NCBI GenBank assembly: GCA_965279745.1
Contig: OZ257262.1
Location: 329,201-361,200, forward strand
Reading direction: 5' to 3'
DNA: 32,000 nt
From: Mycobacterium sp.
Lineage (GTDB): Bacteria > Actinomycetota > Actinomycetes > Mycobacteriales > Mycobacteriaceae
In this document: positions 1 through 32,000 of the stretch, one piece after another
Position numbering within the stretch: position 1 is the first letter of the stretch
How the letters are laid out: the number at the start of each line of letters is the position of its first letter
Program-made: the position numbers and the translations under genes
Notes under the pieces: model-generated
Database searches by the model: none
What the model was told of the DNA's origin: nothing
The model's input: only the letters and a program-made list of their open reading frames with translations

Positions 1-545
1 ACGGTGTCGAGGGTGGCGGGGTCGACCCTGTCGGCTGCCAGGAGATCGGCGTTGTAGTACAACGCGATTCCGGCGTCGGTCAACTGCGGAACGCCCCAGA
101 GTGCGCCGTTGCGGGTGAACTGGGCTTTGACGGAGTTGTCCCAGTCTGGGGCCGGGTCGATCGGCATCAGCCTGCCGTTGTCGGCGTATTCGGCGAAGTT
201 TGCGTTGTTGATCCAGAAGATGTCGTCTGCCCCGCCACCTGCTACATCGGTACGCAAAGTGGTGAAGTAGTTCGCATAGGAGACCACGTCGGTGCGGACT
301 TCGATGTCTGGGTGTTGCCGGGTGAACTCGTCGAAAGACTCGCGATATGCCGCGGCGACCTGCTGATCCCAGAGTCGTACCGTCACGACGGTCTTACCGC
401 TGGCGTGGTCGCGTCCGAGGACAAGTACTGCGCCCACCAATAGCAGCGCGACGCCGATCAGTGCCATCACCAGATCGGCACCAGGGCTGTGAAATCTGCG
501 CCACCACAGCCGTGTGGTCGATTTCGCGGGATCCGGAGGGGTCAC
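1..545 (-). CDS. uspC: ABC transporter extracellular sugar/solute-binding protein, N-terminal 181 codons only (3' end lies beyond the window start)
   Basis: Absent from the ORF track because it has no in-window stop. My own minus-strand translation starts at GTG 545-543, a GTGA overlap with the upstream permease stop at 544-542. It reads VTPPDPAKSTTRLWWRRF..LVMALIGVALLLVGAVLVLG (membrane anchor/signal), then ..VRLWDQQVAAAYRESFDEFTRQHPDIEVRTDVVSYANYF..GGADDIFWINNANFAEYADNGRLMPID..NGALWGVPQLTDAGIALYYN. This is typical of a family-1 sugar SBP N-lobe. It is the third gene of a permease-permease-SBP operon. The symbol comes from recalled synteny with M. tuberculosis uspABC next to Rv2315c/Rv2314c and was not searched. 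Confidence 0.75.
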   Translation of the reverse strand, partial: MTPPDPAKSTTRLWWRRFHSPGADLVMALIGVALLLVGAVLVLGRDHASGKTVVTVRLWDQQVAAAYRESFDEFTRQHPDIEVRTDVVSYANYFTTLRTDVAGGGADDIFWINNANFAEYADNGRLMPIDPAPDWDNSVKAQFTRNGALWGVPQLTDAGIALYYNADLLAADRVDPATLDT

Positions 546-1354
546 TTGAGGCCCGTGACGATGATGGAGCGCACGATGTGACGCTGGAACACCAGGAACA
601 GCGCGAGCAGTGGAACGATCGCGACGGTGGTGGCGGCCATCACCAGCGTCCACTGAGCGTTGTACTGCGATTGCAACCCCGCGGTGGCGACCGTCAGCAC
701 CCGCCACCGACTCCCACTGGTGATCACGAGTGGCCACATGAAAGAATTCCATTGCGAAACCACGGTGATCAGCGTCAGCGTCACAAGGATCGGCTTGCTG
801 GCCGGAAGCACGACATGAACGATGACGTCAAGGGTATTCGCCCCGTCGAGACGCGCCGCGTTGATCAGGTCGGTGGGGATGGTTCGGAAGTACTCCCGCA
901 GCAGGAAGATCGCGTACGGCGAACCGAACATGAGCGGTAAGACCATGGCCCAGAACGTGTTACGCAGGCCGGCTTCGGCCATCATCAGATACAGTGGCAC
1001 CACCGTCACCGTTGCGGGCACCATCAACGTGGCGACGTACACCCAGAACAGCGCCTCGCGACCCGCGAACTCCAGGCGGGCGAACGCATACCCGGCGAGC
1101 ACCGAGAACGTCAGCTGCCCCAGCGTGATCATCGCGGTCATCAGCGCCGTGACGATCAGCGAGCGGCCAAAGCCTGCATTACCGAGGGCCGCATAGTTGG
1201 CCAGCGTCGGAGGCTGGGGGAGTGACAGCGGTGCAGAAGTGGCGAATTGCTGCGCCGAGGTGAACGAGGTGAGCAGCCCCAGCCCGAACGGAGCCAGCGT
1301 GATCAGAGCACCGAGCAGCAGACATCCGTAAATCAGTGCGTTACGCCACGTCAT
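542..1354 (-). CDS. uspB: Carbohydrate ABC transporter permease (MalG/second permease type)
   Basis: ORF 542..1399 has multiple TM segments and the EAA-type loop ..INAARLDGANTLDVIVHVVLPASKP. I prefer the ATG at 1354 (MTWRNALIYGCLLLG..), which overlaps the upstream gene by 14 nt. The GTG at 1399 would overlap it by 59 nt. The start codon remains uncertain. Confidence 0.85.
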   Translation of the reverse strand: MTWRNALIYGCLLLGALITLAPFGLGLLTSFTSAQQFATSAPLSLPQPPTLANYAALGNAGFGRSLIVTALMTAMITLGQLTFSVLAGYAFARLEFAGREALFWVYVATLMVPATVTVVPLYLMMAEAGLRNTFWAMVLPLMFGSPYAIFLLREYFRTIPTDLINAARLDGANTLDVIVHVVLPASKPILVTLTLITVVSQWNSFMWPLVITSGSRWRVLTVATAGLQSQYNAQWTLVMAATTVAIVPLLALFLVFQRHIVRSIIVTGLK

Positions 1355-2213
1355 AGCTGATCCGCCGGCGGAAGTAGAGATGCTGAACGATGGTCGCACC
1401 GACCAGGATGACGAACAGCACTAGCGCCATCACCGACGCCCGGCCAATGGCCGCGGATCCGAATGCCTCGGCATAGATTCGGTGCGCCACCAGGTCGGTT
1501 CGTCCGGCCGGGCCGCCGTCCGTGAGGGCATACACGGTGTCGAATACCTGCGCAGCGCTGACAATCCCGGTGACGGATACGAAGAACAGCGTCGGTCGGA
1601 GCATCGGCAGGGTGATGTGCCGGAACCGCTGCCAGGAGGTAGCGCCATCGAGTCGGGCAGCTGCGTGCAGCTGGGCCGGAATGGCCAGGATGCCGGCCAG
1701 GAAGAACAAAGTGACGTAGCCGACGTTGGTCCAGACAGTCACTGCGGAGACCACCGGCAGCGCCAGGCCCGGGTCGGTCAACCATTCGATGTGTCTGCCC
1801 AGCACCGTGCTGACCGCACCGTCGGTGGGCGCCAGGATCCAGCGCCACAACACCCCGATCGCCAGGGGCGAGCAGATCCACGGCACCACGTACAGGGTGC
1901 GGAACACCCCGGAGCCCGGTAATTCGCGGGCCAGCAGCGCGGCTGCCAAGAGTCCGAACACCGTCTGGGCCGGCACGACGATCGCGATGAAGATCACCGT
2001 GACCAGCAGCGAATTGCCAAACGACGGGTCGCTGAGGACAGAACGCCAATTGTCCATTCCCACATAGCTAATGGGCCCCAGCAGGTCCCAGCGGTGCACA
2101 CTCAGCCACACCACGACCAGCATGGGCAACAGGAGGAAGCACACCACCCCGAACAGGCTCGGTGCCAGCAGTGAATACCCGAGCAGGCTTGCGCGCGCAC
2201 GCCGGGTAGTCAT
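1341..2213 (-). CDS. uspA: Carbohydrate ABC transporter permease (MalF/first permease type), 290 aa
   Basis: Polytopic membrane protein with the EAA loop AARLDGATSWQRFRHITLPMLRP. It is the first gene of the minus-strand operon. Its length and context match the recalled Mtb uspA. Confidence 0.9.
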   Translation of the reverse strand: MTTRRARASLLGYSLLAPSLFGVVCFLLLPMLVVVWLSVHRWDLLGPISYVGMDNWRSVLSDPSFGNSLLVTVIFIAIVVPAQTVFGLLAAALLARELPGSGVFRTLYVVPWICSPLAIGVLWRWILAPTDGAVSTVLGRHIEWLTDPGLALPVVSAVTVWTNVGYVTLFFLAGILAIPAQLHAAARLDGATSWQRFRHITLPMLRPTLFFVSVTGIVSAAQVFDTVYALTDGGPAGRTDLVAHRIYAEAFGSAAIGRASVMALVLFVILVGATIVQHLYFRRRISYDVA

Positions 2214-2231
2214 GGCCGATACGGTAGACCG

Positions 2232-3761
2232 GTGAGAGCGCCCTCGGTCAATGCCCGGACTGTAGACCCGGACTTCCTCGCCTTACCCCGCCATCGGTTG
2301 GCTGATGCCGCGTTATCGGCGGCCTTAGAAGCGGGAGCCGACTACGCAGATCTGCGCATCCACTCGCTTACCACTGAGGTCGTGCAGTTGCGCGATGGTG
2401 AACTGGAGACCGCCGTCCTGGATCGGGAGATCGGGCTCGCGGTGCGGGTGATCGTCGATGGAACGTGGGGCTTCGCCTCTCATGCGGAGCTTGCGCCCGA
2501 GGTCGCCGCGGAAACGGCCCGACGGGCGGTGGCGGTGGCAACGACATTGGCATCGCTGAATGCCGAACGTGTCGAGTTGGCCCAGGAACCCGTCTACCAG
2601 GACGCCACGTGGGTGTCGGCCTACCAGATCGATCCGTTCGAGATCTCCACCGCCGACAAGATCGCCGTGCTCGATGAGTACTCGGGTCGGCTGTTGGCGG
2701 CAGATGGGGTGGATCACGTTTCGGCGATGGTGAACAGCGTTAAAGAGAAGGTGTTCTACGCGGACACCTTTGGATCCTCGATCACTCAGCAGCGGGTGCG
2801 GGTGATGCCGGGGTTGGAGGCGATCAGCGTCGATAGTGCGGCGGGTGGCTTCGAGTCGATGCACACGCTGGCCCCGCCCACAGCTCGGGGCTGGGAGGCC
2901 GTTGCCGGGGATCAGGTGTGGGACTGGTCCGCCGAGTTAGCTGAGTTGCCAACGCTGCTGGCGGAGAAGACCAAGGCGCCCAGCGTTATTGCCGGCCCGA
3001 CGGATCTGGTGATCGACCCGACGAATTTGTGGCTGACCATCCACGAGTCCATAGGTCACGCAACAGAATACGACCGGGCGATCGGATATGAAGCGGCATA
3101 CGCCGGGACGTCGTTCGCCACGCCGGACAAGCTCAATGTGATGCCCTACGGCTCGCCGGTCATGAACGTCACCGCCGATCGCACCGTCGAGTTCGGTTTG
3201 GCTACAACCGGTTACGACGATGAAGGCGTGTCATCGCAGAGTTGGGATCTGGTCCGTGACGGCGTGTTTGTCGGGTATCAGCTGGACCGGGTGTTCGCGC
3301 CGCGGCTTGGTGTGGCCCGCTCCAACGGCTGCTCGTACGCCGACTCCCCACACCATGTGCCGATCCAGCGGATGGCCAATGTTTCCTTGCAGCCCGGGCC
3401 CGAGGACCTGAGTACTGAGGATCTGATCTCACGGGTGCAGGACGGCATCTATATCGTCGGTGACAAATCGTGGTCGATTGATATGCAGCGCTACAACTTC
3501 CAGTTCACTGGTCAGCGATTCTTCCGGATCAGGGACGGCCGGCTCGACGGTCAATTGCGGGATGTGGCGTATCAGGCCACGACCACCGATTTCTGGAATT
3601 CGATGGAAGCAGTCGGCGGCCGATCGACCTGGCGACTCGGCGGGGCGTTCAACTGTGGCAAGGCTCAGCCGGGGCAGGTGGCGGCGGTCAGTCATGGCTG
3701 TCCGTCGGCGCTGTTCCGGGGGGTTAACGTACTGAACACCCGTGCGGAATCCGGCCGATGA
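2232..3761 (+). CDS. TldD-family zinc metalloprotease (TldD/PmbA superfamily), 509 aa
   Basis: Intact HExxxH motif in LTIHESIGHATEYDR. The C-terminal part (GGAFNCGKAQPGQ..VSHGCP) is typical of TldD. It is followed by a PmbA-like partner gene. The GTG start lies only 18 nt from the divergent uspA start. Confidence 0.9.
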   Translation: MRAPSVNARTVDPDFLALPRHRLADAALSAALEAGADYADLRIHSLTTEVVQLRDGELETAVLDREIGLAVRVIVDGTWGFASHAELAPEVAAETARRAVAVATTLASLNAERVELAQEPVYQDATWVSAYQIDPFEISTADKIAVLDEYSGRLLAADGVDHVSAMVNSVKEKVFYADTFGSSITQQRVRVMPGLEAISVDSAAGGFESMHTLAPPTARGWEAVAGDQVWDWSAELAELPTLLAEKTKAPSVIAGPTDLVIDPTNLWLTIHESIGHATEYDRAIGYEAAYAGTSFATPDKLNVMPYGSPVMNVTADRTVEFGLATTGYDDEGVSSQSWDLVRDGVFVGYQLDRVFAPRLGVARSNGCSYADSPHHVPIQRMANVSLQPGPEDLSTEDLISRVQDGIYIVGDKSWSIDMQRYNFQFTGQRFFRIRDGRLDGQLRDVAYQATTTDFWNSMEAVGGRSTWRLGGAFNCGKAQPGQVAAVSHGCPSALFRGVNVLNTRAESGR

Positions 3762-3798
3762 GCGAGAGCGAAGAGGTCACATTGAGACGGAGCCGCGC

Positions 3799-5172
3799 AT
3801 GATCCCCGCTCAGCAGGCCGTCGAACTCGCACTGCAGGCCGCCGAACGGTCGGGGCGACACGGGGAGACCATTGTGATCGTCACCGATCGGGCCGAGGCG
3901 TCCCTGCGGTGGGCCGGCAATTCGATGACCACCAACGGGGTCTCGACATCCCGCAGCACTGCGGTGGTGTCTGTTGTCGAGCGGGGAAGCACCTCCCATA
4001 CCGGTTCGGTTCGATCGAGCGAAGTTGATCCTGCTGCGATCGCTGCATTGGTGGCCGCAGCCGGGGAAGCCGCCCTTGCCGCACCCGAAGCCCGCGACAG
4101 CGCACCACTGGTGACGGGCACGAGTGCGCCGGACGATTGGAACGAACCGGTGCCCGACACCGGTGCTGAAGTCTTCGGTGATGTAGCGCGGTCCTTGTCG
4201 ACCGGCTTCGGCGGCGCCGACCGGCTTTACGGCTACGCCCATCACGTGGTGGAGACGACGTTCTTGGCTACATCGACCGGGGTGCGCCGGCGATTCACCC
4301 AGCCGACCGGGTCGGTGGAGATCAACGCCAAGCGAGCCGGTGCGAGCGCGTGGGCGGGGGTGGGCACGCCGTGGTTCGCGGACGTGTCAACCGATGCGCT
4401 GCTCGCTGAACTGTCGACTCGCCTCGATTGGGCCGGGCGCACTGTCGAACTGCCGGCCGGACGCTACGAGACGATTCTGCCGCCGTCGGCTGTCGCCGAC
4501 ATGATGATCTACCTCGGCTGGTCGATGGACGGTCGCGGTGCCCAAGAGGGCCGGACCGCGTTGTCCGCACCGAGCGGTGGAACGCGGGTTGGGGAGAAGC
4601 TGACCGATCTGGGGTTGACGATGTACTCCGATCCATCGGCTGCGGGGTTGGAGTGCTCGCCGTTCGTGGCCGCCTCGACCAGCTCGGAAACCTTGTCCGT
4701 CTTCGACAATGGGTTGGACATCGGGCGAGTCGATTGGATTCGTGACGGCACCATCAACGCCTTGGCGTATCCGCGCGGAGCAGCCAGCGAGTTCGGAGTG
4801 GACGCTGCGGTGCCCGCCGACAATCTGCTGATGACCGGAGGTTCGGCCGGTCTCGCCGACATGGTCGCGAATACTGAGCGCGGGCTGTTGCTGACCACCT
4901 TGTGGTACATCCGCACTGTCGACCCGATCACGCTATTGCTTACCGGGCTGACTCGTGATGGCGTTTACCTGATCGAAGACGGCCAGGTTTCCGCTGCCGT
5001 CAACAACTTTCGGTTCAACGAGAGTCCGTTGGACCTGCTCCGGCGCGCTAGCGAGGCGGGTATCAGTGAGAAGACGTTGCCTCGTGAGTGGGGCGACTGG
5101 GCGACTCGAGCCGTCATGCCGCCGCTTCGCATTCCGGACTTCCACATGTCGTCGGTCAGTCAGGCGCAATAG
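3799..5172 (+). CDS. PmbA/TldE-family protein (non-catalytic partner of TldD), 457 aa from ATG 3799
   Basis: ORF 3742..5172 has TldD/PmbA-fold sequence but no HExxxH. The ATG at 3799 (MIPAQQAVELALQAAE..) avoids the 20-nt overlap that the GTG at 3742 would create. It gives the 457-aa length I recall for the Mtb orthologue Rv2314c. Confidence 0.85.
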   Translation: MIPAQQAVELALQAAERSGRHGETIVIVTDRAEASLRWAGNSMTTNGVSTSRSTAVVSVVERGSTSHTGSVRSSEVDPAAIAALVAAAGEAALAAPEARDSAPLVTGTSAPDDWNEPVPDTGAEVFGDVARSLSTGFGGADRLYGYAHHVVETTFLATSTGVRRRFTQPTGSVEINAKRAGASAWAGVGTPWFADVSTDALLAELSTRLDWAGRTVELPAGRYETILPPSAVADMMIYLGWSMDGRGAQEGRTALSAPSGGTRVGEKLTDLGLTMYSDPSAAGLECSPFVAASTSSETLSVFDNGLDIGRVDWIRDGTINALAYPRGAASEFGVDAAVPADNLLMTGGSAGLADMVANTERGLLLTTLWYIRTVDPITLLLTGLTRDGVYLIEDGQVSAAVNNFRFNESPLDLLRRASEAGISEKTLPREWGDWATRAVMPPLRIPDFHMSSVSQAQ

Positions 5173-6202
5173 CGCGCACAGTCGCCAGCGCGGCATCGAC
5201 TTGGTCGGGGGTAGTGGCCCACGAGCAAACGAAGCGGACGATGGGTTGTAGTGGGTCCGGTTGGTGTACCGCAAAGCTTTTCGAGAGTTCGTTGTAGGTG
5301 TCCGAGGTTAGGGTGACGAAGACCTCGTTGGCCTCGGTGGGGGCGGCCAGATCGAGCCCGAGCCCAGTGAATCCGGCGCTGAGCCGAGCGGCCATGGCGT
5401 TGGCGTGGCCGGCCAGAGTCAACCACTGACCGTCACCGAAGATGGCCTCAAACTGGGCAGCGACGAACCGCTGCTTGCTGCCCAGGTGACCGATTTGCTT
5501 GTGGACGAAATGGATTCCGTCGAAGAGTTCTGGCCGCCGGATCAGGATCGCCTCGCCGAACAGCATGCCGTTCTTGGTGCCACCGACCGTGACGATGTCC
5601 GCATCACCGATCGCGTCCCTCGGTGTTGTGCCCACTGCCGCAACGGCATTGGCGATCCGTGCTCCGTCGACATGAACCAGCAAGTCGAGCGCATGCGCGT
5701 GGTCGATAAAGTCTGCAATCAGTTGCGGGGGCCAGACACGTCCGTTTTCGGTGGACTGGGTGATGGTGACGATCCGGGGCTGTGAATGGTGTACCTCGCC
5801 GCGCCTCATGGTGACGAGACGGTCGAGGTGAGCAGGGTCGATGAGCCCGTCATCGCTGGGCATCGGGGTGAGTTGGGCGCCGGAGAGACGGACCGGTCCG
5901 CCGGCTTCGTCGATCAGGACGTGCGCGATATCGCTGCAGAGGATCTCGTTCCAGGGCCGGATACCTGAGGACAAGGCGGTGATATTGGCGCCGGTGCCGG
6001 TGAAGGCGAACAAGACGTCGGCGTGCGGGGAGGAAAACGCGTCCTTGATGAGTTTCGCGGCCCGCTCGGTGAAGGGGTCGGAACCGTAGGAGCCGGTCGG
6101 TCCGTCGTTGGCGGCGACGACCGCGTCGATGGCAATTGGGTGGGCAGGGGCGCAGTTGTCCGAGGCGAACGCTGCAGAGGGTGTTCCAGACACGAGGGTC
6201 AT
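5156..6202 (-). CDS. Threonine aldolase / beta-eliminating lyase family PLP-dependent enzyme
   Basis: Fold-type I PLP enzyme with the PLP-lysine motif VTVGGTKNGMLFGEAI and N-terminal FASDN..GSYGSDP. The ORF is open to 6268, but that is 5 nt from the tRNA, so the ATG at 6202 (MTLVSGTPSAAFASDN) is preferred. Its 3' end converges on and overlaps the PmbA-like gene by 17 nt. Confidence 0.8.
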   Translation of the reverse strand: MTLVSGTPSAAFASDNCAPAHPIAIDAVVAANDGPTGSYGSDPFTERAAKLIKDAFSSPHADVLFAFTGTGANITALSSGIRPWNEILCSDIAHVLIDEAGGPVRLSGAQLTPMPSDDGLIDPAHLDRLVTMRRGEVHHSQPRIVTITQSTENGRVWPPQLIADFIDHAHALDLLVHVDGARIANAVAAVGTTPRDAIGDADIVTVGGTKNGMLFGEAILIRRPELFDGIHFVHKQIGHLGSKQRFVAAQFEAIFGDGQWLTLAGHANAMAARLSAGFTGLGLDLAAPTEANEVFVTLTSDTYNELSKSFAVHQPDPLQPIVRFVCSWATTPDQVDAALATVRAIAPD

Positions 6203-6272
6203 GATCCCATTTGGTGGGTTCGCTCCAGTGCATGAGAACAGCGCATGGGAACATTGGTGCCGCGTCACGCAG

Positions 6273-6349
6273 GGGGCGGTAGCTCAGTTGGTTAGAGCCG
6301 CGGACTCATAATCCGTTGGTCGCGGGTTCGAGCCCCGCCCGCCCTACCA
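6273..6349 (+). tRNA. tRNA-Met, anticodon CAU (elongator-like), genomically encoded CCA
   Basis: Folded by hand. Acceptor stem GGGGCGG/CCGCCCT (G1-U72). D arm GCTC-AGTTGGTT-AGAGC. Anticodon stem GCGGA/TCCGT with loop CTCATAA. Variable loop TGGTC. T arm GCGGG-TTCGAGC-CCCGC. Discriminator A, then CCA. It lacks the three G-C pairs at the base of the anticodon stem that mark initiator tRNA. I cannot exclude tRNA-Ile2 (lysidine-modified CAU). Confidence 0.9.
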
Positions 6350-6356
6350 AGCTCTG
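6341..6356. repeat. Left copy of the 16-bp direct repeat GCCCTACCAAGCTCTG flanking the IS481-family element (target-site duplication)
   Basis: An identical 16-mer occurs at 7713-7728, directly abutting both IS ends. It includes the last 9 nt of tRNA-Met. Confidence 0.8.
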
Positions 6357-7712
6357 TGTATGACGTCGGTTGATGCTTGACGTTTCGTCTTCGGGTGATG
6401 CCTGACAGTGTTTCGGCTGATGCTTGACAGTTACTTCGGTTGATTCTTGACACTCCCTTAATGAGGGAGATCAGCGTGGCTGAGCAGAGGTATCAGGCGG
6501 TGTTGGCCGTCATCAGTGATGGGTTGTCGATTTCGCAGGTGGCGAGCAAGGTCGGGGTGTCTCGGCAGACCGTGCATGCCTGGTTGGCCCGGTATGAGGC
6601 TGAGGGTCTGGAAGGGCTGAACGATCGGTCGCATCGGCCAGCGAACTGTCCGCATCAGATGCCCGCCGAGGTGGAGGCCGCGGTCTTGGAGTTGCGCCGG
6701 TCACGCCCGTATTGGGGGCCGCGGCGGCTGGTGTTCGAACTGGCTAAACGCAAGGTGCGACCAGTGCCGTCGGAATCGGCGGTGTATCGGGCATTGGTAC
6801 GAGCCGCCATGATCGATCCGACCTTGCGTGATCGGCGATCCCGTAAGTGGAAACGTTGGGAACGCGGTTCAGCGATGGAGTTGTGGCAGATGGACGTCGT
6901 CGGCGGGTTCCCGCTCGCTGATGGCACCAGCGCCAAAGCGCTGACCGGGATTGATGATCACTCCCGGATGTGCGTGTGCGCCCGGTTAATGAGCGCCGAA
7001 CGCACCCGGGCGGTGTGCGACGGACTGCGCGAGGCGTTGGCTACCTATGGGGCTCCCGAGCAGATCTTGACCGACAACGGAAAGGTGTTTACAGGCCGGT
7101 TCAACCATCCGCCTGTAGAGGTGCTCTTTGATGCGATCTGCCGCGAGCAGGGGATCGAGCATCTGTTGACTCAGCCGCGCAGTCCGACCACGACGGGAAA
7201 GATCGAACGATTTCACCGCAGTCTGCGCGCCGAGTTCCTCAGCGAACAAACAGCTTTCCGCAATCTGAAGACAGCTCAGCAGGCACTCGACGAGTGGGTG
7301 GAGTATTACAACACTGCCCGGCCGCACCAGTCGCTGAGATGGACACTCCCGCTCAACGGTTCACCGCCGGCGGTCCTCCCCAGCGTTCATCGACTCCAAC
7401 TGCGATCTCTACCGACCGCACGGGCGAACACTGGGTCAGCCGCAAGGTCTGCGCCAACGGCATCGTCTGTGTGTCCTGGCAACAGGTTTCAGTCGGGGTT
7501 CACCGGGCCGGAGCTCGCTGCGATGTCCACGTCGATGGTGAGCTGTTGCGTTTCTGGATCGGCGAGGAACTAGTCAAGACCGCCACGCGGACCAGCCACG
7601 GCGAGGTAAGAAATAAACGGGCCGCCCGCACCCGCGAGCAGGCCTAACACAACACAAAGAGTGTCAAGGATCAACCGACGCTGAAACGTCAAGAATCAAC
7701 CGACTCTGAACA
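6357..7712 (+). mobile_element. IS481-family insertion sequence, 1356 bp
   Basis: The ends have the TGT...ACA form. IRL is TGTATGACGTCGGTTGATGCTTGACGTTTC. The reverse complement of IRR is TGTTCAGAGTCGGTTGATTCTTGACGTTTC, and the core GTCGGTTGATnCTTGACGTTTC matches at 21 of 22 positions. It carries a single DDE transposase gene and is flanked by a 16-bp direct repeat. Confidence 0.8.
6461..7647 (+). pseudogene. IS481-family DDE transposase, interrupted by a 1-nt frameshift near 7336-7338
   Basis: Frame A (6440/6461..7573) carries the HTH region (SISQVASKVGVSRQTVHAWLARY) and the integrase core (WQMDVV..DDHSR..LTDNGKVF..TTGKIERFH..YYNTARPHQSL), then turns into nonsense. Frame B (..7647) continues with the expected family C-terminus MDTPAQRF..EHWVSRKVCANGIVCVSWQQVSVGVHRAGARCDVHVDGELLRFWIGEELVKTATRTSHGEVRNKRA. 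There is no slippery heptamer at the junction (tcgctgagatgg). Confidence 0.8.
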
Positions 7713-7728
7713 GCCCTACCAAGCTCTG
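7713..7728. repeat. Right copy of the 16-bp direct repeat GCCCTACCAAGCTCTG
   Basis: Identical to 6341-6356 and immediately follows the IS right end (..tctgaaca). Confidence 0.8.
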
Positions 7729-7754
7729 GTGTATTCAGTGTGTATCGTTGGTGT

Positions 7755-7964
7755 ATGTCGCGAACCAACATTGAAATCGATGACGAGCTCATCGGTCAGG
7801 TGATGCGGCGATTCGGCGTGGCGACCAAGAAGCAGGCTGTTGACCTGGCTCTGCGGCGTCTGGTTGGCGTGCCTTTAACCCGCGACTTTTTGCTGGGTCT
7901 CGAAGGCGTCGGTTGGGACGTGGGGCTTGACGACGTCCGCCGAGAGCTGCCCGGCGAGTTCTGA
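7755..7964 (+). CDS. vapB: Type II antitoxin, VapB family
   Basis: [37 protein letters not shown] is the classic VapB N-terminus. Its stop overlaps the vapC ATG (TGATG). The ATG at 7755 is preferred over the GTG at 7740. Confidence 0.8.
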
Positions 7965-8368
7965 TGATCCTGATCGACACGTCGGCATGGATCGAGTACT
8001 TCCGCGCGACCGGGTCGGCTGCCGCAGTCGAGGTGCGGCGACTCTTGTCGACCGAGGCGGGTCGGGTTGTGATCTGTGAGCCCGTCGCGATGGAGATCTT
8101 GTCGGGTGCGATCGACGATGGACGGTATGCCAAGCTTGAGCAGCTCGTGAACGGGTTACCCTCGCTGAGCGTGGATGACGCTGTCGACTTCCGCACGGCC
8201 GCAACGATCTACCGGACCGCCAGGCGCGCCGGTCAGACGATCCGCAGTGTGAACGACTGCCTGATCGCCGCAGTATCGATTCGCCACGGCGCCAGCGTTG
8301 TTCACCGTGATGCGGACTTTGAAGTGATCGCGGCGATCACAGGTCTGGCCGCAGAATCGTTTTGGTAG
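7964..8368 (+). CDS. vapC: Type II toxin VapC, PIN-domain ribonuclease, 134 aa
   Basis: [47 protein letters not shown] carries the PIN acidic residues in their canonical spacing. It is translationally coupled to vapB. Confidence 0.9.
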   Translation: MILIDTSAWIEYFRATGSAAAVEVRRLLSTEAGRVVICEPVAMEILSGAIDDGRYAKLEQLVNGLPSLSVDDAVDFRTAATIYRTARRAGQTIRSVNDCLIAAVSIRHGASVVHRDADFEVIAAITGLAAESFW

Positions 8369-8381
8369 CGATGTGCAAGTT

Positions 8382-8410
8382 TTGACAGCTGCCCCAGACA
8401 TTGCTGCAAT
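8382..8410 (+). promoter_or_regulatory. Candidate sigma-A-type promoter for the secreted-protein gene
   Basis: TTGACA (8382-8387), a 17-nt spacer, then TGCAAT (8405-8410). It lies about 47 nt upstream of ATG 8457. An AGGGG Shine-Dalgarno sits 7 nt before the ATG. Confidence 0.4.
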
Positions 8411-8456
8411 TGATGCAGGTGCGCCCAGAAGACGCGCCCAGAACAGGGGTTCTGCA

Positions 8457-8885
8457 ATGAGGGTCATCGGTCATGTCACCGCAGTGGCTGCCTTGGTGTG
8501 CGGGCTCGCGGCGGGAACCCCCCTGGCGAACGCTTCGGACCAGGTTCTCGACGGCACCTATGACGTCGTCGGCCCCAGCAGCACCCTGGACACCTGGGTG
8601 ATAACGACCCACTGCGCTGAAGCCGTCGCCGGCTGCCAGGCAGACGTCCACTCGTCGATAGGCAATGGTCAGGCCCACTACCAGGGCGGATCCCTCTGGG
8701 GGATGACGTTCGCAGGCTTTGTGCCGGTCTGCCTCGACAAGAGCGTGACTAAAGGCGCGATGTCCTTTCAATGGAGCGCGAAGACGCTTGAGGGCCAGCT
8801 GGTGAGCGTCCAACGTGGCCCATGCCAGATGACCCGTCCGGGGCAAACCCAGACCCCATTCAAGCTGGTCAAGGTAGACGTTTAG
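8457..8885 (+). CDS. Small secreted hypothetical protein (about 142 aa, Cys-containing)
   Basis: From ATG 8457 it reads MRVIGHVTAVAALVCGLAAGTPLANA|SDQ, a Sec signal peptide with an ANA cleavage motif. The upstream part of ORF 8373.. lacks an SD and looks non-coding. I recognise no family. Confidence 0.7.
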   Translation: MRVIGHVTAVAALVCGLAAGTPLANASDQVLDGTYDVVGPSSTLDTWVITTHCAEAVAGCQADVHSSIGNGQAHYQGGSLWGMTFAGFVPVCLDKSVTKGAMSFQWSAKTLEGQLVSVQRGPCQMTRPGQTQTPFKLVKVDV

Positions 8886-9040
8886 GGCCACTCCGGCAGG
8901 TCCGCGCCATACGGGACAAGCCGCTGGTTATGTGTGAATTCGATACCGGAGAACCTGATCGGATTTGCTGCGCCACCCCGGTCTCGGCCAGCAGACGCTC
9001 CAACTCGGCCAGATCGCGGTTGCTTAACGATGGAGTACTG

Positions 9041-9976
9041 ATGGTTCCCATCTTTGCAGTCGATGTAAGACTTGTAATCGTGATCGCGCGTCCGGCTGCG
9101 TTCGTGGTGGCCCTTCTGACCCTGTTCGGGGTACAGGGTCCGCGCGCAATGGCGAACCCGGGCGATCCCCCCGGCGGTCTGACATTCGGGGGATTGCAAC
9201 GCACATTTCTGGTGCATGCGCCCGCCGGTGTAGACCACCCGAACGGGCTGGTCCTCAATCTGCACGGCGCCGGAATGACGGCAGGGGACCAGGCCGCGCT
9301 GACCAACTACAACGCGGTGGCCGACCAGTTTGGGTTCGTCGTGGCCTATCCGGACGGCATCGACATGAGTTGGGCTGACGGTCGGGGAGCGTCGGTGCCC
9401 GACCGGGACGGCGTCGATGACGTGGGCTTTCTCGCGGCCCTGATCGGTCAGCTGTCCCGCGACTACGGGATAGCGCCGGGCCGGGTGTTCGTCACCGGGA
9501 TGTCGGCCGGTGCGTTCATGGCGACCCGGCTGGCGTGTGAACGGGCCGACTTGGTCTCGGCTATCGCGCCGGTAGCCGGAACGTTGGGTGCGGCGATGCC
9601 GTGTTCCCCGTCAAGACCTGTCTCGGTGCTTCAGATACACGGAACCGCCGATCCTGTTGTGCCCTACAACGGTGGCCCGATGGTCGGCCGCGGCGGAGCC
9701 AGCGACGTGGTGTCGGCACCGGCGATGGCCGAGCGGTGGCGGGCGCTGGACCGTTGCCCGGGTCCATTGGTTCCGGACGGGACTGGTGAGGTAGTCCGGA
9801 TGGCGGCCACAGGGTGTGCGCAAGGCACCGAAGTGGTCTTGGTGCGGATCGACGGGGGTGGGCACACCTGGCCGGCGGGGCGCTTCGCATTGCCGGCGGC
9901 GACGGTCGGCCCGACCAGTTTCGCGATCGACGCCTCACAGGCCGGCGGGCAGTTCTTCGCCTCGCACGCCGGTTGA
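9041..9976 (+). CDS. PHB-depolymerase-family esterase (LpqC-like secreted alpha/beta hydrolase)
   Basis: LVLNLHGAGMT..FVVAYPDG..DGVDDVGFLAALI..RVFVTGMSAGAFMATRLAC (GxSxG nucleophile)..IAPVAGTL..VSVLQIHGTADPVVPY is the hallmark layout of this family. ATG 9041 gives a hydrophobic leader (MVPIFAVDVRLVIVIARPAAFVVALLTLFG). ORF start 8822 overlaps the previous gene, and ATG 8930 remains possible. Confidence 0.85.
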   Translation: MVPIFAVDVRLVIVIARPAAFVVALLTLFGVQGPRAMANPGDPPGGLTFGGLQRTFLVHAPAGVDHPNGLVLNLHGAGMTAGDQAALTNYNAVADQFGFVVAYPDGIDMSWADGRGASVPDRDGVDDVGFLAALIGQLSRDYGIAPGRVFVTGMSAGAFMATRLACERADLVSAIAPVAGTLGAAMPCSPSRPVSVLQIHGTADPVVPYNGGPMVGRGGASDVVSAPAMAERWRALDRCPGPLVPDGTGEVVRMAATGCAQGTEVVLVRIDGGGHTWPAGRFALPAATVGPTSFAIDASQAGGQFFASHAG

Positions 9977-10093
9977 TCACCACAGCTGAGAACCCCGGTG
10001 GGTGATCAGCGATCTCTTTAAGTTAAGGTGCGCTGGGCCAGTGGCGTCTAGACGTCGTTTGCGGCCAAAGGACTTAGAAACCGAAAGGAAAGC

Positions 10094-10519
10094 ATGCGTG
10101 TCGTAGCGTTTGCGCCGTCATTGAGCGCAGTATCGCAAGACGCCGGGGGCGTCACGGTCGAGGGTTTCCCGCTGACGAGCTTCTATGTGGATAGCTTCCC
10201 CGCCCAGGTCACCATCCCCATGGTCGTCGCAGTGTGCACCCTGGGTGGCAGCGATTATGAGCCGAAGAAATACATCATCGCCACCTCGCCCGAGGGCGAG
10301 CGAGTCGGTGCCCTGGAGTTCTCTTGGACGTGGCCCGATAACCCGCCGATCCCGCTCAAGTACCGGGTCTTTGCCCAGTACCTCCCGGTGCGAGTCGAAT
10401 CATCAGGCGTTTACACCATCGGCCTGTACGACAGCCTGGACGCGACCGAGAGTGACAATCTGTTTCCGCTCCCGATATTCAAGAGCAATCCGCTGATGGC
10501 GCCCACGCCGTTCTCGTAG
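10094..10519 (+). CDS. Hypothetical protein, 141 aa
   Basis: Strong RBS (GAAAGGAAAG, then 3 nt, then ATG). The codon bias looks coherent. It lies 37 nt upstream of the methyltransferase gene, so the two are probably an operon. It looks beta-strand-rich and has no signal peptide. I recognise no family. Confidence 0.7.
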   Translation: MRVVAFAPSLSAVSQDAGGVTVEGFPLTSFYVDSFPAQVTIPMVVAVCTLGGSDYEPKKYIIATSPEGERVGALEFSWTWPDNPPIPLKYRVFAQYLPVRVESSGVYTIGLYDSLDATESDNLFPLPIFKSNPLMAPTPFS

Positions 10520-10532
10520 GCCCTCGCCGTAG

Positions 10533-11777
<1,245 letters not shown>

Positions 11778-11821
11778 GGGCGTGACTTAAGGCACTAACG
11801 GGGCCTTAAACAGACGGAAGC

Positions 11822-11879
11822 CGACGACAGACGCTGTCTTCGCGTGAGCAATCGCGCAGGAAGGCAGCGTCTGTCGTCG
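11822..11879 (+). terminator. Stem-loop with a 15-bp perfect stem, candidate (possibly bidirectional) intrinsic terminator
   Basis: CGACGACAGACGCTG (11822-11836) pairs with CAGCGTCTGTCGTCG (11865-11879) across a 28-nt loop that contains its own small stem. It begins 45 nt after the methyltransferase stop. There is no clear U-tract, which is common in mycobacteria. Confidence 0.45.
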
Positions 11880-11915
11880 TTGGGGCTGCATTCCCGGGGT
11901 GTCAGTCGAGCCGCA

Positions 11916-12146
11916 TCATTTTCTCTCGGTGATTTTGACGGCCGTTGAGGCCGAGACTTCACGCAATCGTTCCGCGTGGGTCGGTGTGACCGCGCACGCA
12001 TATTCAGCCTGAAATCGCCGGTCCAAAGCCTGGTGTCCGAAAGACGGCAGTGCCGCTTCAAGGGCCATAGCCGCAGCGTGCCCGCGATGGGTTGTCGAAA
12101 CCAATTGGTTGGCGACACGCGGGTCATGACCCCGATGTGGCGGTTT
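11916..12146 (-). pseudogene. Possible C-terminal remnant of a tyrosine recombinase/integrase (5'-truncated)
   Basis: The minus-strand translation ..THRGHAAAMALEAALPSFGHQALDRRFQAEYACAVTPTHAERL loosely matches the integrase C-terminal pattern (H-x-x-R-H-t-a-A-t-l-a-l-e-a-G ... L-G-H ... Y-s-H-V-t-p). It is degenerate, and this is a motif-level impression only. Confidence 0.3.
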
Positions 12147-12245
12147 GGTTGCTGGCTGGTAGGTTTCCGGGTGGTTTGTTGTGTGGTGTGTGGAATGGGC
12201 TGTGTGGGTGTCTTCAGACATCTGCGTGGTTGTGTTTCTAAAACG

Positions 12246-12274
12246 CTGACACTTGTGGTGTTGGTGTGCATAAT
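12246..12274 (+). promoter_or_regulatory. Near-consensus sigma-A promoter of giant gene copy 1
   Basis: cTGACA (12246-12251), a 17-nt spacer, then cATAAT (12269-12274). The predicted 5' UTR of about 36 nt ends in the strong SD AAGGGGGAG, 5 nt before ATG 12318. Confidence 0.55.
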
Positions 12275-12317
12275 GGGCCGAACCGTGCTGAGAAAGTCCT
12301 GAGAAGGGGGAGTTGTC

Positions 12318-15300
12318 ATGAGTGTTGTTTCTGGTGTTGAGGGTGGTTCGGATTTTGTTGGTTCGGCCAGTTCAGTGCGGGTTGGGCGGGGTGTGGTGGT
12401 GCGTGCTGTGGGGGTTGGTGTGCGTGGTGGGTTGAGGTCTGTGGTGTCGGGTCCTGGGGGTTATGTGGGTCGGGTGGGTGCGTTGGCGGTGGCGTTGGGG
12501 GTGGGTGCTGCGGTGGCGGTGATGCCGGCGGTGGCGTTTGCTGATACGACGGGTTCGGGGGGGGCGTCGGCGTCGGATTCGGGGTCGTCGGGTTCGGTGA
12601 AGGGTGCGCCGGGTCATCGTTCGGGTGGTGCGGGGTCGCGGTCGGGGTCGTCTGCGGGTGGTTCGTCTGCTGGTGGTGTGGGGTCTGAGGGTGTTGTTGA
12701 GGGTGGGGTGTCGGGTTCGTCGGGTGTTGGTGGTGAGTCGGAGGGGTCTTCGGTTGGTGCGGGGTCGGGGGCGGGGTCTGTGTCGGGTGGGGTGAAGTCT
12801 GGTCGTCGGTCGGGGTTGGGTTCGGGTGGTTCGGGTTCGGGTGGTTCGGGGTTTGAGGGTGTGGCGCCGGCGGGTGCGGTGGCGGGTGCGTCGCCGGTGG
12901 TGGTGGGTTCGTCGGGTGTGGGTGGGGTGTCTGTTGTGGTGCCGGAGGTGGGTGTGCCGGTGGTGGATGAGGGTGTGGTGGTTTCGGGTTCTGATGATGT
13001 TGTGGTGGCGCCGGTGTTGTCGGTGGCGCCGCCGGTGGCGGCGGTGCCGTCGGGTGCGGTGTCGGGGTTGGGTGGTGGGTTGTTGTCGTGGCTTGGGTTT
13101 GGTGGTGGGGCTGCGGGTGGTTCGGATGGTTCGGGTGTGGGTGGGCCGTTGGGGTGGGCGTTGTTGGGGTTTGTGCGTCGTGATGGGTCGCGTGGTGGGC
13201 GTGATGTGGCGCCGCCGGCGGCGGGGGTGTCGTCGGGTGAGTCGTCGGGTGGGTTGTGGTCGGGTGCGGGTGCTGCGGTGTCGGGTGTGGGGAGTGTTCC
13301 GTCGGCGGCGTCGGTGGGGTCGTCGGTGGGTGCGGGGGCGAGTGATATTTGGTTGTTTGGGAATGGGACTGCTGAGCATCCTGATGGCGGGATTTTGATT
13401 GGTAATGGGTATTCGTGGACGGGGTATGCGGGGGTGTGCACCAGTGGTGCGTGCAATGGTGGTAATGGTGGGTTGATTGGTTCGGGTGGTGCTGGGTTTG
13501 CGGGTGGTAATGGTGGTTCGGCGGGGTGGTTTGGTTCGGGTGGTGCTGGTGGTGCTGGGACTAATGGTGTTTCTGGTGGTGCTGGTGGTAAGGGTGGTAC
13601 GGGTGGGTTGTTTATTGGTAATGGTGGTAATGGTGGTGCTGGTGGTGCTGCGAGTGCTGGTAATGGTGGTGCGGGTGGTGCTGGTGGGGATACGGGTCTG
13701 ATTTCGTGGGGTGCTGCGGGTAATGGTGGTGCTGGTGGTGTGGGTAGTGGTGGTTTTGTGGGTGGTGTTGGTGGTGCGGGTGGTTCTGCTGGGCTGATTT
13801 CGACGATTAGTTCTGGTGGTGTGGGTGGTGCTGGTGGTGCTGGTGGTACGGGTGGTGCTGGTGGTGCTGGTGGTAATGGTGGTTTGGTGGTTGGTGGTGG
13901 TGGTGCTGGTGGTACGGGTGGGGCGACCACGTTGATTGGTGGTGTGGGTGGTGATGGTGGTGATGGTGGTTCTACGGGGTTGTTGTCGGTGTCGGGTGAT
14001 GGTGGTGCGGGTGGTGCGGGTGGTGCGGGTGGTGCGGGTTTGGCGGGTGTGACGGGGACGTCGCCGGGTGGTGCGGGTGGTGTGGGTACTGCTGGTGGTA
14101 AGGGCGGTGCTGGTGGTGATGGTGGTGCTGGCAGCTTTGTGTTTGGTGCTGGTGGTGCTGGTGGTGCTGGTGGTGCTGGTGGTGTTGGTGGTGTTGGTGG
14201 TACGGGTGCTGCGGGTGCTGGTGCGACGGCTGCGGGTGCTGCTGGTGGTGTTGGTGGTGCTGGTGGTACGGGTGGTGCTGGTGGTGTTGGTGGTGTGGGT
14301 GGTAATGGTGGTGATGGGCGGATTCTGTTCTTTGTTGATTCGTCGGGTGCGGCGGGTGTGGGTGGTAAGGGTGGTTCCGGCGGTGGTGCGGGTGTTGCCG
14401 GTGATGGTGGTGTTGGTGGTGCGGGTAATGCGGGCACGCCTGATGGTGGTGCGGGTGGTGCTGGTGGTAATCCGGGTAAGGCCGGTGTGGGTGGTGCCGG
14501 TGGTGCGGGTGGTTCGGGTAATGGTGGTGGTGGTGCTGGTGCTTCGGGTGCTGCGGGTTCGGCGGCGACCTCGGGGGGTAATGGCGGTAATGGTGGGGCT
14601 GGGTTCAGTGCTGTGGTGGCGGGTGCTGGCGGTAATGGTGGTGCTGGCGGTGCTGGTGGCGCGGTGGGTAATGGCGGTAATGGTGGTGCGGCGGGTGCGG
14701 GTGCTGGGGGTACGGCGGGCACTTCTGGTGTGACGGGCACTGATGGTGGTTCTGGTTTCGCTGGTGGTGTGGGTGGTGCTGGTGGTGCTGGTGGTAGCAC
14801 GTCGGGTAATGGTGGTAATGGTGGTGCGGGTGGTGCCGGTGGTGCTGGTGGTGCGGGTGGTAGTGGTTCTGATGGTGCTGCCGGGGTGGGTTCGGGTGCT
14901 TCGGGTAGTGATGGTGGTGATGGTGGTTCTGGTGGTAAGGGCGGTAAGGGTGGTGCCGGCGGTAACGCGGGTAAGGCGTTGGGGGCTGGTTCGGCTGGGG
15001 TGAATGGCACTGGTGGTGCTGGTGGTACGGGTGGTAGTGCGGGTAATGCGGGTAATGGTGGTACGGGTGCGGCGGGGACGAACATCATCACTCCTGATGG
15101 TGGTGCTGGTGGTAATGGTGGTGAGTTGGGTACTGCGGGTACTGGTGGTGCTGGTGGTGCGGCGGGTACTGGTGGTTCTGGTGGTGCGACCGGTAGTGAT
15201 GGCGGTAATGGCGGGTCGGGTTCTGGTGGTAATGGTGGTGCGGGTGGTGCCGGCTGGAATTCCACGGTGACCAATGTGGCTGGCGGTAATGGTGGTGCGG

Positions 15301-16967
15301 GTGGTAACGCGGGCACGGTCGGTAATGGTGGTGCTGGTGGTGCGGGTGGTAACGGGTCGACCGGGACTGCTGGTGGTGCTGGTGGTGCGGGTGTTGGTGG
15401 CGGTAATGGTGGTGCGGGGTCCACCGCGGGTAATGGTGGTGCTGGTGGTGCTGGTGGCACGTTGGTGGGTAATGGTGGTGCTGGTGGTGTTGGTGGTGTT
15501 GGTGGTGCGGGTGGTAATGGTGGTGCTGGTGGTGATGGTGCTACTGGTGGTGCTGGTGTGGCTGGTGGTACTGGTGGTGATGGTGGTACCGGGGGTAGTG
15601 GTGCTAAGGGTGGCCAGGGCGGTGCGGGTGGTGCTGCGGGTGGTAAGGGCAGTGTCGGACAGAACGGTAATGGTGGTGCTGGTGGCGCCGGGGGTGATGC
15701 GGGTAACGCCGGCAATGGCGGTAATGGTGGTGCCGGGACTGCGTTGAACCCGGATGGTGGTGCTGGTGGTAATGGCGGCAATGTCGGGTTCGCTGGTACT
15801 GGTGGTGCTGGTGGTGCGGCGGGTAGTGGTGGCACTGGTGGGGTGAGTGGGGTTACCGGTGGTGATGGTGGTTCTGCTGGTGGCGGTAATGGCGGTAATG
15901 GTGGTGCGGGGTGGAACAGCCTTACTGCGTCGAAGGCTGGCGGTAAGGGTGGTGCTGGTGGTGCTGGTGGTTTCGTCGGTAATGGTGGTGTTGGTGGTTC
16001 TGGCGGTAACGGTGCGAGTGGTCAGGCCGGTGTTGATGGTGGTGTCGGGGTTGATGGGACCAGTGGTGGTAATGCCAGCGCTGGTGGTGCCGGTGGTGCG
16101 GGCGGTGCTGGTGGGGCGATAGCGGGTTCTGGTGGTGCTGGTGGTTCTGGCGGTAATGGTGGTTCTGGTGGTGCGGGCGGTAATGGTGGTAACGGTGCTG
16201 CTGGTGGTGCTGGTTTGGCTGGTGGGACTGGTGGTAATGGCGGTACGGGTGGTAACGGTGCTGCTGGTGGTGCTGGTGGTGCTGGTGGTAAGGCGGTCGG
16301 TATTGGTTCTGCCGGTAGTGATGGCAGTGGTGGTGCGGGTGGCACGGGTGGTAATGCCGGTAATGCCGGTAATGGTGGTACCGGTGGTGCGGGTGTGTCG
16401 TCGGTGACTCCGAATGGTGGTGCTGGTGGTAATGGTGGTGAGCGTGGCGCGGCGGGTGCTGGCGCTGCCGGTGGTGCCGCGGGTGGTCCTGGTGGTACGA
16501 CGGGTGCTAGTGGTGTTGGTGGTGCTGCGGCGTCGGGTGGCAATGGTGGTAATGGTGGTGCTGGCTGGAACAGCAATGATCCGTCGAAGGCTGGCGGTAA
16601 GGGTGGTGCTGGTGGTAACGCGGGTTCGGTCGGTGATGGTGGTGCTGGTGGTGCCGGCGGTAATGGTGCTTCGGGTGCGGTAGGGGCTAATGCCGGTCCG
16701 GGTGGCAATGGTGGTCTTGGTGGTGCGGGCAGTGTTGGTGGTGCCGGTGGTGCTGGCGGTAACGGCGGGTCGTCGAAGGGTGACGGCGGTGCTGGTGGTG
16801 TCGGTGGTGTGGGTGGTGCCGGCGGTAACGGCGGTAACGGCGGTAACGGCGCTACCGGGGTTGGTGGTGGTGCGTCGGTGGTGATGGCGGTAATGGTGGC
16901 ACTGGTGGTGCTGGTGCTGCTGGTGGTAAGGGCGGCACGCACGGGTTCGCGCTCGGTGGTGGTGTGA
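12318..16967 (+). CDS. Giant secreted PGRS-like glycine-rich repeat protein, 5' segment (ORF ends artificially because of a 1-nt deletion at 16876)
   Basis: Supported by the promoter, the SD and ATG 12318. The signal peptide is ..[25 protein letters not shown]|D (cleavage after residue 75). It is followed by a Ser/Gly/Val-rich linker of about 260 aa, then the PGRS-type onset [43 protein letters not shown] and GGAGGxGG repeats. The last 31 residues (..[17 protein letters not shown]..) are out-of-frame read-through. Confidence 0.8.
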
Positions 16968-19900
16968 ATGGTGCTGATGGCAATGGTGGTACTGGTGGCA
17001 CGGGTGGTAATGCTGGTGATGCCGGTAATGGTGGTGCTGGTGCTGGTGGTACTTCGGGTTCGCCGGATGGTGGTACCGGTGGTGATGGTGGTGATCGGGG
17101 TACTGCCGGTGTTGGTGGTGCCGGGGGTGCTGCTGGAGGGACTGCGGGTTCTGCCGGTGTGACAGGCGCTGATGGTTCTGGGGCGTCGGGTGGTAATGGT
17201 GGTGCTGGTGGTGCCGGTTGGACCAGCACGAGTGGTGCTACCGCTGGTGGTAATGGTGGTGCTGGTGGTAACGCGGGTACCTATGGCAATGGTGGTGCTG
17301 GCGGTGCTGGTGGTACTGGTGCTGGGGGTACTGCGGGGATTGCGGGGGCGACTGCTGCTGCCGGTGGTGCCGGTAATAACGGCGGCACGGGTGGTAATGG
17401 CAGTGCTGGTGGTGCTGGTGGTGCTGGTGGTAAGGGCGGTTCGGTCGCCGGTAATGGTGGTGCTGGTGGTGTTGGTGGTGCCGGTGGCTCGGGTGGTACC
17501 GGTGGCGCCGGGTCTGATGGTGGGCTCGGGGTGATCACGATCAACGCTGGTGCTGGTGGTAACGGTGGTACGGGTGGTACTGGTGGTGCTGGTGCTTCTG
17601 GTGGTGCTGGTGGTGCTGGTGGTGCTGCGGGTGGTGTTGGTTCCTCGGGTGCGGATGCTGATGGTGGTGCTGGTGGTTCCGGTGGTAATGCCGGTAATGC
17701 CGGTAATGGTGGTACGGGTGCTCAGGGTGATTTGAACTTGGGTCCTGCTAATGGTGGTGCTGGCGGTAATGGTGGTACGTGGGGCACTGCGGGTGCTGGT
17801 GCTGCTGGCGGTGCCGCGGGTGGGGCGGGTGCTAGCGCGGGGTCGAGTGGTTCTTCGGGTACGGCGGCTACTGCTGGTGGTAACGGTGGTGATGGTGGTG
17901 CCGGCTGGAACAGCACGAACCCGGCGTTCGGTGGCGGTAATGGTGGTGCCGGCGGTAATGCCGGTTCGTTGGGTACTGGTGGTAATGGTGGTACTGGTGG
18001 TCAAGGGTTCACTGGTGTTACCGGTGCGGTAGGGGCCACTGGTGGTGGTGCTGGTGGTAACGGTGGTACCGGTACCGCGGGTGGTAACGGTGGTGCTGGC
18101 GGTAATGGTGGTGTGTTCGGTGGTAACGCCGGTAATGGTGGTAATGCCGGTAATGGTGGTACCGGTGGTGCTGGCGGTAATGGTGGTACCGGTGCTTCCG
18201 GTGGTGCTGGTGGTACTGCCGGTAATGGTGGTAGTGGTGGCGCCGGGGGCAGTGGTGGTGCTGGTGGTAAGGCGTTGGTGGCTGGGTTCACCCATGGCAA
18301 TGGCGGTAATGGTGCTACCGGTGGTACTGGGGGTAACGCCGGTAATGGTGGTACTGGTGGTGGTGGTACTGCGGGCACACCTAATGGTGGTGATGGTGGT
18401 GCTGGTGGTACGCGTGGTGGTGCTGGTGCTTCGGGTGCTGGTGGTGCCGCGGGTGGTACGGGTGCGTCGGCGGGGTCGGCGGGGACCTCGGGTGCCGCGG
18501 GGACCACTGGCGGTAATGGTGGTGCTGGTGGTGCGGGCTGGAACAGCGACTCGAGTAGCGCTGCTGGTGGTGCCGGCGGTAAGGGTGGTGCCGCGGGTGC
18601 TATCGGTGATGGTGGTGCTGGTGGTGCTGGTGGTAATGGTTTTGCTGGTGCTGCTGGTGGTAACGGCTCTACTGGCGGGTACGGGGTTTCTGGTGGAGAC
18701 GCCACGTCTAATGGTGGTTGGGGCACTGCTGGTGGTGCTGGTGGTGCTGGTGGTACGGGCGGGACGACCTCGGGTAAGGGTGGTTCCGGTGGTGCTGGTG
18801 GTGTTGGTGGTGTTGGTGGTACCGGCGGTAACGGCGGTAACGGTGGTACCGGGACGACCGCGGGCAGTGGTTCCGGCGGTAATGGTGGTACCGGCAGTGC
18901 TGGTGGTACCGGTGGTACCGGTGGTGCTGGGGGTGCTGCGGGTAAGGCTGGCGGCACGGGTGGTACGACCGGTGCTAATGGCAGTGGCGGTAATGGTGGT
19001 ACTGGTGGTGCTGCGGGTAACGCCGGTAATGGTGGTGCTGGTGCTGGCGGGACGGCGGGCACACCGAATGGTGGCGATGGTGGTGAGGGCGGTAACCGTG
19101 GTGCCGCCGGTAATGGTGGTACCGGGGGCTTGGCTGGTGGCACGACCGGCGGTGCGGCGGCGGGGACCACGGGGAGCACTGGTGGTGTCGGGGCGTTGGG
19201 TGCCGGCGGTAATGGTGGTTCTGGTGGTGACGGCTTTGATGGGTCGGGTACCACGGGCGCTAACGGCGGTAATGGCGGTAAGGGTGGTGCGGCTGGTTCG
19301 TTCGGTAATGGTGGTGCCGGTGGTAAGGGCGGTAATGGTGGCGGGGGGACCGCGGGGACTGCGGGGACCACGGGCAGCACTGATGGCGTTACTGGTCAGG
19401 CTGGTGGTGTTGGTGGTGCTGGTGGTGCTGGTGGTAGGGGCGGTTTGGTCCAGGGTGATGGTGGTGCCGGCGGTAAGGGCGGTAACGGTGCTACCGGTGG
19501 TACCGGTGGTGACGGCCATGATGGTGCGGCCGGGGTTACCGGGGTAAATAACGGTGTTGGTGGTGCTGGTGGTACTGGCGGTAATGGTGGTGCTGGTGGT
19601 GCCGGTGGTAAGGGTGGTAAGGGTGGTACGGCGGCGTCGGGTACTACCGGTGCTAATGGCAGTGGCGGTAACGGTGCTACTGGTGGTAACGCGGGTAACG
19701 CCGGTAACGGTGGGGCCGGTGCTACCGGGACGGTGGCTAACCCGAATGGCGGTAATGGTGGTACCGGCGGTACTCGGGGTACTGCTGGTGGTGCTGGTGC
19801 TGCTGGTGCTTCGGGGACCACTCCGGGTGGCGCGTCGGGGTCGACCGGGACTGCCGGGACTACTGGTGCTGGGGCCACGTTCGGTGGTAACGGCGGTAAT

Positions 19901-20000
19901 GGTGGTAACGGCTACAACGACCTGACCACCGGTGCCAGCGCCGGTAACGGCGGTAACGGTGGTAACGCCGGGTTGATCGGTAACGGCGGTAATGGTGGTA
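14600..20000 (+). repeat. Array of at least 8 higher-order modules of about 630-700 bp (about 220 aa) inside the giant gene
   Basis: An anchor motif GG(N/D)GG(A/N)G(W/F/Y)(N/T/D)S recurs near 14603, 15255, 15912, 16566, 17219, 17906, 18539, 19236 and 19914. Each is preceded by [10 protein letters not shown]..(T/N)P(D/N)GGxGGxGGxxGxAG and followed by ..[26 protein letters not shown]. Confidence 0.75.
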
Positions 20001-22975
20001 ACGGTGGCGCGGCGGATGCCCAGACCGGTACCAGCACCGGGGTGATCAGGACTGGCGGTAATGGTGGTGCTGGTGGTGCTGGTGGTGCCACGTCGGGTAA
20101 CGGTGGTGCCGGTGGTGCTGGTGGCAACGCGCATACCCGCGATTCGGGTTCGCGGGCGATCGGTGGTGCTGGCGGTGCTGGTGGCGCGTCGATCGGGGCC
20201 ACGGGCTCGAGCAGTGCCGCGGGTAATGGTGGTGCCGGTGGTAACGGGAACTCTGAACAGGATCACGGCTTCGGTGGTACCGGTGGTGCTGGCGGGTCGG
20301 TGGCGTTCGCTGACGGTAATGGCGGTAATGGTGGTGCCGGTGGTGGTGCTACGGGTGCCGGTATTGCTGCTGGTGGTGCTGGTGGTGCTGGTGGTGCTGT
20401 CGGTTCTGGTGTCGGTAACGGCGGTAATGGTGGTGCTGGTGGTGGCGCCTCTGGTGACACGTTCGTCAGCTCGACCGGTGGTGCTGGTGGTGCCGGTGGT
20501 ACCGGCGGTGCTGGTGGTGGTGATGGTGGTGCTGGCGCGGTCGGTGGTGACGCGACCTCGGTCAATACCATTGCTACCGGTGGTGCTGGTGGTAAGGGCG
20601 GATTCGCGGCGGGCACGGTCGGTAACGGTGGTGCTGGTGGTGCCGGTGGTAGCGGTGCGGCCGGGGCCTCTGGTGATACCGCCACGGGCGGTCAGGGTGG
20701 TGCCGGTGGTGGCGCGTCTGCCGGTAACGGTGGTGCTGGTGGTGCCGGTGGCGGCGCCTCAGTCGGCGCGACGGGCTTCGCTGCCTTTGGTGGTGCCGGC
20801 GGTGCCGGTGGTGCTGGTGGCGGTGTCGGTAACGGTGGTGCCGGCGGTAAGGGCGGCAACGCACAAGGCATCGGATTCGTTGGAACCTTCGATGCGCAGG
20901 CCGGTGTCGGTGGTATCGGTGGGGCCGCGGGGGTGACCGGTACCGGTGGCCAGGGCGGCGACGGCGGTGACGCCGTGTCCACAGGCACCGGCATCGTCAA
21001 CACCGGCGCTGTTGGTGGTAACGCCGGTAAGGGCGGCACCGGCGGATCCACCAGTGGCAACGGCGGCGCCGGCGGCAAGGGCGGCGCAGCCACCGCGGCG
21101 GATAGCTTCGCCAAGGGCGGTGCGGCCGGTAATGGTGGTAACGCTGTCAACGCCGGCAACGGTGGTGTCGGCGGTCGCGGCGGCGACGCCACGATGACAG
21201 GCGCCGGTTCCACGGCTAACGGTGGTGTTGGTGGTCAAGGTGGTGCGGCGGGCAGCCTCAGCGGTAACGGCGGTGCTGGTGGCCGCGGCGGCGACGCGTC
21301 CGCGACCGGGGCAGGTTCGACCGCCACCGGTGGTGCCGGTGGTACTGGTGCTAACGCCGCCGTCGAAGGTGCCGGTGCTGGTGGCGCCGGCGGTGACGCC
21401 ACCTCAGCGGTCGGCAATGCTCGCGGTGGTGTTGGTGGTAAGGGTGGTGACGGTGCGCTCGGCACCGCAGGTACCACCGGCGGAGTCGGGGGTGCGGGCA
21501 CGACCGGTGCGGCTGGTGGGGCTGGTGGCAGCGCTACCGCAGGCGGCACGGGTAGCGCAATCGGCGGTATCGGCGGCACCGGCGGTGCCGGTGGTGGCGG
21601 TGGGCTCGGCGGCAATGGCAGTGCCGGGACCACCGGTGCTGCAGGCAATACCGCTGGCGCTGGTGGCACCGCTGGTAACGGTGGTAGCGGTGGTGCCGGT
21701 GGAGTTGCAACCACCAGCGGTACCGGGACCGCGGTCGGCGGCAAGGGTGGGCTCGCCGGTGCCGGTGGTACAGGCGGTAAAGGCGGAGTCGGCGGCACCG
21801 GCGGAACCGGGGGTGCCACAGGCGGTGCGGGCGGTGCTGGTGGTGTCGGCGGCAACGCCGGCATCGGTGGTGCCGGTGGCGCCGCAGTCGCTACCGGCGT
21901 CGGAACAATAGCTATCGGCGGAGAAGGCGGCGGTGCTGGCGCGCAAGGCGCCGGTGGCGTTGGTGGTACCGGTGGTGTTGGTGGTACCGGGGCCGCGCTG
22001 GGCGCCGGGGGCAAGGGCGGCAAGGGCGGCGCCGGCGGTAACAACGGCAACGGAGGTGTTGGTGGTGTTGGTGGCACCGGGACCTCTAGCGACGGCAATG
22101 CGATCGGTGGTACTGGCGGCAATATCGCCGTTGCTTCGGTTGCTGCTGCGGCGGGTGGCAAGGGTGGTGCTGGTGGCGCCACCGGTGCCGGTGGCGTGAC
22201 CGGCGGCAACGGCGGCGACGGGGGCAACGGCGGCAAGGCCGGTACAGGTTTTGTCGGTGGGACCGGCGGCAGCGCCTTCTCTAGCGGAACAAACGCTTCT
22301 GCGGTCGGCGGCGTCGGTGGGTCGACCATCAGTTCGACTACGGGTGGAGCAGGTGGTGCTGGAGGTGCGGCCGCGGGTGGTGGTGGAACCACCGGCGCGA
22401 CGGGCGGCACCGGTAGTGCCGGTATCGGTGGTGCTGGCGGCAACGGCGGTAACGCGACCTCCACCAACGGAGCCGCCTTGGGCGGTAACGGCAACATTGG
22501 AGGCGATGCTGGCAGCGGTACTGGTGGTGTTGCGGGGACGGCTGGTAATGGCGGTAGCGCCACGGCCGGCGGAACCAATGCCGGAGCCACTGGTGGGAAG
22601 GGCGGCGTCGGCGGCTCAGGCGCTCCTGCTAACGCGTTCGGTGCTCAGGGTGGCATTGGTGGCAGTGCGACTTCCACCAATGGATTCGCTGTGGGCGGTA
22701 CCGGTGGTCGCGGTGGCGATACATCCAGTGTGATCGGGGGTACCGGTGGTAAGGGCGGCGACGCCGTGGCTGGCGGAACCAACTCTCCGGCCACCGGTGG
22801 TGCCGGCGGTGCCGGCGGCAACGCCACCGTGGCTGGCGGTACGGGCGGTAACGGCGGTAACGGCGGCGACGCCTCGTCGGCCGCCGGAATCCCGACCGGC
22901 GGCAACGGCGGCGGCGGCGGCACTGGTATCGCCCCCGGGGTCAACGGCACCCCAGGCACCCACGGCAACCCCTAA
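16964..22975 (+). CDS. 3' segment of the same giant glycine-rich gene (a continuation, not an independent gene)
   Basis: The GTG at 16964 is an internal Val codon in copy 2, where the frame runs straight through (..[42 protein letters not shown]..). There is no RBS. The same repeat architecture continues. The C-terminal part of about 900 aa switches to GGxGGxGGDA/S-type repeats. The stop at 22973-22975 is followed by a strong hairpin. Confidence 0.8.
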
Positions 22976-23009
22976 GCACGGGGTAGTCGATACGCACAAC
23001 TGACAACGA

Positions 23010-23050
23010 CGGCGGGGATCCGCTCCTTTCACAGGAGAGGACCCCCGCCG
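23010..23050 (+). terminator. Intrinsic terminator-like hairpin downstream of giant gene copy 1
   Basis: In CGGCGGGGATCCgCTCCTttcacAGGAGagGGACCCCCGCCG the outer arms match at 11 of 12 positions, and there is an inner 5-bp stem. It is followed by ctgttgtg and begins 35 nt after the stop codon. Confidence 0.55.
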
Positions 23051-23140
23051 CTGTTGTGCGCTTGACGCGGTGCAGTGCGAGTTGGGTGAGGTTTGTGGTG
23101 CTGCGATAGGTCAGAGGTCGATCTTCCGTAGGACCGTCGT

Positions 23141-23590
23141 CTACTCGTTGGCCAAGCCCGCGACGCCGGCCAAGGACTGTCTCAACTTCGGTTGACTCGC
23201 GGTGTGAAGCTCAGGCCGCGTTTGCGGCAGTGCGAAGCCGCTGAGCGAAATTGGCTGCGTCGATGCGAATGGACCACTGACCAGATCCGGCTCTGATTCC
23301 GCGTCCGAGCAGCTCTTCGGCGATGTAGCTGTACCCGTAGGTTGGGTCGTCGCCGTGAGTGTCGATCGCGGCATGGATGGGTGCGTGTCGTCCGGGTTCT
23401 GTTGTTGATGCCGAGCTCCCTTCGATGCGCTCAGGATCAATGCCGCAAGGAAGCAGTTGCTCATCGCCGTCGTCACTCTGAACGAATTCGCCTACCACCG
23501 GCCCCATGACCGCGCCGAGCAATTGGGCCTGTTGACGACGGTTGAGAACCCGGCCAGTCGGGACGGTTGAAAAGTCGGCCTGACCTGTTC
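23141..23590 (-). pseudogene. Degenerate IS3-family transposase (OrfB N-terminal region) fragment
   Basis: The minus-strand translation ..HAPIHAAIDTHGDDPTYGYSYIAEELLGRGIRAGS resembles the conserved IS3 OrfB segment (..IH..DP.FGYR.I..EL...G...). In a shifted frame, PDLVSGPFASTQP resembles DLV.R.F.A..PN. There are multiple frameshifts and deletions, and it is truncated by the adjacent IS remnant. Confidence 0.35.
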
Positions 23591-24201
23591 CCACTTTTGA
23601 CCTGTCCCGGCTTCCCGGACGGCTGGTGTTGGGTGTTCACGCGGCCGTGTTGGTGGTCGTGTGGTGTCTTTCGTAGTCGATAGGGCTGCAGTAGTCCAGA
23701 GCGCTGTGACGGCGGACGGGTTCGATCTGCAGGGAGCCAAAGAACGATTCGATCATCGCGTTGTCAAAGGCGGAGGCCACCTGGCCCATAGAAGCCAGGA
23801 GGCCTGCCTCGCGGAGCCGGTGGCCGAACAGCCAACTGGTACTGGGTTCCGCGGTCGGAGTGCACGATCGTGCCGACGGGTTTGCGGCGTAGTCGGGCCA
23901 TGTCGAGAGCGTCGGCGAACAGTTCGGTCCGCAAGTGATCGGCGATCGACCAGCCGACCACCCGGCGGTAGACCGTAGGTCTGCCGTGAGCCGGTATGGA
24001 TCGCCACGACGGTGTTGGCTAACTCGGCGTCCACACGATCGCTGGTCCTTGGCAACCCGAGCGATCGGCTTCTCCCGCAGCCGGGCCAACTCCACCGCAC
24101 GACGGCGAAACTCCTCCGAATAAGCAGCGGTCATCGTTTCTCTGACTCCTTCCGTTGAGACGATCATCGCCTCAACCGCGGTGTCTGGGAAAGTGGGAAC
24201 A
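23586..24201 (-). mobile_element. Internally deleted IS3-family element (616 bp) that retains both terminal inverted repeats
   Basis: The termini TGTTCCCACTTT (23586-23597) and AAAGTGGGAACA (24190-24201) form a perfect 12-bp inverted repeat. The [10 protein letters not shown] and ATG 24134 open the orfA N-terminus MTAAYSEEFRRRAVELARLREKPIARVAKD. It is then fused, through deletions and frame changes, to OrfB pieces RVDAELANTVVAIHTGSRQTYG, VVGWSIADHLRTELFADALDMA..VGTIVHSDRGTQY and ..MGQVASAFDNAMIESFFGSLQIE..RRHSALDYCSPIDYE. No flanking target duplication is seen. Confidence 0.65.
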
Positions 24202-24480
24202 GGGGTCGCCCGCCTCAATGCCGCCCACAACGCCGGGCGCCTGCCGGCCGAACTGGTCACGCTGCGTCGCGTCGGATCGCTAGTCGGGACGAGGTCGGCT
24301 ACATCCCGTTCAAGCAGGACGCCGCGAACCGGGGGCAGACCCTTGCCCTCGGCCAGAGCAGACAACACCGCACAATAATCCACGACCACGTGCCCACTTT
24401 TCACCGTCGCTTCCGGGCCTAGGTTTCGACCATCGTCAACAGGGCCGCGCGGTCTACCGTCATCTACTCGTGCAGCAGAC
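24202..24480 (+). pseudogene. IS21-family IstB-like ATPase fragment (C-terminal part, frameshifted)
   Basis: The plus-strand translation ARLNAAHNAGRLPAELVTLRR.. then, after a -1 shift, ..DEVGYIPFKQDAAN matches the IstB pattern (L..L..A...G.L...L..L.. LLIIDE.GY.P.....A). Downstream it is degenerate. It begins exactly at the IS3-remnant boundary. Confidence 0.4.
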
Positions 24481-24684
24481 ACACTCCAGTCGTCGTTTGT
24501 GGTTGAGATTTTGAGAGTCGACCTGGGACGGAGTGGTCGGTGGAGGATTCGTTGGCGTGGTTGGGTGGGTCCTCGTGTGCCTGTTGGGTTGCTGGCTGGT
24601 AGGTTTCCGGGTGGTTTGTTGTGTGGTGTGTGGAATGGGCTGTGTGGGTGTCTTCAGACATCTGCGTGGTGGCGATTCGACACG

Positions 24685-24713
24685 CTGACACTTGTGGTGT
24701 TGGTGTGCATAAT
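24685..24713 (+). promoter_or_regulatory. Promoter of giant gene copy 2 (same -35/-10 as copy 1)
   Basis: cTGACA 24685-24690, a 17-nt spacer, then cATAAT 24708-24713. The SD and ATG 24757 are the same as in copy 1. The sequence immediately upstream of -35 differs from copy 1. Confidence 0.5.
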
Positions 24714-24756
24714 GGGCCTAACCGTGCTGAGAAAGTCCTGAGAAGGGGGAGTTGTC

Positions 24757-27700
24757 ATGAGTGTTGTTTCTGGTGTTGAGGGTGGTTCGGATTTTGTTGG
24801 TTCGGCCAGTTCAGTGCGGGTTGGGCGGGGTGTGGTGGTGCGTGCTGTGGGGGTTGGTGTGCGTGGTGGGTTGAGGTCTGTGGTGTCGGGTCCTGGGGGT
24901 TATGTGGGTCGGGTGGGTGCGTTGGCGGTGGCGTTGGGGGTGGGTGCTGCGGTGGCGGTGATGCCGGCGGTGGCGTTTGCTGATACGACGGGTTCGGGGG
25001 GGGGCGTCGGCGTCGGATTCGGGGTCGTCGGGTTCGGTGAAGGGTGCGCCGGGTCATCGTTCGGGTGGTGCGGGGTCGCGGTCGGGGTCGTCTGCGGGTG
25101 GTTCGTCTGCTGGTGGTGTGGGGTCTGAGGGTGTTGTTGAGGGTGGGGTGTCGGGTTCGTCGGGTGTTGGTGGTGAGTCGGAGGGGTCTTCGGTTGGTGC
25201 GGGGTCGGGGGCGGGGTCTGTGTCGGGTGGGGTGAAGTCTGGTCGTCGGTCGGGGTTGGGTTCGGGTGGTTCGGGTTCGGGTGGTTCGGGGTTTGAGGGT
25301 GTGGCGCCGGCGGGTGCGGTGGCGGGTGCGTCGCCGGTGGTGGTGGGTTCGTCGGGTGTGGGTGGGGTGTCTGTTGTGGTGCCGGAGGTGGGTGTGCCGG
25401 TGGTGGATGAGGGTGTGGTGGTTTCGGGTTCTGATGATGTTGTGGTGGCGCCGGTGTTGTCGGTGGCGCCGCCGGTGGCGGCGGTGCCGTCGGGTGCGGT
25501 GTCGGGGTTGGGTGGTGGGTTGTTGTCGTGGCTTGGGTTTGGTGGTGGGGCTGCGGGTGGTTCGGATGGTTCGGGTGTGGGTGGGCCGTTGGGGTGGGCG
25601 TTGTTGGGGTTTGTGCGTCGTGATGGGTCGCGTGGTGGGCGTGATGTGGCGCCGCCGGCGGCGGGGGTGTCGTCGGGTGAGTCGTCGGGTGGGTTGTGGT
25701 CGGGTGCGGGTGCTGCGGTGTCGGGTGTGGGGAGTGTTCCGTCGGCGGCGTCGGTGGGGTCGTCGGTGGGTGCGGGGGCGAGTGATATTTGGTTGTTTGG
25801 GAATGGGACTGCTGAGCATCCTGATGGCGGGATTTTGATTGGTAATGGGTATTCGTGGACGGGGTATGCGGGGGTGTGCACCAGTGGTGCGTGCAATGGT
25901 GGTAATGGTGGGTTGATTGGTTCGGGTGGTGCTGGGTTTGCGGGTGGTAATGGTGGTTCGGCGGGGTGGTTTGGTTCGGGTGGTGCTGGTGGTGCTGGGA
26001 CTAATGGTGTTTCTGGTGGTGCTGGTGGTAAGGGTGGTACGGGTGGGTTGTTTATTGGTAATGGTGGTAATGGTGGTGCTGGTGGTGCTGCGAGTGCTGG
26101 TAATGGTGGTGCGGGTGGTGCTGGTGGGGATACGGGTCTGATTTCGTGGGGTGCTGCGGGTAATGGTGGTGCTGGTGGTGTGGGTAGTGGTGGTTTTGTG
26201 GGTGGTGTTGGTGGTGCGGGTGGTTCTGCTGGGCTGATTTCGACGATTAGTTCTGGTGGTGTGGGTGGTGCTGGTGGTGCTGGTGGTACGGGTGGTGCTG
26301 GTGGTGCTGGTGGTAATGGTGGTTTGGTGGTTGGTGGTGGTGGTGCTGGTGGTACGGGTGGGGCGACCACGTTGATTGGTGGTGTGGGTGGTGATGGTGG
26401 TGATGGTGGTTCTACGGGGTTGTTGTCGGTGTCGGGTGATGGTGGTGCGGGTGGTGCGGGTGGTGCGGGTGGTGCGGGTTTGGCGGGTGTGACGGGGACG
26501 TCGCCGGGTGGTGCGGGTGGTGTGGGTACTGCTGGTGGTAAGGGCGGTGCTGGTGGTGATGGTGGTGCTGGCAGCTTTGTGTTTGGTGCTGGTGGTGCTG
26601 GTGGTGCTGGTGGTGCTGGTGGTGTTGGTGGTGTTGGTGGTACGGGTGCTGCGGGTGCTGGTGCGACGGCTGCGGGTGCTGCTGGTGGTGTTGGTGGTGC
26701 TGGTGGTACGGGTGGTGCTGGTGGTGTTGGTGGTGTGGGTGGTAATGGTGGTGATGGGCGGATTCTGTTCTTTGTTGATTCGTCGGGTGCGGCGGGTGTG
26801 GGTGGTAAGGGTGGTTCCGGCGGTGGTGCGGGTGTTGCCGGTGATGGTGGTGTTGGTGGTGCGGGTAATGCGGGCACGCCTGATGGTGGTGCGGGTGGTG
26901 CTGGTGGTAATCCGGGTAAGGCCGGTGTGGGTGGTGCCGGTGGTGCGGGTGGTTCGGGTAATGGTGGTGGTGGTGCTGGTGCTTCGGGTGCTGCGGGTTC
27001 GGCGGCGACCTCGGGGGGTAATGGCGGTAATGGTGGGGCTGGGTTCAGTGCTGTGGTGGCGGGTGCTGGCGGTAATGGTGGTGCTGGCGGTGCTGGTGGC
27101 GCGGTGGGTAATGGCGGTAATGGTGGTGCGGCGGGTGCGGGTGCTGGGGGTACGGCGGGCACTTCTGGTGTGACGGGCACTGATGGTGGTTCTGGTTTCG
27201 CTGGTGGTGTGGGTGGTGCTGGTGGTGCTGGTGGTAGCACGTCGGGTAATGGTGGTAATGGTGGTGCGGGTGGTGCCGGTGGTGCTGGTGGTGCGGGTGG
27301 TAGTGGTTCTGATGGTGCTGCCGGGGTGGGTTCGGGTGCTTCGGGTAGTGATGGTGGTGATGGTGGTTCTGGTGGTAAGGGCGGTAAGGGTGGTGCCGGC
27401 GGTAACGCGGGTAAGGCGTTGGGGGCTGGTTCGGCTGGGGTGAATGGCACTGGTGGTGCTGGTGGTACGGGTGGTAGTGCGGGTAATGCGGGTAATGGTG
27501 GTACGGGTGCGGCGGGGACGAACATCATCACTCCTGATGGTGGTGCTGGTGGTAATGGTGGTGAGTTGGGTACTGCGGGTACTGGTGGTGCTGGTGGTGC
27601 GGCGGGTACTGGTGGTTCTGGTGGTGCGACCGGTAGTGATGGCGGTAATGGCGGGTCGGGTTCTGGTGGTAATGGTGGTGCGGGTGGTGCCGGCTGGAAT

Positions 27701-30700
27701 TCCACGGTGACCAATGTGGCTGGCGGTAATGGTGGTGCGGGTGGTAACGCGGGCACGGTCGGTAATGGTGGTGCTGGTGGTGCGGGTGGTAACGGGTCGA
27801 CCGGGACTGCTGGTGGTGCTGGTGGTGCGGGTGTTGGTGGCGGTAATGGTGGTGCGGGGTCCACCGCGGGTAATGGTGGTGCTGGTGGTGCTGGTGGCAC
27901 GTTGGTGGGTAATGGTGGTGCTGGTGGTGTTGGTGGTGTTGGTGGTGCGGGTGGTAATGGTGGTGCTGGTGGTGATGGTGCTACTGGTGGTGCTGGTGTG
28001 GCTGGTGGTACTGGTGGTGATGGTGGTACCGGGGGTAGTGGTGCTAAGGGTGGCCAGGGCGGTGCGGGTGGTGCTGCGGGTGGTAAGGGCAGTGTCGGAC
28101 AGAACGGTAATGGTGGTGCTGGTGGCGCCGGGGGTGATGCGGGTAACGCCGGCAATGGCGGTAATGGTGGTGCCGGGACTGCGTTGAACCCGGATGGTGG
28201 TGCTGGTGGTAATGGCGGCAATGTCGGGTTCGCTGGTACTGGTGGTGCTGGTGGTGCGGCGGGTAGTGGTGGCACTGGTGGGGTGAGTGGGGTTACCGGT
28301 GGTGATGGTGGTTCTGCTGGTGGCGGTAATGGCGGTAATGGTGGTGCGGGGTGGAACAGCCTTACTGCGTCGAAGGCTGGCGGTAAGGGTGGTGCTGGTG
28401 GTGCTGGTGGTTTCGTCGGTAATGGTGGTGTTGGTGGTTCTGGCGGTAACGGTGCGAGTGGTCAGGCCGGTGTTGATGGTGGTGTCGGGGTTGATGGGAC
28501 CAGTGGTGGTAATGCCAGCGCTGGTGGTGCCGGTGGTGCGGGCGGTGCTGGTGGGGCGATAGCGGGTTCTGGTGGTGCTGGTGGTTCTGGCGGTAATGGT
28601 GGTTCTGGTGGTGCGGGCGGTAATGGTGGTAACGGTGCTGCTGGTGGTGCTGGTTTGGCTGGTGGGACTGGTGGTAATGGCGGTACGGGTGGTAACGGTG
28701 CTGCTGGTGGTGCTGGTGGTGCTGGTGGTAAGGCGGTCGGTATTGGTTCTGCCGGTAGTGATGGCAGTGGTGGTGCGGGTGGCACGGGTGGTAATGCCGG
28801 TAATGCCGGTAATGGTGGTACCGGTGGTGCGGGTGTGTCGTCGGTGACTCCGAATGGTGGTGCTGGTGGTAATGGTGGTGAGCGTGGCGCGGCGGGTGCT
28901 GGCGCTGCCGGTGGTGCCGCGGGTGGTCCTGGTGGTACGACGGGTGCTAGTGGTGTTGGTGGTGCTGCGGCGTCGGGTGGCAATGGTGGTAATGGTGGTG
29001 CTGGCTGGAACAGCAATGATCCGTCGAAGGCTGGCGGTAAGGGTGGTGCTGGTGGTAACGCGGGTTCGGTCGGTGATGGTGGTGCTGGTGGTGCCGGCGG
29101 TAATGGTGCTTCGGGTGCGGTAGGGGCTAATGCCGGTCCGGGTGGCAATGGTGGTCTTGGTGGTGCGGGCAGTGTTGGTGGTGCCGGTGGTGCTGGCGGT
29201 AACGGCGGGTCGTCGAAGGGTGACGGCGGTGCTGGTGGTGTCGGTGGTGTGGGTGGTGCCGGCGGTAACGGCGGTAACGGCGGTAACGGCGCTACCGGGG
29301 TTGGTGGTGGTGCGTCCGGTGGTGATGGCGGTAATGGTGGCACTGGTGGTGCTGGTGCTGCTGGTGGTAAGGGCGGCACGCACGGGTTCGCGCTCGGTGG
29401 TGGTGTGAATGGTGCTGATGGCAATGGTGGTACTGGTGGCACGGGTGGTAATGCTGGTGATGCCGGTAATGGTGGTGCTGGTGCTGGTGGTACTTCGGGT
29501 TCGCCGGATGGTGGTACCGGTGGTGATGGTGGTGATCGGGGTACTGCCGGTGTTGGTGGTGCCGGGGGTGCTGCTGGAGGGACTGCGGGTTCTGCCGGTG
29601 TGACAGGCGCTGATGGTTCTGGGGCGTCGGGTGGTAATGGTGGTGCTGGTGGTGCCGGTTGGACCAGCACGAGTGGTGCTACCGCTGGTGGTAATGGTGG
29701 TGCTGGTGGTAACGCGGGTACCTATGGCAATGGTGGTGCTGGCGGTGCTGGTGGTACTGGTGCTGGGGGTACTGCGGGGATTGCGGGGGCGACTGCTGCT
29801 GCCGGTGGTGCCGGTAATAACGGCGGCACGGGTGGTAATGGCAGTGCTGGTGGTGCTGGTGGTGCTGGTGGTAAGGGCGGTTCGGTCGCCGGTAATGGTG
29901 GTGCTGGTGGTGTTGGTGGTGCCGGTGGCTCGGGTGGTACCGGTGGCGCCGGGTCTGATGGTGGGCTCGGGGTGATCACGATCAACGCTGGTGCTGGTGG
30001 TAACGGTGGTACGGGTGGTACTGGTGGTGCTGGTGCTTCTGGTGGTGCTGGTGGTGCTGGTGGTGCTGCGGGTGGTGTTGGTTCCTCGGGTGCGGATGCT
30101 GATGGTGGTGCTGGTGGTTCCGGTGGTAATGCCGGTAATGCCGGTAATGGTGGTACGGGTGCTCAGGGTGATTTGAACTTGGGTCCTGCTAATGGTGGTG
30201 CTGGCGGTAATGGTGGTACGTGGGGCACTGCGGGTGCTGGTGCTGCTGGCGGTGCCGCGGGTGGGGCGGGTGCTAGCGCGGGGTCGAGTGGTTCTTCGGG
30301 TACGGCGGCTACTGCTGGTGGTAACGGTGGTGATGGTGGTGCCGGCTGGAACAGCACGAACCCGGCGTTCGGTGGCGGTAATGGTGGTGCCGGCGGTAAT
30401 GCCGGTTCGTTGGGTACTGGTGGTAATGGTGGTACTGGTGGTCAAGGGTTCACTGGTGTTACCGGTGCGGTAGGGGCCACTGGTGGTGGTGCTGGTGGTA
30501 ACGGTGGTACCGGTACCGCGGGTGGTAACGGTGGTGCTGGCGGTAATGGTGGTGTGTTCGGTGGTAACGCCGGTAATGGTGGTAATGCCGGTAATGGTGG
30601 TACCGGTGGTGCTGGCGGTAATGGTGGTACCGGTGCTTCCGGTGGTGCTGGTGGTACTGCCGGTAATGGTGGTAGTGGTGGCGCCGGGGGCAGTGGTGGT

Positions 30701-32000
30701 GCTGGTGGTAAGGCGTTGGTGGCTGGGTTCACCCATGGCAATGGCGGTAATGGTGCTACCGGTGGTACTGGGGGTAACGCCGGTAATGGTGGTACTGGTG
30801 GTGGTGGTACTGCGGGCACACCTAATGGTGGTGATGGTGGTGCTGGTGGTACGCGTGGTGGTGCTGGTGCTTCGGGTGCTGGTGGTGCCGCGGGTGGTAC
30901 GGGTGCGTCGGCGGGGTCGGCGGGGACCTCGGGTGCCGCGGGGACCACTGGCGGTAATGGTGGTGCTGGTGGTGCGGGCTGGAACAGCGACTCGAGTAGC
31001 GCTGCTGGTGGTGCCGGCGGTAAGGGTGGTGCCGCGGGTGCTATCGGTGATGGTGGTGCTGGTGGTGCTGGTGGTAATGGTTTTGCTGGTGCTGCTGGTG
31101 GTAACGGCTCTACTGGCGGGTACGGGGTTTCTGGTGGAGACGCCACGTCTAATGGTGGTTGGGGCACTGCTGGTGGTGCTGGTGGTGCTGGTGGTACGGG
31201 CGGGACGACCTCGGGTAAGGGTGGTTCCGGTGGTGCTGGTGGTGTTGGTGGTGTTGGTGGTACCGGCGGTAACGGCGGTAACGGTGGTACCGGGACGACC
31301 GCGGGCAGTGGTTCCGGCGGTAATGGTGGTACCGGCAGTGCTGGTGGTACCGGTGGTACCGGTGGTGCTGGGGGTGCTGCGGGTAAGGCTGGCGGCACGG
31401 GTGGTACGACCGGTGCTAATGGCAGTGGCGGTAATGGTGGTACTGGTGGTGCTGCGGGTAACGCCGGTAATGGTGGTGCTGGTGCTGGCGGGACGGCGGG
31501 CACACCGAATGGTGGCGATGGTGGTGAGGGCGGTAACCGTGGTGCCGCCGGTAATGGTGGTACCGGGGGCTTGGCTGGTGGCACGACCGGCGGTGCGGCG
31601 GCGGGGACCACGGGGAGCACTGGTGGTGTCGGGGCGTTGGGTGCCGGCGGTAATGGTGGTTCTGGTGGTGACGGCTTTGATGGGTCGGGTACCACGGGCG
31701 CTAACGGCGGTAATGGCGGTAAGGGTGGTGCGGCTGGTTCGTTCGGTAATGGTGGTGCCGGTGGTAAGGGCGGTAATGGTGGCGGGGGGACCGCGGGGAC
31801 TGCGGGGACCACGGGCAGCACTGATGGCGTTACTGGTCAGGCTGGTGGTGTTGGTGGTGCTGGTGGTGCTGGTGGTAGGGGCGGTTTGGTCCAGGGTGAT
31901 GGTGGTGCCGGCGGTAAGGGCGGTAACGGTGCTACCGGTGGTACCGGTGGTGACGGCCATGATGGTGCGGCCGGGGTTACCGGGGTAAATAACGGTGTTG
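24757..32000 (+). pseudogene. Second copy of the giant PGRS-like glycine-rich gene, frameshifted at a G9 tract (24996-25004) and 3'-partial at the window edge
   Basis: ATG 24757 encodes the same 82 N-terminal residues as copy 1. The extra G then gives 41 aberrant residues and a stop at 25126-25128 (ORF 24757..25128). The Gly-rich frame is open from the tract to position 32000 and matches copy 1. It includes an intact reading through 29316-29317, the site where copy 1 is broken. Confidence 0.8.

Follow-up and report, generated by a model that had tools for sequence, protein, structure and literature searches.

The 32,000-nucleotide stretch of mycobacterial DNA analysed here (hereafter the window) carries two near-identical direct copies of a giant gene for a glycine-rich protein, as an earlier note on this DNA had proposed and as both the alignments and the open reading frames bear out. 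Taken jointly, our observations make it rather probable that these copies stem from a recent direct, and probably tandem, duplication of a PGRS-type gene with a Sec-type signal, and that the skew in their codons is mainly the product of strand-specific mutation. A segmental duplication is in itself ordinary. What is new here is the near-total avoidance of C and A at the third codon positions of the gene, with a gradient that runs from 5′ to 3′.

Two direct copies of a giant gene

The comparison of positions 24576-32000 with 12136-19559 gave a single blastn alignment of 7,426 columns, with 99.838% identity, nine mismatches and three gap openings. The colinear regions reported before, 12147-19559 and 24587-32000, stand as such over 7.4 kb at 99.84% identity, in direct orientation and with their starts 12,440 bp apart. 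Inside 12147-19559, a global alignment recovered exactly the four differences that the earlier note had listed, and it is because of them that the offset between the copies moves, as also stated there, from 12440 to 12439, 12440 and 12441.

12147-19559, plus strand: repeat copy 1, the portion with a visible partner (blastn, global alignment); the gene continues to 22975
24587-32000, plus strand: repeat copy 2 (blastn, global alignment), cut by the window end
12231-12242, plus strand: substituted patch (partner 24671-24681), with six substitutions and a 1-nt deletion, directly upstream of the -35 hexamer
12280, plus strand: SNP, g versus t at 24719, six bases past the -10 hexamer and near the expected transcription start
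12557-12564, plus strand: G8 tract (TCG GGG GGG GCG); G9 at 24996-25004
16875-16876, plus strand: site of a C missing from copy 1, at codon 1520 (TCGGTG versus TCCGGTG); copy 2 has it at 29316

No homology was detectable upstream of 12147 and 24587, where plain and purine/pyrimidine-collapsed local alignments scored no better than shuffles, and the boundary of the repeat is therefore sharp; the 11 bases at 12136-12146 are only partly similar to their counterpart. Substitutions are confined to the first 134 bp of the repeat, with none in the following 7,279 bp, and the four differences all fall at potentially functional sites: the edge of the -35 hexamer, the vicinity of position +1, the tract after the signal peptide and codon 1520. 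The internal repetitiveness noted for this DNA is also real, with a 9-nt period (GGTGGTGCT, about 460 copies in the gene) and a super-period of about 660 nt. These intragenic copies are only about 70% identical at the nucleotide level, so that low complexity does not account for the 99.8% match between the loci. A search of the window for inverted repeats and for other long direct repeats found none.

The gene and its putative signals are arranged as follows.

12318-22975, plus strand: giant gene copy 1, 10,658 nt, ATG at 12318; ORF 12318-16967 plus ORF 16964-22975
24757-32000, plus strand: giant gene copy 2; the ATG frame stops at 25128 and the shifted frame is open from 25007 to the window end
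12246-12274, plus strand: promoter-like site CTGACA-17-CATAAT, 10/12 matches versus 0.1-0.3 sites expected; identical site at 24685-24713
20594-22975, plus strand: C-terminal third of the gene, with another, shorter glycine-rich repeat and near-normal C-ending codons
23003-23056, plus strand: strong hairpin after the copy 1 stop, a likely terminator (-45.5 kcal/mol, z -5.5)

A Shine-Dalgarno-like GGGGGAG lies 6 nt ahead of the copy 1 ATG, and the C-terminal third (20594-22975) contains no recognised domain.

Frameshifts and the origin of the pair

When one C is restored after position 16875, copy 1 becomes a single ORF of 3,552 aa. With this C lost at codon 1520, its product is truncated to at most 1,549 aa, and copy 2 is shifted by its G9 tract (G8 in copy 1) directly after the signal peptide, giving a product of 123 aa. 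Since each copy has a different frameshift, neither encodes the full protein as sequenced, a consequence that the earlier note had missed in both cases despite listing the two single-base indels correctly. The G8 tract is the sole homopolymer of at least 7 bases in the window, and relatives carry six G or fewer at this place, the long run being unique to the window gene among them. A phase-variable or decaying gene pair is plausible, because the G tract is of the kind that slips reversibly in mycobacteria. Homopolymer phase variation has been documented in M. tuberculosis (PMC10334774), and the cases in the M. tuberculosis complex share with ours a G run early in the coding sequence, a length difference of one base and a switch of frame, whereas the window shows two states in two paralogues and a tract that is not conserved in relatives. 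Equally possible are consensus errors, since near-identical repeats are the hardest to polish and the frameshifts may thus have been introduced at that step. None of the flanking genes tested is broken, TldD having its full length and the flanking ORFs keeping uninterrupted Pfam domains, which indicates that the consensus is generally good.

The locus sits in a stretch rich in mobile elements, downstream of a tRNA-Met gene, and its two gene copies are joined on either side to a unique spacer of 1.6 kb (22976-24586).

6440-7573: IS481 remnant
about 23640-24170, minus strand: degraded IS3-family transposase, in several frames (Pfam rve, 8.2e-7; NCBIfam IS3, 4.6e-8)
about 24180-24340, plus strand: IstB-like (IS21 helper) fragment, frameshifted, with DEVGYIPF; weak match (NF005098, E 0.003 and 0.012, at consecutive profile positions)

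The IS debris described previously is thus present in the spacer, as IS3 fragments and a weak IstB-like fragment, but for the “integrase-like remnant” to the left of copy 1 (minus strand, about 11900-12146) the profile searches gave no match. No composite transposon was recognised, the flanking remnants belonging to different families (IS481; IS3 and IS21 in the spacer) and not to the same IS. The TldD protein encoded at 2232-3761 shares 92% identity with a metagenome protein, 89% with that of Mycobacterium sp. NBC_00419 and 85-86% with those of Mycolicibacterium species, and the host would appear to be an undescribed soil-type mycobacterium of the Mycolicibacterium clade.

With regard to the origin of the two copies, the general reading given before, a recent duplication or conversion that leaves a substrate for unequal crossing-over, is upheld by the sequence facts. 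The duplication may be recent, or the gene body was possibly homogenised later by conversion; it was probably tandem, the right end of the duplicated unit lying outside the window. Neutral decay that followed a simple duplication would not be expected to cluster the substitutions at the 5′ end, a pattern that agrees with conversion or selection. In a different and rather unlikely scenario, the copies would be older paralogues under concerted evolution, where conversion homogenises the body and ends close to the promoter, an old divergence survives in the patch and the SNP, and the frameshifts came later. The confinement of all substitutions to 134 bp has a random chance of about 3e-4 (counted as two events) and speaks for this scenario, as do the unrelated left flanks. 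Near-identical PGRS paralogues are familiar in mycobacteria. They add to its credit, and M. marinum provides an example with two very similar PE_PGRS1 copies (PMC11939664). Against it, homology starts abruptly at 12147 and runs through 84 identical bases before the patch, without gradual decay, which resembles a young end-point, and the intragenic modules are only about 61% (amino acids) or 70% (nucleotides) alike, so that homogenisation is not generally strong.

It is improbable, on the same body of data, that each genome holds a single copy and that reads were mis-joined through the 10.7-kb repeat, or two strains joined into a chimera. In its favour, almost all the relatives recovered are uncultured or metagenomic, and half of the four differences are indels of a single base, including one within a homopolymer, as is typical of consensus errors. 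An artefact of this kind clashes with the unique spacer, which has a gene copy attached at either end, with the 12-nt patch and the SNP that distinguish the 5′ ends, which are not typical read errors, and with the intact flanking genes. The left flanks, from which the earlier note had concluded that there are two real loci, are indeed unrelated (their alignment equals that of shuffles), but the conclusion fails on its own, because a tandem duplication, either real or artefactual, gives the same pattern. In the sequence as assembled, a better argument for two loci would come from the differing 5′ ends, with their patch and SNP, together with the unique 1.6-kb spacer. Two direct repeats of 10.7 kb placed 12.4 kb apart are both an assembly hazard and a place prone to deletion or amplification, and gene callers will give shadow ORFs and split genes at this locus.

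A PGRS-type protein with a putative signal peptide

The predicted full-length product of 3,552 aa contains 47% Gly, with GGAGG and GGNGG motifs throughout, and three regions can be told apart before its C-terminal third.

12318-12542, plus strand: long putative signal peptide (residues 1-75), with cleavage expected after AFA and the next residues being DTT; hydrophobic core and AxA kept in relatives
13338-13757, plus strand: conserved N-terminal domain (residues 341-480), with a C...C...GGNGG motif; a polyglycine-II bundle in AlphaFold2
14595-20593, plus strand: nine modules in tandem, each about 220 aa long and with a GW(N/T)S-type anchor (residues 760-2759); mean pairwise identity 61%

The features of the signal peptide (positive region, hydrophobic core and AxA) were recognised by visual inspection, and more than 20 homologues share them; a 50-aa extension ahead of the hydrophobic core is unusual. 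Residues 1-394 gave no Pfam or NCBIfam match, either to the PE domain (PF00934) or to any other family, and the GRPLI linker motif is absent from the translation, where a different conserved motif precedes the repeats. The protein does carry the long Gly-Gly-Ala and Gly-Gly-Asn arrays that characterise PGRS domains. AlphaFold2 models of residues 341-480 and of two modules contain neither helix nor strand, large parts of them being of low confidence, with pLDDT values mostly of 84-96 for residues 341-480 and of 70-88 across much of the two modules. Their top PDB match was 7jjv (E 1.5e-4 to 7e-3, probability 0.97-1.0), and 2pne also matched (target TM 0.69), both of them antifreeze proteins made of PPII bundles. 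The GGxGGx triplets are thus predicted to pack as polyglycine-II helix bundles in a PGRS-like manner. The similarity to the springtail and snow-flea antifreeze proteins lies in the antiparallel PPII/PGII bundles of Gly-x-x triplets; these are small arthropod proteins (81-126 aa), and the likeness is one of predicted fold and gives no indication of common descent or ice binding.

The closest known counterparts are the M. tuberculosis and M. marinum PE_PGRS proteins, whose PGRS domain is described as a PGII sandwich (PMC9436101) and which share with the window protein the long arrays of GGA/GGN triplets, among which aromatic or hydrophobic residues are scattered. Both groups also have predicted polyglycine-II bundles and occur as multi-copy, highly similar and indel-prone paralogues. 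In contrast to PE_PGRS proteins, the window protein has no PE domain or ESX-type N-terminus and shows instead a long putative signal peptide of Sec type; it also differs in its 3,552 aa, its lack of a Pfam or NCBIfam match, its Mycolicibacterium-like host and its GGT/GCT codons. PE_PGRS genes are GGC/GCC-rich. We would regard the product as a Sec-exported envelope protein of PGRS type, with a signal peptide in place of the PE domain, and its role, judging from sequence and family, is most likely that of a large, flat and repetitive protein of the cell envelope or surface. PGRS-domain proteins have also been reported in M. smegmatis and Mycolicibacterium (PMC11939664), in line with the predicted fold. 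Compared by description, these likewise have a PGRS-type domain, belong to rapid non-pathogens and show no secure PE domain, whereas the window family has a conserved putative signal peptide and N-terminal domain and occurs mostly in uncultured Mycobacteriaceae.

A search with the N-terminal 394 aa gave 48 homologues, the few named ones being “hypothetical proteins” of Mycobacteriaceae, and further relatives were found at 7 genome loci and 77 metagenome loci. Two of the relatives, L001 and L005 from uncultured Mycobacterium MAGs, have in common with the window protein its signal peptide, its linker motifs (LLSWLG, RR), its conserved N-terminal domain and its glycine-rich body. They differ from it in being half its size (1,827-1,912 aa), single copy within 20 kb and encoded with normal C-ending codons, and in a terminal YVTN beta-propeller-like repeat (recognised by eye) that is absent from the window protein. 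Glycine-rich proteins of PGRS type are among the least understood mycobacterial surface proteins and have been studied almost only in PE-bearing pathogens. A Sec-signal version in an environmental lineage, here enlarged to 3,552 aa and duplicated, would support the view that the PGRS fold is older than the PE/ESX-5 route and does not depend on it.

Third-position codon skew and its possible causes

At the start of the gene, only 6 of 380 codons end in C or A, and there are none from codon 20 to 356. The fraction of third positions with C (C3) is 0.01 and that with A (A3) 0.00 across the first 1.8 kb; C3 climbs to about 0.5 toward the 3′ end (position against C3, Spearman rho 0.95, p 1e-18), and T3 still amounts to 0.5-0.6 beyond about 4 kb. 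The flanking genes show normal GGC/GCC usage and C3 ranges from 0.22 to 0.66 in 82 relatives, neither group reaching the skew of the window gene. Over their first 300 codons, relatives lean the same way but less strongly; a T3 gradient is seen in L052, and L083 is T3-rich in its 3′ half only. At residues identical to those of the closest relative, L008, C3 has become T3 51 times and G3 17 times and was kept 3 times, A3 has become G3 17 times and T3 7 times, and T-to-C and G-to-A changes are both zero. Codon positions 1 and 2 drift likewise against L008, with 44 A-to-G versus 13 G-to-A changes. The skew is also present in the non-coding sequence 12147-12215, upstream of the predicted promoter, and promoter and 5′-UTR (12216-12317) are unskewed (G+T 0.60-0.66). 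Among four-fold Ala, Ser and Val codons of the first 380, those ending in G exceed the pure-transition expectation from flank usage, and the predicted RNA folding of the first 2 kb is 30-40% weaker than that of synonymous recodings.

From these data we infer that the non-template strand has long been under a strand-specific pressure toward C-to-T and A-to-G changes, and that the skew mainly results from this pressure. The gene is G-rich, with 12 G-quadruplex motifs per copy on the non-template strand and 0 in the flanks, and looks prone to R-loops or G-quadruplexes, which may leave that strand single-stranded during transcription. The exposed strand would then be subjected to C-to-T and A-to-G pressure, most complete at the 5′ end, and the skew may owe something to selection as well, acting against self-complementarity in a gene made of GGN/GCN repeats. 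Single-strand deamination is known to yield C-to-T and A-to-G gradients that are strongest at third positions (PMC3269015), and the gradients described for the mitochondrial heavy strand and for transcription-linked asymmetry (PMC3269015, PMC10030826) similarly consist in a depletion of C and A and an enrichment of T and G on the strand exposed as single-stranded, strongest at third positions and graded with position, whereas the skew of the window affects a single gene of a bacterial chromosome. Its direction and gradient agree with what transcription-linked deamination would give, yet it appears upstream of the promoter and skips the 5′-UTR. This skew in 12147-12215, the unskewed 5′-UTR, the T3-rich 3′ half of L083 and the four-fold G excess all count against a transcription-linked mutation model. 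To our knowledge, no bacterial transcription-linked asymmetry is nearly as complete.

Since the skew weakens the predicted RNA folding, selection could also generate it. The possibility that G/T-only codons were selected as such, C and A being avoided to remove GGC/GCC pairing and to keep the repeat stable as DNA and translatable as mRNA, has an appreciable chance, although one clearly short of even. Recoding with the usage of the flanks gives stronger folding of the first 2 kb (recoded -141 to -151 versus actual -86 to -103 kcal/mol per 300 nt), transversions as well as transitions toward G/T are observed, the promoter and 5′-UTR are spared, and the T3-rich block of L083 sits away from the 5′ end. 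Selection of this kind is hard to reconcile with a bias that is most complete in the non-repetitive region of signal peptide and linker, that reaches the non-coding 12147-12215 and that has altered the amino-acid composition, with a linker rich in Val, Gly and Ser where relatives have Asp, Glu, Pro and Thr. Moreover, past about 4 kb recoding makes no difference to the folding energy, though T3 is still high there, and relatives of similar size get by with C-ending codons. A bolder and improbable version of the mutational explanation makes the gene a target of local strand-specific hypermutation, where cytosine and adenine deamination of the strand exposed by stable R-loops or G-quadruplexes would have turned all free positions into T or G, most thoroughly toward the 5′ end, remodelled the linker to Gly, Val and Ser and created the G8 switch; if true, it would be a bacterial counterpart of immunoglobulin switch regions or of the mitochondrial heavy strand. 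The graded and near-complete loss of C and A at third positions offers a clean natural case for asking whether transcription-linked damage to single strands, or selection against self-pairing, can reshape a bacterial gene and the composition of its protein. This third-position skew, the most unusual property of the gene, had been overlooked in the earlier note.

The duplicated gene and its surroundings

The window holds two direct copies of a 10,658-nt glycine-rich gene, copy 1 at 12318-22975 and copy 2 at 24757-32000, the latter leaving the window unfinished. The repeated segments (12147-19559, the part of copy 1 with a visible partner, and 24587-32000) both lie on the plus strand, with a start-to-start distance of 12,440 bp. 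An earlier note had described these copies as colinear and nearly identical, and a single blastn alignment of 7,426 columns bears this out, where 24576-32000 matches 12136-19559 with 99.838% identity. The same note had counted four differences, and a global alignment inside 12147-19559 returned exactly those as the complete list. The shifting offset between the copies that had been described (12440, 12439, 12440, 12441) is reproduced, and explained, by the indels found in this alignment.

Differences between the two copies (copy 1 versus copy 2)
12231-12242 versus 24671-24681: substituted patch, with six substitutions and a one-base deletion
12280 versus 24719: SNP, g versus t
12557-12564 versus 24996-25004: G tract, G8 versus G9
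after 16875 versus 29316: single C, absent versus present (TCGGTG versus TCCGGTG)

All eight differing bases of the patch and the SNP fall within the first 134 bp of the repeat, where the patch adjoins the -35 hexamer of a promoter-like site and the SNP lies six bases past its -10 hexamer, and the following 7,279 bp carry zero substitutions and two single-base indels alone. The internal repetitiveness previously ascribed to the gene was also recovered, as about 460 copies of the 9-nt unit GGTGGTGCT and a super-period of ~660 nt. As these intragenic copies are only ~70% alike (blastn), the 99.8% match between the loci reflects a genuine duplication instead of low-complexity noise.

Upstream of 12147 and 24587 the left flanks are indeed unrelated, since their local alignment, either plain or transition-collapsed, scores no higher than that of shuffled sequence. 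For the GT-rich segment at 24495-24586, an origin as a hypermutated derivative of the copy-1 flank was considered and discarded, because both types of alignment were no better than shuffles. Unrelated left flanks had been taken as an argument for two loci, but a tandem repeat would show them as well. Better evidence that there are two 5′ ends comes from their differing sequences and from the spacer (22976-24586), which is unique.

Features around the duplicated genes
6273-6349: tRNA-Met (CAT) gene
6440-7573: IS481-family transposase gene
7964-8368: PIN/VapC gene
8822-9976: esterase-like gene
10557-11777: SAM methyltransferase gene, followed by the duplicated genes
within the spacer, minus strand: degraded IS3-family fragments (Pfam rve 8.2e-7; NCBIfam IS3 4.6e-8)
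within the spacer: frameshifted IstB-like fragment, with two adjacent frames matching consecutive NF005098 positions

The IS debris reported around the genes was thus supported by profile matches for the IS3 and IstB-like fragments of the spacer, but the integrase remnant proposed to the left of copy 1 has no profile match. An Rfam search of the window found the tRNA as its sole match. The flanks have a G+C content of 60-66%, and the setting looks like a tRNA-adjacent genomic island of somewhat lower G+C, because the region sits downstream of the tRNA-Met gene with the IS481 transposase gene directly after it. A 141-aa protein (10094-10519) recurs, with 70% identity, just upstream of the giant-gene homologue of L006 (4614-5024), a locus in an unrelated MAG, and a synteny comparison with the relatives revealed no conserved neighbour beyond this one.

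At the level of the sequence the duplication is real, and it is of an ordinary kind: two PGRS-type genes, almost identical and set among IS remnants, that offer a ready substrate for unequal crossing-over. Recent duplication is the favoured account of the two copies. A serious rival is concerted evolution, by which older paralogues would be kept alike through conversion of the gene body, and the clustering of the substitutions at the 5′ end looks more like such conversion, or like selection on the promoter. Homology begins abruptly, however, with 84 identical bases ahead of the patch, a sharp start that resembles the end-point of a young duplication.

The encoded protein and its reading frames

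Copy 1 as sequenced consists of two ORFs, 12318-16967 and 16964-22975, which are fused into 3,552 codons by adding one C after 16875, as in copy 2. GGGGGAG stands ahead of the start codon (ATG, 12318), and the only promoter-like site of the region, CTGACA-17-CATAAT at 12246-12274 (10 of 12 positions matched), is identical at 24685-24713. After the stop codon there is a strong hairpin at 23003-23056 (-45.5 kcal/mol, z -5.5). Just 5′ of the copy-1 promoter-like site, 12198-12231 contains a hairpin followed by GTGTTTCT, the T-rich tail of which is lost through the copy-2 patch; such sites are no commoner than in shuffled sequence.

Layout of the giant protein
N-terminus: long putative signal peptide, ending ...AVMPAVAFA before DTT
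after the signal peptide, ~260 residues: linker rich in Gly, Ser and Val
residues ~341-480: conserved block with two Cys and GGNGG repeats
nine tandem modules of ~220 residues each, with 61% mean identity
C-terminal region, 800 residues: glycine-rich repeat of a different type

Overall, the protein is 47% Gly and 17% Ala, with Thr, Ser and Asn at 6-7% each, and Pfam and NCBIfam scans recognised no family in it. Its host belongs to the rapid-grower clade, because TldD (2232-3761) shares 92% identity with a metagenomic protein, 89% with that of Mycobacterium sp. NBC_00419 and 85-86% with those of many Mycolicibacterium species. Among 5.8 billion proteins, the N-terminal 394 residues have 48 homologues, the few named ones being Mycobacteriaceae “hypothetical proteins”, and the best shows 58% identity across about a third of the query. 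Relatives are encoded at 7 loci in species-representative genomes, all of them distant, and at 77 in metagenomes. Three window genes had no identical protein in an exact look-up, and an exact 24-nt pattern was absent from the metagenome contigs. Two full-length relatives, L001 and L005, share with the window protein the signal peptide, linker motifs, conserved block and glycine-rich body, but they have ~1,900 aa and their last ~350 residues carry “...YVTN...VSVIDT...” repeats, YVTN beta-propeller-like by eye, a region absent from the window protein.

An AlphaFold2 model of residues 301-820, built on an alignment of 20 homologues, gave pLDDT values mostly of 84-96 for residues 341-480, which are devoid of helix and strand. 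When this part was compared with the PDB through Foldseek, the polyproline/polyglycine-II (PGII) bundle antifreeze proteins alone were matched (7jjv, E 7e-3, probability 0.97; 2pne, target TM 0.69, rmsd 2.3 Å). A two-module model, with pLDDT 70-88 over about half of its length, again matched these proteins (7jjv, E 1.5e-4 and 5.7e-4). A PGII-sandwich architecture has been proposed for PGRS domains (PMC9436101), and PGRS-domain proteins with uncertain N-termini occur in M. smegmatis and related Mycolicibacterium (reviewed in PMC11939664). Because the modelled fold is this architecture, the giant gene probably encodes a PGRS-type protein. Membership of PE_PGRS was discarded, as the PE domain (Pfam, NCBIfam) and the GRPLI motif were both looked for and found absent. 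The protein may be exported through Sec and located in the cell envelope, and it would be a PGRS protein of 3,552 aa in an environmental mycobacterium, with a putative Sec signal and without PE.

In the present sequence both copies lack an uninterrupted reading frame for the full protein. In copy 2, with G9, the ATG frame stops at 25128 after a 123-aa product, and the shifted frame stays open from there up to the window end; in copy 1, lacking the C, it stops at 16967 after 1,549 aa. The G8/G9 tract, just past the putative signal-peptide cleavage site, is the only homopolymer of at least 7 bases in the 32 kb. A conserved tract was rejected, since relatives carry at most 6 G at that site, and for this reason it looks more like a by-product of codon bias than like an evolved switch. 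Among long-read consensus errors, slips by one base in such tracts are the most frequent, and polishing is difficult where repeats are nearly identical; the tested flanking genes are free of frameshifts. In M. tuberculosis, slips of this kind are also documented to cause reversible variation (PMC10334774). Real and erroneous frameshifts are about equally likely.

Third codon positions restricted to G and T

The part of this locus that a specialist would find surprising, and a previously unreported feature of it, is an extreme and graded G/T codon skew. Towards the 3′ end of the gene the G+T content of the coding strand falls to ~0.55, from 0.80-0.84 at the 5′ end (flanks 0.45-0.58). In the first 1.8 kb, C and A at third positions (C3 and A3) are at 0.01 and 0.00, and C3 then increases to 0.12-0.20, next to 0.26-0.30 and to ~0.5 in the final 2 kb (position versus C3, Spearman rho 0.95, p 1e-18). 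Only 6 of 380 codons at the gene start end in C or A, none of them across codons 20-356, and in these first 380 codons Asp is 100% GAT and Asn 100% AAT, against 37% and 29% in the flanking genes, whose codon usage is ordinary. Along the nine homologous modules AAT decreases from 0.85 to 0.39 and GCC increases from 0.10 to 0.32.

None of 82 relatives comes near this level (C3 0.22-0.66). Over their first 300 codons all relatives have a weaker skew in this direction; in some metagenomic ones (L052, 1-7293; L021, 1-4059; L038; L020) C3 is 0.12-0.18 there, and in L052 T3 declines from 0.26 to 0.08. The direction of change was examined at codons for identical residues in the window and its closest relative, L008, where C3 of L008 corresponds to T3 in the window 51 times and to G3 17 times, being kept 3 times, and A3 corresponds to G3 17 times and to T3 7 times, with zero T-to-C or G-to-A at third positions. 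The first two codon positions have shifted in the same direction (44 A-to-G versus 13 G-to-A), which explains why the window linker is rich in Gly, Val and Ser in place of the Asp, Glu, Pro and Thr of its relatives.

We know of no genome with G/T-only third positions, and a foreign, horizontally acquired source was ruled out, as it leaves a gradient within a single gene unexplained. Translational selection is unlikely, because GGT and GGC are decoded by one tRNA and because the exclusive use of GAT and AAT goes against the genome norm, which for two-fold codons is C-ending. We lean towards a strand-specific mutation pressure, to which selection against self-complementarity would contribute. 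Deamination of C and A in single-stranded DNA gives C-to-T and A-to-G changes, which follow the degree of exposure in a gradient and are clearest at third positions (PMC3269015; reviewed in PMC10030826). A G-rich non-template strand would favour R-loops and G4 structures and hence single-strand exposure, under which C and A of the exposed strand could be deaminated and C-to-T and A-to-G changes accumulate.

In favour of mutation pressure, transitions dominate, reverse changes are absent, non-synonymous positions are affected, and the skew reaches the non-coding 12147-12215 and is most complete in the non-repetitive 5′ part. Other observations speak for selection against self-complementarity as a source of the skew: recoding the first 2 kb to the codon usage of the flanks makes predicted folding 30-40% stronger, the skew spares the promoter and 5′-UTR but is present in the DNA 5′ of the promoter, codons of Ala, Ser and Val that end in G are more numerous than transitions only would predict, and in the relative L083 a T3-rich block is limited to the 3′ half.

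Several peculiarities of the locus are by-products of this skew. The octamer GCTGGTGG, which is the Chi site of E. coli, is present in 202 copies, all on the plus strand and confined to 12147-22975 and 24587-32000, as a consequence of GCT GGT GG(T) codons. Canonical G-quadruplex motifs on the non-template strand number 12 in copy 1 (12449-22017, 5 of them in its first kb) and 11 in the visible copy 2 (24888-31815), with none on either strand of the flanks. Long antisense ORFs, Thr/Pro/Arg-rich and reaching 2,401 aa, are likewise shadows of a sense strand nearly free of A. The longest, a minus-strand ORF at 24755-31960, was rejected as a real gene, since start signals, signal peptide and homologues are all on the plus strand; further stop-free stretches lie at 12614-15835 and 16022-20266, and gene callers may report such shadow ORFs antisense to the giant gene. 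The composition of the protein also misleads MAFFT, whose auto-detection takes the Gly/Ala/Thr/Asn-rich modules for nucleotide sequence, so that the amino-acid flag or the addition of ordinary sequences is needed.

Follow-up and report, generated by a model that had tools for sequence, protein, structure and literature searches.

A putative giant PGRS-type protein with a signal-peptide-like leader, encoded by two tandem genes of an environmental Mycobacterium

The locus described here, located in a 32-kb stretch of mycobacterial DNA (the window), probably consists of two near-identical tandem genes of an environmental Mycobacterium for a giant, exported PGRS-type protein, a reading to which a probability of about 0.65 is assigned. 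The domains of this protein are ordered as leader, disordered linker, W-L-G...RRD element, head with a Cys pair, PGRS region punctuated by hydrophobic residues, nine hydrophilic modules of Gly triplets and an 850-aa Gly-rich C-terminus (Table 1). In the literature, PGRS domains are treated as a signature of pathogenic slow growers among the mycobacteria, bound to the PE domain and to ESX-5. The number of pe_pgrs genes listed for fast growers is 0 (PMC12209268), whereas the family to which the window protein belongs stems from environmental mycobacteria; the presence of PGRS domains in M. smegmatis was called 'surprising' (PMC11939664).

Two ORFs on the plus strand, 12318..16967 (1549 aa) and 16964..22975 (2003 aa), are converted by insertion of one C after position 16876 into a single 10,659-nt frame of 3,552 codons plus stop. 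This fusion had been proposed from the sequence alone and is supported by the second gene copy, which carries the respective base and in which the frame is continuous at this point. Copy 2 aligns to 12136-19559 with 99.84% identity over 7,426 columns, and the coding part of the alignment (~7.2 kb) contains two indels and no substitutions. The Gly-rich frame is open across all 3,552 codons with the one break, and the other two plus-strand frames contain 125-171 stops in the region. Programmed -1 frameshifting at 16876 was dismissed as no slippery heptamer is present and copy 2 simply possesses an extra base; likewise, a circular or concatemer artefact does not account for the duplication, since the repeat comprises 12136-19559 only and the 440 nt upstream differ. 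The GC content of the gene is 0.63-0.73, and GC3 amounts to 0.33-0.39 over 13341-20000. Third codon positions are occupied by G or T almost throughout, with 72% of the Gly codons being GGT, and the shortage of C and A at these positions weakens from the 5' to the 3' end.

Table 1 Features of the locus (positions refer to the window)
Feature	Position	Strand	Basis or remark
Promoter-like site CTGACA-17 nt-CATAAT	12246..12274	+	10/12 consensus positions; 0.2 such sites expected by chance
Shine-Dalgarno sequence AAGGGGGAG	12304..12312	+	5 nt ahead of ATG 12318; read from the sequence
Predicted extended signal peptide (aa 1-75)	12318..12542	+	hydropathy and sequence rules; n-region, h-region and AFA before D76
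Ser/Gly/Val-rich low-complexity linker (aa 76-252)	12543..13073	+	composition
G8 homopolymer just past the predicted cleavage site	12557..12564	+	G9 in copy 2 at 24996-25004
Conserved element GGLLSWLG... (aa 253-289)	13074..13184	+	conservation in relatives
PGRS head unit, ~135 aa (aa 345-480), including ...GGLFIGNGG	13350..13757	+	AlphaFold2; family profile
Remainder of hydrophobe-punctuated PGRS region, to aa 706	13758..14435	+	recurrent motifs
Nine tandem ~220-aa modules (aa 707-2701)	14436..20419	+	landmarks TP(D/N)GG...GWNS...NAGNAGNGG
One-base (C) deficit splitting copy 1 into two ORFs	16876..16876	+	C present in copy 2 at 29316
C-terminal Gly/Ala/Thr-rich region (aa 2702-3552)	20420..22975	+	GGxGGxGGDA(T/S)..TGAGSTA-type units
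IS3-family transposase remnant in the inter-copy spacer	23637..24482	-	NCBIfam NF033516, partial, E 4.6e-8, below cutoff
Second tandem copy, ATG at 24757	24576..32000	+	runs off the window end

The strong Shine-Dalgarno sequence directly upstream argues for 12318 as the true start, and the promoter-like site is found in identical form ahead of copy 2 (24685-24713). The leader has an n-region of 52 aa with 6 Arg and 2 acidic residues (net charge +4), which is atypically long for a signal peptide. A single hydropathy peak (aa 53-75, KD19 up to 2.29) marks an h-region of ~23 residues, closed by the predicted cleavage site AFA|D at aa 73-76 (A73 and A75 before D76, with P70 at -6). These features agree with the heuristic rules for Sec and signal peptidase I, namely a positive n-region, an h-region and small residues at -3/-1. 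Neither a lipobox Cys nor a twin-arginine motif was detected in the leader (no RR in aa 1-80; the first Cys of the protein is aa 374). Cleavage of the leader and its dependence on Sec are presumed from these sequence features.

Among relatives, a 19-residue motif of the leader is near-invariant, and the n-region preceding it has a median length of 32 aa compared with the 52 aa of the window protein. A hydrophobic segment is present in 87 of 108 relatives and is followed by a small-x-small site in every one of these 87; the family keeps Pro at -6 and an A-x-A site ahead of Asp. At least one relative (P0185) carries the same head behind a different, short and canonical-looking signal peptide ending in AGA|D. 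The conservation of the h-region lies far above that of ordinary signal peptides, which suggests a specific partner or retention of the leader after export.

Between leader and head (aa 76-344), Gly accounts for 30% of the residues, Ser for 20% and Val for 16%. The N-terminal layout assigned by the sequence-only reading (n-region, hydrophobic core from aa 53, AFA|D and a Ser/Gly/Val-rich linker of ~260 aa) is confirmed on the sequence. The linker of the relatives varies in length (median ~209 aa) and sequence. The element following it harbours invariant W258, L259 and R287 as well as L256, G260, W280 and R288, each at least 90% conserved; the pattern W..RR[DE] was matched in 69 of 108 relatives, and AlphaFold2 predicted short helices of low confidence for this stretch.

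Searches for a type VII signal consistently returned empty. Neither PE nor PPE was matched in the N-terminus (aa 1-361) or in either ORF with Pfam and NCBIfam models, PF00934 was found in 0 of 50 relatives, and tblastn with the PE domain of PE_PGRS11 retrieved nothing from the window or from 1.47 Mb of related loci; P0184, the positive control of the PE search, scored 99 bits. The motif YxxxD/E does not occur in aa 1-340, where the sole Tyr is Y49 in YVGRV, and its frequency among relatives (3 of 108) is at chance level. As for a WXG100/Esx hairpin, the W-L-G at aa 258-260 is located between low-complexity sequence and a short low-confidence helix, and no Pfam or PDB match was obtained. The originally claimed absence of PE and YxxxD/E features from the N-terminus therefore withstood domain models, tblastn and motif scans alike.

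The restored protein is composed of 46.7% Gly, 16.9% Ala and 6% Asn. Its head contains the Cys pair C374/C379, kept in 104 of 108 relatives, and the adjoining region (aa 481-706) displays the recurrent motifs GLISW, GLIST, GLVVG, TLIGG, GLLSV, FVFG and ILFFVD. Aliphatic and aromatic residues account for 16% of aa 345-706 versus 5.9% of the nine modules, which are 213-229 aa long and share 53-69% pairwise identity. A phmmer-type search with a single 220-aa module yielded no match. At the C-terminus, endings of the G-x-N-G-x-P-G type recur among relatives. Gly recurs with an autocorrelation of 0.50 at lag 3, and 161 GGX runs of at least 2 triplets (mode 3) were counted, with X being Ala, then Asn, then Thr. 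The GGxGxD/N units noted earlier are indeed enriched (GG.G.[DN] 99 times versus 33 +/- 5 in shuffled sequences). Of the body motifs quoted at that time, the 14-residue motif is present at aa 430, but GGILIGNGG is not, the actual sequence being GGILIGNGY at aa 357.

Kinship of the head to genuine PGRS domains was revealed by comparison of profiles. The family profile (A4) of the first ~135-aa unit matched the beginning of the PGRS domain in M. tuberculosis PE_PGRS11 in hhalign at 98.8% (E 1.4e-16, score 120.8, 84 columns), the alignment running from LIGNG of GRDLIGNG onward; far lower scores were reached by 20 shuffles (15-31) and the reversed sequence (49.5). In M. smegmatis RS04235, the family head likewise matched the beginning of the PGRS domain, at 98.6%. 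With PF21526 ('PGRS repeats'), the window head scored 15.9 bits (E 0.017) versus the cutoff of 27 bits; 11 of 50 relatives were matched at E<=0.01, and P0081 and P0179 exceeded the cutoff with 27.6 and 32.9 bits, respectively. With BLASTP, no alignment of the head to PE_PGRS11 was obtained. Such matches are probably lost through the correction for low-complexity bias, and success came with profile-profile comparison alone. Together with the period-3 GGX runs, the profile homology substantiates the PGRS-type body postulated at the outset.

AlphaFold2 modelled the head unit with pLDDT above 90 and without DSSP helix or strand. The confident part of the model matched only PPII-bundle antifreeze proteins in the PDB (7jjv, 3bog, 2pne), the best match being marginal (E 2.8e-3, TM-score normalised to the target 0.44). 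In model 2 (mixed alignment), the module cores aa 754-844 and 984-1064 reached pLDDT 80-92, but most of that model is of low confidence (mean pLDDT 49.8). A PDB sequence search with the N-terminal profile returned 0 matches at E<=1. According to these models, the body is predicted to adopt a polyglycine-II bundle architecture.

At a threshold of E<=1e-3, 2,216 cluster representatives combining leader and head were obtained; their number falls to 688 with E<=1e-10 and to 146 with E<=1e-30. The 688 representatives derive nearly all from environmental Mycobacterium MAGs, and none of them bears an informative name. In GTDB species genomes, 236 loci were confirmed, almost all in Mycobacterium or Mycolicibacterium and with several paralogues per genome. 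Giant members measure between 2,000 and over 3,700 aa, and the passengers of relatives comprise the aspartyl-peptidase-like PE-PGRS_C, PE-PPE, TNT toxin, beta-propellers and cadherin/Ig repeats. On sequence grounds, this is a large family with neither a family model nor an informative name in the resources searched. In metagenome contigs, neither an exact 28-mer nor a protein scan turned up a near-identical sequence.

In the favoured reading, the leader would target the unfolded Gly-rich polypeptide to the Sec translocon, and signal peptidase I would cleave after AFA75. Outside the cytoplasm, the polypeptide would fold into stacks of polyglycine-II helices, and the two conserved cysteines could pair as a disulfide. 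The head, with its Leu, Ile, Phe and Trp residues, may attach to the cell envelope or the mycomembrane in the way suggested for the 'sails' of PE_PGRS proteins, while the long hydrophobe-poor modules would project outward as a fibre or coat. Leader and head would act as a portable export and anchoring cassette, assuming by a different route the role that the PE domain has in PE_PGRS, as is suggested by the attachment of other passengers to the same unit in relatives.

A full-length product is not assured by the sequence as written, since each copy contains one frameshift, which could reflect sequencing error, decay or phase variation. Decay or silencing of the locus is a possibility that deserves attention, if a minority one; real frameshifts would then leave a truncated product of 1,549 aa from copy 1 and, due to the G9 tract shifting the frame, a peptide of 123 aa from copy 2. 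A variant of this view, to be held with the same reserve, regards the G8/G9 tract as a slipped-strand switch for phase variation. Exactly one frame-breaking indel per copy is in line with either, as are the IS481 and IS3 elements nearby and the G8/G9 tract directly after the signal peptide, the classic position of a contingency tract; G8 and G9 are the sole homopolymers of at least 7 bases in the 32-kb window. However, the ~7.2 kb of coding sequence combine the absence of substitutions with two indels which both fall in runs of identical bases (G8/G9, CC/C), the pattern expected of long-read consensus errors; moreover, all 3,552 codons are open apart from the single break, and relatives lack a long G tract at this position, having runs of 3-7 only. 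That the region is not a gene at all, its frame being open by repeat composition or the true gene lying on the minus strand, is extremely improbable: minus-strand frames are also long (open for up to 1,621 codons), but the non-repetitive leader and head are conserved as protein in hundreds of clusters, in frame with the repeats, and are preceded by the Shine-Dalgarno and promoter-like sites. Non-coding repetitive DNA and minus-strand shadow ORFs were rejected on this conservation and on the stops in the other plus-strand frames.

Alternatives to Sec-dependent export with cleavage concern the hydrophobic segment and the W-L-G...RRD element. The segment could be an uncleaved signal anchor, with the N-terminus inside the cell and the protein tethered in the plasma membrane, the ~270-aa Ser/Gly/Val linker serving as a stalk through the cell wall that presents the PGRS part further out. 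The length and hydropathy of the h-region, the long flexible linker behind it and its near-invariance among relatives of only 35-60% overall identity, unusual for a discarded peptide, all fit such an anchor; it is nevertheless unlikely, given the conserved Pro at -6 and A-x-A-Asp, the small-x-small site behind each of the 87 hydrophobic segments and the replacement of the leader by a different short signal peptide in P0185. Even less likely is recognition of W-L-G...W..A..RR[D/E] by type VII or another dedicated system, in which case the hydrophobic segment would have another role. The element includes a literal W-x-G, equals the head in its degree of conservation, is present in 69 of 108 relatives, and visually resembles GLLS...VWAVMAWARRQ ahead of the PGRS domains of M. 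smegmatis RS04235 and M. neworleansense PGRS1; when inspected, the annotated N-termini of these two proteins displayed no evident hydrophobic segment. Yet a helix-turn-helix of ~100 aa is missing along with YxxxD/E and any PE/PPE/Esx match, and ESX, EspG or PPE genes do not recur in the neighbourhoods. A cleavable-looking N-terminal signal peptide is not known from type VII substrates. An RTX-like calcium-binding parallel beta-roll as fold of the Gly-rich body is hardly credible: the enrichment of GG.G.[DN] speaks in its favour, but only 8 copies of the full nonapeptide GGxGxDxUx with hydrophobic position 8 were counted in 3,208 aa versus 2.6 expected, and these are not in tandem, the periodicity is 3 instead of 9, AlphaFold2 predicted no strands, and structural matches were confined to PPII bundles. 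The beta-roll of the sequence-only reading is thus given up in favour of the polyglycine-II bundle.

Several properties are shared with the PE_PGRS proteins of M. tuberculosis and M. marinum (PF00934 plus PF21526, ESX-5 substrates). Besides homology of the first PGRS unit from LIGNG onward, a polyglycine-II architecture is predicted for both (for PE_PGRS, see PMC9436101), hydrophobic residues punctuate the repeats of the head region, the C-terminal passengers PE-PGRS_C (aspartyl-peptidase-like) and PE-PPE are common to members of both families, and both are multicopy, tandemly arranged gene families. The PGRS domain has been described with a hydrophobic/aromatic 'straight edge' (PMC9436101). 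In contrast to PE_PGRS, the window protein lacks the PE domain, YxxxD/E and the exact GRPLI motif, and possesses the extended leader, the long low-complexity linker, W-L-G...RRD and the conserved Cys pair. PE_PGRS DNA is GC-rich (about 80%), unlike the present gene with its lower GC and GC3, and the length of 3,552 aa exceeds the C-terminal extensions of >1,400 aa quoted for PE proteins (PMC12209268).

M. smegmatis RS04235 and RS25935 as well as M. neworleansense PGRS1, reported as PGRS proteins with 'questionable' N-termini (PMC11939664, 2025), likewise carry a PGRS domain but no demonstrated PE domain and originate from non-pathogenic mycobacteria. By eye, a W..A..RR element is recognizable upstream of the PGRS domain in RS04235 and PGRS1, C-terminal units of the GGxGGDAT..TG..ST type resembling those of the window protein are seen in RS25935 and RS04235, and these proteins have G-x-x-N-P endings. 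All three differ from the window protein in being far shorter (about 700-1,300 aa), in having no obvious hydrophobic signal peptide in their annotated N-termini, in keeping a PE_PGRS-like linker (QPLHAAGQQFWVVSPIG...) and in lacking the GNGYSWT..C..C insert of the window family. The springtail and snow-flea antifreeze proteins matched by the head (7jjv, 3bog, 2pne) are arthropod proteins of 80-125 aa which form antiparallel PPII/polyglycine-II bundles from Gly-rich tripeptides; the likeness is structural and marginal, implying neither homology nor ice binding. Signal peptides that are extended or conserved and lead very large surface proteins are further exemplified by the ESPR of Gram-negative autotransporters/TpsA and the YSIRK-G/S type of Gram-positive proteins. 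Here, the resemblance is functional (long n-region, conserved signal peptide, very large surface protein) and spans different organisms and types of cell envelope, with no sequence similarity to be expected.

In hundreds of cluster representatives, the same PGRS head, in some of them along with the same C-terminal enzyme domains, is joined to a signal-peptide-type leader. The family hence represents a natural experiment on PGRS function independent of type VII secretion, offers a tractable Sec route to PGRS modules for structural work and bears on the origin of PE_PGRS genes. A model of leader plus head would annotate many 'hypothetical' proteins, the genes being mostly fragmented and uninformatively named in metagenome assemblies. 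Tentatively, the signal-peptide PGRS proteins may be viewed as a second, Sec-routed and possibly ancestral PGRS branch, with a purge of C and A specific to long Gly-repeat genes, although this joint reading is rather doubtful. If it held, PGRS export would require neither the PE domain nor ESX-5, and exchange of the leader for PE, or the reverse, would have given rise to the PE_PGRS proteins found in slow-growing pathogens, with head and passengers kept. The third-position purge would then be an adaptation to, or a mutational footprint of, carrying and expressing very long Gly-repeat genes.

With respect to genomic context, no ESX genes were detected in the window, and an Rfam scan near the gene yielded no riboswitch or other RNA element. 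No match was returned when the flank was searched against plasmids, and an exact look-up of the methyltransferase next to the gene retrieved no record. Across 80 family loci, no neighbouring gene family was present in more than 9, which fits the use of a general export pathway. A pair of ORF141 and a methyltransferase gene is common only to the three loci L024, L033 and L040, and ORF141 alone is additionally found at L011.

Two ORFs, 12318..16967 (+, 1,549 aa) and 16964..22975 (+, 2,003 aa), were found exactly as given in the sequence-only reading, and addition of a single C after position 16876 fuses them, as proposed there, into one frame of 10,659 nt (3,552 codons plus stop). This restoration is more than a guess, because a second copy of the giant gene (24576-32000; 99.84 % identity to 12136-19559 over 7,426 aligned columns) carries a C at 29316 and is uninterrupted in frame at that point. 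Copy 2 possesses a promoter-like site and a Shine-Dalgarno sequence of its own, follows copy 1 after a spacer of 1.6 kb and runs off the end of the window. The restored product consists of 46.7 % Gly, 16.9 % Ala, 7.3 % Thr, 6.9 % Ser and 6.0 % Asn. No stop interrupts the Gly frame, against 125-171 in the other two forward frames. ORFs on the minus strand (12372-20266; up to 1,414 aa listed), rich in Pro, Thr, Arg and His, were taken to be shadow ORFs arising from the GGN repeats.

Within their coding part, the two copies differ by two single-base indels, i.e., the C at 16876 that is absent from copy 1, and a tract of G8 (12557-12564) in copy 1 vs G9 (24996-25004) in copy 2; the other ten differences all locate at 12140-12280, 5' of the start codon. 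Due to the G9 tract, copy 2 is out of frame just past the signal peptide, yielding a predicted product of 123 aa. Zero substitutions next to two indels, both within runs of identical bases, is what looks like long-read consensus errors, and the G8/G9 difference could be a simple homopolymer sequencing error. It could also mark a phase-variation tract; relatives, however, have no long tract at this position. True decay of the giant gene copies may likewise underlie the single-base indels. No independent sequence of the source organism for comparison of the indels was found among the metagenome contigs scanned (exact 28-mer and protein). The G8 and G9 tracts represent the sole homopolymers of 7 bases or more in the 32-kb window and locate directly 3' of the predicted signal-peptide cleavage site, where their length difference switches the reading frame.

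Features of the giant gene, its product and its surroundings
Feature	Position	Strand	Remarks
tRNA-Met	6273-6349		IS481-family transposase immediately after
IS481-family transposase	6440-7647		apparent frameshift near 7300; ORFs 6440..7573 and 7294..7647
PIN-domain (VapC-type) toxin-like ORF	7964..8368		judged by eye
141-aa ORF and 406-aa SAM-dependent methyltransferase	10094-11777		just 5' of giant gene
Promoter-like CTGACA-17-CATAAT	12246-12274	+	repeated before copy 2
Shine-Dalgarno AAGGGGGAG	5-nt spacer before ATG 12318	+	repeated before copy 2
LLSWLG...PLxWxALAxxRR(D/E) element	13074-13184		between linker and PGRS head; conserved in relatives
ORF, partial sub-threshold match to IS3-family transposase C-terminus	23637-24482	-	in spacer between copies
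Head and post-head region	aa 345-706		Leu/Ile/Phe/Trp motifs punctuate the part past the head; 16 % hydrophobic
Nine modules of 213-229 aa each	aa 707-2701		53-69 % identical; 5.9 % hydrophobic
C-terminal region	aa 2702-3552		distinct Gly/Ala/Thr-rich repeat type; 12-residue ending

The ATG at 12318 is the first start codon past an in-frame stop. The N-terminus proposed from the sequence could be confirmed in its parts: an n-region of 52 aa (about 50 had been estimated) with 6 Arg and 2 acidic residues, a hydrophobic core seen as one strong hydropathy peak (aa 53-75), and the cleavage motif A73-F-A75 followed by D76, with P70 at -6. Residues 1-80 contain no Arg-Arg, and the leader lacks a lipobox since no Cys occurs before aa 374. 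Type VII signals, the absence of which had also been claimed, were indeed not detected: neither the first 361 aa nor either ORF gave any match in Pfam and NCBIfam, and Y49 is the sole Tyr among the first 340 aa, which precludes a YxxxD/E motif. A profile of the N-terminal region retrieved no sequence match in the PDB. Extended or conserved signal peptides are known from very large surface proteins of other bacteria (ESPR, YSIRK). The giant protein resembles them in the length of its n-region and the strong conservation of its h-region, two features that may point to a specific targeting step.

Searches with aa 1-360 as query retrieved unnamed proteins, encoded in Mycobacteriaceae MAGs and in metagenomes, which share the layout of the giant protein: a variable basic n-region, a near-invariant 19-residue stretch followed by (T/S)(T/S)GS, a variable Ser/Ala/Pro/Gly linker, the LLSWLG...PLxWxALAxxRR(D/E) element, and then the conserved sequence of the head, the first PGRS unit, with a 38-residue and later a 12-residue stretch. 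Of the 108 relatives in which 150 aa or more precede the head, 104 contain the Cys pair, 87 a hydrophobic segment with a small-x-small site behind it, 69 the W..RR[DE] element and 57 an 11-residue motif; YxxxD/E is present in just 3. An exhaustive profile search yielded 2,216, 688 and 146 cluster representatives at E<=1e-3, E<=1e-10 and E<=1e-30, respectively, and a scan covering a single genome for each GTDB species (80 loci fetched) 236 confirmed loci. The latter originate almost exclusively from environmental Mycobacterium and Mycolicibacterium MAGs and from few isolates, including Mycolicibacterium sp. CH28, Mycobacterium sp. M26 and M. iranicum H39, with several paralogues in each carrier genome. 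Long members span 2,000 to >3,700 aa (L015, 3,140 aa; L018, 3,333 aa; L016, >3,718 aa). The family is widespread, but neither a family model nor an informative name exists for it among the resources searched; members are unnamed at source, annotated as hypothetical or named after their C-terminal domain.

The PGRS character of the body is borne out at the profile level. On the head of the window protein, the "PGRS repeats" model PF21526 scored 15.9 bits, below the 27-bit threshold; two relatives (P0081, P0179) passed the threshold, and 11 of 50 family members matched at E<=0.01. The family profile aligned over 84 columns with PE_PGRS11 (98.8 % probability, E 1.4e-16), a genuine M. tuberculosis fragment bearing both PF00934 and PF21526, starting at LIGNG of the junction motif GRDLIGNG. 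Glycine content or triplet periodicity alone is an insufficient explanation, since 20 composition-preserving shuffles of the target scored 15-31 and the reversed target 49.5, far below the real score of 120.8. The head region also aligned (98.6 %) with the M. smegmatis protein RS04235, which is listed among PGRS proteins with uncertain N-terminus (2025 review, PMC11939664). No PE domain was found among the family members checked (50 scanned, and related loci). Shared with PE_PGRS and PE proteins are, in turn, the C-terminal PE-PGRS_C aspartyl-peptidase-like domain (3 family members, best E 1.8e-49) and the PE-PPE C-terminal domain (1 member). Further C-terminal passengers comprise the tuberculosis-necrotizing toxin (TNT), beta-propellers, beta-lactamase, a GH12 glycosidase and cadherin/Big_9 repeats. 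The giant protein belongs to a PGRS-domain family with a signal-peptide-type leader, within which the window member is extreme in being giant, duplicated and compositionally odd. One relative (P0185) joins the PGRS head to a different, short signal peptide.

The modules of the body are recognized by the landmarks TP(D/N)GG, GWNS and NAGNAGNGG. Motifs quoted earlier for the body were all recovered except GGILIGNGG, the actual sequence being GGILIGNGY. Endings like that of the giant protein occur also in relatives and in RS04235. A look-alike of the W/RR element, GLLS...VWAVMAWARRQ, was noticed by visual inspection upstream of the PGRS domain of RS04235 and of M. neworleansense PGRS1 (PMC11939664, supplement 8).

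Glycine recurs with a strong period of 3 (autocorrelation 0.50 at lag 3), and GGX runs are mainly three triplets long, with Ala > Asn > Thr at X. This is the polyglycine-II (PGII) geometry described for PGRS "sandwiches" (PMC9436101). AlphaFold2 (aa 236-700, 50-sequence alignment) predicted ~aa 345-480 with pLDDT >90 and the remainder with low confidence; in the head model DSSP finds neither helix nor strand, and the only PDB entries it matches are antifreeze proteins built as polyproline-II bundles (7jjv, 3bog and 2pne; best E 2.8e-3, probability 1.0). A second model (aa 345-1143) was poor overall, with pLDDT reaching 80-92 in the module 1 and module 2 cores, and gave the same weak matches. 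The alternative of a beta-roll is unsupported, as few RTX nonapeptides include the hydrophobic residue that this fold requires (8 vs 2.6 expected). The finding is real, and apart from this fold the sequence-only reading is essentially right.

Next to the directly established architecture, conservation, absence of PE, profile-level PGRS kinship and PGII-type head predictions, a route to the cell surface may be proposed. The leader would target the protein to Sec, SPase-I would cleave at A75|D76, and folding would take place outside the cytoplasm; the Cys pair conserved in the family is compatible with an oxidising compartment. The hydrophobe-bearing head might then associate with the envelope, from which the hydrophilic modules would project.

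Third codon positions are 99-100 % G or T over the first ~600 codons (just eight exceptions), and this share declines smoothly towards the 3' end (~0.8 mid-gene, ~0.4 at the end), compared to ~0.52 in the flanking genes, where C3 amounts to 39 %. By this composition, the DNA is not a "polymorphic GC-rich sequence" in the original sense. The codon used for Leu is TTG, and those for Gly are GGT or GGG (GGT share of Gly codons 72 % vs 24 % in the flanks), with third-position A essentially missing. The anomaly spans 12100-22975 and 24550-32000; the G+T-rich zone sets in while the DNA is still non-coding, at ~12100-12136, the start of the duplicated segment. At the protein level, the linker contains more Val and Gly and less Thr and Pro than its homologues do, with six unique Ala-to-Val differences. 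Predicted local RNA folding over the first 1.8 kb amounts to -43 kcal/mol per 150 nt vs -67 +/- 2 for synonymous recodings with flank codon usage and -55 for flanking genes, and the 3' end is predicted to fold more strongly than its synonymous recodings. Strand-specific C-to-T and A-to-G mutation would fit these data, and selection against nucleic-acid structure would fit them equally. Among relatives, only one locus (L020) displays a comparable gradient.

The tRNA-Met, IS481 and VapC-like genes upstream of the giant genes resemble in their layout a genomic island. Among 80 loci, no neighbour gene was shared by more than 9. The 141-aa ORF and methyltransferase pair adjoins family genes at L024, L033 and L040 (64-72 % identity, opposite orientation), and L011 has the 141-aa ORF (50 % identity) without the methyltransferase. 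Family genes also cluster elsewhere, with three in a row at L035 (8549-16186) and at least three (L001, L002, L023) on the 316-kb contig JAXLRY010000005.1 of MAG STL-ACT21.

Follow-up and report, generated by a model that had tools for sequence, protein, structure and literature searches.

A One-Base Poly-G Length Difference between Two Copies of a Giant PGRS-Like Mycobacterial Gene: Assembly Indel or Phase-Variable Switch?

Introduction

Surface-protein genes of Neisseria, Haemophilus and Campylobacter carry 5' poly-G or poly-C tracts that undergo slipped-strand changes of length. The tracts of such classical contingency loci are typically longer than the run considered here, are conserved among strains and are over-represented in the genome. 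Homopolymer phase variation is also already well documented in mycobacteria, and the mechanism itself is not new. In the M. tuberculosis complex, the tracts in glpK (7C), ppe13, PE-PGRS15 and ESX-1-associated loci show length heterogeneity and homoplasy over thousands of isolates, and reversion has been demonstrated (PMC10334774, 10.1101/717272). Mycobacteria lack canonical mismatch repair and their G:C runs of 7-8 nt vary at high frequency; the glpK 8C tract reverts to 7C at about 1e-2, and 74% of the ORF homopolymers of at least 7 bases in M. tuberculosis were found frameshifted among 5,604 genomes (10.1101/717272, PMC10334774). Homopolymers are, on the other hand, a common site of sequencing error: one study (PMC8812927) describes the residual errors of long-read assemblies as mostly errors of homopolymer length, often left in repeats after short-read polishing.

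The locus described here lies in a 32-kb window (the whole stretch of DNA that was analysed, 32,000 nt) and contains two copies of a giant glycine-rich gene whose 5' poly-G tracts differ by one base. It resembles the tracts of the M. tuberculosis complex in being a G:C run of the same 7-9 base range within an ORF, in that gain or loss of one base toggles the reading frame, and in its predicted product, which would fall in the same class of surface or secreted Gly-rich proteins. It differs from them in that the observation amounts to a single base by which two paralogues of one assembly differ. Conservation and enrichment of the tract are both lacking, and the copy with the in-frame length is disrupted at another site. 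With the classical contingency loci it shares the position of the homopolymer, just after the signal peptide of a gene for an exported protein (export being predicted here), and a frame, open or closed past the tract, that is set by tract length modulo 3, whereas the greater length, conservation and over-representation of those tracts do not hold here.

The Duplicated Gene and Its Two Lesions

The elements of the locus are as follows.

12136-19559, plus strand: direct repeat, copy 1 (period 12,440 bp), 99.84% identical to 24576-32000
24576-32000, plus strand: direct repeat, copy 2; the repeat extends beyond the window end
12246-12274, plus strand: sigma-70-like promoter of copy 1, CTGACA-17-CATAAT, predicted from sequence
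24685-24713, plus strand: the same sigma-70-like promoter, retained in copy 2
12303-12312, plus strand: Shine-Dalgarno sequence GAAGGGGGAG
12318-12542, plus strand: long signal peptide (n-region of about 50 aa, h-region, predicted cleavage at AFA/D)
12557-12564, plus strand: G8 tract of copy 1, codons S80-G81-G82-A83, in-frame length (sequence and simulation)
24996-25004, plus strand: G9 tract of copy 2, a +1 frameshift relative to copy 1 (sequence and comparison of the copies)
12318-16967, plus strand: 5' ORF of copy 1, 1,549 aa, the last 30 residues aberrant after a frameshift
16874-16877, plus strand: site of C (16876, copy 1) versus CC (29315-29316, copy 2), which breaks the Gly-rich frame of copy 1
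16964-22975, plus strand: 3' ORF of copy 1, 2,003 aa, continuing the same gene in the -1 frame
24757-25128, plus strand: truncated ORF of copy 2, 123 aa
24962-32000, plus strand: Gly-rich body frame of copy 2, open to the window end
23637-24482, minus strand: degenerate remnant of an IS3-family transposase, within the spacer that separates the gene copies

In copy 1 the tract reads tcG GGG GGG Gcg (S80-G81-G82-A83), S80 being five residues 3' of the predicted cleavage site AFA75/D76, and in copy 2 direct reading gives nine G residues. The two tracts are the only homopolymers of at least 7 bases in the window and, as in a contingency locus, they are placed inside the 5' coding region (codons 80-83). 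Simulation of other tract lengths left the frame open with G5, G8 and G11, led to a stop at about codon 123-125 with G6, G9 and G12, and to a stop at about codon 94-95 with G7 and G10, so that a change of one base from G8 (simulated G9 or G7) ends translation within 12-41 codons of the tract. The ORF left in copy 2 consists of 82 native and 41 aberrant residues before the stop at 25126-25128, and the Gly-rich frame behind G9 stays open from 24962 to the window end for 2,346 codons, continuous across the CC site. The initial annotation, made from the sequence alone, had claimed that the copies differ as G8 and G9, that the tract length sets the frame, and that in copy 2 41 aberrant residues and a stop uncouple the 82 N-terminal residues from several kb of open Gly-rich frame; all of this agrees with the direct reading, the ORF coordinates and the simulated lengths.

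The same annotation had the frame of copy 1 running on into the Gly-rich body, which is true past G8 and ceases to be true at 16876. At this position copy 1 has gcgtCggtgg and copy 2 has gcgtCCggtgg, and the single C shifts copy 1 into an aberrant tail that stops at 16965-16967, the remainder of the gene (16964-22975) being in a different frame from the 5' ORF. As sequenced, the full 3,552-aa product is thus made from neither copy: the G8 copy stops at 16965-16967 and the G9 copy at 25126-25128. When one C is restored in copy 1, 12318-22975 becomes a single ORF of 3,552 aa, which needs the combination of G8 and CC, and each copy carries one lesion. The two 1-bp indels, separated by 4.3 kb of perfect identity, are the only differences between the copies in 7,242 bp of coding repeat, with no substitutions. 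Upstream of the coding region the copies diverge, at 12280 and in a 12-bp patch (12231-12242) just 5' of the predicted promoter of copy 1. The hydrophobic tail that follows the frameshift of copy 1 was considered as a real membrane anchor and rejected: it is GGT GGT misread one base off, as GTG GTG.

The Protein Product

The product is predicted to be a giant PGRS-like protein with a Sec signal and a polyglycine-II fold, from a Mycolicibacterium-like organism. The 1,549-aa ORF contains, in order, the signal peptide, a disordered Ser/Gly linker, conserved motifs and PGRS-like repeats. The signal peptide claimed at the outset is borne out as a conserved Sec-type one, its motif (h-region and AFA/D site) being conserved across the homologues of the family, with a helix predicted at residues 53-66, suggesting that the protein is exported through Sec. 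Glycine makes up 46.7% of the protein, with GGAGGNGG repeats. In the AlphaFold2 model, residues 345-520 have a pLDDT above 90 and neither helix nor strand, and the best matches of this region are the polyproline/polyglycine-II bundle antifreeze proteins 7jjv (E = 4e-4) and 3bog. Both hallmarks of a PGRS domain, the Gly-Gly-Ala/Gly-Gly-Asn repeats and the polyglycine-II sandwich, are therefore found here, in the repeats and in the model, respectively.

Repeats of the GGAGGNGG type are common to this protein, to PE_PGRS proteins and to the PGRS-domain proteins described in M. smegmatis and Mycolicibacterium (PMC9436101, PMC11939664), and the fold proposed for the PGRS 'sails' is of the same polyglycine-II type as the model of residues 345-520. 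In contrast to PE_PGRS proteins, a PE domain (PF00934) is missing, no Pfam or NCBIfam family being matched in the N-terminal 394-501 aa, and the N-terminus instead consists of a long signal peptide of Sec type, after which comes a separate conserved module. With 3,552 aa it is also far larger than a typical PE_PGRS protein, and its codon use is T3-rich (GGT) and not GGC.

Chance and Conservation of the Tract

Three G8 matches were observed in the window, against 21 +/- 8 in its dinucleotide shuffles, which makes such runs rarer than base composition predicts. Synonymous-codon shuffles of the gene yielded 0.94 runs of at least eight G per gene (P of at least one, 0.60), and the N-terminal codon usage gave P = 0.17 for a run of this length within the first 100 codons. 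The G8 run is thus no more than chance, expected from amino-acid and codon composition. None of the 9 homologous loci examined has a homopolymer at the equivalent site, where they encode GSAGS, GSSGS, GSPGS or GSGG with mixed codons. The tract is therefore neither conserved as a tract nor over-represented, as one kept by selection would be.

Among the matches listed in the contig scan, the relatives showed 33-82% identity over partial matches, and the best match of the protein search had 58% identity over 35% of the query. The exact-protein look-up returned no identical proteins for five ORFs of the window, and a pattern of the tract flanks with a variable gap had no match in JGI metagenomes. 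Interruptions are also seen in family members from short-read metagenome assemblies: frameshifts in L009 and L003, and a stop in L006.

A Third Frameshift in an IS481 Transposase

The region is IS-rich, adjoins a tRNA-Met and contains an IS481 element besides the IS3 remnant. The IS481 transposase carries a third 1-bp frameshift, ORF 6440-7573 continuing in 7294-7647. The repaired protein covers positions 1-284 of the 284 of NCBIfam NF033577 (309 bits) and the unrepaired one positions 1-281 (300.6 bits), and the GC3 frame switches at about 7320. The site is placed only to about 7333-7337, because the closest IS481 copies are at most 79% identical and partial. A search of PDB sequences with the repaired transposase gave no match. 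An assignment of the missing base (possibly within CTGGAG) to a methylation-motif basecalling error was dropped, as the base cannot be pinned.

Origin of the Single-Base Differences

The likeliest single explanation of the G8/G9 difference, to which we give a probability of about one half, is an error of the assembly consensus, and a sequencing error is at least as likely as a genetic switch; the caveat in the initial annotation that the homopolymer might reflect a sequencing error was an apt one. On this account the poly-G run would be an incidental by-product of Ser-Gly-Gly-Ala coded as TCG GGG GGG GCG, in a duplicated giant gene whose 5' part is rich in GGG, rather than an evolved switch. 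G8/G9 would be an uncorrected single-base indel of a long-read or hybrid assembly, as would the C/CC difference that breaks copy 1, and both genes of the real genome would be intact at 3,552 aa and would read G8 and CC. Such errors would survive polishing in repeated DNA, where short reads have no unique placement, and a repeat of at least 7.4 kb with 99.8% identity at a distance of 12.4 kb is probably resolvable by long reads only. Several observations argue for consensus errors. The copies differ by single-base indels and by no substitutions over 7,242 bp; C versus CC is not slippage-prone and yet disrupts the copy first taken as intact; restoring that C gives an uninterrupted 3,552-aa ORF; the third frameshift is in another repeat-class element, the IS481 transposase; and the single-copy genes in 1-12,135 all keep one frame. 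The differences resemble the residual long-read indels of PMC8812927 in that they are single-base changes of length, that one falls in a homopolymer, and that they stay within repeats while the unique genes are clean; the likeness is a pattern match and not a demonstration. The depletion of G8, its agreement with the synonymous shuffles and the 0/9 homologous loci speak against a designed switch. On the other side, the error is deduced from the pattern of differences, and a real slip from G8 to G9 is the likeliest first true difference between young duplicates, because mycobacteria lack canonical mismatch repair and G:C runs of 7-8 nt are highly variable in them. IS copies are, moreover, often real pseudogenes and the nearby IS3 remnant shows real decay, the interruptions in L009, L003 and L006 suggest that real disruption may be common, and HiFi or well-polished data would make an error at C/CC unlikely.

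If the differences are real, they may have no selected function, a possibility that we regard as tentative: replication slippage would have turned G8 into G9 in copy 2 and an independent deletion would have removed the C from copy 1, both copies being young pseudogenes of a redundant, costly giant gene, and copy 2 could revert by chance, its tract being intrinsically unstable. The frequency of homopolymer indels in mycobacteria without mismatch repair, the interrupted homologues in other assemblies, the IS-rich surroundings beside tRNA-Met (IS481 and the IS3 remnant) and a tract neither conserved nor enriched are all consistent with it. However, the absence of substitutions in 7.2 kb implies that the copies were duplicated or homogenised very recently, with little time for an indel outside a homopolymer, such as C/CC, to arise, and it would be a coincidence if three independent 1-bp lesions all fell within repeated DNA. 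It seems unlikely that selection maintains the 5' poly-G as a slipped-strand ON/OFF switch of a surface-exposed PGRS-type protein and that copy 2, caught in phase OFF, needs just one slip from G9 to G8 to give the sole full-length product. The tract does lie five codons past a conserved signal-peptide cleavage site, no other run in the 10.6-kb gene reaches 7 bases, both copies have kept an intact promoter and Shine-Dalgarno sequence, copy 2 stays open past the tract for at least 2,346 codons, the ON state requires a length of 3n+2, and homopolymer phase variation, PE/PPE genes included, is documented in the M. tuberculosis complex (PMC10334774). Yet the tract is missing at the equivalent site in 9/9 homologues, its occurrence fits the synonymous-shuffle expectation, G8 is short for a dedicated switch, and the copy that has the ON length is disrupted farther along. 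The classic contingency-locus layout proposed in the initial annotation is thus not sustained, given the frameshift at 16876, the 0/9 homologues, the composition-expected run and the indel-only differences. Somewhat less probable still is the specific case of two real lesions with copy 2 as a phase-OFF allele, so that G9 to G8 would turn on the only 3,552-aa form. Copy 1 would then constitutively make a truncated product of 1,549 aa, recombination within the tandem pair would offer another way back to an intact gene, and a PGRS-type surface protein would have a contingency locus beyond the pathogenic mycobacteria.

The complementary lesions could also form a reservoir repaired by recombination, since 4.3 kb of perfect identity lie between them: an intact gene would be regained by a crossover or gene conversion anywhere from 12565 to 16875, or such an event would reduce the duplication to one intact copy. 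The substitution-free coding sequence, next to the diverged upstream positions (12231-12242, 12280), suggests ongoing gene conversion, but conversion frequent enough to erase substitutions should erase the indels too, and this purely geometric possibility, in which both lesions must be real, appears very improbable. Most improbable of all would be expression of copy 2 by recoding, through transcriptional slippage or ribosomal frameshifting on G9. The frame past G9 is fully open and long homopolymers can support RNA-polymerase slippage, but the slippage sites that are known consist of A/T runs, some 9 bases or longer, G:C hybrids slip poorly, and the C/CC lesion is left unexplained.

Should an assembly error be the cause, the right annotation for both copies would be an intact gene of 3,552 aa, and frameshifts of one base in large repeats of long-read assemblies, when they come without read support, ought not to be taken for pseudogenes or switches. 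Should the length difference be real and variable, homopolymer phase variation would extend beyond the genes of the M. tuberculosis complex and reach a giant PGRS-type protein, predicted to be exported by Sec, in a rapid-grower-like mycobacterium from the environment, hinting at stochastic switching of surface 'sail' proteins outside pathogens.

Other Features of the Window

A plasmid origin of the region was considered and rejected: plasmid records were matched by the tRNA-Met only. The long antisense ORFs (e.g., 24755-31960, minus strand, 2,401 aa) were likewise discarded as genes; they are Thr/Arg/Pro-rich mirror images of the GGN repeats.

One indel in each copy

The giant Gly-rich gene begins at 12318 (copy 1) and 24757 (copy 2), about 170 bp inside each copy of a direct repeat (12136-19559 versus 24576-32000, 99.84% identity, period 12,440 bp) whose second copy is cut off by the window end. 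Its main features are:

12557-12564, G8 tract, copy 1 (direct sequence reading)
24996-25004, G9 tract, copy 2 (direct sequence reading)
12318-16967 and 16964-22975, the two gene halves of copy 1, both part of one 3,552-aa gene

These tracts are the only homopolymers of at least 7 bases in the window. The copy 1 run spans tcG GGG GGG Gcg (S80-G81-G82-A83), and S80 lies five residues past the predicted signal-peptidase site (AFA75|D76). Tract length sets the reading frame: in simulated tracts, only G5, G8 and G11 leave it open, G6, G9 and G12 lead to a stop near codon 123-125, and G7 and G10 to one near codon 94-95. The extra G of copy 2 yields a 123-aa ORF (24757-25128) of 82 native and 41 aberrant residues, and the Gly-rich frame behind it has no stop between 24962 and the window end (2,346 codons). 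The initial annotation was correct in all this, namely the two tract lengths, their position after the signal peptide, their effect on the frame and the several kb left open behind G9. It also took the G8 frame of copy 1 to run on intact, and missed a second indel, C at 16876 in copy 1 (gcgtCggtgg) against CC at 29315-29316 in copy 2 (gcgtCCggtgg; 16874-16877 versus 29314-29317). With its single C, copy 1 leaves the GGxGG frame and, after aberrant residues, stops at 16965-16967; ORF 16964-22975 (2,003 aa) is the same gene continued in the -1 frame, and adding one C gives a single 3,552-aa ORF (12318-22975). Because copy 1 combines G8 with the defective C and copy 2 combines G9 with the correct CC, neither can give the complete protein in this assembly.

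Past 12280, base-by-base alignment of about 7.2 kb finds these two indels as the only differences and no substitutions, and the lesions flank 4.3 kb of perfect identity on opposite sides. The upstream 170 bp, in contrast, carry a 12-bp divergent patch (12231-12242) and one substitution at 12280, so the coding region is of very recent origin or has been homogenised through gene conversion; the contrast suggests either that conversion has acted on the coding region alone or that the two copies are regulated differently. The patch (24671-24681 in copy 2) lies directly upstream of the -35 hexamer, and the single-base difference (12280 versus 24719) is near the predicted transcription start. Both copies have a strong promoter-like site, CTGACA-17-CATAAT (12246-12274 and 24685-24713), and retain the Shine-Dalgarno sequence GAAGGGGGAG.

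A PE-less, PGRS-like protein

The Gly-rich protein has no match in Pfam or NCBIfam. Among the matches listed, its family comes mostly from Mycobacteriaceae metagenome bins, with 31-58% identity in alignments that take in most of the N-terminal query; intact relatives reach ~1,800-1,900 aa. Family members share a variable n-region of ~50 aa, a conserved long Sec-type signal segment, a disordered Ser/Gly/Pro linker, two helices (LLSWLG and PLxWAxLxxxRR(D/E)) and, further on, a motif ending in ...C...C.GGNGG (two Cys), followed by GGAGGNGG-type repeats. In an AlphaFold2 model of residues 1-520, everything up to about residue 340 is disordered except one signal helix and a pair of short ones, and residues 345-520 have pLDDT above 90 without helix or strand; the best PDB matches of the model, 7jjv and 3bog, are springtail and snow-flea antifreeze polyproline/polyglycine-II bundles. 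Residues 345-520 are confidently modelled as a polyglycine-II bundle like that of the springtail proteins, a predicted fold shared with PGRS domains, for which such a bundle has been proposed (PMC9436101). Because of the conserved signal, the lack of a Pfam or NCBIfam match and the predicted PGRS-type fold, the product is classed, from sequence and model, as a putative Sec-signal, PE-less, PGRS-like giant protein, probably exported given its conserved signal peptide. Such proteins form an uncharacterised family; for M. smegmatis and Mycolicibacterium, the literature describes PGRS-domain proteins whose PE N-termini are doubtful (PMC11939664).

At third positions the gene (12318-22975) has 53.5% T, against ~15% in neighbouring genes; 73% of the glycines in the body are encoded by GGT, and G and C account for 48% and 18.5% of the coding strand. 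Such T3-rich usage departs strongly from that of the host and limits the length of G runs in the repeat body. A foreign source of the gene could account for it, as could selection acting against slippage or secondary structure.

Genomic neighbourhood

The flanking genes, which encode TldD/PmbA, ABC permeases, VapC and a SAM methyltransferase, assign the window to a Mycolicibacterium/Mycobacterium-like organism; TldD is matched best by metagenomic proteins (89-92% identity) and by Mycobacterium sp. NBC_00419 (89%). Two landmarks of the region with the duplicated gene are:

6273-6349, tRNA-Met
23637-24482, minus strand, IS3 remnant in the spacer between the gene copies

After the tRNA, from 6440 to at least 24576, come IS481, the VapC toxin gene, small secreted proteins, an esterase, a methyltransferase, the duplicated giant gene and the IS3 remnant, with GC3 below that of the TldD/PmbA core region, and the arrangement resembles a genomic island that entered at the tRNA. 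The IS481-family transposase (6440-7647) is split by a one-base frameshift at ~7333-7337, where ORF 6440-7573, reading ...ARPHQSL, continues as EMDTPAQRF... in ORF 7294-7647, with a GC3 frame switch at ~7320; once repaired, it matches NF033577 end to end (309 bits, versus 300.6 unrepaired).

The tract and chance expectation

The tract is no more than chance would give. Three G8 matches occur in the window, against 21 +/- 8 expected from dinucleotide shuffles, and synonymous-codon shuffles that kept the protein and its codon usage gave 0.94 runs of at least eight G per gene (P(>=1) = 0.60). GGG usage is 36% in the first 400 codons versus 7% in the body, and with the former usage the chance of such a run within the first 100 codons is 0.17. 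None of nine homologous loci (0/9) has a homopolymer at the equivalent site, which reads GSAGS, GSSGS, GSPGS, GSNSS or GSGG in mixed codons (e.g., TCC GGC GGC, TCG GGC GGT). Being neither above shuffle expectation nor present in these loci, the tract shows no sign of selective maintenance.

Interruptions occur in three of the nine loci, which come from short-read metagenome assemblies: frameshifts within Gly-rich repeats in L009 (~1730) and L003 (~11950-12040), and an in-frame stop in L006 (~7125). Five database homologues (P0007, P0009, P0010, P0016 and P0021) end in aberrant out-of-frame tails. Either members of the family often decay in nature or their repeats have been misassembled.

Assembly error or biology

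An assembly indel error is given a probability of about 0.5 as the source of the G8/G9 difference. Every difference inside the coding repeat is a single-base indel, C/CC lies where slippage is not favoured, and the frameshift in IS481, another repeat-class element, is the third 1-bp lesion in such DNA of the window, while each single-copy gene in 1-12,135 keeps to one frame. Moreover, in a coding region so young or homogenised, a genuine indel outside a homopolymer would have had little time to arise. A long-read assembly is implied by two copies of at least 7.4 kb that are 99.8% identical and 12.4 kb apart, and residual long-read errors are mostly of homopolymer length and tend to outlast short-read polishing in repeats (PMC8812927). 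Real but incidental slippage, leaving a revertible young pseudogene, is a possible though less probable source, to which the interrupted homologous loci would also conform unless they are misassembled. Pseudogenes of IS elements are frequent, and the spacer contains an IS3 remnant. Canonical mismatch repair is missing from mycobacteria, whose G:C runs of 7-8 bases do switch: glpK reverts from 8C to 7C at ~1e-2, and 74% of ORF homopolymers of at least 7 bases carry frameshifts across 5,604 M. tuberculosis genomes (10.1101/717272), while phase variation at homopolymer tracts, ppe13 and PE-PGRS15 included, is documented at scale (PMC10334774).

Homopolymer phase variation, the kind of mechanism proposed by the initial annotation, is already known in mycobacteria, and a G8/G9 run in such a host is physically unstable. 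Whatever the source of the length difference, the findings speak against an evolved switch here, since the tract is neither conserved nor enriched and the supposed 'ON' copy is broken downstream, and a selected contingency switch is unlikely. Were G9 real, copy 2 would be expected to revert now and then to full length, a reading that is itself rather improbable. Recombination between the complementary lesions, which would restore an intact gene, is very unlikely, and recoding on the G9 run more so still.

Antisense reading frames

Long ORFs, Thr/Arg/Pro-rich and up to 2,401 aa, lie opposite the gene:

24755-31960, minus strand, antisense ORF
12614-15835, minus strand, antisense ORF
16022-20266, minus strand, antisense ORF

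They were rejected as genes because their composition mirrors that of the GGN repeats, but gene callers could be misled by them.

Follow-up and report, generated by a model that had tools for sequence, protein, structure and literature searches.

A giant PGRS-type gene present twice in a mycobacterial genome, with one single-nucleotide frameshift in each copy

The window analysed here, a stretch of mycobacterial DNA 32 kb long, holds two direct copies of a very long glycine-rich gene, and each copy as assembled is interrupted by a frameshift at a different place. The question raised by this locus is whether one functional gene is kept across two complementary defective copies, from which recombination could recover it, or whether the same gene has simply suffered two separate one-base accidents, in the cell or in the assembly. 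A sequence-only reading of the window had proposed the reciprocal arrangement and its repair by recombination, with consensus errors in a hard-to-assemble repeat as the alternative. All features of the two copies described below lie on the plus strand.

One gene in two direct copies

Comparison of the 32-kb window with itself by megablast yielded a single long direct repeat, 12136-19559 against 24576-32000, with 99.84% identity over 7426 columns (9 mismatches, 3 gaps) and a spacing of 12.44 kb between the two copies. The copy 1 unit (12136-22975), with its boundary taken from the self-comparison and the alignment, comprises the promoter region and the whole giant gene. The copy 2 unit (24576-32000, from the self-comparison) has a promoter-like site at 24685-24713 and an ATG at 24757; it is incomplete, as the window end falls inside it, and the 3' boundary of the identity block lies beyond the window. 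Between the two units the alignment leaves a unique spacer of 1.6 kb (22976-24575). This spacer contains the remnant of an IS3-family transposase (23637-24482, minus strand; NF033516, E 4.6e-8), which we regard as a fragment because its score is far under the NF033516 family cut-off.

When the copies were aligned base by base, all nine mismatches and one indel were located 5' of the ATG, at 12140-12280: three of the mismatches sit at 12140-12146, where the repeat edge is ragged, 12231-12242 is a patch of divergence, and position 12280 has a SNP. Between 12231 and 12280 the copies are separated by 6 substitutions and 1 indel, and in the next ~7.3 kb by no substitution at all. Near-complete identity begins 38 nt 5' of the ATG, and the following ~7.3 kb (12281-19559 against copy 2) contains only two differences, each a 1-nt indel. 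One is a run of eight Gs (G8) at 12557-12564 in copy 1, which is a run of nine (G9) at 24996-25004 in copy 2. The other is a single C at 16876 in copy 1, which reads gcgtcggtggtgat at 16872-16885, where copy 2 has CC at 29316-29317 and reads gcgtccggtggtgat at 29312-29326. Chance is no issue for these copy-to-copy differences, because they are read straight from the sequence. The coordinates given in the sequence-only reading proved exact to the base when the sequence and the ORF list were re-read, and the roughly 4.3 kb of identical DNA that it had placed between the lesions measured 4311 nt with zero differences (12565-16875 in copy 1, 25005-29315 in copy 2).

Copy 1 is listed as two ORFs, 12318-16967 (1549 aa) and 16964-22975 (2003 aa), with the GTG start of the second overlapping the TGA of the first, and copy 2 appears in the ORF list as a 123-aa stub at 24757-25128. 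The first ORF of copy 1 encodes a predicted signal peptide, a Gly/Ser/Val linker and PGRS repeats, and its last 30 residues are out of frame; the second, which has no signal peptide of its own, is the remainder of the split gene. At the lesion in copy 1 (16875-16877, TCG compared to TCCG in copy 2) one C is absent and the frame shifts at codon 1520. Restoring this C merged both ORFs into a single frame of 3552 codons (10,659 nt) that ends in its only stop. With one G taken out, copy 2 gave a stop-free translation of 2414 aa to the window end, an exact match to repaired copy 1; over their shared length the two repaired copies encode the same uninterrupted protein. The G8 tract of copy 1, at codons 80-83 just past the predicted cleavage site AFA/DTTGS, has the in-frame (ON) length, and with the G9 tract of copy 2 the frame from ATG 24757 runs into a stop at 25126-25128. 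At the second site it is copy 2, with its CC, that is in the intact state in the alignment with copy 1. The alignment and the repaired translations together bear out the proposal that the copies are interrupted at different sites, each being intact at the site of the other's lesion.

The repeat structure of the protein indicates which state came first at each site. At least nine super-repeats of 217-233 aa each, marked by GAGW(N/T)S, make up the repeat region, and the frameshift at codon 1520 sits in the middle of the unit 1414-1631. The 218-aa spacing from 1414 to 1632 is kept only with CC. A paralogous unit (18191 and 30632) repeats the CC motif GGTGC(G/T)TCCGGTGGTG, the form lacking the C occurs only once, and a search of the window sequence found no intragenic donor for the C-less variant. 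The super-repeat register and the paralogous unit show CC and G8 to be the ancestral in-frame states. The locus carries one 3552-codon gene twice, each 1-nt difference being a departure from the ancestral state (G8, CC). With CC ancestral, the 'gene' starting at GTG 16964 is only a by-product of ORF calling, the downstream part of one split gene, and the attribution of this apparent second gene to the missing C agrees with the repaired 3552-codon frame.

Programmed ribosomal frameshifting at 16876 seems unlikely, as there is no slippery sequence there. Because the other frames are stop-poor, compensated frameshifts could go unseen; the track of GGN phase along the gene shows no hidden compensating frameshifts common to both copies in the repeat region. 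In about 16 kb of repeat the only change of phase is the one at the C lesion of copy 1; the repeats of copy 2 keep a single phase. Apparent phase switches at 12961-13381 and at their copy 2 counterparts are noise in the non-PGRS linker, and the linker frame is confirmed by the family-conserved motifs LLSWLG and PLxWxALAxxRR.

The predicted product and the G tract

Glycine accounts for 46.7% and alanine for 16.9% of the protein, GGAGGxGG motifs recur all through it, and GGT makes up about 70% of its Gly codons. Its domain order is a signal module, the Gly/Ser/Val linker, a conserved motif ending ....C.GGNGGL, and the PGRS repeats. By sequence, residues 49-75, with DTTGS directly after them, are predicted to be a Sec signal that has AxA as its cleavage site, and this Sec-like signal with its AFA/D cleavage motif suggests an export route other than ESX-5. 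The N-terminal signal module is 80-97% conserved across about 30 loci from environmental Mycobacterium/Mycolicibacterium MAGs and metagenomes. Tandem Gly-Gly-Ala / Gly-Gly-Asn repeats, which define PGRS, are present, and the homologues are mycobacterial PGRS proteins; the nearest database proteins are mycobacterial, and some are labelled PE-PGRS family protein. Strict PE_PGRS membership fails, because the PE domain (PF00934, about 110 aa) is missing: Pfam and NCBIfam scans of the N-terminal ORF matched no family.

The gene shares GGAGGxGG-type glycine repeats with the PE_PGRS genes of Mycobacterium tuberculosis and M. marinum, and, as is usual for PGRS genes, which are repetitive, recombination-prone and often seen frameshifted, it has all of these traits. 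It differs from PE_PGRS in having a conserved Sec-like signal and linker in place of the PE domain, in its very large size (3552 aa), and in its 218-aa super-repeats and GGT-biased Gly codons. C-terminal domains among its relatives include a YVTN beta-propeller (L009) and an HExxH domain (L012), and beta-lactamase, GH12 and PecA domains occur at the C termini of database matches.

PGRS domains have been proposed to fold as a polyproline-II/polyglycine helix bundle ('sail'). When residues 321-761, at the start of the repeat region, were modelled with AlphaFold, about 165 residues (~25-190) had a pLDDT of 85-96 with no helix or strand, and 106 residues of the model reached at least 90, again without helices or strands. 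The top PDB matches of this model, whose mean pLDDT is 64.7, were the PPII-bundle antifreeze proteins 7jjv (E 5e-4) and 3bog. The product, which lacks a PE domain, is predicted, in both its secretion and its fold, to be a secreted protein of PGRS type that is rich in polyglycine II. PGRS-domain proteins have been reported in M. smegmatis and Mycolicibacterium, and the export of PGRS proteins in those mycobacteria whose PE/ESX-5 route is unconfirmed was left as an open question (PMC11939664). A PGRS family with a Sec-type signal replacing the PE domain bears on this question and is little described in the literature searched.

The G8/G9 tract is the only homopolymer of at least 7 nt in the window. 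It has what is expected of the tract of a phase-variable gene: a length of at least 7 nt, a position in the 5' coding region, and a frame that is open with G8 and closed with G9. Tract phase variation in mycobacteria (glpK 7C, espA, ppe13, PE_PGRS; PMC10334774, 10.1101/717272) likewise involves G:C tracts of at least 7 nt in 5' coding sequence, where a change of one base either way flips the frame, and the known homopolymer-tract systems and the host here are alike in being mycobacteria without MutS/MutL. Tracts of at least 7 nt are phase-variable across M. tuberculosis isolates, including those in PE_PGRS25 and PE_PGRS31 (PMC10334774), and reversion of an 8C tract to 7C in M. tuberculosis occurs at about 1e-2 in culture (10.1101/717272).

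Unlike in the known systems, the length difference here lies between paralogous copies in one assembly, not between isolates or subpopulations. The tract is also no longer than Gly codon usage predicts, because synonymous shuffles of codons 1-450 produced a G run of at least 8 in 72% of trials. A G tract at the equivalent position was absent in the relatives L007, L009 and L012, and the gene of L004 has an unrelated G8 at another place, across which its frame stays open. Being within chance and not conserved in relatives, G8 was ruled out as a selected contingency tract. In the G9 copy, the frame from ATG 24757 ends after 123 codons, and the downstream frame opens only at 24962. We also rejected G9 as an alternative ON state with another start, as that frame opens 35 nt before the tract and its protein would lack the signal peptide; with so late an opening, copy 2 in the G9 state would yield no exported product.

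Possible recombination between the copies

The upstream copy has the 3' lesion and the downstream copy the 5' lesion. In direct repeats with the lesions in this order, a pop-out keeps the 5' end of copy 1 (G8) and the 3' end of copy 2 (CC), and a crossover at 12565-16875 resolved in this way would leave one intact gene. The proposal that a crossover between the lesions regenerates a full-length gene holds for this geometry, and the doubly defective partner that it foresaw is the excised product of the pop-out. The further suggestion that a conversion tract anywhere between the lesions suffices does not hold, as such a tract must cover a lesion. For copy 2 recombination would be unneeded, because slippage from G9 to G8 would restore the frame and would be the simpler repair. 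Copy 1 is not a null allele, since it still encodes a predicted signal peptide and 1519 in-frame residues, after which its product ends in a hydrophobic out-of-frame tail of 30 residues.

The identical block is flanked by diverged 5' sequence, with two mutational events in 171 nt compared to 0 substitutions in ~7.3 kb. This contrast between upstream and coding sequence is consistent with ongoing gene conversion between the copies, and could also be explained by polishing with multi-mapped reads. A documented case of gene conversion is the tandem pair PE_PGRS17/PE_PGRS18 (Karboul et al. 2006, PMC1762029), in which the transfer of a 12-bp insertion and 40 SNPs was demonstrated across many strains. 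The locus here resembles that pair in its adjacent direct PGRS paralogues and in a homogenised block bounded by diverged DNA, but conversion here is suggested by 0 versus 6 substitutions on either side of 12280, whereas there it was followed from strain to strain.

Both copies retain the same start region. In copy 1, a promoter-like site, CTGACA-17-CATAAT, lies at 12246-12274 with 10 of 12 matches (shuffles average 0.1 sites), and AAGGGGGAG, a Shine-Dalgarno-like sequence, is directly 5' of ATG 12318. The promoter-like site, the ribosome-binding site and the ATG are identical in the two copies. Cassette variation of the pilE/pilS or vlsE-like kind is built from one expression site and promoterless, diverse silent cassettes; this locus is not such a system, because its promoter-like sites are identical and its copies are identical. 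We see no sign of a designed switch, given promoter-like sites that are the same, copies that have not diversified, and a G tract that is neither enriched nor conserved.

Origin of the two indels

We favor two independent one-base events over a system: one gene present twice, with two unrelated indels. This overall reading seems to us the probable one, and we lean, with reservations, towards at least one of the lesions being a residual long-read consensus error. Such an error is the likelier origin because the repeat is resolvable only with long reads, because both differences are indels and none is a substitution, and because one of them lies on the longest homopolymer. Short-read polishing would likely be unable to correct the interior of an identical repeat of at least 7.3 kb. 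Long-read assemblies carry homopolymer indels that fragment genes (PMC12007338), and in a published M. tuberculosis reference many 1-bp pe_pgrs frameshifts were judged probable errors upon HiFi resequencing (PMC12817950). As in those cases, 1-nt indels are found here in a repeat that short reads cannot polish, and a gene is split into two apparent ORFs. An indel at a homopolymer within an exact repeat, the usual form of a consensus error, is seen at G8/G9, the longest homopolymer, and C/CC is only a 2-mer. Among the relatives, L007, from a MAG presumed to be Nanopore-derived, shows 14 GGN-phase flips in about 6 kb of its PGRS gene, and the short-read MAG relatives L004, L009, L020 and L021 show none inside their genes. 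Mutation accumulation in M. smegmatis gave 5.27e-10 substitutions and 1.27e-10 indels per site per generation, with 78.7% of the indels in simple repeats (PMC4938668); at these rates a neutral non-repeat indel arising before any substitution would be only about 5-19% likely.

Several observations count against an artefact. C versus CC is not among the contexts classically prone to error, and real slippage is well documented in mycobacteria, including in PE_PGRS genes (PMC10334774; 10.1101/717272). Unlike with the known long-read errors, the surrounding assembly is clean and the copies differ despite their identical context. A systematic base-calling error should strike both copies, because the context is identical, and an artefact would therefore need a stochastic error or low coverage. 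No further indel errors were found elsewhere in the window in the neighbouring genes, the GC3 plots, the 5-6-mers or the GGN phase. Ten neighbouring genes, among them two ABC permeases, TldD, PmbA, a beta-eliminating lyase, an esterase and a methyltransferase, are intact, the GC3 frame plots show no unexplained frame changes, and the 5-6-nt homopolymers in single-copy genes all lie within open frames. An extra frameshift in the esterase region (8373-9976) was ruled out, as two distinct genes occupy this region and each of them has a signal peptide.

That both lesions are real, in two recently homogenised copies each knocked out once, is a possibility we would advance only tentatively. Copy 2 would then be OFF through G8-to-G9 slippage after the signal peptide, an ordinary slipped-strand state reverting by slippage, and copy 1 would be truncated at codon 1520 by the recent loss of a C, with a 1549-aa product, predicted to be exported, remaining. 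Full length would be regained by slippage, by conversion over either lesion, or by RecA-mediated pop-out at 12565-16875, which would leave one intact gene while the doubly defective circle is lost. This would fit the geometry and identity of the copies, the promoter-like site and ribosome-binding site kept in each, the documented variability of tracts of at least 7 nt (PMC10334774) and the 8C-to-7C rate of about 1e-2 (10.1101/717272), and the 5' divergence next to ~7.3 kb free of substitutions, which fits ongoing conversion as in PE_PGRS17/18 (PMC1762029). One hit per copy is also what selection against the full-length protein would be expected to produce; the remainder of the assembly is clean, and the identical context argues against systematic error. 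However, the low probability under neutrality of a non-repeat 1-nt deletion before any substitution (about 5-19%, PMC4938668) weighs on this interpretation, and conversion frequent enough to wipe out substitutions should soon wipe out or spread the lesions too. Neither allele has been seen in a second genome of the species: genome and metagenome contigs and protein databases yielded none, three proteins of the window had no exact-product match, a nucleotide pattern spanning the G tract exactly, with G6-G10 permitted, had zero matches in metagenome contigs, and protein-guided scans of genome and metagenome contigs returned distant family members only, with best full-region matches of 35-71% identity. 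The reading in which both lesions are real and the pair works as a two-tier switch for the giant exported protein, with fast reversible G8/G9 slippage in copy 2 and slow recombination between the copies (conversion, or pop-out at 12565-16875) that rebuilds an intact gene, is in our view very unlikely.

We judge it very unlikely that the assembly created the duplication by placing two strain haplotypes, or a wrongly joined repeat, in tandem, in which case the copies would be alleles of a single locus. Metagenomes and strain mixtures can be mis-assembled in this manner, and the near-perfect identity of the copies is what it would give, but the left flanks differ (a methyltransferase gene in one case, the spacer with the IS3 remnant in the other), homology starts sharply at 12136/24576 and is followed by the diverged patch at 12231-12242 and the SNP at 12280, and a unique 1.6-kb spacer lies between the copies. 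Still harder to credit is a selected two-key switch, in which one functional gene would be stored across two defective copies and recombination would turn its expression on, much as in antigenic or phase variation by recombination. Its attraction is the favourable geometry, in which the pop-out retains the intact recombinant; the pop-out is irreversible, though, and neither copy resembles a silent cassette, as the promoter-like site and the start are the same in both. Recombination between identical copies would yield no diversity, the G tract is not enriched and not conserved in family members, and the paired-lesion arrangement had no further case among 31 related loci.

Whichever origin applies, events of this kind are ordinary in the PGRS genes of mycobacteria. 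PGRS paralogues with frameshifts, slippage at homopolymers, gene conversion and indel errors from long reads have all been described before. If the lesions are real, the locus would show in nature how a functional gene can be regained from two paralogues with complementary defects, and homopolymer phase variation, mostly studied in the M. tuberculosis complex, would reach an environmental mycobacterium and a surface protein of PGRS type. If they are errors, the locus is instructive for annotation: a single giant gene is split into two or three listed ORFs, and it is in exact repeats that long-read indel errors outlast polishing.

A tRNA-Met followed by an intact IS481 transposase is located 6 kb upstream, and in a search of a plasmid collection the tRNA was the sole match. 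The neighbouring TldD shares 92% identity with its best match among database proteins and 89% with the TldD of Mycobacterium sp. NBC_00419; by these values the host is a novel mycobacterium, of Mycolicibacterium/Mycobacterium.

Composition and out-of-frame reading of the giant gene

Over 12000-32000, the coding strand of the duplicated 3552-codon PGRS-type gene (the giant gene) has an extreme GC skew of +0.4 to +0.65 together with an AT skew of -0.2 to -0.7. GGT accounts for ~70% of the gene's glycine codons, and the genome is ~63% G+C. Because of this extreme skew and the preponderance of GGT among the glycine codons, multiple reading frames of the region, some of them on the opposite strand, contain long ORFs without stops; one example, of 2401 aa, covers 24755-31960 of the minus strand. 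At its out-of-frame end (16877-16967), ORF 1, the upstream part of copy 1 as split by its frameshift, encodes a hydrophobic segment that resembles a transmembrane stretch and then several basic residues. This tail results incidentally from translation of (GGT)n in a shifted frame. The stop codon of ORF 1 overlaps the GTG start of the downstream ORF (GTGA).

Differences between the copies and flanking elements

Apart from the ragged edge of the repeat (12140-12146), the only substitutions between the two copies lie upstream of the gene and flank the promoter-like hexamers. A 12-nt diverged patch (12231-12242 in copy 1 versus 24671-24681 in copy 2) is located just upstream of the -35-like hexamer, and on the downstream side, 6 nt past the -10-like hexamer, copy 1 has G where copy 2 has T (12280 versus 24719). 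Copy 1 alone contains a terminator-like hairpin, which ends in a T-rich tail (12198-12241).

The spacer between the copies contains the remnant of an IS3-family transposase gene (23637-24482, minus strand), made up of OrfA-like and C-terminal OrfB-like pieces. Between the end of the remnant and the left edge of copy 2 lie ~90 nt, and an IS element may therefore have been involved in the duplication of the giant gene. Further upstream, a tRNA-Met (CAT) gene (6273-6349), which shares 92-99% identity with plasmid-borne tRNA copies of Rhodococcus and M. ulcerans, is followed directly by an intact IS481-family transposase gene (6440-7573); this pair may mark an island edge. Directly upstream of an esterase gene, 8451-8885 encodes a small predicted secreted protein of ~144 aa (MRVIGHVTAVAALVCGLAAGTPLANA...), for which no Pfam or NCBIfam match was found.

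A PGRS-repeat family without a PE domain

The gene at 12318-22975 and 31 related loci (L001-L031) from environmental Mycobacterium and Mycolicibacterium MAGs and metagenomes encode a mycobacterial PGRS-repeat protein family in which the PE domain is absent. The N-terminus is a highly conserved, predicted Sec-like signal followed by a low-complexity linker; a two-Cys motif (ending ....C.GGNGGL) is present, and the C-terminal domain varies (YVTN propeller, HExxH, beta-lactamase, GH12 or PecA). In one member, L007 (MAG MFD05442.bin.2.188), the frame of the glycine codons (GGN phase) changes 14 times over ~6 kb of PGRS-like sequence, with 13 of the changes within 4 kb (14.1-18.3 kb of L007); this sequence either is a pseudogene in decay or carries many consensus errors. 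No GGN phase changes were found inside the genes of the short-read MAG relatives L004 (2118 aa), L009 (1827 aa), L020 and L021. At 3552 aa, the window member is by far the largest of the family seen.

Follow-up and report, generated by a model that had tools for sequence, protein, structure and literature searches.

The PE_PGRS genes of Mycobacterium tuberculosis and M. marinum undergo gene conversion between neighbouring paralogues (for example PE_PGRS17/18), the bacterial tuf genes and rRNA operon paralogues are the classical examples of concerted evolution, and the Borrelia vls cassettes and immunoglobulin switch regions are G-rich, strand-skewed recombining loci. Here a tandem pair of giant glycine-rich genes from Mycobacterium sp. 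was analyzed in a 32,000-nucleotide stretch of DNA (the window) and compared with these systems. The reading frame is probably a patchwork, in which a recently converted 5′ block with G- or T-ending codons is joined to an older tail with normal codons, and the codon step would be the recombination junction.

Codon compartments of a giant glycine-rich gene

Copy 1 is read on the forward strand in two pieces, both taken from the open reading frame list and its translations. The first (12318–16967) contains a signal-like N-terminus, a Gly/Ser/Val/Ala linker, a conserved N-terminal domain and the first ~220-residue modules, and the second (16964–22975) continues to the stop codon. The copy is split in this way because a single C is missing at 16875 relative to copy 2, and the frame is lost at that position. 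The break in codon usage, previously placed within one open reading frame, is thus a feature of a gene that now consists of two. Copy 2 reads through the equivalent of 16875 in a single 3497-codon frame. It lies on the same strand from 24758 to the window edge at 32000 and extends to window-equivalent 35455, the part beyond the edge being read from the whole genome. Glycine makes up 45–47% of the translations, with GGAGG/GGNGG units throughout, and the N-terminus as read from the translation is hydrophobic and Sec-like, ending in AFA. Neither piece of copy 1 matched Pfam or NCBIfam, and an AlphaFold2 model of 500 residues spanning the codon step had a mean pLDDT of 29.5 and no secondary structure. 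RTX or beta-roll calcium-binding repeats (GGxGxDxUx) were rejected, with no Pfam match at E ≤ 0.1, as was a collagen-like triple helix: the repeats are built on GG doublets, not strict G-X-Y, and the only matches in a PDB sequence search, to collagen, were compositional. Long alternative and antisense frames across the region gave no family matches; they stay open only through the lack of A on the strand or of T on its complement. An inverted repeat with 25-nt arms (23003–23057, forward strand), resembling a terminator hairpin without a T tract, begins 28 nt past the stop codon of copy 1.

Sliding codon profiles, change points and a genome codon reference confirmed that the break in codon usage is real. 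In the signal and linker compartment (12318–13289, 324 codons), every third position is G (0.63) or T (0.37) except for one C-ending and one A-ending codon. The following T-ending compartment (13290–20749) uses GGT for 80% of its glycines, with A3 at 0.005 and C3 climbing from 0.03 to 0.32, and the C-terminal compartment (20750–22972, 741 codons) has near-genomic third positions (C3 0.49, A3 0.07 and T3 0.32). GC3 was 0.24–0.37 at 13.4–18.9 kb, 0.41–0.56 at 19–20.5 kb and 0.57–0.65 from 20.6 kb to the stop codon. Single change points located by maximum likelihood placed the T3 step at nt 20750 (0.63 to 0.31; log-likelihood ratio 115 versus a maximum of 7.5 in 200 permutations) and the A3 step at nt 20759 (0.005 to 0.068), which moves the step from 20300, where the preliminary description had set it, to ~20750. 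In copy 2 the change points fall at the equivalent sites, 33191 (T3) and 33200 (A3). Glycine codons GGT/GGC/GGA/GGG numbered 982/147/4/96 at 13290–20749 versus 149/146/21/20 at 20750–22972 (p = 7e-53), and Ala, Asn, Thr, Ser, Val and Asp shifted in the same direction (p 2e-3 to 7e-16), giving seven amino acids with Gly. No preference for GGT was seen genome-wide, as 2196 high-GC3 open reading frames (median GC3 0.754) encode Gly with 47% GGC and 21% GGT and Asn with 26% AAT. The shift toward GGC/GCC in the 3′ part therefore holds, but this part remains GGT-richer (44%) than the genome (21%). Likewise, the step is abrupt, yet it rides on a gradual gradient in which C3 rises from 0.00 at the start codon to ~0.32 by 20.7 kb.

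The protein repeats do not change quite where the codons do. Repeat type changes near 19.9–20.3 kb, 0.5–0.8 kb upstream of the step, and the stretch past the last aromatic module anchor (19901–20749) already contains C-terminal-type protein repeats while still written in GGT/GCT codons. Homologous units at 20372–20848 and 21221–21694 (65% nucleotide identity) straddle the step, with GGT codons upstream of it. The recombination junction thus cuts through a run of homologous protein repeats, not between repeat types.

An identity tract that ends at the codon step

Alignment of the two copies revealed a tract on the forward strand (12281–20779 against 24720–33220) of 8499 nt without a substitution, interrupted by only two one-base indels at 12556 and 16875. 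The tract is flanked by diverged sequence on both sides, with differences at 12231–12280 upstream and 76% nucleotide identity downstream, and divergence grows from its 3′ edge, identity past the junction decaying from 97% to 89% and 79%. The junction spans 20750–20780: T3 changes at 20750, A3 at 20759, and the copies show their first substitution at 20780. Since the copies lack substitutions from 12281 to 20779 and first differ at 20780, the codon step corresponds to the 3′ edge of the gene-conversion tract. The tail (20750–22972) is 76% identical to copy 2 in nucleotides and 74% in amino acids, with a dS of 0.16, 0.48, 0.68 and 0.79 in four successive segments (0.53 overall) and a dN/dS of 0.30–0.67 by segment (~0.37 overall). 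The suggestion that the two parts have different evolutionary histories was borne out in this comparison, the 5′ 8.5 kb being identical between copies and the 3′ 2.2 kb having a dS of 0.16–0.79.

Judged from one assembly, the zero-substitution tract appears to be the signature of very recent gene conversion over ~8.5 kb, although polishing of near-identical repeats during assembly could have wiped out a few real differences. By the same sequence comparison, the last 741 codons appear unconverted, long diverged from the paralogue under purifying selection and roughly genomic in codon use. The position of the step is the same in copies 1 and 2, which means that it was already present in the donor. 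Only two scenarios would account for the tract ending at the step: transfer of a block as a unit, or a limit to concerted evolution that has long been fixed. The block as a whole, differing from the sequence that it displaced, may have been copied by gap repair, with resolution in the first stretch of good homology beyond its 3′ end, and the decay of identity past the junction would follow from such a resolution. An odd break in codon usage inside a gene can in this way be read as a recombination scar, here one that dates the two gene parts very differently (dS 0 in the 5′ part versus 0.16–0.79 in the tail).

The G/T-ending codon style and alternative readings of the step

The codon style extends to the whole family. 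All very long paralogues profiled in the genome (>1500 codons) have C3 near zero at the start and rising along the gene and end with ~1000 normally coded codons, and the G/T-ending style is also present in non-glycine repeat arrays of the same family. Two paralogues of 33 kb and 27 kb, 3.3 Mb apart, share a tract of 99–100% identity whose start coincides exactly with an abrupt rise in coding-strand G+T from 0.64 to 0.83, a second, independent case of an identity edge at a composition jump. Among paralogue pairs sharing exact matches of at least 150 nt, G+T was higher in the shared parts in three of three (0.75 versus 0.59, 0.70 versus 0.67 and 0.71 versus 0.64), although the pairs are non-independent and the association is weak in one of them. 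Over 671 windows, G+T richness predicted identity tracts with an AUC of 0.83. A megablast filter at ≥98% identity returned no inter-paralogue tracts, as its high-scoring pairs run into diverged sequence. The locus thereby exposes a family of giant, putatively secreted repeat proteins in an environmental mycobacterium, in which C and A are nearly avoided at silent sites, less so from 5′ to 3′. To our knowledge, this pattern has not been described for PGRS-like genes, and a literature search on GGT codon bias in PGRS genes found nothing relevant.

Strand-asymmetric mutation linked to transcription or R-loops could leave a similar trace. The non-template strand, being exposed, would undergo C-to-T and A-to-G changes, with an effect decaying from the promoter, and the apparent step would be the steep end of that gradient. 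Several observations agree with this reading, which we nonetheless regard as unlikely. C3 rises from ~0.01–0.16 along the very long paralogues whatever their array type or length, and skew follows the coding strand, not replication direction, such that opposite-strand paralogues 27 kb apart have opposite skew. Non-coding DNA is also affected, the G+T excess starting ~190 nt before the ATG. Gly and Val, which are encoded by G/T-only codons, abound in the linker protein, and the density of G runs peaks in the first 1 kb (75 per kb). However, T3 falls by half and A3 goes from 0.005 to 0.07 within ~30 nt, too sharply for decay with distance, and where C3 is 0.3%, C at second positions is plentiful (34%, mostly in GCG/TCG codons). 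The skew is also block-specific: the paralogue at genome position 164907 has normal C3 (0.52) in its N-terminal domain and depleted C3 (0.21–0.24) in the downstream array. Rare variants at third positions of 336-bp arrays (64 and 44 copies) revealed, on few events, no surplus of C-to-T changes relative to T-to-C, with 12 C-to-T events over 61 C columns versus 22 T-to-C events over 88 T columns.

For the style, a nucleotide-level constraint on long repeat arrays, a G+T-only strand being unable to pair with itself, is the front-runner, if short of an even chance. Predicted folding energies per 150 nt were −46 to −51 for the 5′ array and −54.7 for ordinary genes, compared to −72 to −75 for the same protein recoded with genomic codons and −76.8 for the real C-terminal part. 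Self-pairing leaves unexplained the 5′-to-3′ gradient and the tolerance of GGC in the tail and in most homologues of other species. Transcription-linked strand-asymmetric mutation as a source of the style, as distinct from the step, is a somewhat weaker possibility, and the rest of the probability falls to a style passed on together with converted blocks, or to something else. An explanation from tRNA supply was rejected. The genome has one tRNA-Gly(GCC) and no ACC anticodon, and GGT and GGC are thus read by the same tRNA. GC- or AT-biased gene conversion was also rejected, as the bias favors T over C but G over A, a strand-specific excess of G+T (keto) bases.

A bolder proposal is that the G/T-ending style evolved as a recombination-promoting spelling of the arrays, in which the coding strand is a TGG repeat, Chi-like, RecA-favored and free of self-pairing. 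We consider this a long shot, on a par with the mutational account of the step. Were it true, the G/T blocks would be those exchanged among giant surface-protein genes, the step would lie where the recombination-active zone ends, and the family would represent, in a bacterium, synonymous codons tuned for conversion-driven variation, with a logic like that of vls or immunoglobulin switch regions. If codon style does control recombination or nucleic-acid structure, recoded arrays would be a direct test of the role of synonymous sites in the evolution of a repeat-protein family.

Recent growth of the 5′ array from a (GGT)n-like seed, as had been suggested, would make the codon style a founder effect and the 3′ part older. 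Array codons are nearly all T-ending, and across modules the minor Gly codons fall in shared alignment columns more often than chance predicts (variance 2.37 versus 1.13, p < 0.0005), which indicates that some codon choices were inherited. Recent amplification is nevertheless very improbable because the seven ~220-residue modules are only 63% identical in amino acids (74% at codon positions 1–2 and 57% at position 3). TRF found no high-identity repeat in the gene, only a loose 9-nt periodicity with 61% match, and the truly recent arrays of the genome (336 bp, 64 and 45 copies by TRF, 89–91% match) are less T-biased (T3 0.43–0.46 versus 0.59–0.67 here). The non-repetitive linker and unrelated Ala/Val/Leu-rich arrays of the family lose C3 and A3 likewise.

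Horizontal transfer of one part, or an assembly chimera at the junction, is equally hard to credit. The composition is atypical, an IS3 fragment (IS debris) lies between copies 1 and 2 with an IS481-like transposase upstream, and the C-terminal part (741 residues) found no homologue outside the source genome: a search of relatives returned only its own two copies and two weak matches, and scans of genome contigs and 5.8 billion proteins none, where composition correction on a Gly-rich query probably masks distant relatives. However, the family N-terminal domain lies in the atypical 5′ part. Of 200 genomes sampled from the genus, 96 contain this domain, as do named records from Mycobacterium and Mycolicibacterium, so the part does have relatives within the host lineage, and the searches turned up no outside donor. 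The C-terminal part has near-genomic codons, and other paralogues of the genome are filled with its type of repeat (45–49% amino acid identity). The step sits at the same site in both copies despite different 3′ sequences and downstream flanks. Other paralogues also contain the two repeat types and the two codon styles, and there is no sign of a foreign origin. With residues 200–1100 of copy 2 as the query, matches covered only 2–6% of the query, and no close orthologous locus was found, the neighboring methyltransferase having ≤62% amino acid identity in 30 relatives.

Relation to known recombining gene families

The locus resembles vls cassettes and immunoglobulin switch regions in having a G-rich non-template strand within repeats that recombine frequently. 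It differs in that no silent cassettes or dedicated switching machinery were seen, and the skew here resides at synonymous third positions of an expressed-type open reading frame. We know of no defined mycobacterial Chi. The Chi octamer is given as GCTGGTGG, and E. coli RecA filaments in vitro are described as most stable on a TGG repeat and least on its complement CCA (Kim et al. 2013, PMC3763553, citing Tracy and Kowalczykowski 1996). GGT GGT GGT read in another register is such a TGG repeat, and the 5′ block contains 47 GGTGGT and 14 GCTGGTGG per kb compared to 1.1 and 0.17 genome-wide, with 104 GCTGGTGG on the coding strand of 13290–20749. The preference, however, is that of E. coli RecA in vitro, and its link to the identity tracts here is a correlation only.

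Like tuf genes and rRNA operons, the pair has an identity tract bounded by diverged sequence, with divergence growing gradually from the edge. Unlike in those families, the tract edge coincides with a synonymous-codon switch inside one repeat array, and on the coding strand the converted blocks show a strong G+T skew.

The PE_PGRS genes share the most features with this locus. Both form mycobacterial multigene families of very long Gly-Gly-Ala/Asn-rich repeat proteins, and in both gene conversion among paralogues yields mosaic genes with identity tracts and frame-breaking one-base indels are common. The proteins here have no PE domain (PF00934), for which the whole genome holds one weak match elsewhere. 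PE_PGRS proteins are exported through a type VII (ESX-5) system, and the N-terminus here, judged from its translation, would begin with a Sec-type-like signal, which a linker and then a domain specific to the family follow. Gene size is also far greater, with an open frame of up to 11,275 codons. A PGRS-type Gly-Gly-Ala/Gly-Gly-Asn repeat region is present without the GC-rich codon choice: GGT/GCT/AAT stand in place of the GGC/GCC that gives PGRS its name, and third-position C and A are almost absent from the 5′ part. With these differences, the giant-gene pair represents concerted evolution of the PE_PGRS kind.

A codon step inside the giant gene

Copy 1 of the giant glycine-rich gene occupies two plus-strand ORFs (12318-16967 and 16964-22975), split by the loss of a single base at 16875. 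Codon profiles along it bore out the preliminary description's claim of a large change of codon usage within the gene, with a GC3 (share of codons with G or C at the third position; C3, T3 and A3 likewise) of 0.24-0.37 over 13.4-18.9 kb versus 0.57-0.65 beyond 20.6 kb. A single change point fitted best at nt 20750 for T3 (0.63 before, 0.31 after; log-likelihood ratio 115, compared to at most 7.5 across 200 permutations) and at nt 20759 for A3 (0.005 before, 0.068 after). Gly, Ala, Asn, Thr, Ser, Val and Asp all shifted in the same direction (p from 2e-3 to 7e-53). The genome reference, built from 2196 high-GC3 ORFs, favors GGC (47%) over GGT (21%), with AAT at 26% and a median GC3 of 0.754, which makes the 5′ part extremely atypical. 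In the 3′ part, C3 and A3 are near the genome norm and GGT is still above average. Before the step, C3 is 0.00-0.04 in the first 1.5 kb, with exactly one C-ending and one A-ending codon among the first 324, and then rises gradually, reaching about 0.3 by 20.7 kb, from where it jumps to 0.49.

The tandem copy 2 (+) starts near 24758 and ends at the window equivalent of 35455. Comparison with it had been declared impossible within the window; with its remainder taken from the genome sequence, its change points fell at positions equivalent to those of copy 1. It is one open frame of 3497 codons, plus a one-base frameshift of its own near the 5′ end. The giant protein has no Pfam or NCBIfam match, and structure prediction around the step gave a low-confidence model (pLDDT 29.5). 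The array also contains long antisense and shifted-frame ORFs, the largest of 1414 codons (for example, 16022-20266, minus strand), which stay open because the coding strand is nearly devoid of A; they have no family matches and look like by-products.

The host genome is a single contig of 4.36 Mb (63.6% GC), of which the window is 329201-361200. Of 200 genomes sampled from the same genus, 96 have homologs of the N-terminal domain. Such homologs were also present in public entries assigned to Mycobacterium or Mycolicibacterium, mostly environmental MAGs, so the organism is an environmental member of the Mycobacteriaceae. Upstream of the giant gene, a TldD/PmbA-type metallopeptidase pair (2232-5172) and, next to it on the other strand, a beta-eliminating lyase (5156-6268) are ordinary neighbors with no relation to the codon step. 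A tRNA gene (6273-6346) is directly followed by an IS481-family transposase ORF (6440-7573), and IS3-family debris (23637-24482, minus strand) lies in the spacer separating the two copies. The excess of G+T on the coding strand (75-80%) sets in about 190 nt before the ATG, where the DNA is still non-coding (12130-12240), close to the upstream end of the duplicated unit and in front of promoter-like hexamers. In copy 2 these hexamers read CTGACA, 17 nt, CATAAT (24685-24713); the copy 1 equivalent, inferred from sequence, is at about 12245-12273.

A recently converted 5′ block joined to an old tail

In the alignment of the two copies as assembled, not a single substitution was found over 12281-20779, where the only differences are two one-base indels. 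Substitutions between the copies begin at 20780, 30 nt past the T3 change point, and identity beyond this site falls in turn to 97%, 89%, about 80% and about 60%; the copies also diverge upstream of 12281. Across the last 741 codons, dS rises by successive segment (0.16, 0.48, 0.68 and 0.79) with an overall dN/dS of 0.37, so the tail is old and under purifying selection. Such an identity tract between diverged paralogous flanks, with divergence growing from its edge, bears the signature of gene conversion, and the codon step is the 3′ edge of the conversion tract. The gene thus has a mosaic makeup, in which a 5′ block with G/T-ending codons, converted recently, meets an old tail with normal codons at the step; this upholds the earlier suggestion that the two parts have different histories. 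The 5′ block would have been moved whole by gap repair that resolved at the first good homology past the block, a route that would explain both the coincidence of tract end and style change and the gradual decay of identity thereafter. Copy 1 lacks one C at 16875 (copy 2, 29316), and copy 2 has an extra G within a G run at 24996 (copy 1, 12556), each breaking the frame of its copy; in an 8.5-kb tract these indels may be sequencing errors or real.

Two further points of the preliminary description were not borne out. The protein repeat was said to change at the codon step; the last aromatic anchor of the 5′ modules is at 19901, and the C-terminal unit type is already present from about 20.1 kb. 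Units of this type are spelled GGT GCT GGT GGT upstream of 20744 and GGC GCC GGC downstream, and the DNA of 20372-20848 matches that of 21221-21694 at 65% identity. The step is therefore not a protein-repeat boundary but one repeat type in two spellings. Recent amplification of a (GGT)n-like seed was not supported, as identity among the seven ~220-aa modules is just 63% for the protein, 74% for the first two codon positions and 57% for the third, TRF detected only a loose 9-nt periodicity and the genome's really young arrays (336-bp units, 64 and 45 copies, 89-91% match) have a weaker T bias than the giant gene.

Paralogs and other identity tracts

The genome contains about twenty such glycine-rich open frames, one of them an unbroken frame of 11,275 codons (18748-52575, plus strand; 33.8 kb) with 64 copies of the 336-bp unit. 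Its 27-kb paralog (3355643-3382611, plus strand) has about 45 copies and is split by a frame change. In all very long members profiled (>1500 codons), C3 was 0.01-0.28 in the first 300 codons (0.01-0.16 in GGT-rich members) and climbed across the next few thousand; in most, the last 600-1200 codons had C3 of 0.47-0.60 and A3 of 0.05-0.15. In ordinary long genes the values are about 0.42 for C3, 0.14 for T3 and 0.085 for A3, without a strong gradient. Homologous genes of other species are mostly C3-rich, with C3-poorer first 300 codons in 12 of 16 loci; a few have a similar gradient or T3-rich blocks, notably in the MAG Mycobacterium sp. STL-ACT21 (strongest match). No close ortholog for polarizing codon changes was found.

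Two giant, secreted proteins have Ala/Val/Leu/Gly-rich 'LLGDS..LW' repeats in place of glycine arrays: that of 164907-172994 (+) has the family N-terminal domain and that of 2770967-2778904 (-) a near-identical signal-like N-terminus. In both, the repeat blocks are likewise depleted, with C3 of 0.13-0.24 and A3 of 0.02-0.04, while the flanking parts of the genes are normal. A SAM-dependent methyltransferase gene (CMAS-like Pfam matches) adjoins a giant repeat-protein gene in three cases: upstream of copy 1 (10557-11777, plus strand), downstream of the family gene at 164907-172994 (genome 175857-177056, minus strand; 65% identical) and, in another species, downstream of a 2960-codon family gene (G002:C8:110153-111358, minus strand; 62% identical). 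The two may be functionally paired.

The 33-kb and 27-kb paralogs, 3.3 Mb apart, share a 4-kb tract of 99-100% identity between divergent ends (51-83% over the first 1-2 kb and 59-65% over the last 6 kb), and the start of this tract coincides exactly with a rise of coding-strand G+T from 0.64 to 0.83. Exact 150-mers are shared between loci in three paralog pairs, and in each the shared parts exceed the remainder of those genes in G+T and contain less C. G+T richness coincided with identity tracts with an AUC of 0.83 over 671 windows of 300 nt, which are not independent, and the sequence pattern is suggestive of a link. Shifted in register, GGT repeats read as TGG repeats, which are given in one report (PMC3763553) as the sequence on which Escherichia coli RecA filaments are most stable. 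The 5′ block contains 104 copies of GCTGGTGG. The G/T-ending style could possibly promote recombination.

Origin of the codon style and comparison with PE_PGRS genes

With one tRNA-Gly(GCC) encoded in the genome and an ACC anticodon absent, GGT and GGC are read by the same tRNA; the style is hence caused by a nucleotide-level force and not by translation through tRNA supply. A constraint against self-pairing is a candidate cause. The 5′ array has a predicted folding energy of -46 to -51 kcal/mol per 150 nt, no stronger than that of ordinary genes (-54.7), while recoding the protein with genomic codons would give -72 to -75; the actual tail is at -76.8. Also in its favor, C is still common at second positions while missing from third positions. 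Transcription-linked asymmetric mutation, another candidate, fits the 5′-to-3′ gradient, the G+T-rich non-coding leader and the Gly/Val-rich linker, but the step is too sharp for it, the skew is block-specific in the paralog at 164907 and no excess of C to T is seen among the rare variants of the young arrays, a comparison of low power. A GC- or AT-biased force is excluded because the preference is for T against C and for G against A. The skew tracks the coding strand, and paralogs 27 kb apart in opposite orientation have opposite skews, which rules out replication direction as the cause.

PE_PGRS genes and their gene conversions are the nearest known system. The giant gene has neither the PE domain nor the GC-rich codon choice that define PE_PGRS genes, but resembles them in repeat chemistry and concerted evolution.
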